Part shown: one piece after another, positions 1 to 28,231 of the stretch
Layout of the letters: every line of letters starts with the position of its first letter
Numbering within the stretch: the first letter of the stretch is position 1
From: Octopus sinensis
Lineage: Eukaryota
Assembly: GCF_006345805.1 (NCBI RefSeq)
Contig: NW_021827536.1
Coordinates: forward strand, 1-28,231
Direction: 5' to 3'
Length of the DNA stretch: 28,231 nt
Notes under the pieces: generated by a model
Told to the model about the DNA's origin: nothing
Database searches by the model: none
Seen by the model: only the letters and a program-made list of their open reading frames with translations
Program-made: the position numbers and the translations under genes

Positions 1-23
1 CTAAAAGTAAAAAGATAGCCAAG

Positions 24-386
24 CTAATTAAAAGCCTCACGAGACACCCGGCCAGCCTCGCGAATGGCGAAGCCGTTCCCTCGGATCACAGCAATCGACA
101 GACGTTCCAGGAGCCAAGAATACTCTCTTGGATCGTGGCTAGTCCTTGAAATCTGTCGACCGAGCGAGCGAAGGAAGCGGAGTGTTTTGGGGCCGAAGAT
201 CCTGGAGGACTCCACGGCAATTAGAGTAAAGAACAGCGAGTTGGAGAGGTGGCCGTACTTGAGAATCTTTCGCTCCTCGGCCTGCCTCGAAGCGTGCCCA
301 GGATTGGCGGCGGACAGAGCGAGATTTCCCAGCGAGAACGTCTCCGAACAGGTAGAATCCCAAATAAGGGATTTCCCCTGCTCGTA
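24..386 (-). mobile_element. 3' fragment of a CRE-clade-like non-LTR retrotransposon (restriction-like endonuclease domain)
   Basis: ORF reads GKSLIWDSTCSETF...AEERKILKY...IAVESSRIFG...DPREYSWLLERLSIAVIRGN, matching the RLE-domain pattern G+xLxWDxTCxDT...AExRKxxKY...AVET.G...D.RE..FL.QR+S+A+QRGN. Same family type as 17869-18783. The 3' tail runs to the window edge. Confidence 0.8.
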
Positions 387-651
387 TCGACCTATCAATA
401 AAAAATAAAAATATTCTCTAATAGTGGCTAACTGAACTTTTTTCTAATTCAGGCTGAAGAATTTCGAAATATCTATTTCAATCAATTTCTAGAAACATTT
501 TTCACGCAAAAAAGAAATAGATCGTTGACTTCTCTAAACATTTTTACAAGGAAAATATATGTACTGTTTATTCACAGGTTGAGATGTATACAATGTTTAA
601 TTATGCCAATACCTTAAATAGGTTTACTAAATTTATATCATTTCAGTTTAG

Positions 652-805
652 GTTTGACAATTTTTATATCAATTTTGATACTTTTTGCATCAATTTTGAC
701 AATGAAAAGTTCAATTTTGACAATGCAATAAGCAATATTGAAATTTTACATCAGTTTCGACAATGTGATATTCAATTTTAACATTTTTTAGATCAATTTT
801 GACAA
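652..805. repeat. Degenerate ~21-bp minisatellite (core TCAATTTTGACAA)
   Basis: Core or a variant starts at 669, 690, 711, 732, 751, 772 and 793 (periods 21,21,21,19,21,21). Confidence 0.8.
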
Positions 806-2497
806 ATATTTTTATAGCGGACACACATAAGGACTTTTTCTATTTGGCTAAATCAAGATGAGAGTTATAGTCTGATATTCACTAACTTATGATCTTGTGA
901 TTCACCCTTGTAGATATAACACTGATGCTTCTCGAATTGGTCATTTTTATTCTTGAAAAATTTGTGTCAATTCTGGAATAAAAGCAATATTTTTTAATTC
1001 GGAGTTGCTTTTATGTGAATTTCTTGACACTCAATCTTATTCGACAACTCCTTTCAACTGCAATTCATGATCTACTTGAAAATAAAGACCACTCGGTTAA
1101 ATTAGAATTATGATGTATTGATACTTTTTTGGAGTTTTGTTCAAAAGAATCCAAAACTAATCTTTACTGATGACTTCTTATACAATATTTTTTTGCTTGT
1201 TTCAATGTTCACTAATATAAAAAACTAATTTTAGATAGTAATGAAAAACTAAACCATTCATTCGACTGCTAAAATTAATCTCATTTTTATTGTGAAAGAA
1301 ATAACAAACATCTTTCCTATATATTTTGTCTCCACATTAGTTGCGACTTTATTCGTCATTGTCCACATTCTCTTTATATGAATGAGTTAAGGCTACCAGC
1401 TAAATTTATCTTAGTGATTTTGATTCCGTGACTGTGTTCGACTATCATACTCTCCAGTGTTTTCTTCAACACAAATAAGTGAGAAGAAAGTACAAAGAAA
1501 ATAATAGTGTTTCAGAAATTTCAAAATATGCAATAGAAACAGATTAATGGAATGATCTGAAATTTTCTTTTAAAAATTCGGTTATTGTGGTTTGTAATAT
1601 TATGTTGAAAAAACAGAATATAGTTGATAGACTTGTTTGGAATTGAACTATTTATAAAATGAGCTTATTTGGAAATTATTCTATCTCTCTCATTTTTCTT
1701 TATACATTGAAATCGAATATAGCATTTTCATTCTTCTTGATAAATATTTCTTGTCAGCCATGAGGGCAAAAAGGTGGGTCACAAATCTCGTTGAACCTCC
1801 AAAAAGGATACCCAACGTGGTTGATCTTAAGCGTTTAATTTAAAATTTAGAACTCGAAAATCTGTGGTAAATATCAAAGACATACTTGCCTCTATCCAAA
1901 GTGAAGTCGATTTTCCCTGAGGGTTTTTACCGAAGAAAGTGAAGAAAGTAAATGCTCAGCAAGTACTGCAGGAAATTTGCTTCCGAGTTCAAAGAATCAA
2001 GGAAACCGGAACGATAAAAATCTCAAGGCAAACCCTCAAAATAGTTATTCTGGCTCGGATCGACCTATCAATAAAAAATAAATTAATTCCAACCCAGACT
2101 TGAACATCAATGAAGTTACGGATATTGTACAGTGTCACATTTAACCAACATATCACATGCTAATGCCCCAAAAATTGGAAAACCACAATAGTGAGAATAG
2201 AAATAAGGTAATTTCAAATGAATTATTGGCAATATCATTCCAACAAAACGCACGACAAGAATGCCAACAGGCATATAATTATCTACTTTTCACAGTGGCA
2301 AACCTTTGTTTTGAAATTGAATTGATTTTTGTCGCAATTTAGTAAACTTTAGTTGGAATATCGTTTATATATATATCTCCATTCAGGTATTATATGACAG
2401 TTTTTATTGAATAAAGTTTAAAGGATTTTAAAAATTTAATGTGTTTTAATAATTAATAAACTTATAATAAATATTATTAGTCTAATTTGTTCTTGTG

Positions 2498-4487
2498 ATG
2501 TCCCTCGTAATCGATCTACGAAACAGTAAATACAACTAATTAACCCCAGAAATAATGGAGGAAATGATTGACCCTCATCGCTACCAACAATCCATCCTCA
2601 TCCTCGACGAAAGGACCAAACGAATAATGTCCTGCTGCATAAAACTCCACGAATTAGCCGACAGAGGAATATGCAGTAACCCCACCAACTCATCCCCAGG
2701 CGTCGAACGTCTGGAGGCAAGGAGACAACCCCTCTCCATTAACGCCATCTACTTCATATCCCCCACCCAAGAGGTACCCCACCTCCTAACCCCAGTCCTT
2801 CGCCTACCTCATCGACGACTTTGACTCCAAGCCTGCCTACTCCTCAGCCTCCGTCTTCTCTCCCGGGGTCATCGGTGATGACGTCATCGCCACTGTGGGG
2901 CAAAATGACGTGAGGAAGTACCTCAAAAGGATGACTGAGTTGGATGTGGATTTTGTCCCTTTCTCTGCCAATGTGGCACTTTTGGACACTCCCAAGTCCT
3001 TCCAGGCGTGTTTTGGTGTCCCTCATACTATTTTCCCGCCACAATTGTTGTCGAATGTGGAGTCATTGGTGTCCTTCTGTGCCTTCCTGAGAGAAGAGCC
3101 GAACATTGCCTATTACAAGTGAGACCCCTCTATAACCAGGCCGGGCACATGTACCTACAAATTTGCCACGCTGTTGAAGGAGAGACTCGCCTCTCTCGCC
3201 AATTTGGAGGCTCAGAACAAAAACGTGGCTATTTTGGGACATTTTTAGGAGTTTGTGTCACAAAAGTCGCTCATTTTGGTGGTCGACCGCAGCATGGATG
3301 TGATAACCCCCATCATCCACTCCCTCAGACTCGAATCACTCGCTTATGACATATTGCCAATGGAGGGAAATATTTACACGTTTTTTTCCCGCCATTTTAT
3401 ATTAGGCCGTCGGGAAGTGAGAAAAAAGACGCGGGAGTGGTCCTCGACGACTTTCACCAGTTTTGGGCGAAGTACCGCCACCTTCACATCGCGGAGGCCA
3501 CCCGGTTTGTGGGTCAGTCTAATTGGGAGGGAAATATCCGCGGCCATGAAGAGTCTGACCAAGGAGGTCTCCGCGGACACAAAAACGGTGACGGCCTTCG
3601 CGGACAAAGTCAAACAAATGCCCTTCTACCGTCGACAACTGTCCCAGCTGAGTGTCCTCCTCAAAATCGCGGAGGAGTGTGTGGGGTACTGCCAAGGGGG
3701 TGGTCAGGCGGCGTGTGTGGTCGAACAGGAGTTGGTGAGTGGGGTGGATAAGAACGGAGACACAATCCGTGACTTTATGGTGACCATCCTTCCCATCATC
3801 TGTGACAAAAAAGTGTCCGTCGCCGCAAAACTCCGCGTTTTTTTTCTTTATGTCATTCAGAAAAAAGGTTCCTGTCATTTTTGGAGTGTAGGGATATCTC
3901 GGTCGAATGTGGACAGGATATTGGGCCATGCAACAATTCCGTCCTCTGATCTTGTGGCGGTGGAGAATCTGCAGAAACTTGGCGTGAGGATATTCGACGA
4001 TGACGTCATTGATTACGTAATAATATATAGGGAGGGGGGATGGTGGAGCATTACTATCGGAAGTGTCATGTGGATGTAAACCAGGAGGAGGTGTTGGTGG
4101 GTACTCGTTGGAAGCCTTCTTTGGTTAATTTGGTGAAGGTAGAGAAGTGAGTGAGTCATTTGAAGGAGACATTGTCTGGTAAGCTCAATAAGAATATGTT
4201 TTCGTTGTTGGAGGGGGGAGTGCCCACTCTGAACACCAGCAAAGTAGTGAGGTGGGTTGATTGGGGTGATTGGTAGTGCGAGGTATGGGGCGTGGGCGTC
4301 GAAGGATCCTCGTCGGGGGGAGACGAAGGCTTATTTGATTGTCTACATGATTGGAGGGATCACCCCCAGTGAGATCGCGGCCGTGAATGACCTCAATGAG
4401 GAATTGAGTGCGACCTGTCGGATTGTCCTTGTGTCTGATTTTATATCTACCTGGCCTGTATTTCTGGATAATTTACGGTCGCTTTAA
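2498..4487 (+). CDS. STXBP1: Sec1/Munc18 (SM) family syntaxin-binding protein, Munc18/ROP-like; 12 exons
   Basis: Removing 11 GT-AG introns (24,24,22,21,24,26,25,24,26,27,25 nt; e.g. 2526-2549, 3380-3405, 3505-3529, 4139-4165) gives one open frame: MSLVIDLRNKIMEEMID...RIMSCCIKLHEL...AIYFISPT...LVVDRSMDVITPIIHSL...KYRHLHIAEATREIS...TRWKP...SARYGAW...LIVYMIGGITPSE...LRSL*. These motifs parallel Munc18 (MLSSCCK, DRGFD, LRHKHIAE, SRWTP, SARYGHW, FILGG). Paralogue assignment is uncertain. Confidence 0.93.
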
Positions 4488-4798
4488 TTAACTCTAATTA
4501 ATATTTATTGATGACAATTAGTGTTATTCTCTAGGCTCATTAATTAGTGGGTATTCAAACATTAATGGGATTGTAAGGCAGTTTATCAGTCGCACCCGAT
4601 TAATTGATCTTTTTAAGTGTGTTTGTTAGTTTTTGCCATAAAATTCATTTTTGCTATTAAATTTTCAAATTGAACGTCTATTGGTCAAAGCTACTTGGAG
4701 TAAATTGAACATTTAAAAATAATTTAAAATCGATTTATTTTAAGAAAACTTTGACCTCTACATGAACGACATTTTAAACAGTCATAAAATCAAATGCT

Positions 4799-4814
4799 AA
4801 TTAGTCTTGGGACA
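4799..4814. repeat. 16-bp inverted repeat arm, left (AATTAGTCTTGGGACA)
   Basis: Exact reverse complement of TGTCCCAAGACTAATT at 6972-6987. A one-mismatch direct copy of the right arm lies at 7103-7118. Confidence 0.75.
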
Positions 4815-5126
4815 AATCACCTTAATTATCAAGGGAATATTAATGCTTTGTAAAATATCCTTTATTCCACAAAAACTGCATTTAAACGATTTTGTAATTG
4901 CACACAAGTTTTTTACAAGTTTCTTCAATACAAAATAATTTTAATTCCATGATATTTGTTGATGAAGTTTAATTTTATTAACCAAAACGAAGCTAGATTA
5001 GTTTTATATTATAAAAATTTGTTGATTATGTGCTCATACTTTGACTTTTAATTCTTTCCAAAGATTTTCAATTGGATTTAGATCTGAGGATTGACTTGCC
5101 TTCAAGGGTATTAATTAAACGTCCTT

Positions 5127-5375
5127 CTAGCGATTTTTGAGTTTTTTTGCTGTATGTTTCAGATCATTGTCCTGTTGAAATGTCCAATTTCCCACAATAC
5201 CACATTTCTTAATTGACGAAAAAATATTTTTTCCCGAAATATCACAGTATATAGAAGCATTAAATATTCTGTTTATTACATGAAGTTCCCCAACTCCCAA
5301 GAAGGAAAACACCCCCATAGCATAATACTGCCACCGCCATGTTTAACTGTTAATATGGTATTTTGTTCTTTAGGT
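5127..5375 (-). mobile_element. Tc1-like DD34E transposase fragment
   Basis: Translation [26 protein letters not shown]...WTFQQDNDLKHTAK matches the Tc1 motifs VKHGGGSVMVWGCF and FQQDNDPKHT. Confidence 0.9.
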
Positions 5376-5399
5376 CACACCATAAATCAAGGATAGAGT

Positions 5400-6430
5400 T
5401 AATCTTGTATGATTGTCTTGAAGCGGAAAGGTTTTTGCATTACATAAGTTTGTTTATTGTGTGTCGTCCGTCAAGGAAGATTCGACAGATCGGATCGACA
5501 TTTTTGTCCAGTTTGTTTTGGTAGTCGAAGAATAAAGGATGGTGCCCACAGCGAAATCTTGCAAGTTCGACTCGATCTCTAAGGCTGAGATCATTTTCAG
5601 CTGTGTATATTTTTTGAGGGTCAAAAATATTGTTTACAGTTAATGCTTTCAAGAAGGACTTTGTTAACAGTTCTTTTATGATCGATGGTTTTTTGTTAGT
5701 GAATGCGTTTAGGATACGAATGTAGTAAAGTCTTGGTGCCTTTTTGACGTTCCTGTCAGGGGTTCGTATTCTCGTAAGATTGCGCCTAGGATGGTTTTTG
5801 ATTATACATTCAGAGGCGAAAAATTGGGTTCCATAAATGTCCATTGGGTTTCATTATCTGATACATCTGGTCGGACGGTGTAGATTTCATACGACCCATA
5901 ATGATTTTGAGTGCTTGGTTTAGGATTGATTTTGATTTCTGAAAAGTGTTTTTGACAACAGGGGCGCCCATGATTGACTTGCATAGTTCAATGGTTGAAG
6001 AATATATTCTTTGTATAGAAATGTTAGGCAGTCTTTATTTTTCAAAGTGGGTTCATGTGAGTGAGCAGAGGGAATTCATGTTACATTTACATTTATAAGT
6101 CAGGTTTTCAATGTGTTGGCGAAATCATATGGAGAAATCATAGGTTATCCCGAATATTTGATTTTTTTGTGTGGGAGATTTGAATTTTGTTAGGTTTGAT
6201 TGTCGAAATGAAGTTTTGTTCTTGTATATGCATTGTTAAAAGAGGGGCTGATGATTTAGATGGTGATAGAGATAGGCCGTTTAGAGTAATCCAGTTGTAC
6301 ATAGTATCAATGAATGGTTGAACATGATGACATGGCGTTATTTGGCCCGTGTTTAATAAATTGATCGTAATATCATCTGCGTATAAGTACAGATATATAT
6401 TTTCGGGTGGTGTAGAAATGGCTATTCGTT
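5400..6430 (-). mobile_element. Degraded APE-type LINE, 3' part (RT domain 5 to C-terminal Cys/His motif), I/Jockey-like
   Basis: YADD at 6383-6372, then KIFGITYD, YASQSWAP, and LARFRCGHH...DPICRI...HTI. Contains several stops and frameshifts. Confidence 0.8.
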
Positions 6431-6477
6431 AAACAGCAATAGGTCTGGTAGATTGAATAGTTATAATACTAGTGTTT

Positions 6478-6890
6478 TATTTATTTAACCGCCAAGACCA
6501 CGATAAGAGTCAAACAAAAGTCACGTGATCCCGATGCACTCGACCAGGGACCTCATCTTCGCTCGGTGATCTTTCCACGAGCCCACAGAAGATCGCACCG
6601 GGCGGCAGGCCGTTTTTGACGGGGCATTTGCTGACGGACCGAGATTCAGCTTGATAAGGTTTTTCAGAGAAGCTGGACCGGGGCGTTCGCTATCATGCGA
6701 CCAACGATCGGTTAATCTGAGGGCCTTTTGTTGGGCCTCCTCGATTCGCCTCCTGTTGGACCACGATAACCGCGGGCCCCATGATCCGCAGGCGTAGGTG
6801 ATAGATTGTTCGAAGTGCTGGCGGTAGATATTCGCCAGTGCCGGGTGCGACCCGAACAAGATGTTCCCTTGGACGATCGCAATGACGAAT
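6478..6890 (-). mobile_element. 3' end of a second LINE (CR1/L2-like)
   Basis: IYRQ...ITYACGSWGPRL...RIEEAQQKALR resembles the post-RT motif LEYA...W.P....LE..Q..A.R. It ends in a (TAAA)n-like tail at about 6478-6487. Confidence 0.6.
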
Positions 6891-6971
6891 CAATTCAAAA
6901 TTAGTACAGTTTCATTGATCGATATGAAAATGAATCTAATTATTTTGTCAAAAAATAAATAAATAACCAAC

Positions 6972-6987
6972 TGTCCCAAGACTAATT
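6972..6987. repeat. 16-bp inverted repeat arm, right (TGTCCCAAGACTAATT)
   Basis: Exact reverse complement of 4799-4814. Confidence 0.75.
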
Positions 6988-7499
6988 GGCACCTGATATT
7001 CCTGCTCTTGAATATAAATATAGGTGCATTTTTATACTTTTTGAAAACTTAAATAAAAACAGTTATGTTAAAGAAAATGAAATTCTGTTAAAAATCAACA
7101 AGTGTCACAAGACTAATTTGACTTACTTTAAAGCGTCAGGCGTTGCACGGATCTAACCCTTGCCTAATTAAGAGGTCATTTCTTAAATTGGCCATAAAAT
7201 TTGCTAAAATGGTCAATCTACGATGGTTCACTGTATTTTTAAAACTTATTGACTACAAAGACATTATGGTCACTTTAACGTGGTGCATCATTGATAGTTT
7301 ATTAGTAAACAGGTCGTATTCATGCATTTTCTCTATTTTTATTTGTTTTAATAATTTTAGAGTTTATCCTAATTAGCATGATTTTACTGAAGTCTGATTT
7401 TTTACATTTATTAATTTATTCACACATATTTTGGTCGGGGTGTACAAAACGTCAGCCACATGCATTGATTACACCCCGTTCTCAGACCTTCCTTTATAT

Positions 7500-8560
7500 G
7501 CCTTAATAAGCAAATTAAATGAAAAACACAAAAAGCCAAAAATTCCAGATTATTCCACTATACTACTTGACAGACCCTCCCCCGATGAAGGCCTGATTAC
7601 GTTCATCAGCAAAAATATCTCATATATTGAAACATCAAACGATTTCAAATATCAAGTCGGTGAAAAAACCGAGCTAAAATCACCCAAAATAAAAAATAAC
7701 ATGAAATCCGATCTCATTATAATCAACATCTACATTCCCCCAACCTCAACTACTATTCCATGCTCATACAATCCTTATTTTAAAACTTTCAAAAGCATGA
7801 ATTGCCTCCTTCTCTGAATGCACACAGCACATCCTGGTACAAATAAACCCTAACAACTTTTGCGGCAACTTAATATGTGAACAATTAAACAATCTATTCA
7901 TCATCAACAACCTCAAAAAATACACCCACCAACCATACAAATCAAAACACAACAACACTTCTCCGGATATCTCCTTCTGCTCTCCAAACCTAACATCAAA
8001 TACCATATGGAACACAATCAATCAAATATCATGCACCAATCCTAATACAAACTCATGTTATAATCAACATTCCGAACAATAACAAGTCTATAAAAACAAA
8101 AGAGCCAAATGGAGCCTCTATAAAAACGAAACCGAAAAACTTTTCTTGGAAATTACCGGGAACAAATTCCTGTCAAATATACATAAATCCAACAAGCTTT
8201 TCGCTGATATTATCTCGAAAGCAGGGAAAAGACACATCCCCATGGGAAACATAAGGAAATACAACCCGAACTACACCAAGGAAATAGCAGATTTAATGAA
8301 AACTCGTGACAACCTCAAACACAATAAGTCTTGAAAAGGAATCACGGATATTGCCACCCGACTAAGGGAACTAAACAAGAAGATATCTAACAAACTCAAG
8401 GAAAGAAAACGAGAGTGTCACTCACACAAACCACGAGTACAGAAATACCCTCTTGACCACAATTCCAATCCATTCACCTAAAAAGAAGTAAAAAAACGTA
8501 ATTGCCAACCTCAAATTTTAAACAGAATATCTCATAAACTTCCAATTGGTAAAACGCAAC
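7500..8560 (+). mobile_element. Degraded LINE AP-endonuclease and linker fragment
   Basis: PKIPDYSTILLDRP..GLITFI...LIIINIYIPP is an APE-domain pattern. Downstream: AKWSLYKNE and AGKRHIPMG...EIADLMKTRD. Many frame disruptions. Confidence 0.75.
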
Positions 8561-8789
8561 ATGGCTTTAGACAATATCATTCAGTCGGTGGGTATCTGCA
8601 GAGTATCCACCAAATCTAAAAGAAGATCAAAAACAATAAGTTTGTAGTTCCCGGACAGTAAAAAAAAGTAAATTGACTCCTCAATGATTAGAACGAATAG
8701 GGAACAGTAAGAAACTTCCAAATCATGTCCAATTTATATCAAAGATGCAACACAGTTTTTGAAATTCTTGAATAAAGTCACATTTTTCA

Positions 8790-9560
8790 GCAAAATCTTC
8801 CCGTTCTTGGGCCATTTCGCAAATAATCCACCGATATCTCTCGTCAGTTATATAAAGTCTGTTTCTCGTCAGTTTTTTGTTAATAATGTCTATCATTTTG
8901 GCCTTAAGAGAAGCAATCTCTAATTTGAAAAACTAAAAATCACAATCCACAATCACAAACCTTAGTAAGGTGGCATTTTTCTATCTTGGGATTCTTTTCA
9001 GGCGTATTTTTAATGTTTTGTGCTCGTTTGGCATACTCGAGTGAGTTTATTGTCTCTTCTAGGCAACTTCCAGCTGGGAAAATGTTGACTATCATTTCTG
9101 TTTTAGTGGTCCCTCCAAATGAATCTTTGAGGATTCTTGCTCTCTCGTTAAGGAATCAGTTTGCTCTCTCGTTAAGGAATGTGGGGAGTTTTGGTAGTCA
9201 AAGCATAAATAACTCGTCCCAAGTCAATAAACTTTGATTTATGGAGGCTGGGAGTTAAAAACACTACATTACCCGCCTCCGGAATTCTGTAATTGCTACT
9301 CCCTGTTCGGCTACTTCCTTCAGATCCTGCAAAATCCACCTGATAACAGTCAATGAATAAAGACATGCCAAATTTAGTTTCCCTACACTAATTGAGTCAT
9401 CTCTATTTCCGCGAACTCTAAATTACTTCTTGCCGCAAACTCTTGCCAACGAAATCAACATTTTAGTCAATTTTGGAACAAGACTCCAAACGTCGCCAAA
9501 ACCATTTTGTATAATATTTGATCAATGTTCAACTCCATGCAAGATTATCCCTGGTCTAGA
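8790..9560 (-). pseudogene. KIF11: Kinesin-5 (BimC/Eg5) motor-domain and neck pseudogene fragment retaining micro-introns
   Basis: GKLNL|VDFAGSE...EAA SINQSLL.LGRVIYAL...HIP*RESKL...RILKDSFGGTTKT...LEETINSLEYAKRAQNIKNTPE...LEIASLK...RLYITDERY. Disrupted by an in-frame TAA at the Y of HIPYRESKL, a frameshift, a 24-nt-period duplication (9137-9180) and loss of the SSRSH region. Confidence 0.85.
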
Positions 9561-9942
9561 CTGGATCACTTATACTGGATGTACATGCAAATACTGTGAT
9601 ACATTAAACACCTAATATAAACGTGAATTACGTGGATATCGACGCATTTTCACGTATAGCCAGATTAAAACATTTTATGAGTAAAATTGATACTGATTGT
9701 ATTTGAAAAAGCAGTGATTGTGGATTAATGTGATGTAGATTAAGTCGATGGATGCACTTCAAAATTGTAAAAGACAAATAATCACAGAGTAAATATATAA
9801 TGTGTTAGTTTAGTAAGAGTAGTCTGCACCTCTGTCTGCCCCCATTAAGCACAGTTCAGTGCAAAGTGGAATGTTAATAATTAAATATTCGGATGACACT
9901 AATTGTCGTAAGTTATAGCGTCCGGGCCAGTTCTAAGTGTCC

Positions 9943-9969
9943 GGAGTGATAAATCGGATTTATCACTCC
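9943..9969. repeat. 27-nt palindrome (13-bp arms, 1-nt spacer)
   Basis: GGAGTGATAAATC-G-GATTTATCACTCC, ending 8 nt before the integrase ATG. Confidence 0.9.
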
Positions 9970-9977
9970 AAATCATT

Positions 9978-11120
9978 ATGATTTTGAAAACTCTTCATTT
10001 TGCAGACGATCAATTATTCTCTTATTCCAAATCAGGAACACATAAAATTGTTATATGTCCTTTTGAACATGAAAGGATTCAATCTATTCTTTGTGATGAA
10101 CATAATGAAGGACATCCTGGGTTCAATAAAATGTGTTATCTAATTTCTCAAAAATATATTGGAATTAAACAATGTATAATTCGTGATTTTGTATCAAAAT
10201 GCATACCGTGCCAATCATTTAACTCTTTAAGTACTTGTGAAAATATCAGAATGATTTCTGTGGAAAAAAAATACGAAAGATTTATCGCCGACTGTATAGA
10301 TCTAAGGCGGTATTCTGCAAATAATGACAATTTTAAATGGATACTTACTGTCATCGATGCATACACAAAGTTTGCATGGTCATTCGCGTTAGAGAATAAA
10401 ACATCACAAAGCATCTATAATGCAATTGAGAGTTTATTCCAGACTGTCGGTCCTCCAATTTATTTTCATTCGGACAATGGAAAGGAATTCCGCAACAAAG
10501 AAGTTTCAAAACTTTTTGATGATTGGAAAATAACTCCGATATATGGAAGACCAAGGCACCCACAATCTCAAGGACAAATAGAAAGATATAACCAAACTCT
10601 CAAACGTTGGTTGGGGAAGACTTTGTTCGCAACAGAATCTATAAGGTGGAGAGAAATTCTACAGAAGGTGGTGTATAAATACAACATAACTTGTCATCGC
10701 GCAACTGGAAAGTCACCATTTTGGTTAGTCTCTTTTTATTTACCCAGTCTATTTTACGGAATAACGGGTTTTAATATTTTGCCATGTGGAGGCGCAGAAG
10801 AAGAGATTAACTCAGAATCGGAAGAAACGGAATTATCCTTAGAAGTAAAAACTCATAATGAAAAGTATAAAAGAAAAGTTACAGAAGACGCAAATAAAAA
10901 TTTTCGAAAAAAAGATATCACAATTGGAGATAATGTTACAATTAAAATTGATTTCGATAAAAATATAAAAACAAGAAAATATCCACTCACTAGTTTTTTT
11001 AGCAAGGAACAATTTCTAGTAGTGGAAGAAGTTTCTCTGCATTCCGTTCTCGTTGAGAATTGCACATCTGGTGAAAGGAAGACAATTCCAAAGTCAATGA
11101 TTAAAAAAATTAACTTTTAA
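9978..11120 (+). mobile_element. Stand-alone Gypsy-like DD35E integrase/transposase (Ginger2/TDD, KRBA2/SCAND3-like) with one 24-nt intron (10724-10747)
   Basis: HHCC finger (EHNEGH...CIPC), IADCID, HSDNGKEF, and GRPRHPQSQGQIERYNQ with 35 residues between D and E. No RT or RNase H upstream. Splicing gives TGKSPFCLFYG. Confidence 0.85.
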
Positions 11121-11419
11121 AAAATTACATTTTCATTTTATATTCAATCAATTTGTAATGTTTCTTTAAAAATTGTTTCATAATATAAGTGAACTTTTGC
11201 TTTGTTTTATTCGACATAGGAGACGTTGCTTCTATACTGGAAGAAGATCATCTCGTCTAAACCCTTTTCGTCACATAAATAAGGACCGGAAGAGTTTGCA
11301 CAGAATCATATGTAGCGGTTGAATACAGACTCTGTTGAAAACTGAATTTATATTATACGAGACTGTTTGGGACAATGTTTGTAAATTTTATTATCTATTT
11401 TTATGTTTAGTTTCGGTTT

Positions 11420-11525
11420 TCGATTTAGCTCTCGAAAATCCTTCGAAGTGAACTCATTCCTCTCAACACATCGTATTGACATTGCACTGTTCCAAGAGAC
11501 GAGGCTCTCTCCATGTAAACCATAA
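11420..11525 (+). mobile_element. Short N-terminal LINE AP-endonuclease fragment
   Basis: KSFEVNSFLSTHRIDIALFQETRL matches the K..E+..FL....IDI..LQET.L motif. Confidence 0.65.
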
Positions 11526-11602
11526 CTAATTAACAATCGAAGCTATTTCTTTGTGAATTCGTGGTTAATGAAGATACATTACGTAATTCATTTAATTTTT
11601 AG

Positions 11603-11817
11603 AAGAGTCGATAGTGGAAATAGACAAGTGCAAATTTTTTCACAGAAAGTACCATCATTGGCGACCAGGCCATTGGGTATTGGGTGGAATAGACAGGGAA
11701 ACTAGAAAGTACTTTTTTGAAGAAGTTGCAGGTTCTTTTTCCATTTATCCTTTAGACAGGGCAGCGGAAACACTCAATGAAGTTATCGTTCGACGCGTAC
11801 TTCCCAAAAACTCGTAA
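11603..11817 (+). mobile_element. Merlin (IS1595/ISXO2-like) transposase fragment with a 24-nt intron (11732-11755)
   Basis: IVEIDKCKFFHRKYHH...WVLGGIDRETRKYFFEEVA|DRAAETLNEVI...VLP matches Merlin VEIDESKF..RKY.RG...WV.GG+ER.....F...V.DR.A.TL...I...+LPG. Confidence 0.85.
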
Positions 11818-11819
11818 AA

Positions 11820-12180
11820 AGGCAATTACTAAAATTGGAGATTACCGCACTTCTTTGCGGTGAAAGGAATCTATGGCCTTCAGTTTAGTATCCGAGCTCC
11901 CACATGTCAAAGAATTATAAAGTAGACAAGTTCACAAAGGCGTTGTGGAGCCTTGATCTGAGTTGGCAATTTACAGGCCGGGCTTGGAGCCAAGTTTGCA
12001 TATTCTGCTATCTTCGAGTAGAGCCCCATGTTTCTTGACATTCCTCAAAGTTTCAACAAGTCATGTTCGTTTGTTTTATCTCAGTGAATTCAATTTTGGA
12101 AGTGTTGTACGCTCAATTCTTTCTCGATCAGGTCGGCTTCCCGTCCATGAAGCTTTCAGACCGAATTCTTTTTTTCATTA
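11820..12180 (-). mobile_element. RTE-like LINE post-RT fragment
   Basis: Contains LLYNSLT...LKAIDSFHRK, matching LLY..ETW...LD.FHR+.LR. The segment 12107-12156 is homologous (inverted) to 18878-18928. Confidence 0.55.
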
Positions 12181-12789
12181 AATGATTAGGCGTTGTTAAC
12201 ATACATAAAGAATTAATGAAGAAATAATAAATTGACTGCGTGAAAAATACAAAACAATATCTCTTTGAGGAAACCTCCTTATTCTCTTTGATTGAGTCAT
12301 CTCAGGACAACCAGGACCACGAATACAAATAAAACGACCGAAAACACACCTTCTGGTCAAAAACTTTAAAATGGGAAAGAGTATATAGAATTTTAAAAAA
12401 CAGATTAGAAACAGATTAGAGGAATAAAATCGGAAAATATCACAAAAATGACGAAATTTCAGATAATTAAATCACTAAAAGAAATTTCATCACAAAATAT
12501 TCCTTCTGAATCCAATTTAATACAAAAAAATAAAACTAAACTAAATAACAAGAACACCACAACAAACTAATTCAGCGGCATCTATGCATGTGCCATAATT
12601 TATTAGGTTTGCCATCAAAAATTAAGATAATTAAACAATAATTAATGAAAAATAGTTTATAATTATTATTGAAATAATTATCTGTATCTTTTATTTAGGT
12701 TTTTCTAATCGGTCCATAAAAAGTACATCTAATTAAATTTTGTAAATTTCTAGGTTCATTTTTTACTAAGGATAAGTAAAATCATCTCT

Positions 12790-13350
12790 GAAATATATTT
12801 GATCAAAAATACTTCTTATTTAAGACGCCATGTCAAAAGTGCTTTCCATTATCAATGTCTATGCTCCTCACAGTGATATTCTCCGTCGTCAATTCGATAA
12901 GGTTGCTTTATCTGAATCTTGATCATACGGAGGGTCTGGGGTCGGAGTGATCATAAAATGATTGTTGGACGTTAAAGAGACGCTATACGTTTCTTGAATC
13001 GGTGAAATTCCTACCTGGAACTACTTTTCCTCCGTGGCGACTAGGCTCTCATGGAACTTTTTCCTGAAAGAAATCCATATAGCGGCTGGCAAACACATCA
13101 GAAAGCAGACAAATAAACCCAGTCTGGAAAGGTATGCCATCCAGATGTGTATTCACATACCGTTAAGCAAAAAGATCGTAAACTCAAAATTAAAAATAAA
13201 TATGACTGTAACAACAAATATGTATTGAAGAATGAACGTGCAAGAATACAAAGACGATTCAAGAAATTGAATTGTCAGCACGGAACTGAAGTCTTTTTTA
13301 GGAGAAATCGAAGAACTCGAGGGCGAGGCACACATGTTTCATGCAACTAC
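12790..13350 (+). mobile_element. Deleted LINE AP-endonuclease and linker fragment
   Basis: IINVYAP, then SDHKMI, then WNFFLKEIHIAAGKHI, all in the expected order. Confidence 0.55.
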
Positions 13351-14035
13351 TTAAAATAAGAAAATACAGAAAACTCAAAATCATCAACGACATTTGAAAA
13401 ATTATTCAACCCCTGACATGAACATTGAAGTTAAACTTATTAATTCAGTGATTGACAATGCCTTTTAATTGGAACATTCCTATTCGACGATGTTTCAGAA
13501 CCAACGATGGAAAAATTGTCGTTAAATTTTACGTTGAAAAGGAATTTATGGAGTCCTTTATCCACACTAAGACGCATCAAAAAGACTATTATGTATTTTA
13601 AGAAAACAGATGTGCTAACCTTAGTGCTATAAAAACTAAACCGAAATTATTTTGGATATCTCAGATTTTTCTTGAAATAATTTTTGTGGGAATTAAGTTA
13701 GATTTGATCGACGTATCAATTTAACTATTTATGTTCATTTAATTTCGCTTTATTGATGGCGAAGTATAAATTTGCAACGGCTCAAATAATAGATTCGAAA
13801 TATTTGTTTTCTTGATTTTATTTGTTCGTAAAATATGCTTTATAAACACGTTCAATCCTTCAGTCCATCCTCTAGAATAATATTTATGTAAAAATTGTCT
13901 CTAAAAACTACATCAGGCGTCGCAGAGATCTAACCCTTGGCTAATCAAAAAAATTGCCAAAACAGGAGGGTAATTCCTACAACACAATAAAAATCAGCAA
14001 ACTCGCATTTACAGGGAAAATAAGTAAATATAAAA

Positions 14036-15847
14036 TCACACTTTATCCAAATGTGCATAGACTACACGCAATTTACGACGCGGATTCCTCGACCGATTCT
14101 TCCACGGTTTGCCACACTCGTCGGAATATACCCGAGGAGGGTCACGTTGCATTGGATTGTGAGACATGTACCCATATCCAACCGACCCTTCATTCCTCCG
14201 AAAGAACACCTCGTCCAACTTATCCAACAACACGTCCTTCGTCACAGACTCCACACATTTGACGACATCCCGCACCTTCATCCCCTTCACCCTCTCCACC
14301 AGTCCAGAAATAGGCTGATACTCATCCACCGACACTCCAGGCGGGGGGTGGCAGTAAACCAGACATCCCTGAGATGATTGACCAAGCATACAGCCGAGTA
14401 GTCCTTGATCAGTCTGTGGGCAGCCTTCGCGTAGTTTGGCCGTCCTTTGCTCATCCAATTCCTCGCCTCTGCGGATTACTGCCAGTCCCCACCTGCCAGA
14501 GTCCCCAAAAAATCTTCCGTGAGTTTATACTGTGATGGTGGAGGACTATTCTCAGTGAATGTCACATTATAGAACTGCTTGAGCACGCAAATGGGAATTC
14601 GTTGGACAATCTGAATGATACATTCAAAATGTACCAGAATGGCAGGAGACATGTAATCTATCATTGAGAGGGGGCAGTATTGAGGATAGGACTAGTTCAG
14701 ACTGGTCAATCACAAAATTAGGCATGACAAGTCCTGGACAGTCACACAACATCAATTTGTTATCCTCGTGAGTTATTAAATGAGTCTGCAAGTGCTTTGT
14801 CCGGCCTGGGGTGGCTGAGACTGCTGTCTTCTGTTGTTCAGAAGAGCATTGATGGTCGAACTCTTTCCAACATTGGGATACCCAATCATCCCCACAGAAC
14901 ATGTCTCCTCACTCGACATTCCTCTCAACTTTCTTAGCAACTCATCCCGATTTAGAATTGGCCACTCCTCCCTCCTCAGCCAGCCCCCACAAGAGCAGAC
15001 CAAAAGAACACATTCACCCGATCGAGTCAAAATATTTGTTCCAGAACATTCTAGAACATTCCAGAATATTCTACCTCTGGTTGGCAGGCATGAGAAGGTC
15101 AGATTTATTCATAAGGAGAAGTACCTGCTTCCTACCATCAACTTCCTTAACATATTTCTCCAAGTCCTCACAACGAAAGAGGAGAGGATTTCGGGCATCC
15201 ACCAACTGAACCACCACGTGACTGTCCAAATAAATGAATGACGTCACCATTTCTCCACAACCCGCCACAATTGTCTCCATAAATCGATATTTCGTTCATA
15301 AGGAGTGACTCGTAGTTGGTGGGAGGATTGGATTCTACAGTCAGCAGACAGTCTACAGAGAGAGGTTGCGTCTCCAGTCGAGGAAGTAGTCCTTTTCTAT
15401 TCGGTCAAGCACCTGCTTAGTCCAATCCTTGCTCCACGGAGGTCTCCAATACTGAGGACACACAACCTTCGAGGGATTCGAAGATATTCCTTCAAATTCT
15501 CGTGATTTTCACACATTTCCTGTCGCTGGGCATCACTCAGTCCATTTTCGGTGGGGACCACAATTTTATACTCAGGACGGTCTAGAACATTCTGAGTGAG
15601 GAAACTTGCTGTGAAATCCCTGTCGGCCATTTGTGCGAGGGAAATGAACTCTTCGAGGGTACTTTGATGTGTGACTGAGATCAAAGGCGGCCGTTCTTTG
15701 ATGTGTGGGGCTGCATTTTCGTTTAGTGCCACCTGGAAGTAAATATTGAGGAAGTACAAAGTTGTTAGTGTTGTGTCTTCGCTTATTTTCTGCTCGTTTA
15801 TTACCGATTAGACTCTCTCCTAGGTTGGCTGTTCGGGGTCTTGGCAT
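14036..15847 (-). CDS. LSG1: LSG1 large-subunit GTPase (60S export factor), copy 1; frameshifted in this sequence
   Basis: At least 9 introns of 22-26 nt. Spliced motifs: LRIPRRPPW, WRRNL...TPYERNIDLWRQLWRVVE, VQLVDARNPLLFRCEDL, NKSDLL, GYPNVGKSSTINAL, VSATPGRTKH, DCPGLV, KDY..G.LVYCHPPPG, GKPWK...YAHLD. Small indels at about 14665, 14833, 14975-14995 and 15018 relative to copy 2 break the frame. Confidence 0.93.
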
Positions 15848-16049
15848 TGTTGTTGTCTAGTTTTGATAATTACAACAACAGACAACTCACACGTTTAAAT
15901 TTAAAAAAACATTAATACTTTATTAAATAAGTTTTTAATAAAATAAATACAAACAGTATAACTTTAAAATTAGCACAAATAGTTCAAACGTTTAATAATA
16001 ATAACATATAGTACGTGAAATTTCCGAGAAATGTAACAAAAATAAGTGG

Positions 16050-17400
16050 AATAGTCGCTGCACTCGTTGCCGAGCCTATTTCTCTTCTTTTATAACTTAC
16101 CTCAGTGGAGGATACATGTCCTCTGTGTGAGAACATTAATGAAGGTATATATAATGTCCTTAGTGTCGAAAAATGATTTGTGTTTCCTCGATTACATGCC
16201 TTCCAATATGTCCGAACGGCCCGATCTGAGGTTTGGTTCGTACGAGTGAGGATCTAGGCCTCCTGTGTTTATATTTATGCTTGAAGTGTCTTGTTTGAAG
16301 GTAAATAACGGGCTGGTGGAGTTTTATTGCACGTATTTGAAAGATTATGTGCTTTCCGTTCTCCCTAAGTTTAATTTGGCTTGTCATTTCAGGAATGGCA
16401 AGAAAATTAAAACATTGAAGTGGCGTTCGTAACTTATACAAAAATAACTCTCTACAGCTACTTAGTCAGAAATTTAAATATTTATTGATAGTTGAATCGT
16501 CCCCAGATGATGACTATTCAAAGACATTTGTGTGCCAATGACACCTTAATTAAGCCACAGATTGATGGGTTATCTTGTTATGTTTATTGCAAGTATTTTG
16601 TTGTTGATTAGACAGGAATATTCCAAAAGCAGCACAAGTGAGTGCATTCTGGGCCCAGTCATCACATTGGGCTGTGAGTAGGTTAGTTCCTCAAATTGCT
16701 GGTTTCCACTCGGCCCTCTCCACGGCCAATGCACCCGGGGCACTCTACATCAGATCGTGGCAGTTCCAAAAAGGTGGGAATTTGCATCGTCTATTATATA
16801 AATAGGATTTGTTGAGTCCTCAAAATGATTATTATGACAAATTGGAAGAACTTTGTGCTAAAACTTGCTGTTTTTGTTTGTTTCCAAACACACACTCTGT
16901 CGCCTCTCTGCGTGTACTGACGGGCTTCGGTTTCGTCGGCGGCAAACCAAGGCTTTGATTGCTGTTTCACTCTAAATACCTGTTTAGGTATTTATTGGGT
17001 GACATTCCGTAAAAGTCGTTGAAACTGCGTCATATGGCAATTTCACGGAAGGGAATTGGCCCAAATTAAAAAACGTGGCTGTTCTCGACGAGTATTCGAC
17101 TAATGCGATCAAGTTGTCTGTGAATAGCAACTTTTCCTCCTCCGGCTTTGCCTATTTCCTGGTTTTCTTCGCTTTTTATGTAGTAGGCACTGATAATATA
17201 CAAAACATATTCGGACAGAGGATGCTCCGTGTGCATGACGTTGCATACCTCTCTACTTTGGTCACTCTGGTGGACAATTCCGACTGTTTTGGACTCGCGA
17301 CGTTGTTCTGCAAACGGTCGTTCTGCTTCATTCGAGTCGCTCGATGTTTTGATCAGCACTCTCCGTCCTGTTTCCTGCAACTTTCGAAACTTTGGGCGAC
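16050..17400 (-). mobile_element. Possible heavily degraded LINE
   Basis: Only scattered motifs in the expected order (LQET, IISAY, KPWF, LRSG). Weak support. Confidence 0.3.
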
Positions 17401-17868
17401 AGAAGGCTTTTTTATTCAGTTTTGTTTTTTTGTATTTTTCAGATTCTGGTTTCGGCGTATTTTATGGATCAGAGACCAAATGGATGAAAAATGGTTGATG
17501 GGAGTGCTTGGAGTTGCTTCTATCAGTCAATTCGATCCCAACACTTTTCAAAAAGTGTGTTATGTGTTACTCTTCAAAAAGTGTGTCTTCATAAGCTTTG
17601 TGACTGGTTGTCCATAGTTCGTTCCAAACAGCCTAATATTTGCCATTTTTAGTTTTTGTTGGCATACGGTAACGCTAATGAACAGATTCAGACGGCAAGC
17701 GTCCGAAACTTTTTGGTGGAAAGTCCTGGTTTGGTGGTGGGAAAGTTATATCAACAGTTTTTGATTGATAATATTCATATTACTATTTCCGATAGTTGAT
17801 ATTTATTCTTTTTTAATCTATACCTTTCCAAGTTCAAAGTGGGATTTTCCAAATTCAATATGGGATTT

Positions 17869-18783
17869 TTTTTTTTATTAATGCAAATTTAATACAGTCA
17901 AATTAATTAATAGAGAATTAATGTCGTGAACTTGAGGGTTAGTCCGACGACGAAGCACTGCGGATAGAGAGGCAGTTCCCGCGAAGAATTGCACCGAGAT
18001 GCGCTGGAAAAGCCAGCTCGTCTCCCTCCGGTCATTTGTATTCTGTGAGATTCTTCCTCTCACAACCCGTAACAGATTTCTACCTTCTTTCCACCACCCC
18101 GGAGGTCTCAAAGGCTAGGGGGACAACTCAACGACGTTCGGAAGCACAGCGTACTTCGTCAACTTCCTTTCTTCTGCCAGCGCACATGCGTAGCCGGTGT
18201 ACTGGCTGTTCCTGTGAGCACAGTATCTGAAAAGGAGTCGACGCAAGTTACATCCCAAACAAGAGACCTTCCTCCTCTAAAGGGGAATATAGTCACCCGT
18301 CAGGACGCTTTCCGTCACTGCGGCAGAGCCCAATAGGTCAAGGTCGATGGGAATCCCGCAGAATCCAAGCCCTTTTCACCACTTCATTGAGGAGGACGTG
18401 GCGGGGAAATCGGCCAGCACTCCTCTACAGGACAATGCGTGTAAACCGTTCGAAGGAATCAAAAAACCACAGCGACAACGTGAGGTTGGCAGTTTCAAGT
18501 CCAAGTCGAAGACACACTCCGATACGTATAGTTTCGTCTTCCATAAGCAGACCATTGGACGCCAACGGAAGTGCGTTAGCCAGTCTCCTGAGTGAGGCGA
18601 CAGGCACAGTTCAAAAAGCCAGTTCCAACTGTCGACTCGCGTGCGAAGACTCTCCAACAGGTGTGTGCACCAGATGACATCCCAACTCTTCTGTATTGAA
18701 GGAATCTCCGGAAGGCCAAGTCCGAGCGATCTCCAGGCGAGAACAGCAACAGGGTATTCCGTAAGCTCATCAAGTTCGAGTGC
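17869..18783 (-). mobile_element. 5'-truncated CRE-like non-LTR retrotransposon with poly(A) and a 10-bp TSD
   Basis: Across frameshifts: PHSGDW.NALPLASNGLLMEDETIRIGVCLRLG, CRCG...GLHALSC, GLCRSDGKRPDG, SLVWDVTCVD, AEERKLTKY, D.RETSWLFQRISV. Poly(T) on + at 17866-17876. TATGGGATTT at both 17859-17868 and 18784-18793. Confidence 0.9.
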
Positions 18784-19289
18784 TATGGGATTTCCAAGTT
18801 AATTTTAAAATATTGAAAAAAAATCATGACTCATTTGTGTTTTTACTATTTGATAATAACTACAAGTTAATTAATTAAAAGCTTCATGGGCGGGAAGCCG
18901 ACGCGATCGAGAAAGAATTAGAGCGTACTATCGCAAGGATATCCGCTCGAAAAACCATCTCGATTTGCCGGCGTAAACGAAAAAATTAAAATGTTACGTC
19001 CTTGTAATTTAATAAAGAAGGCAATAGTCCTTGGATTATGGCTATTCAAGAGTCCTTGGAACCACCTCTTAAATCATCCTTAAAGCCTTCTTTTATCCAC
19101 CTGTATGCAGTTGTTCTTTCTATTCCGAGAGAAAATGCAACTTGATTCCAATCCCCATCATTTTCGTAAACGGTCAACAAATTTTTTCTTTTTTCAGCTA
19201 ATTCTTTCTTTTTATTACGTACATTTTGTAATGTAAGGCGATTTTAAATTAATAAATGAATTAATAATAATAATTCAATAACCGACTTG

Positions 19290-19390
19290 AAAATCCTTGA
19301 ACTAGAAAATCCCATATTGAATTTGAAAATCCCACCTTGAACTTGGAAATCCCATATTGAATTTGGAAATTCCCATATTGAACTTGGAAA
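19290..19390 (-). repeat. 20-21-bp tandem repeat (TTCCAAGTTCAATATGGGA-type), about 5 units; inverted copy at 17826-17868 plus 18794-18800
   Basis: On +: GAAAATCCCATATTGAATTT, GAAAATCCCACCTTGAACTT, GGAAATCCCATATTGAATTT, and further units. Confidence 0.85.
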
Positions 19391-19573
19391 GATATATTTG
19401 GTTTTTGAAACTGTTTTTATTCATAAAGCTGAAAGAGATTGATAGGAAATGTAACTTTAATCGGAGCCTTCTATTAAAATTAACAGCACAAATAGTCTCA
19501 CACCTAAACAATCAACACGTCTAATATTTGACTTTAAACATATAATCCAATCAGTAAATGTATAAGCCGATAA

Positions 19574-20610
19574 TTAATCAGTTGTTTCATTGACTTTTCT
19601 GTCATTATACTGTTTATATAATGCACAAATAATGTCTCCCGCAACATGATCATTGACATTGTGGGAGACCATTATCAGAGCTAAAACTCCATCAGACTGC
19701 AAGTATTCGTCAACAAAACGCAAAAAGTATCATCCGGGTCACTTCTCAGTTGAACTGGATGGATGAGCAGTCTCCCCCATTCAAATATGCTCCAAATGTT
19801 AAGACAGATCACACCTCCCAGCCAAAACCAATAAAAAATGAACATCCCCTCCAATATCCGTTCATGGAAAAAACACACTGAACTGTGTATTTTTTCCCGG
19901 CAATCTCTTCTCCCAACTCACGGATATAAAACTCACAGAGGGACTCTCGAGGGAATGCCGGAGACCATCTGCGGATTCCCGAATATAATTCTGGGCGAAT
20001 TGCCAACCATAAAACCCAAAAGTGCCACCAGAGAGGAGAATATCAGTCAACACAAACTGGAGTAGACATTGAGTAAATACAGTATTTTGCAAGTAATGTA
20101 CGTCAAAGTGAGACAATTAGTACACCACTTTTTGTATGCTCTGTACTTGAAATGCAGATTAAAATGCATAAGTGATAGTTCGACAAGTTCCTCTCTGTTT
20201 TGTGTGTCGTATTTGGAAAATAGTTCTATTAGAGATGACAAATCGAGTCCGAAGTGTCCACAGTTGAGTCTCCAGAACAGTCTGGGAAGTTGACAGAGGA
20301 ATGCAAATGTGAGGAATATAAACTGTGTCCACTGATAATACCGAGGGTGGTGTGTCCCGGATGTGTTGACAGAGTGGATGTCCACAACCCAGCAGACTGA
20401 CTGAGTATATAACACATAGTCCACTGCAATAAAGCACATTATTACCATCATCTGACAAACACATAATTGGATTGAACAAACACTGAAAAACAGTCGCAAT
20501 GACAGTAAACACAACTAACAGCAAACACGTATAAAAGTGAGTGACACGGTCATGAAATGGTCGTCTCTCTGTGGCTCAAACACACTCTTTACTACTTCCC
20601 AGAGGTCCAT
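19574..20610 (-). CDS. Innexin (invertebrate gap-junction channel), about 340 aa, one 22-nt intron, five apparent 1-nt frameshifts
   Basis: MDLWEVV...DDHF.DRVTHFYT...NPIMC...SVCWV...RYYQWTQF...LPRLFWR...KILYLLN...FPRESLCEFYIRELG...YTVQCVF...MFIFYWFW...FVDEYLQSDGVLAL. All four extracellular Cys and the YYQW signature are present. Confidence 0.9.
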
Positions 20611-20732
20611 TTCCTGTGGCGTAATTACGTAATATATATGATGTGTTTAGTCAATTTATTTCGCATGGATCCTCACGTGAAACTATCGATTTCGCAATTA
20701 AAAATGAATTTATTAGTAAGGAAGCAGACGAG

Positions 20733-23700
20733 TTATTCGACATCCTCAACTTGAGCACTGCCAGTCCCCTCAACCACTCCACGAATATCATTCAGCTGAC
20801 CCTCACTACCCACATTAGACAAAACACACCTTAGTCGAGTGAATCGAATTCCCAACAGAAAATTAAAATGTTCAACCACAGCCGCCGCTGCGATGGACGA
20901 AATTTGGCTCGATTGCTCACAATTTCAGACGCGTCGGGTTTTCTGTCAGAATTGAGCATTCTCTGCAATTCCACTGCATGGTTGGTGTAGTCCCTCAGTC
21001 GTTCACACACAGCCCTCGTCATCACGTGGTGTCCCCCAACTTGCATGACCAACCCATTCTAACCTCCTTCGAGTATATCCCACGGGCTCTTTGCTCACAG
21101 TTGATTGCCTCACGGAATCTATACACACCAGCATGGGCCTGAGCTTGCAGGACAAATCCGAATGCCAGTTTAATCCTATCAGCAGGCGAGGAGGCACCCT
21201 CCACCAGGTCCACCGCACGACTGATGTAGTCCATCCCCACATCTGTGTCGTCCATGTGGAGCATAAGCATGCCGATGGTCATCTACCAATGACGAGTCAA
21301 TATCACATTGATTCTGTAAAACTGAGGGTTGTTCTCTCCCTCCGTACAGGAGAGTGAGATAACGTACTCGCCACATAGCGTTAACAGCCAAATCGACCTT
21401 CCCCACTGTGAAGGCGTTAGTGCGAGGGATGTCTGAGTGTTGGAGAGGGAGGACTACCAAGGAGGAGATTGCATCGGGGGAATCCACTCCGGCCAGTCTC
21501 TCACACATTATCACTGCCTGTCTCTGCATTTCAAAGGCATTCACGAATTCTCCGAGAATGTAGTTCACTCGACCCAGCAAGGTCACAGCAGACACCACCA
21601 TCATGTGTAGGGGACCATAAATATGAGTCAATATCCCCAATGTCTCCGTGATCAGTTCATATCCCGCCTTCAAATGTCCTGCGGTAATCAAGTACTTGGC
21701 CTGTGCGAGACACTGCATACAGTCCACAGACTACAATACACGCCACACTACTCACTTGAGGACTCACACACTTCACACGCGGATATACCCCCACAATGTC
21801 GTCCTCGGTGAAGACGGGGTCACCGGGGGTCCCCACTTGCTCGAACACCCTCGGGTAGTCCCTGAGTGCTATCCTCACTCCCAGGACAGTGCAGAACTGC
21901 CTCAACAACACAACTCGATTGACGTGTAGTTGGTCAGTCACAACGTCGACTGAATAGCCATAGTAAGTGGCCATCTCCTCTCTCACCAGTCCCCACAGAC
22001 CATTGTAGTCCATGCTGGCCATAGTCGAGCATATTCGGGACTTGCCTTTCTTCCCCATCCTTGCAGTCCCTGGGAAAAGCAAACAGTTCATAAAATGTGA
22101 AATCGACTGGGCATTCACAGTACCAATGACACGACGGAATACATGTTTAATAGAACGTCCCACCAACTCCAACACAGCCACGTCCTACAAGGTTATCACC
22201 CAAGCACAGACTGCTAGGAATGAGTCCTTCCCCGCCAAGGCCACCTCCCCCAAATAGCGGACGTTGATTCCCCTAAAATAGACCGAGTGAGGGCAACATG
22301 GCGTGCATATTCTTGACCAATTCACTCCCACAGAACTCATAACTCAGCTCACACTCATTCACTAATAACTCCACCTTCGAATGACACACCACTCATACCA
22401 TGCTCGGGATTTGAATCAGCACTATGAACTCACACAATTCTTTGTTCAGTCTTTTTTCCTTCTTCAATGCCTCGCTCTGAGAATTCACCCAACAATCAAC
22501 CTCCACACAACACACCGATGGCTGGTAAAGGTCCGGATTAAACCCAATCTTCATCTCCGTCTCTGAAAGGGACCCCACTTCTTCCAACGCCTCTTTCCAA
22601 CAATCGGCATCAACCATATTACACAACAACCAACCATCCTCCTCAACCACTCCTTTCGATTTCTTCCGTCTGAGATATGCCTCATTCAGTTCCTTATTCT
22701 TTAATCGGGAAAAGTAATCGAGCAATTCAGGACGGACTGCGCATAATTTGTGTTCGTGTCTTCGCGGGTAATCTTTGGCTCGCATTCTTTCATCAAATTC
22801 GCCCACATCCATTCCATCCAAATAATTAATATCTGGGGGGAATGCGGTGGCCAAATCAAGAAGGTAACTTCTTCCATCACGTCCCACAATTCCCTTCGAT
22901 TCGGCCGCAGACGCCAGTTCCACCTGTTCAGTTCCATCAGAAATATGCACACTGTGGCGAACCAACATGAACTCACGCGAAAATATATCCAACTGCAAAT
23001 TTTCCGGCCAATACTACTTTGGCCATGAACTCGTCATTGGTCAGAATTGTTTTGGTGGTCAAAGTCTCCTTAGTTCCGTAAATGACCATTTCCTCCATTT
23101 TGTCCATAATGCCTGGGAGTAAGGGGGAGGGGAGACCGGCGATGAGGGACTGAGCACACACCCGTCTCCCGCAGTAGTCCACCACAACAGTCCCCAGAAA
23201 ATGGACATCCTTCTGCTCAACAGAAGAGAAAGCAGCAATTCCCTGAATATCCAAACTCTGGGCAGAATGGGCGGCCGAATCACCCCCCACCTGAGTATAC
23301 GACTGAGCCACATCACACGCATTCGAAAAAAACATGTTGTTCCAAATATACACGTTGTTTCTACGGAATGAAGGGAATCGACGACCTCTCATTCTCACTG
23401 GGGTTGGCTGCCATGATGCACCCATCAGTCACACTACAACAACCCAGCACGGCTGTCCCCAACATATCACAGTGGACCTTCCAATTAATAAACATGGAAA
23501 ACTCTAAAAATATTTCTATCGCGGAAAATCCTCTCCCAGGGAGTATTAGTGGGCAGGTCTCGGGCAGATTGTAATTCCTCATTCCAATCACGGATATTGC
23601 AGGGGAGGTTGTCCTCAATCCCCAGTCGATTGGAAAACGCGTCCTCTGCTCTCAAATAGTCGGGGCAGTGAGCAATTGGAGGACTAAACCACGTGTAGTA

Positions 23701-23853
23701 CTGATGAGGAGTTGGGAGTCGTTCAAGGGAGTCCCTCGACCTCCTCCTCTCTACCAACCCCCCATAAACACGTTTAAAGTGGTGGGATATCTAAATAGTT
23801 CAAAACTAATCAACATTTTGGAGAAGATCGACAAGTGAGTGGTGGACTGTCGA
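20733..23853 (-). CDS. CLUH: Clustered mitochondria protein (CLU1/clueless/TIF31); lacks its N-terminal part at the duplication junction; about 15 micro-introns
   Basis: HSLVDLL, ERLPTP, RAEDAFSNRLG, RDWNEELQSARDLP, IWNNMFFS, VVDYCGRRVCAQS, GIVGRDGRSYLLDL, GINVRYLG, ELVGRSIKHVFR and the C-terminal TPR region all match the CLU family. Frameshifts at about 21418, 21338 and 21035. The exact stop codon depends on two inferred 3' introns. Confidence 0.9.
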
Positions 23854-24256
23854 ATTTTGGTTAGTCCCTTTTTATTTACCCAGTCTATTTTACGGAATAA
23901 CGGGTTTTAATATTTTGCCATGTGGAGGCGCAGAAGAAGAGATTAACTCAGAATCGGAAGAAACGAAATTATCCTTAGAAGTAAAAACTCATAATGAAAA
24001 GTATAAAAGAAAAGTTACAGAAGACGCAAATAAAAATTTTCGAAAAAAAGATATCACAATTGGAGATAATGTTACAATTAAAATTGATTTCGATAAAAAT
24101 ATAAAAACAAGAAAATATCCACTCACTAGTTTTTTTAGCAAGGAACAATTTCTAGTAGTGAAAGAAGTTTCTCTGCATTCCGTTCTCGTTGAGAATTGCA
24201 CATCTGGTGAAAGGAAGACAATTCCAAAGTCAATGATCAAAAAAATTAACTTTTAA
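23854..24256 (+). mobile_element. 5'-truncated duplicate of the integrase (intron plus last exon only)
   Basis: Matches 10718-11120 with a few substitutions. Confidence 0.9.
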
Positions 24257-24738
24257 AAAATTACATTTTCATTTTATATTCAATCAATTTGTAATGTTTC
24301 TTTAAAAATTGTTTCATAATATAAGTGAACTTTTGCTTTGTTTTATTCGACATAGGAGACGTTGCTTCTATACTGGAAGAAGATCATCTCGTCTAAACCC
24401 TTTTCGTCACATAAATAAGGACCGGAAGAGTTTGCACAGAATCATATGTAGCGGTTGAATACAGACTCTGTTGAAAACTGAATTTATATTATACGAGACT
24501 GTTTGGGACAATGTTTGTAAATTTTATTATCTATTTTTATGTTTAGTTTCGGTTTTCGATTTAGCTCTCGAAAATCCTTCGAAGTGAACTCATTCCTCTC
24601 AACACATCGTATTGACATTGCACTGTTCCAAGAGACGAGGCTCTCTCCATGTAAACCATAACTAATTAACAATCGAAGCTATTTCTTTGTGAATTCGTGG
24701 TTAATGAAGATACATTACGTAATTCATTTAATTTTTAG

Positions 24739-24956
24739 AAGAGTCGATAGTGGAAATAGACAAGTGCAAATTTTTTCACAGAAAGTACCATCATTGGCGA
24801 CCAGGCCATTGGGTATTGGGTGGAATAGACAGGGAAACTAGAAAGTACTTTTTTGAAAAAGTTGCAGGTTCTTTTTCCCATTTATCCTTTAGATAGGACA
24901 GCGGAGAAACACTCAATGAAGTTATCGTTCGACGCGTACTTCCCAAAAACTCGTAA
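24739..24956 (+). mobile_element. Duplicate Merlin fragment (intron 25 nt here, frameshift after it)
   Basis: Matches 11603-11817, with one extra C in the intron and 2 extra nt in the following exon. Confidence 0.85.
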
Positions 24957-27175
24957 AAAGGCAATTACTAAAATTGGAGATTACCGCACTTCTTTGCGGT
25001 GAAAGGAATCTATTGCCTTCAGTTTAGTATCCGAGCTCCCACATGTCAAAGAATTATAAAGTAGACAAGTTCACAAAGGCGTTGTGGAGCCTTGATATGA
25101 GTTGGCAATTTACAGGCCGGGCTTGGACCCAAGCTTTGCATATTCTGCTATCTTCGAGTAGAGCCCCAAGTTTCTTGACATTCCTCAAAGTTTCAACAAC
25201 TCATGTTCGTTTGTTTTATCTCAGTGAATTCAATTTTGGAAGTGTTGTACGCTCAATTCTTTCTCGATCAGGTCGGCTTCCCGTCCATGAAGCTTTCAGA
25301 CCGAATTCTTTTTTTCATTAAATGATTAGGCGTTGTTAACATACATAAAGAATTAATGAAGAAATAATAAATTGACTGCGTGAAAAATACAAAACAATAT
25401 CTCTTTGAGGAAACCTCCTTATTCTCTTTGATTGAGTCATCTCAGGACAACCAGGACCACGAATACAAATAAAACGACCGAAAACACACCTTCTGGTCAA
25501 AAACTTTAAAATGGGAAAGAGTATATAGAATTTTAAAAAACAGATTAGAAACAGATTAGAGGAATAAAATCGGAAAATATCACAAAAATGACGAAATTTC
25601 AGATAATTAAATCACTAAAAGAAATTTCATCACAAAATATTCCTTCTGAATCCAATTTAATACAAAAAAATAAAACTAAACTAAATAACAAGAACACCAC
25701 AACAAACTAATTCAGCGGCATCTATGCATGTGCCATAATTTATTAGGTTTGCCATCAAAAATTAAGATAATTAAACAATAATTAATGAAAAATAGTTTAT
25801 AATTATTATTGAAATAATTATCTGTATCTTTTATTTAGGTTTTTCTAATCGGTCCATAAAAAGTACATCTAATTAAATTTTGTAAATTTCTAGGTTCATT
25901 TTTTACTAAGGATAAGTAAAATCATCTCTGAAATATATTTGATCAAAAATACTTCTTATTTAAGACGCCATGTCAAAAGTGCTTTCCATTATCAATGTCT
26001 ATGCTCCTCACAGTGATATTCTCCGTCGTCAATTCGATAAGGTTGCTTTATCTGAATCTTGATCATACGGAGGGTCTGGGGTCGGAGTGATCATAAAATG
26101 ATTGTTGGACGTTAAAGAGACGCTATACGTTTCTTGAATCGGTGAAATTCCTACCTGGAACTACTTTTCCTCCGTGGCGACTAGGCTCTCATGGAACTTT
26201 TTCCTGAAAGAAATCCATATAGCGGCTGGCAAACACATCAGAAAGCAGACAAATAAACCCAGTCTGGAAAGGTATGCCATCCAGATGTGTATTCACATAC
26301 CGTTAAGCAAAAAGATCGTAAACTCAAAATTAAAAATAAATATGACTGTAACAACAAATATGTATTGAAGAATGAACGTGCAAGAATACAAAGACGATTC
26401 AAGAAATTGAATTGTCAGCACGGAACTGAAGTCTTTTTTAGGAGAAATCGAAGAACTCGAGGGCGAGGCACACATGTTTCATGCAACTACTTAAAATAAG
26501 AAAATACAGAAAACTCAAAATCATCAACGACATTTGAAAAATTATTCAACCCCTGACATGAACATTGAAGTTAAACTTATTAATTCAGTGATTGACAATG
26601 CCTTTTAATTGGAACATTCCTATTCGACGATGTTTCAGAACCAACGATGGAAAAATTGTCGTTAAATTTTACGTTGAAAAGGAATTTATGGAGTCCTTTA
26701 TCCACACTAAGACGCATCAAAAAGACTATTATGTATTTTAAGAAAACAGATGTGCTAACCTTAGTGCTATAAAAACTAAACCGAAATTATTTTGGATATC
26801 TCAGATTTTTCTTGAAATAATTTTTGTGGGAATTAAGTTAGATTTGATCGACGTATCAATTTAACTATTTATGTTCATTTAATTTCGCTTTATTGATGGC
26901 GAAGTATAAATTTGCAACGGCTCAAATAATAGATTCGAAATATTTGTTTTCTTGATTTTATTTGTTCGTAAAATATGCTTTATAAACACGTTCAATCCTT
27001 CAGTCCATCCTCTAGAATAATATTTATGTAAAAATTGTCTCTAAAAACTACATCAGGCGTCGCAGAGATCTAACCCTTGGCTAATCAAAAAAATTGCCAA
27101 AACAGGAGGGTAATTCCTACAACACAATAAAAATCAGCAAACTCGCATTTACAGGGAAAATAAGTAAATATAAAA

Positions 27176-28231
27176 TCACACTTTATCCAAATGTGCATAG
27201 ACTACACGCAATTTACGACGCGGATTCCTCGACCGATTCTTCCACGGTTTGCCACACTCGTCGGAATATACCCGAGGAGGGACACGTTGCATTGGATTGT
27301 GAGACATGTACCCATATCCAACCGACCCTTCATTCCTCCGAAAGAACACCTCGTCCAACTTATCCAACAACACGTCCTTCGTCACAGACTCCACACATTT
27401 GACGACATCCCGCACCTTCATCCCCTTCACCCTCTCCACCAGTCCAGAAATAGGCTGATACTCATCCACCGACACTCCAGGCGGGGGGTGGCAGTAAACC
27501 AGACATCCCTGAGATGATTGACCAAGCATACAGCCGAGTAGTCCTTGATCAGTCTGTGGGCAGCCTTCGCGTAGTTTGGCCGTCCTTTGCTCATCCAATT
27601 CCTCGCCTCTGCGGATTACTGCCAGTCCCCACCTGCCAGAGTCCCCAAAAAATCTTCCGTGAGTTTATACTGTGATGGTGGAGGACTATTCTCAGTGAAT
27701 GTCACATTATAGAACTGCTTGAGCACGCAAATGGGAATTCGTTGGACAATCTGAATGATACATTCAAAATGTACCAGAATGGCAGGAGACATGTAATCTA
27801 TCATTTGAGAGAGGGGCAGTATTGAGGATAGGACTAGTTCAGACTGGTCAATCACAAAATTAGGCATGACAAGTCCTGGACAGTCACACAACATCAATTT
27901 GTTATCCTCGTGAGTTATTAAATGAGTCTGCAAGTGCTTTGTCCGGCCTGGGGTGGCTGAGACTGCTGTCTTCTTGTTGTTCAGAAGAGCATTGATGGTC
28001 GAACTCTTTCCAACATTGGGATACCCAATCATCCCCACAGAACATGTCTCCTCACTCGACATTCCTCTCAACTTTCTTAGCAACTCATCCCGATTTAGAA
28101 TTGGCCACTCCTCCACTTCCTCAGCCCCACAAAGAGCAGACCAAAAGAACACATTCACCCCGATCGAGTCAAAATATTTGTTCCAGAACATTCTAGAACA
28201 TTCCAGAATATTCTACCTCTGGTTGGCAGTG
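27176..28231 (-). CDS. LSG1: LSG1 copy 2, 3' part, in frame; 5' end lies outside the window
   Basis: Continuous ORF 27616-28191 carrying GYPNVGKSS, SATPGRTKH and DCPGLV with no frameshifts. Same introns as copy 1. Confidence 0.92.

Follow-up and report, generated by a model that had tools for sequence, protein, structure and literature searches.

The window analysed here is the entire 28,231-bp contig VCDQ01002448.1 of assembly GCA_006345805.1, which is labelled Octopus sinensis (PMC10700109). It has a GC content of 39% and contains reverse-transcriptase, integrase and other element remnants as well as protein-coding genes; several of the genes carry frameshifts, and some may be pseudogene copies. 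Introns were placed with a purpose-written spliced aligner that applies a flat intron penalty, demands GT..AG as its sole splice requirement and allows intron lengths of 12–1000 nt (15–1000 nt in the frameshift-aware version). Independent homologues served as references, for instance squid s-Sec1, human LSG1 and 20 homologues of CLU.

A Sec1/Munc18 (syntaxin-binding protein) gene occupies positions 2498–4487 of the forward strand, where 11 micro-introns separate 12 exons and the spliced product has 572 residues. The alignment to squid s-Sec1 placed ten of these introns, all of 21–27 nt: intron 2 (2676–2699, 24 nt), intron 3 (2774–2795, 22 nt), intron 4 (3119–3139, 21 nt), intron 5 (3225–3251, 27 nt), intron 6 (3380–3405, 26 nt), intron 7 (3505–3529, 25 nt), intron 8 (3868–3891, 24 nt), intron 9 (4005–4030, 26 nt), intron 10 (4139–4165, 27 nt) and intron 11 (4252–4276, 25 nt). 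The remaining one, intron 1 (2526–2549, 24 nt), has to be spliced out for the ATG exon to connect, and its retention leads to a stop at codon 13. Introns 2 and 8 are stop-free multiples of three; retained, each produces an exact gap of eight residues, for intron 2 against both squid and rat. The spliced protein matches Pfam Sec1 in a single stretch over 2–574/575 with 262.8 bits, compared with only 164.6 bits in two stretches for the naive longest-ORF model, and aligns to squid s-Sec1 with 303.6 bits. Its 572-codon frame follows the standard code and closes with TAA.

The reverse strand carries two copies of LSG1 (large-subunit GTPase 1). Copy 1 (14036–15847) has nine micro-introns, and small indels between 14664 and 15017 disrupt its frame when it is set against copy 2 (27176–28231), which is intact in frame and ended by the contig edge. 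Joining the N-terminal part of copy 1 to copy 2 yields an open reading frame of 532 residues. The alignment to human LSG1 placed six plus three introns of 22–26 nt, namely intron 1 (15733–15757, 25 nt), intron 2 (15582–15605, 24 nt), intron 3 (15444–15466, 23 nt), intron 4 (15335–15356, 22 nt), intron 5 (15222–15247, 26 nt), intron 6 (15051–15074, 24 nt), intron 7 (14611–14634, 24 nt), intron 8 (14469–14492, 24 nt) and intron 9 (14369–14391, 23 nt). The last four recur as the same introns in copy 2, at 28193–28216, 27751–27774, 27609–27632 and 27509–27531, respectively.

A CLU/CLUH (clustered mitochondria) gene extends over 20733 to about 23860, also on the reverse strand. Its 5′ end is truncated at a duplication junction, and frameshifts lie in G runs near 21346 and 21030. 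Comparison with the 20 homologues gave 13 firm micro-introns of 24–27 nt. Those best shared among the homologues are at 23478–23502 (25 nt, 20 of 20), 23361–23385 (25 nt, 18), 23113–23136 (24 nt, 17), 23791–23814 (24 nt, 16) and 21283–21306 (24 nt, 14). The intron at 22993–23017 measures 25 nt, or 22 nt by an alternative donor that leaves the acceptor unchanged, the acceptor being placed by 15 of 20; the one at 22375–22398 measures 24 nt, or 30 nt by an alternative acceptor (7 + 5 of 20). Further introns lie at 22273–22297 (25 nt, 12 of 20), 21731–21755 (25 nt, 11 of 20) and 22185–22211 (27 nt, 9 of 20, with the acceptor shared by seven more). The motif RVRYLTLLYGG becomes complete once 21433–21457 (25 nt, 8 of 20) is spliced out. 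Past the intron at 21040–21063 (24 nt, 6 of 20), the frame shifts by 1 nt within a G5 run, and the intron at 22477–22500 (24 nt, 6 of 20 including the best-scoring homologues) is a stop-free multiple of three and weaker. At the C-terminal end, the sequence may accommodate an additional intron of 51–74 nt.

At lower contig coordinates, the N-terminal half of an innexin gene (20050–20610, reverse strand) encodes 171 residues once spliced. Removal of a 22-nt intron at 20424–20445 converts two Pfam Innexin matches in separate frames (45.9 and 16.8 bits) into one stretch over 4–176 with 70.5 bits. A tentative second intron, 20567–20592 (26 nt), joins the ATG exon. On the same strand, a fragment of a kinesin-5 (KIF11-like) motor-domain pseudogene (8943–9387) contains a nonsense TAA, a frameshift and a 24-nt tandem duplication. 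Removal of its 25-nt intron at 9248–9272 yields EAASINQSLLT, to be compared with EAGNINQSLLT in KIF11. On the forward strand, a 24-nt GT..AG segment at 11732–11755 was placed by eye as a candidate intron. The surrounding open reading frame, earlier called a transposase, matched no family in a Pfam search, and we left the segment out of the final set.

That set comprises 36 introns placed by the aligner against homologues: 11 in Sec1/Munc18, nine in LSG1, the 13 firm ones in CLU, two in innexin and one in the kinesin-5 pseudogene. Their lengths range from 21 to 27 nt with a mean of 24.44 and a standard deviation of 1.40; 24 nt is the commonest (13 introns), followed by 25 nt (10 introns). The initial annotation, made from the sequence alone, had described about 40 uniformly tiny introns of 21–29 nt with a mode of 24–25 nt. 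The regime and the mode hold, with the count and the upper limit slightly reduced. Gene by gene, its 11 introns in Sec1 (21–27 nt), nine in LSG1 (22–26 nt) and the 22-nt intron in innexin were recovered, whereas about 15 introns of 22–27 nt in CLU proved a slight overcount, only one of three introns (25–29 nt) was found in the kinesin pseudogene, and two 24-nt transposase introns were not confirmed, the segment at 11732–11755 fitting one of them.

Among all GT..AG pairs of 15–1000 nt in these genes, only about 1% fall at 21–27 nt (65/5550, 53/4907 and 110/12602), yet none of the introns placed in Sec1 or LSG1 lies outside that band. Intron removal restores open reading frames that are collinear with those of orthologues. 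In an earlier set of 36, which counted the transposase candidate in place of the 22-nt innexin intron, retention breaks the reading frame in 28 cases, 18 introns not being multiples of three and ten being multiples of three with an in-frame stop. For the other eight, stop-free multiples of three that include the uncounted transposase candidate, the evidence consists of alignment gaps and shared features. Sequence comparison confirms the segments as genuine spliceosomal introns, uniformly tiny and numerous. With 11 introns in 572 codons of Sec1 and nine in 532 codons of LSG1, the density reaches 6.4 and 5.6 introns per kb of coding sequence, respectively, which fits the earlier proposal that introns were shortened rather than lost.

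All 36 introns begin with GT and end with AG, but the aligner imposes these ends, so taken alone they are weak evidence. Features outside the aligner's criteria were compared between the 33 introns of Sec1, LSG1 and CLU and 148 length-matched exonic GT..AG decoys. An A at positions +16 to +18 is present in 30 of 33 introns and 81 of 148 decoys (P = 6e-5), and in 33 of 36 across the final set; a YAG 3′ end is present in 26 of 33 introns and 38 of 148 decoys (P = 2e-8); and T makes up 36% of the introns versus 25% of the decoys. The A peak lies at +16/+17 counted from the 5′ end and at −9/−8 counted from the 3′ end. Position +3 is occupied by A in 15 introns, T in 10, G in seven and C in four, with no consensus further in, and the branch consensus yTnAy appears in only 13 of 36. 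The splice signals are reduced to about GTa...AG, which matches the published picture of signals pared down to GTa and AG, with A residues upstream of the AG (PMC13644364).

These features suggest that we are dealing with ordinary U2-type GT-AG spliceosomal introns that would have shrunk to a narrow class of 21–27 nt with a mode of 24–25. Recognition would involve a weak 5′ GT(A), the YAG acceptor, T-richness and a putative branch-type A at a fixed distance of about 16–18 nt from the 5′ end, which puts it about 8 nt ahead of the 3′ end. No single signal is strong, so this constant spacing probably helps in recognition, and a conventional U2-dependent spliceosome is the probable machinery. In myxobolid myxozoans, conserved U2 snRNA and conserved U2AF argue for conventional U2-dependent splicing (Hadjez et al. 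2026, PMC13644364). The earlier idea of length-defined introns and a remodelled spliceosome is partly contradicted, because the introns carry sequence signals beyond length.

An ultra-short-intron regime of this kind is already known from dicyemids, as the initial annotation had correctly noted (PMC2222250, PMC6543705, PMC6736024, PMC13644364). Dicyemid introns of about 26 nt were reported in 2007–2010 (Aruga 2007, PMC2222250; Ogino 2010) and have been documented genome-wide since 2019 (Zverkov 2019, PMC6543705; Lu 2019, PMC6736024). Dicyema introns measure 26.2 ± 1.9 nt, in genes whose proteins are highly divergent (Aruga 2007, PMC2222250), and the dicyemid median is 27 nt, two of every three introns being shorter than 30 nt (Zverkov 2019, PMC6543705). 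Published counts are 4.9–6.2 introns per gene. In the D. japonicum genome, GC is 36.7% and repeats make up 49%, LINE copies being numerous. The contig shares the narrow GT-AG band of about 24–27 nt (24.4 ± 1.4 nt here), the reduced signals, the intron-rich genes, the very divergent proteins, a repeat-rich sequence of about 37–39% GC and, by its label, the host Octopus sinensis. It differs in that its mean, from a small sample that possibly represents another species, falls below the published means by about 2 nt. It is also filed under the name of the host, and the likeness is one of regime rather than of identity to Dicyema sequence.

Myxobolids, added to the ultra-short-intron animals in 2026, are the only other animal group known with median introns of 22–27 nt (Hadjez et al., PMC13644364). 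They likewise have a 5′ signal cut to GTa and weak A residues upstream of AG whose distance to AG rises with intron length; the wording of that study suggests a 3′ splice-site motif exceeding AG alone, which it does not describe (PMC13644364). Unlike the likely source of the contig, myxobolids are cnidarians with fish and annelid hosts, fewer transposable elements and a lower GC content (29% in H. salminicola). Ciliates share the size class and the narrow distribution (20–35 nt in Paramecium and others, 15–16 nt in Stentor). In contrast to the contig, they reassign stop codons and are without innexins, whereas here Sec1 uses standard stops and an animal-specific innexin is present. Paramecium introns are depleted in multiples of three, a pattern that the final set (17 of 36) does not follow. 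Chlorarachniophyte nucleomorphs also combine extreme shortening with intron retention, but their introns are shorter (18–21 nt) and belong to an algal nucleomorph genome that is tiny and AT-rich, in contrast to a contig that encodes the animal-specific Munc18 and innexin.

Could the segments be something other than introns, such as insertions made in assembly, sequencing artefacts or remains of pseudogenes, bounded by GT and AG through chance? The small indels, frameshifts and pseudogenes of the contig, together with the boundaries forced by the aligner, would be in keeping with this. We nevertheless consider it exceedingly improbable, given 36 segments within a 7-nt length band, signals that same-length exonic decoys do not share, identical introns shared by the two copies of the LSG1 segment that is duplicated, and full-length Sec1 and LSG1 products whose ends match those of their homologues once the segments are removed. 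It is also highly improbable that the contig is genuine O. sinensis nuclear DNA, whether as very divergent paralogues or as host-integrated parasite DNA, despite its deposition in an octopus assembly and its persistence, by record count, in two assembly versions. The Munc18 protein is 30.6% identical to that of squid and 31.1% to that of rat, whereas squid and rat are 67.5% identical to each other, so that this is not a cephalopod gene and parasite contamination is the likely source. Housekeeping genes such as LSG1 and CLU are normally present in a single copy, introns of cephalopods reach kilobase lengths, and the contig is a short stand-alone record in which nothing is tied to octopus sequence. 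The predicted proteins are shown by this divergence not to be cephalopod.

Another ultra-short-intron animal in the octopus sample, a myxobolid or an unsampled lineage, is an unlikely source, even if myxobolids match the intron lengths and reduced splice motifs just as well. Searches of a large protein collection returned no close relative and no dicyemid match, and the best match of CLU shares only 38% identity and is itself marked as a contaminant within a sturgeon assembly. Against a myxobolid stand its alternation between fish and annelids, where dicyemids inhabit cephalopod kidneys and collected D. japonicum came from its host O. sinensis (PMC6736024), and the relatively transposon-poor genomes of myxozoans, set against several element remnants and the higher GC content here. 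The absence of a close match would be unexpected if the contig belonged to the same species as D. japonicum and D. japonicum data were in the collection. Very unlikely, in our view, is that the contig is no stray contaminant from a sequenced Dicyema species but parasite DNA integrated in the octopus genome by transfer of whole intron-bearing genes, or DNA of a third, unsampled ultra-short-intron animal lineage; both readings would fit the search with the LSG1 exon, in which no protein out of 5.8 billion exceeded 59% identity.

We infer a dicyemid origin from the host, the intron regime and the protein divergence seen in Munc18 and the LSG1 exon, rather than from sequence identity. Probably, these are U2-type GT-AG introns of 21–27 nt that belong to the nuclear genome of a dicyemid mesozoan, with a Dicyema species in the renal sac of O. 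sinensis as the most probable source. Its DNA would have been co-sequenced with that of the octopus and would have stayed in the assembly as a contig without placement. The real issue would then be one of provenance, namely parasite contamination, rather than a novel mode of splicing in a ‘typical animal’.

Spliced alignment to homologous proteins placed 36 GT..AG introns in the window: 11 in Sec1, nine in LSG1, 13 in CLU, two in an innexin and one in a kinesin-5 pseudogene. They range from 21 to 27 nt (mean 24.44, s.d. 1.40), with 24 nt (13 introns) and 25 nt (10) the commonest lengths. The initial annotation had claimed about 40 tiny introns of 21–29 nt with a mode of 24–25 nt; the size and the mode hold, but at a count of 36 and within narrower limits. 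This clustering is well above chance: only about 1% of GT..AG pairs of 15–1000 nt in these genes fall within 21–27 nt, whereas the introns placed in Sec1 and LSG1 all do.

The introns were located with a purpose-written protein-to-DNA spliced aligner, which required nothing but GT..AG ends, allowed 12–1000 nt and charged a flat intron penalty; frameshift moves were added in its second version. Homologues came from PDB alignments and a full HMMER scan over 1.84 billion proteins. This homology-guided approach was used instead of longest-ORF dynamic programming on GT..AG candidates, which we dropped: its models were wrong because introns of a multiple of 3 nt were read through and introns of 15–20 nt were invented. 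Without frameshift moves, the aligner returned CLU 'introns' of 12–16 nt and a 179-nt 'intron' in LSG1 copy 1, all of them spurious and attributable to 1-nt frameshifts. A word-index protein homology search gave zero matches for the provisional Sec1 model and the innexin fragments, because proteins this divergent are missed by a word index. Exact database look-ups of three further ORFs in the window yielded no matching record, and the sole gene call in the examined 5.6 kb of the contig record is a bare 191-aa ORF.

In the Sec1/Munc18 gene (2498–4487, + strand), alignment to squid s-Sec1 revealed 10 introns of 21–27 nt, and an eleventh, of 24 nt, connects the ATG exon, in agreement with the 11 originally proposed. 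The 572-aa spliced product scores 262.8 bits against Pfam Sec1, covering positions 2–574 of 575, and 303.6 bits against squid s-Sec1; the naive ORF model reaches 164.6 and 193.8 bits, respectively. Alignment to human LSG1 likewise recovered all nine introns expected in LSG1 (15847–14036, − strand), as sets of six and three measuring 22–26 nt. Of the roughly 15 introns claimed for CLU (~23860–20733, − strand), 13 of 24–27 nt recur in alignments to 20 homologues, which makes the claimed number slightly high; the poorly conserved C-terminal end might need an intron of 51–74 nt. Removing the proposed 22-nt innexin intron (20445–20424, − strand) merges two partial Pfam matches in separate frames (16.8 and 45.9 bits) into a single match of 70.5 bits. 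We tentatively assign a second innexin intron of 26 nt at 20592–20567 (− strand). The kinesin-5 pseudogene retains one clear 25-nt intron (9272–9248, − strand); the other two of the three claimed there were not found. Two transposase introns had also been proposed. The candidate at 11732–11755 fits by eye, but the transposase label of its ORF (11596–11814) lacks Pfam support even at E=5, and it was therefore left out of the count.

Multiple-of-3 lengths are not depleted among the 36 introns (17/36, with the mode itself at 24 nt). Paramecium has the opposite pattern for such lengths. Frame effects were scored on a slightly different set of 36, which includes the transposase candidate and omits the 22-nt innexin intron: 18 have lengths not divisible by 3, and among those with divisible lengths 10 contain an in-frame stop and eight stay open, their support coming from alignment gaps. 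Two of these eight coincide with exact 8-residue gaps relative to squid and rat Munc18. Retention of an open intron from this group, to which the uncounted transposase candidate belongs, would add 8 residues in frame.

We compared the 33 introns of Sec1, LSG1 and CLU with 148 length-matched GT..AG decoys from within exons, using features that the aligner does not use. An A at positions +16 to +18 is present in 30/33 introns and 81/148 decoys (p=6e-5), a pyrimidine at −3 (YAG) in 26/33 and 38/148 (p=2e-8), and an A at +3 in 12/33 and 10/148 (p=4e-5); T content is 36% in introns and 25% in decoys. A is most frequent at +16/+17 counted from the 5′ end and at −9/−8 counted from the 3′ end; only 13 of the 36 introns contain a full yTnAy branch consensus, against 7.3 ± 2.3 in shuffles. 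The differences from decoys therefore identify the segments as real introns whose signals are weak but non-random. Introns also track local composition along Sec1: those at the gene's 5′ end are rich in C (..CCCCAG), those at its 3′ end in G; GC skew reverses within the gene (−0.18 at 2001–3000, +0.25 at 4001–5000), and intron skew correlates with that of flanking exons at r=0.44.

The initial annotation had read the narrow size range as introns defined by length, implying a remodelled spliceosome. The enrichment of A at +16 to +18, YAG and A at +3 over decoys partly contradicts this: the introns are not defined by length alone, and nothing testable here supports the proposed reading. The architecture combines GT–AG boundaries and a fixed size class with T-richness, YAG and an enrichment of A some 16–18 nt in from the 5′ end. 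Splicing is probably of the conventional U2 type, with constrained spacing assisting weak motifs. In myxozoans, U2 snRNA and U2AF are conserved, and upstream A residues in D. japonicum behave as they do in myxozoans (PMC13644364).

The window also contains duplicated and decaying sequence. Positions 10718–15087 recur in direct orientation at 23854–28229; the copies are 99.4% identical, the period is 13,136–13,143 nt (~13.14 kb), and the second copy reaches the contig end; the 29 differing alignment columns comprise 15 substitutions and small indels. A tandem duplication, its second unit continuing past the contig end, would account for this arrangement. A circular molecule was ruled out, because only 10718–15087 recurs and not the entire contig. 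The junction at 23853/23854 cuts CLU (− strand) and joins it to the C-terminal portion of an integrase ORF from a retroelement, so this copy is without its N-terminal 200-plus residues: CLU homology begins only at about residue 210–265 of the homologues, and the N-terminal part is absent from the entire window. Clustered small indels break the reading frame of LSG1 copy 1, whereas it is intact in copy 2: over 14664–15017, a 350-nt exon stretch of copy 1 carries seven 1-nt deletions and one 5-nt insertion relative to copy 2, with zero substitutions. CLU has two 1-nt frameshifts in G runs (~21346 and ~21030) in otherwise well-conserved exons. The LSG1 and CLU lesions represent either decay of a duplicate copy or pseudogene, or long-read consensus errors. 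In the kinesin-5 fragment (9120–9272, − strand), the PYRESKLT motif has TAA in place of its Tyr, a 1-nt frameshift follows INQSLLT and 24 nt are tandemly duplicated (ATTCCTTAACGAGAGAGCAA..), marking it as a pseudogene.

Mobile-element remnants lie at 9978–11120 (+), 6141–6428 (−) and 5040–5342 (−). Among them are a fragment of a reverse transcriptase and a 380-aa ORF that carries both an rve core and an integrase zinc-binding domain. By eye, one stretch (FQQDNDLKHT...QSSDLNPIENLW) resembles a Tc1/mariner DDE region; its frame shifts at an A7 run, and it gave no Pfam match. No gene was recognised in 15900–19000 or 1–2400. ORFs 27–443 (−) and 18118–18299 (−) share the motif ..LVWD.TC.D(S/T)F...AE(E)RK..KY..L, which suggests copies of one repeat family; a Pfam scan of ORF 27–443 gave no match.

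An exact look-up of one of its ORFs identifies the window as the whole 28,231-bp record VCDQ01002448.1 of GCA_006345805.1, an assembly assigned to Octopus sinensis in the Octopus vulgaris genome paper (PMC10700109). Its Munc18 shares 30.6% identity with squid s-Sec1 and 31.1% with rat Munc18-1, whereas the squid and rat proteins share 67.5% with each other. It is not a cephalopod gene, because an octopus orthologue would sit far nearer to squid. Among 5.8 billion proteins, a conserved LSG1 exon matched only itself at 100%, the next best reaching at most 59% identity. The best match to a CLU exon (38% identity) is a protein marked UNVERIFIED_CONTAM in an Acipenser sinensis assembly, another case of a foreign organism within a host genome. 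For both CLU and LSG1, the cluster names of the best matches gave no taxonomic clue, and tRNA and Rfam scans across the window were both empty, so RNA offered no marker for taxonomy.

Only two animal groups, dicyemids and myxobolid myxozoans, are known to have introns below 30 nt (PMC13644364). Dicyemids inhabit cephalopod kidneys (PMC2222250, PMC6736024); O. sinensis itself is the host from which D. japonicum was collected (PMC6736024), and D. acuticephalum came from octopus purchased in Osaka (PMC2222250). The window matches the dicyemid description of 'uniform length' introns (26.2 ± 1.9 nt) and highly divergent proteins (PMC2222250), and its introns agree with a dicyemid median of 27 nt (PMC6543705). 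Published values for D. japonicum are 36.7% GC and repeats amounting to 49% of the genome, with many LINE copies; the window has 39% GC and contains both an integrase ORF and a fragment of a reverse transcriptase. Because divergence, sub-30-nt introns, host and published dicyemid features agree, we infer that the contig is most likely dicyemid DNA remaining in the octopus assembly. With genes so unlike those of cephalopods (Munc18 31% to squid), it looks like parasite contamination that was never removed from a public assembly.

Tiny introns are already textbook biology for dicyemids. The window contributes independent data that animal introns of 21–27 nt exist and keep weak but real signals, namely YAG and an A whose distance from the 5′ end is fixed. 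What is new and useful is that a contig labelled octopus is most likely parasite DNA. A public, much-used octopus assembly, cited in several papers as GCF_006345805, appears to hold parasite contigs, which could pass for octopus genes, horizontal transfer or an oddity of cephalopod splicing. Seeing such genes at all requires annotation that allows for small introns, down to a minimum of about 15 nt; the same contigs are also an extra, free source of dicyemid genomic sequence.

Follow-up and report, generated by a model that had tools for sequence, protein, structure and literature searches.

Ultra-short GT-AG introns with reduced splice signals and a minority of purine-AG acceptors in a contig of the Octopus sinensis assembly

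Genes of the window and their introns

The window analyzed here is a stretch of 28,231 nucleotides (contig NW_021827536.1 of the Octopus sinensis assembly GCF_006345805.1), repeat-rich and with a GC content of about 39%. It carries a Sec1/Munc18 (syntaxin-binding protein) gene, two copies of the gene for the large-subunit GTPase 1 (LSG1), and a homologue of the clustered mitochondria gene (CLU). We mapped 32 introns in these three genes with our own protein-to-genome spliced aligner, for which GT..AG ends were the sole requirement, using as references 3 Sec1, 22 LSG1, and 22 CLU orthologues; the search for CLU representatives used a single CLU exon as query. Every junction was assigned from protein homology and reading frame, and the same introns were recovered across the references of each gene. 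All 32 begin with GT and end with AG, the only ends allowed by the aligner, and the spliced models give open reading frames without internal stops. An ab initio Viterbi gene model based on codon usage was dropped because it missed in-frame introns and excised conserved segments.

The window also contains an innexin gene, whose in-frame stop and frameshifts made it unsuitable for the intron statistics. Splicing-factor genes, among them those for Prp8 and Prp22, are absent from the window. No further multi-exon genes that could extend the intron set were found in the window, and Rfam, tRNA, and Pfam scans of the remaining ORFs returned nothing relevant. Word-indexed protein searches gave one weak match for Sec1, none for the innexin, and no near-identical protein. 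An exact-protein look-up of an integrase ORF found none on record, and the pattern of spliced and unspliced junctions had no match among metagenome contigs.

The Sec1/Munc18 gene (2498..4487, forward strand) has an intact ORF with a single terminal stop after the splicing of 11 introns, and it aligned over its full length with squid s-Sec1 (E = 5.6e-81), its best match. Apart from two introns with purine-AG acceptors, which are described below, the spliced alignments placed introns ending in CAG at 2526..2549 (24 nt, moderate support, joining MSLVIDLRN-K-IMEEMI and containing ACTAAT), 2676..2699 (24 nt, C-rich, 3/3 references), 2774..2795 (22 nt), and 3119..3139 (21 nt, the shortest of the set). 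Introns ending in TAG lie at 3225..3248 (24 nt), 3380..3405 (26 nt, T-rich), 3868..3891 (24 nt), 4005..4030 (26 nt), and 4252..4276 (25 nt, G-rich, GTGGGTTGATTGGGGTGATTGGTAG). At 3225..3248, a tandem TAGGAG offers an in-frame alternative acceptor at 3251, and at 3868..3891 the TAG at nt 24 is used although a GAG inside the intron ends at nt 19.

Both LSG1 copies lie on the reverse strand. Copy 1 (14036..15847) has frameshifting indels in its 3' half relative to copy 2, of which the 3' part (27182..28231) is present up to the window end, with the frame intact where that of copy 1 is broken. In copy 1, introns were placed at 15733..15757 (25 nt, CAG, moderate support with 10/22 references, linking the ATG frame to the next exon), 15335..15356 (22 nt, TAG, 22/22 references, with CTGAC 6 nt from its end), 15222..15247 (26 nt, CAG, 22/22 references), and 15051..15074 (24 nt, TAG, with the same sequence in copy 2 at 28193-28216). 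A candidate in-frame intron at 15582..15605 (24 nt, TAG, 12/22 references) is the weakest of the set. In copy 2, three introns end in CAG: 27751..27774 (24 nt, 21/22 references, identical in copy 1 at 14611-14634), 27609..27632 (24 nt, 20/22 references, 14469-14492 in copy 1), where a CAG at nt 12-14 goes unused, and 27509..27531 (23 nt, 22/22 references, 14369-14391 in copy 1).

The CLU gene (20733..23853, reverse strand) is present without roughly its first 200-400 residues, and its homology begins at a repeat junction at 23853. Its introns ending in TAG are found at 23791..23814 (24 nt, 20/22 references), 23361..23385 (25 nt, 20/22), 22273..22297 (25 nt, 18/22), 22185..22211 (27 nt, 17/22), 21731..21755 (25 nt, 16/22), and 20806..20829 (24 nt, with GTCTAAT 9 nt from its end), and one ending in CAG lies at 22993..23017 (25 nt, 16/22). 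A probable in-frame intron at 22477..22500 (24 nt, CAG, 5+3 references), whose removal gives the ungapped PSVCCVE|SEALKKEKR, was left out of the count of 32.

The boundaries of two CLU introns are ambiguous because the assembled window contains a 13.1-kb direct repeat whose nearly identical copies carry indels and frameshifts. This repeat is 99.4% identical, with 12 indels and with 14 substitutions in 4.4 kb between its copies; LSG1 copy 1, CLU, and the innexin gene lie in or next to it and have frameshifts or an in-frame stop. Sec1 lies outside it. The first ambiguous intron (21283..21322, TAG, 17/22 references) has an uncertain donor, being either 40 nt long with canonical ends or 24 nt long (21283-21306) with a 1-nt frameshift. 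The second (21040..21083) is a 44-nt intron ending in AAG, a 24-nt intron ending in AAG (21040-21063) with a frameshift, or a 26-nt intron ending in GAG (21015-21040), so that its acceptor region gives a purine-AG whichever donor is chosen. We rejected a reading of the 40-nt and 44-nt introns as typical; both are probably 24-nt introns adjoining 1-nt indels.

Purine-AG acceptors and the remaining splice signals

Four introns had been flagged in an earlier note on this DNA as ending in purine-AG, and the spliced alignments recover all four at the positions claimed, with GT donors and the claimed acceptors. They are Sec1 3505..3529 (forward strand, 25 nt, GAG, GTTTGTGGGTCAGTCTAATTGGGAG), which gives an ungapped HIAEATR|EIS alignment; Sec1 4139..4165 (forward strand, 27 nt, AAG), which has an in-frame TGA inside and a tandem AAGGAG; LSG1 15444..15466 (reverse strand, 23 nt, GAG, 22/22 references); and CLU 23478..23502 (reverse strand, 25 nt, AAG, 22/22 references), which joins NIFR|VHCD without a gap and carries TTATTAAT 7 nt from its end. 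All four are needed to maintain the frame and invariant motifs. For example, removal of the LSG1 intron restores the invariant LRIPRR|PPW, identical to the orthologues.

We enumerated every frame-compatible GT/GC..AG option for these introns and found no plausible YAG alternative. Sec1 4139-4165 has zero YAG options, as all of its frame-compatible alternatives end in purine-AG, and in the others the YAG options imply either a 13-nt intron or the loss of conserved residues. Sec1 3505-3529, which has TCTAAT 7 nt from its 3' end, skips a CAG inside it at nt 11-13, and its sole YAG alternative is the 13-nt intron. LSG1 15444-15466 skips a CAG at nt 13-15, the use of which would produce a 15-nt out-of-frame intron. 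Further CLU introns ending in AAG or GAG, which had also been claimed, are present at 22375..22398 (24 nt, AAG, 11 + 5 references, with an alternative GAG at 22369), at the ambiguous 21040 acceptor, and at 20908..20930 (23 nt, GAG, moderate support from the 3 references that reach the C-terminus). As far as alignment and reading frame can tell, these data confirm that purine-AG acceptors are real but form a minority among the 21-27-nt introns.

Lengths range from 21 to 27 nt in 30 of the 32 introns, with a mode of 24. The base at position -3 is T in 15, C in 10, A in 4, and G in 3, giving 15 TAG, 10 CAG, and 7 purine-AG acceptors; the purine share is thus 22% with an exact 95% confidence interval of 9-40%, from a small sample of 32 introns in three genes. 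In typical animals a purine at -3 is rare, and we took 6% purine and 1% G as comparison values. At these frequencies, the probability of at least 7 purines is 0.0025 and that of at least 3 G is 0.004, and the near-universal -3 pyrimidine of canonical metazoan introns is absent here (G 9%, A 12.5%). Nevertheless, the purine share is also below the neutral expectation of 42% (p = 0.013), and the acceptor site is therefore weakened rather than free. The -3 base likewise differs strongly from that of exonic NAG triplets, in which GAG makes up 45% and TAG 6% (chi-square p = 8.5e-14). The description of these 3' sites as relaxed, made in the earlier note, is overstated, since 78% of the introns end in YAG, purines fall below neutrality, and the GAG of Sec1 3868-3891 is bypassed.

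Beyond the terminal dinucleotides, little sequence signal is left. Information reaches about 1.9 bits only at GT and AG; it is 0.22 bits at -3, at most 0.1 bit at +3 to +10, and at most 0.5 bit anywhere in the intron outside the two terminal dinucleotides. A polypyrimidine tract is missing, in agreement with the earlier note: the pyrimidine fraction is 0.56 (range 0.33-0.78) at -12 to -4 vs 0.58 at +3 to +11, and the longest pyrimidine run has a median of 4 nt. Intron GC skew follows that of the flanking exons (rho = 0.48, p = 0.006), and the introns that end in purine-AG have a G-rich composition (skew 0.47 vs -0.07, p = 0.019). U12-type introns were considered and rejected, as the donor consensus holds nothing past GT and no intron has an /RTATCCTT donor or a TCCTTAAC branch site.

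All 30 short introns have an A at nt 14-19 from the donor (0.775 expected per intron), and the A counts at nt 15, 16, 17, and 18 are 9, 12, 14, and 10 of 30, respectively, compared with 3-8, typically 5-6, elsewhere. This peak at nt 16-17 corresponds to -10 to -7 from the acceptor, and G is nearly absent from position 16. In keeping with the earlier note, there is a TRAY-like or A-rich element a few nt upstream of the acceptor. Only 7/30 short introns have a YTRAY match in their 3' half, and a strongly conserved UACUAAC-type branch site is lacking. In each of the 30 short introns, the acceptor is whichever AG comes first among those that end 20 nt or more from the donor, under a 20-nt cut-off set post hoc on data already seen. 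Internal AGs number 19 in the 480 positions ending at or before nt 19 and 0 in the 100 positions between nt 20 and the acceptor (3.96 expected, P = 0.018), and AGs lying 2-6 nt past seven acceptors are not used. The proposal that the AG is picked by its position is supported by this rule, by the CAGs ending at 13-15 nt that are skipped, and by the GAGs ending at 23-25 nt that are used. If the enriched A is the branch point, the first AG past it is used in all of these introns, as expected of U2AF-independent recognition.

Known systems and possible mechanisms of acceptor choice

The closest resemblance is to the ultra-short introns of dicyemids, described in Dicyema acuticephalum, D. japonicum, and Dicyema sp. 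(Aruga 2007, PMC2222250; Irimia and Roy 2008, PMC2483917; Lu 2019, PMC6736024; Zverkov 2019, PMC6543705; Hadjez 2026, PMC13644364). Dicyemid introns, with a mean length of 24.9 nt, lack a branch-point signature and have a 5' boundary weaker than any other known (PMC2483917). In D. japonicum, only GTa is left of the 5' site and only AG of the 3' site, and there are weak A residues whose distance to the AG increases with intron length (PMC13644364); the genome of this species has 36.7% GC and 49% repeats. The introns of the window share with them a narrow length distribution around 24-27 nt, sites limited to GT(a) and AG, the lack of a pyrimidine tract, a weak A upstream of the AG, and ctaatt as the commonest branch-like hexamer, in a repeat-rich setting of about 37-39% GC with innexins; we found no essential difference. 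They show the traits of the dicyemid and myxobolid class as a whole, namely narrow lengths below 30 nt, GT(a)/AG-only sites, and a weak run of A placed relative to the 5' end. The myxobolid myxozoans (Henneguya salminicola, Thelohanellus kitauei, Myxobolus spp.) are likewise parasitic animals with median lengths of 22-27 nt, reduced motifs, and an A as putative branch point (PMC13644364), but they are cnidarians, whereas the best Sec1 match here is squid s-Sec1. The source animal is most likely a dicyemid.

Other systems resemble the window in part. Ciliates (Paramecium, about 25 nt; Stentor, 15-16 nt) and the Bigelowiella natans nucleomorph (18-21 nt) have similarly narrow lengths near the physical minimum, keep nothing but GT(A) at the 5' site, and lack a branch-point signature (PMC2483917), but they are not animals. 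Saccharomyces cerevisiae has no U2AF35 and scans for the first suitable AG past the branch point, with YAG proofread by Prp8 and Prp22; it does not require a pyrimidine tract, and GAG is its least favored but usable acceptor (PMC12707134). It differs by its rigid UACUAAC, strong GUAUGU donor, and much longer introns, whereas the introns of the window measure about 24 nt in total and lack a donor or branch consensus. The canonical metazoan 3' site, read by SF1, U2AF65, and U2AF35, and for which acceptor efficiency in human follows CAG > UAG > AAG > GAG (PMC11802449), has GT-AG termini in common with the window, as well as the pyrimidine preference that persists here at -3. In the window, however, the tract is missing, the putative branch A and the AG lie only 5-10 nt apart, and G and A at -3 reach 9% and 12.5%.

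Taken together, these features make it highly probable that the window holds genuine ultra-short (21-27 nt) spliceosomal GT-AG introns with extremely reduced signals, defined by geometry rather than by motifs. In such introns, the GT donor comes first, and an A about 15-18 nt downstream, often within a loose YTRAY-like element, is the presumed branch point. The first AG to end 20-27 nt past the donor, 5-10 nt beyond this A, serves as the acceptor, presumably chosen by 5'-to-3' scanning from the branch A, over a gap that is too short for a U2AF65-type pyrimidine tract. The -3 base keeps a weak preference for pyrimidines, mainly T, and would otherwise drift with local strand composition, so that AAG and GAG would appear in G-rich stretches without a nearby competing YAG. 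Sequence nevertheless retains a role, as seen from the residual pyrimidine bias and from the GAG skipped in Sec1 3868-3891.

The mechanism put forward in the earlier note, in which U2AF1 and U2AF2 are lost or changed in their RNA-binding residues so that the spliceosome reads neither tract nor -3 pyrimidine and takes the AG by distance alone, seems to us unlikely. The missing tract, the weak information at -3, and the first-AG-by-distance rule in all short introns speak for it, as does a branch-to-AG gap shorter than the footprint of U2AF65, whose RRM1-2 binds about 9 nt. Against this, all myxozoans examined, including species with ultra-short introns, keep conserved U2AF1 and U2AF2 (PMC13644364), and U2AF loss is therefore unnecessary for such introns; moreover, the residual pyrimidine bias at -3, with its departure from exonic NAG, shows that something still reads this base. 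A further discrimination against G at -3, by Prp8 Q1594 and Prp22, takes place during exon ligation (PMC12707134), and a changed residue of the Prp8 alpha-finger (the equivalent of yeast Q1594) or weaker Prp22 proofreading might let G or A dock at -3 in the catalytic center. Yeast Prp8 Q1594A specifically rescues GAG and, in a GAGUAG tandem, moves splicing to the proximal GAG; gAG is likewise allowed by Prp22 mutants (PMC12707134). The window shows a pattern that matches this phenotype, in that GAG is used where no suitable AG precedes it. We nonetheless judge the explanation improbable, as Sec1 3868-3891 bypasses a proximal GAG for a TAG 5 nt downstream, just as wild-type yeast does, although the bypassed GAG may be too close to the branch point.

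That the purine-AG acceptors instead arise from misplaced boundaries, assembly errors, or decaying pseudogenes, with functional introns using YAG, would fit the disrupted frames of the genes in or beside the direct repeat. This is very improbable: Sec1, outside the repeat and with a clean ORF, has one GAG and one AAG acceptor, no YAG alternative keeps the frame and the conserved motifs, and the genome-wide logos of D. japonicum are without a -3 signal (PMC13644364). In addition, the few substitutions between the repeat copies make a recent change at any given -3 base unlikely.

Significance

Because minimal splice signals in dicyemids have been published, in 2008 and genome-wide in 2026, we regard the overall pattern of minimal donor, acceptor, and branch signals as already known. 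The window adds an explicit count at -3 (22% purine), the rule of the first AG at or beyond 20 nt, and an association of the -3 base with local GC skew. How the spliceosome recognizes a 24-nt intron with almost no signal is an open question according to the 2026 paper (PMC13644364). The window brings to it three measurable rules, namely a putative branch A some 16-17 nt past the donor, an acceptor at the first AG at or beyond 20 nt, and a -3 base that follows local composition. It also provides concrete test cases, in the introns where GAG is used and an upstream CAG ignored and in the one where GAG is skipped for a nearby TAG. A stricter reading, to which we give little credence, is that a ruler from donor and branch point alone would set the 3' site, the -3 base being near-neutral and tracking strand bias, and that the U2AF heterodimer (or its surfaces that read -3 and the tract) and/or the Prp8/Prp22 check on -3 would be dispensable. 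If this reading were true, the animal would be the first metazoan with a yeast-like or simpler acceptor definition.

Genes and introns in the window

The window is eukaryotic, its GC-richer exons (~50% GC) being split by ~24-nt introns and set in AT-rich, repeat-rich DNA. The plus strand bears a Sec1/Munc18 gene (2498-4487), whose predicted product can be aligned over its full length to squid s-Sec1 (E = 5.6e-81) and to rat Munc18-1. The same strand has a 380-aa retroelement integrase ORF (9978-11117), a pol fragment in which both the integrase zinc-binding domain and the rve core are present. The minus strand carries the GTPase LSG1 (15847-14036), with thousands of orthologue matches in a protein search (top E = 4.6e-96), a CLU/CLUH homologue (23853-20733, by homology) and an innexin (~20514-19700; Pfam PF00876, E = 5.6e-12; INX-6, E = 5.6e-11). 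Protein database searches with the window genes returned no near-identical match. A dicyemid source is inferred from introns of ultra-short length, the innexin, a Sec1 of animal type whose nearest match is from a cephalopod, and a repeat-rich sequence of ~39% GC. For comparison, introns average 38 bp in D. japonicum, where GC content is 36.7% and repeats make up 49%, and Dicyema sp. has 21 innexins and a median intron length of 27 bp.

Introns were mapped with a purpose-written protein-to-genome spliced aligner that accepts every GT..AG intron of 15-120 nt, whatever its phase, and applies no weight matrix for splice sites. The references were 22 diverse LSG1 orthologues, 22 full-length CLU homologues and, for Sec1, squid Sec1, rat Munc18 and one other Sec1-like protein. 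We retained the introns found by most references, plus a few set by frame and alignment. This gave 32 introns (11 in Sec1, 9 in LSG1, 12 in CLU), 30 of them 21-27 nt long with a mode of 24, and the spliced models contain no internal stops.

Direct repeat and sequence reliability

LSG1 and CLU lie in the region of a 4.4-kb direct repeat (10718-15087 and 23854-28229; 99.4% identity, 14 substitutions, 12 indels concentrated at 14664-15017) with an offset of ~13.14 kb. Because its second arm reaches the window end, the unit looks like a ~13.1-kb tandem duplication or an assembly artefact. The left edge (10718) falls inside the integrase ORF. LSG1 copy 1 has several frameshifting indels at 14664-15017 compared with the in-frame copy 2 (27804-28158), such as a 1-nt deletion at ~14832 within the G1-proximal STINALLNNKK; copy 1 could be a pseudogene of very recent date, or else its sequence was poorly polished. 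For this reason copy 2 served as the source of the three 3' LSG1 introns, whose sequences in copy 1 are identical.

In CLU, alignment to the references begins precisely at the junction of the repeat (23853, within 23841-23865) and at reference residues ~210-400, so this copy is, as judged from the alignments, 5'-truncated and without its N-terminal third. Directly next to its 5' end lies a duplicated piece from the 3' part of the integrase ORF (23854-24256). The only long introns in the set are also in CLU, at 21283-21322 (40 nt) and 21040-21083 (44 nt) on the minus strand. For both, the orthologue alignment is ungapped when a 24-nt intron is assumed beside a frameshift of 1 nt, a better reading than true 40- and 44-nt introns, which makes further indels likely in the segment 21040-21322. 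In the innexin, an in-frame TGA (20049-20047) that no nearby AG could excise and what look like two single-nucleotide frameshifts, one near 19955 and one near 19860, indicate a pseudogene or assembly indels. Short dispersed repeats include a tandem repeat of 20/40 nt (TTGAACTTGGAAAATCCCATA), copies of which lie inverted ~1.5 kb away (19295-19390; 17819-17869), and a 51-nt element that recurs in inverted orientation at three sites (12107-12156 and 25247-25296 against 18878-18928).

Purine-AG acceptors and the -3 base

Four introns had been flagged in an earlier note as ending in AAG or GAG, and we enumerated all their frame-compatible GT/GC..AG pairs. Sec1 3505-3529 (25 nt, ending GGGAG) has a single YAG alternative, a 13-nt intron that would add four residues, and Sec1 4139-4165 (27 nt, ending TGAAG, with an in-frame TGA inside) has none. 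LSG1 15466-15444 (23 nt, ending TTGGAG) was recovered by 22/22 references, and its removal restores LRIPRR|PPW, as in beetle and octopus LSG1 (LRIPRRPEW in coral). CLU 23502-23478 (25 nt, ending GGAAG), also found by 22/22 references, leaves an ungapped NIFR|VHCD alignment; for these last two, the sole YAG alternatives remove conserved residues. Since the alternatives offer either no YAG or an implausible one, homology and frame bear out all four putative acceptors. The note's mention of further such acceptors in CLU is likewise borne out, at 22398-22375 (AAG), 21040 (AAG or GAG, whichever donor is used) and 20930-20908 (GAG). As Sec1 is intact, lies outside the direct repeat and has both one GAG and one AAG acceptor, the observation is independent of the doubtful repeat copies. 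At two tandem NAGNAG acceptors, 3246-3251 (TAGGAG) and 4163-4168 (AAGGAG), the choices lie one codon apart and homology cannot separate them.

The base preceding the acceptor AG (-3) is T in 15 introns, C in 10, A in 4 and G in 3, that is, 22% purines (exact 95% CI 9-40%) and 9% G. Typical animal acceptors have about 5-6% purine and 1% or less G at this position; relative to these figures, the excess is significant for purines (P = 0.0025) and for G (P = 0.004). Calling the acceptors relaxed was thus right in direction and overstated in degree, because the site is not neutral: purines fall below the 42% predicted from intron-interior composition (P = 0.013), and acceptors differ from exonic NAG triplets (GAG 45%, AAG 27%, CAG 22%, TAG 6%; chi-square p = 8.5e-14). 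In human, acceptor efficiency ranks CAG > UAG > AAG > GAG (PMC11802449). Introns share the GC skew of the exons beside them (rho = 0.48, p = 0.006), and introns with a -3 purine are G-rich (mean skew 0.47 vs -0.07, p = 0.019), which suggests that the -3 base drifts largely with local composition.

Along the Sec1 coding strand (2498-4487), GC skew passes from -0.18 (2-3 kb, C-rich) to +0.25 (4-5 kb, G-rich) and the introns follow: the four nearest the 5' end are C-rich and end in CAG, and towards the 3' end they are G-rich, with GAG, AAG or TAG acceptors. G is the most frequent base at -4 in the short introns (14/30; GTAG and GRAG ends), unlike canonical animal acceptors, and may be compositional. 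Exonic TAG is markedly underrepresented (20/338 NAG triplets in 5.6 kb of spliced Sec1, LSG1 and CLU coding sequence), also in the two non-stop frames, and only 2/115 exonic decoys with a GT and a first AG at 21-27 nt end in TAG; TpA depletion or cryptic-acceptor avoidance are possible causes.

Probable acceptor choice by position

Information is concentrated at GT and AG (~1.9 bits each), with 0.1 bit or less at donor +3 to +10 and 0.22 bit at -3. The reported lack of a polypyrimidine tract holds across the mapped introns, the pyrimidine fraction being 0.56 at -12..-4 (range 0.33-0.78) and 0.58 at +3..+11. All short introns have an A at positions 14-19 from the donor (0.775 expected per intron), with counts of 9, 12, 14 and 10 of 30 at positions 15-18 and G nearly missing at 16; some of these As sit in YTRAY-like elements (ACTAAT, CCTAAC, TCTAAT, CTGAC, TTAAT). 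Internal AGs number 19 in 480 positions ending at or before nt 19 and 0 in 100 from nt 20 to the acceptor (3.96 expected, P = 0.018). Sec1 3505-3529, LSG1 15466-15444 and LSG1 27632-27609 each pass over a CAG that ends at nt 13-15, and GAGs ending at nt 23-25 serve as acceptors; seven acceptors have AGs 2-6 nt downstream that are unused or form in-frame NAGNAG ambiguities. These counts uphold the proposal of a choice by distance, though not in its pure form, as Sec1 3868-3891 passes by a GAG ending at nt 19 and uses a TAG ending at nt 24.

An acceptor defined by position is the best-supported reading. The GT donor would have its branch A ~16-17 nt further on, and splicing would take the first AG that lies 5-10 nt past this A, a gap too short to fit a U2AF65-type tract. 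Such a reading fits the model in which the 3' site is reached by 5'-to-3' scanning (PMC12707134). It also fits D. japonicum introns as described across that genome, in which the 5' site is cut down to GTa and the 3' site to AG, and weak A residues lie farther from AG as intron length rises (PMC13644364). The altered or lost U2AF proposed in the earlier note is not needed for ultra-short introns, since all myxozoans examined conserve U2AF1 and U2AF2 (PMC13644364). Relaxation at -3 may equally plausibly be seated at exon ligation (Prp8/Prp22), where -3G is also discriminated against; in yeast, Prp8 Q1594A restores GAG acceptors and Prp22 mutants permit gAG (PMC12707134).

Dicyemid introns were already described as very short and uniform in 2007 (26.2 +/- 1.9 nt; PMC2222250), in 2008 as having the weakest known 5' boundary and no branch-point signature (mean 24.9 nt, ctaatt being the most frequent branch-like hexamer; PMC2483917), and genome-wide in September 2026 for D. 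japonicum, with a bare AG and an absent or minimal pyrimidine tract (PMC13644364). The purine-AG, minimal-signal finding is therefore a correct rediscovery of a published pattern. To this, our small sample adds explicit -3 counts, a first-AG rule and the link with GC skew, all of them small additions.
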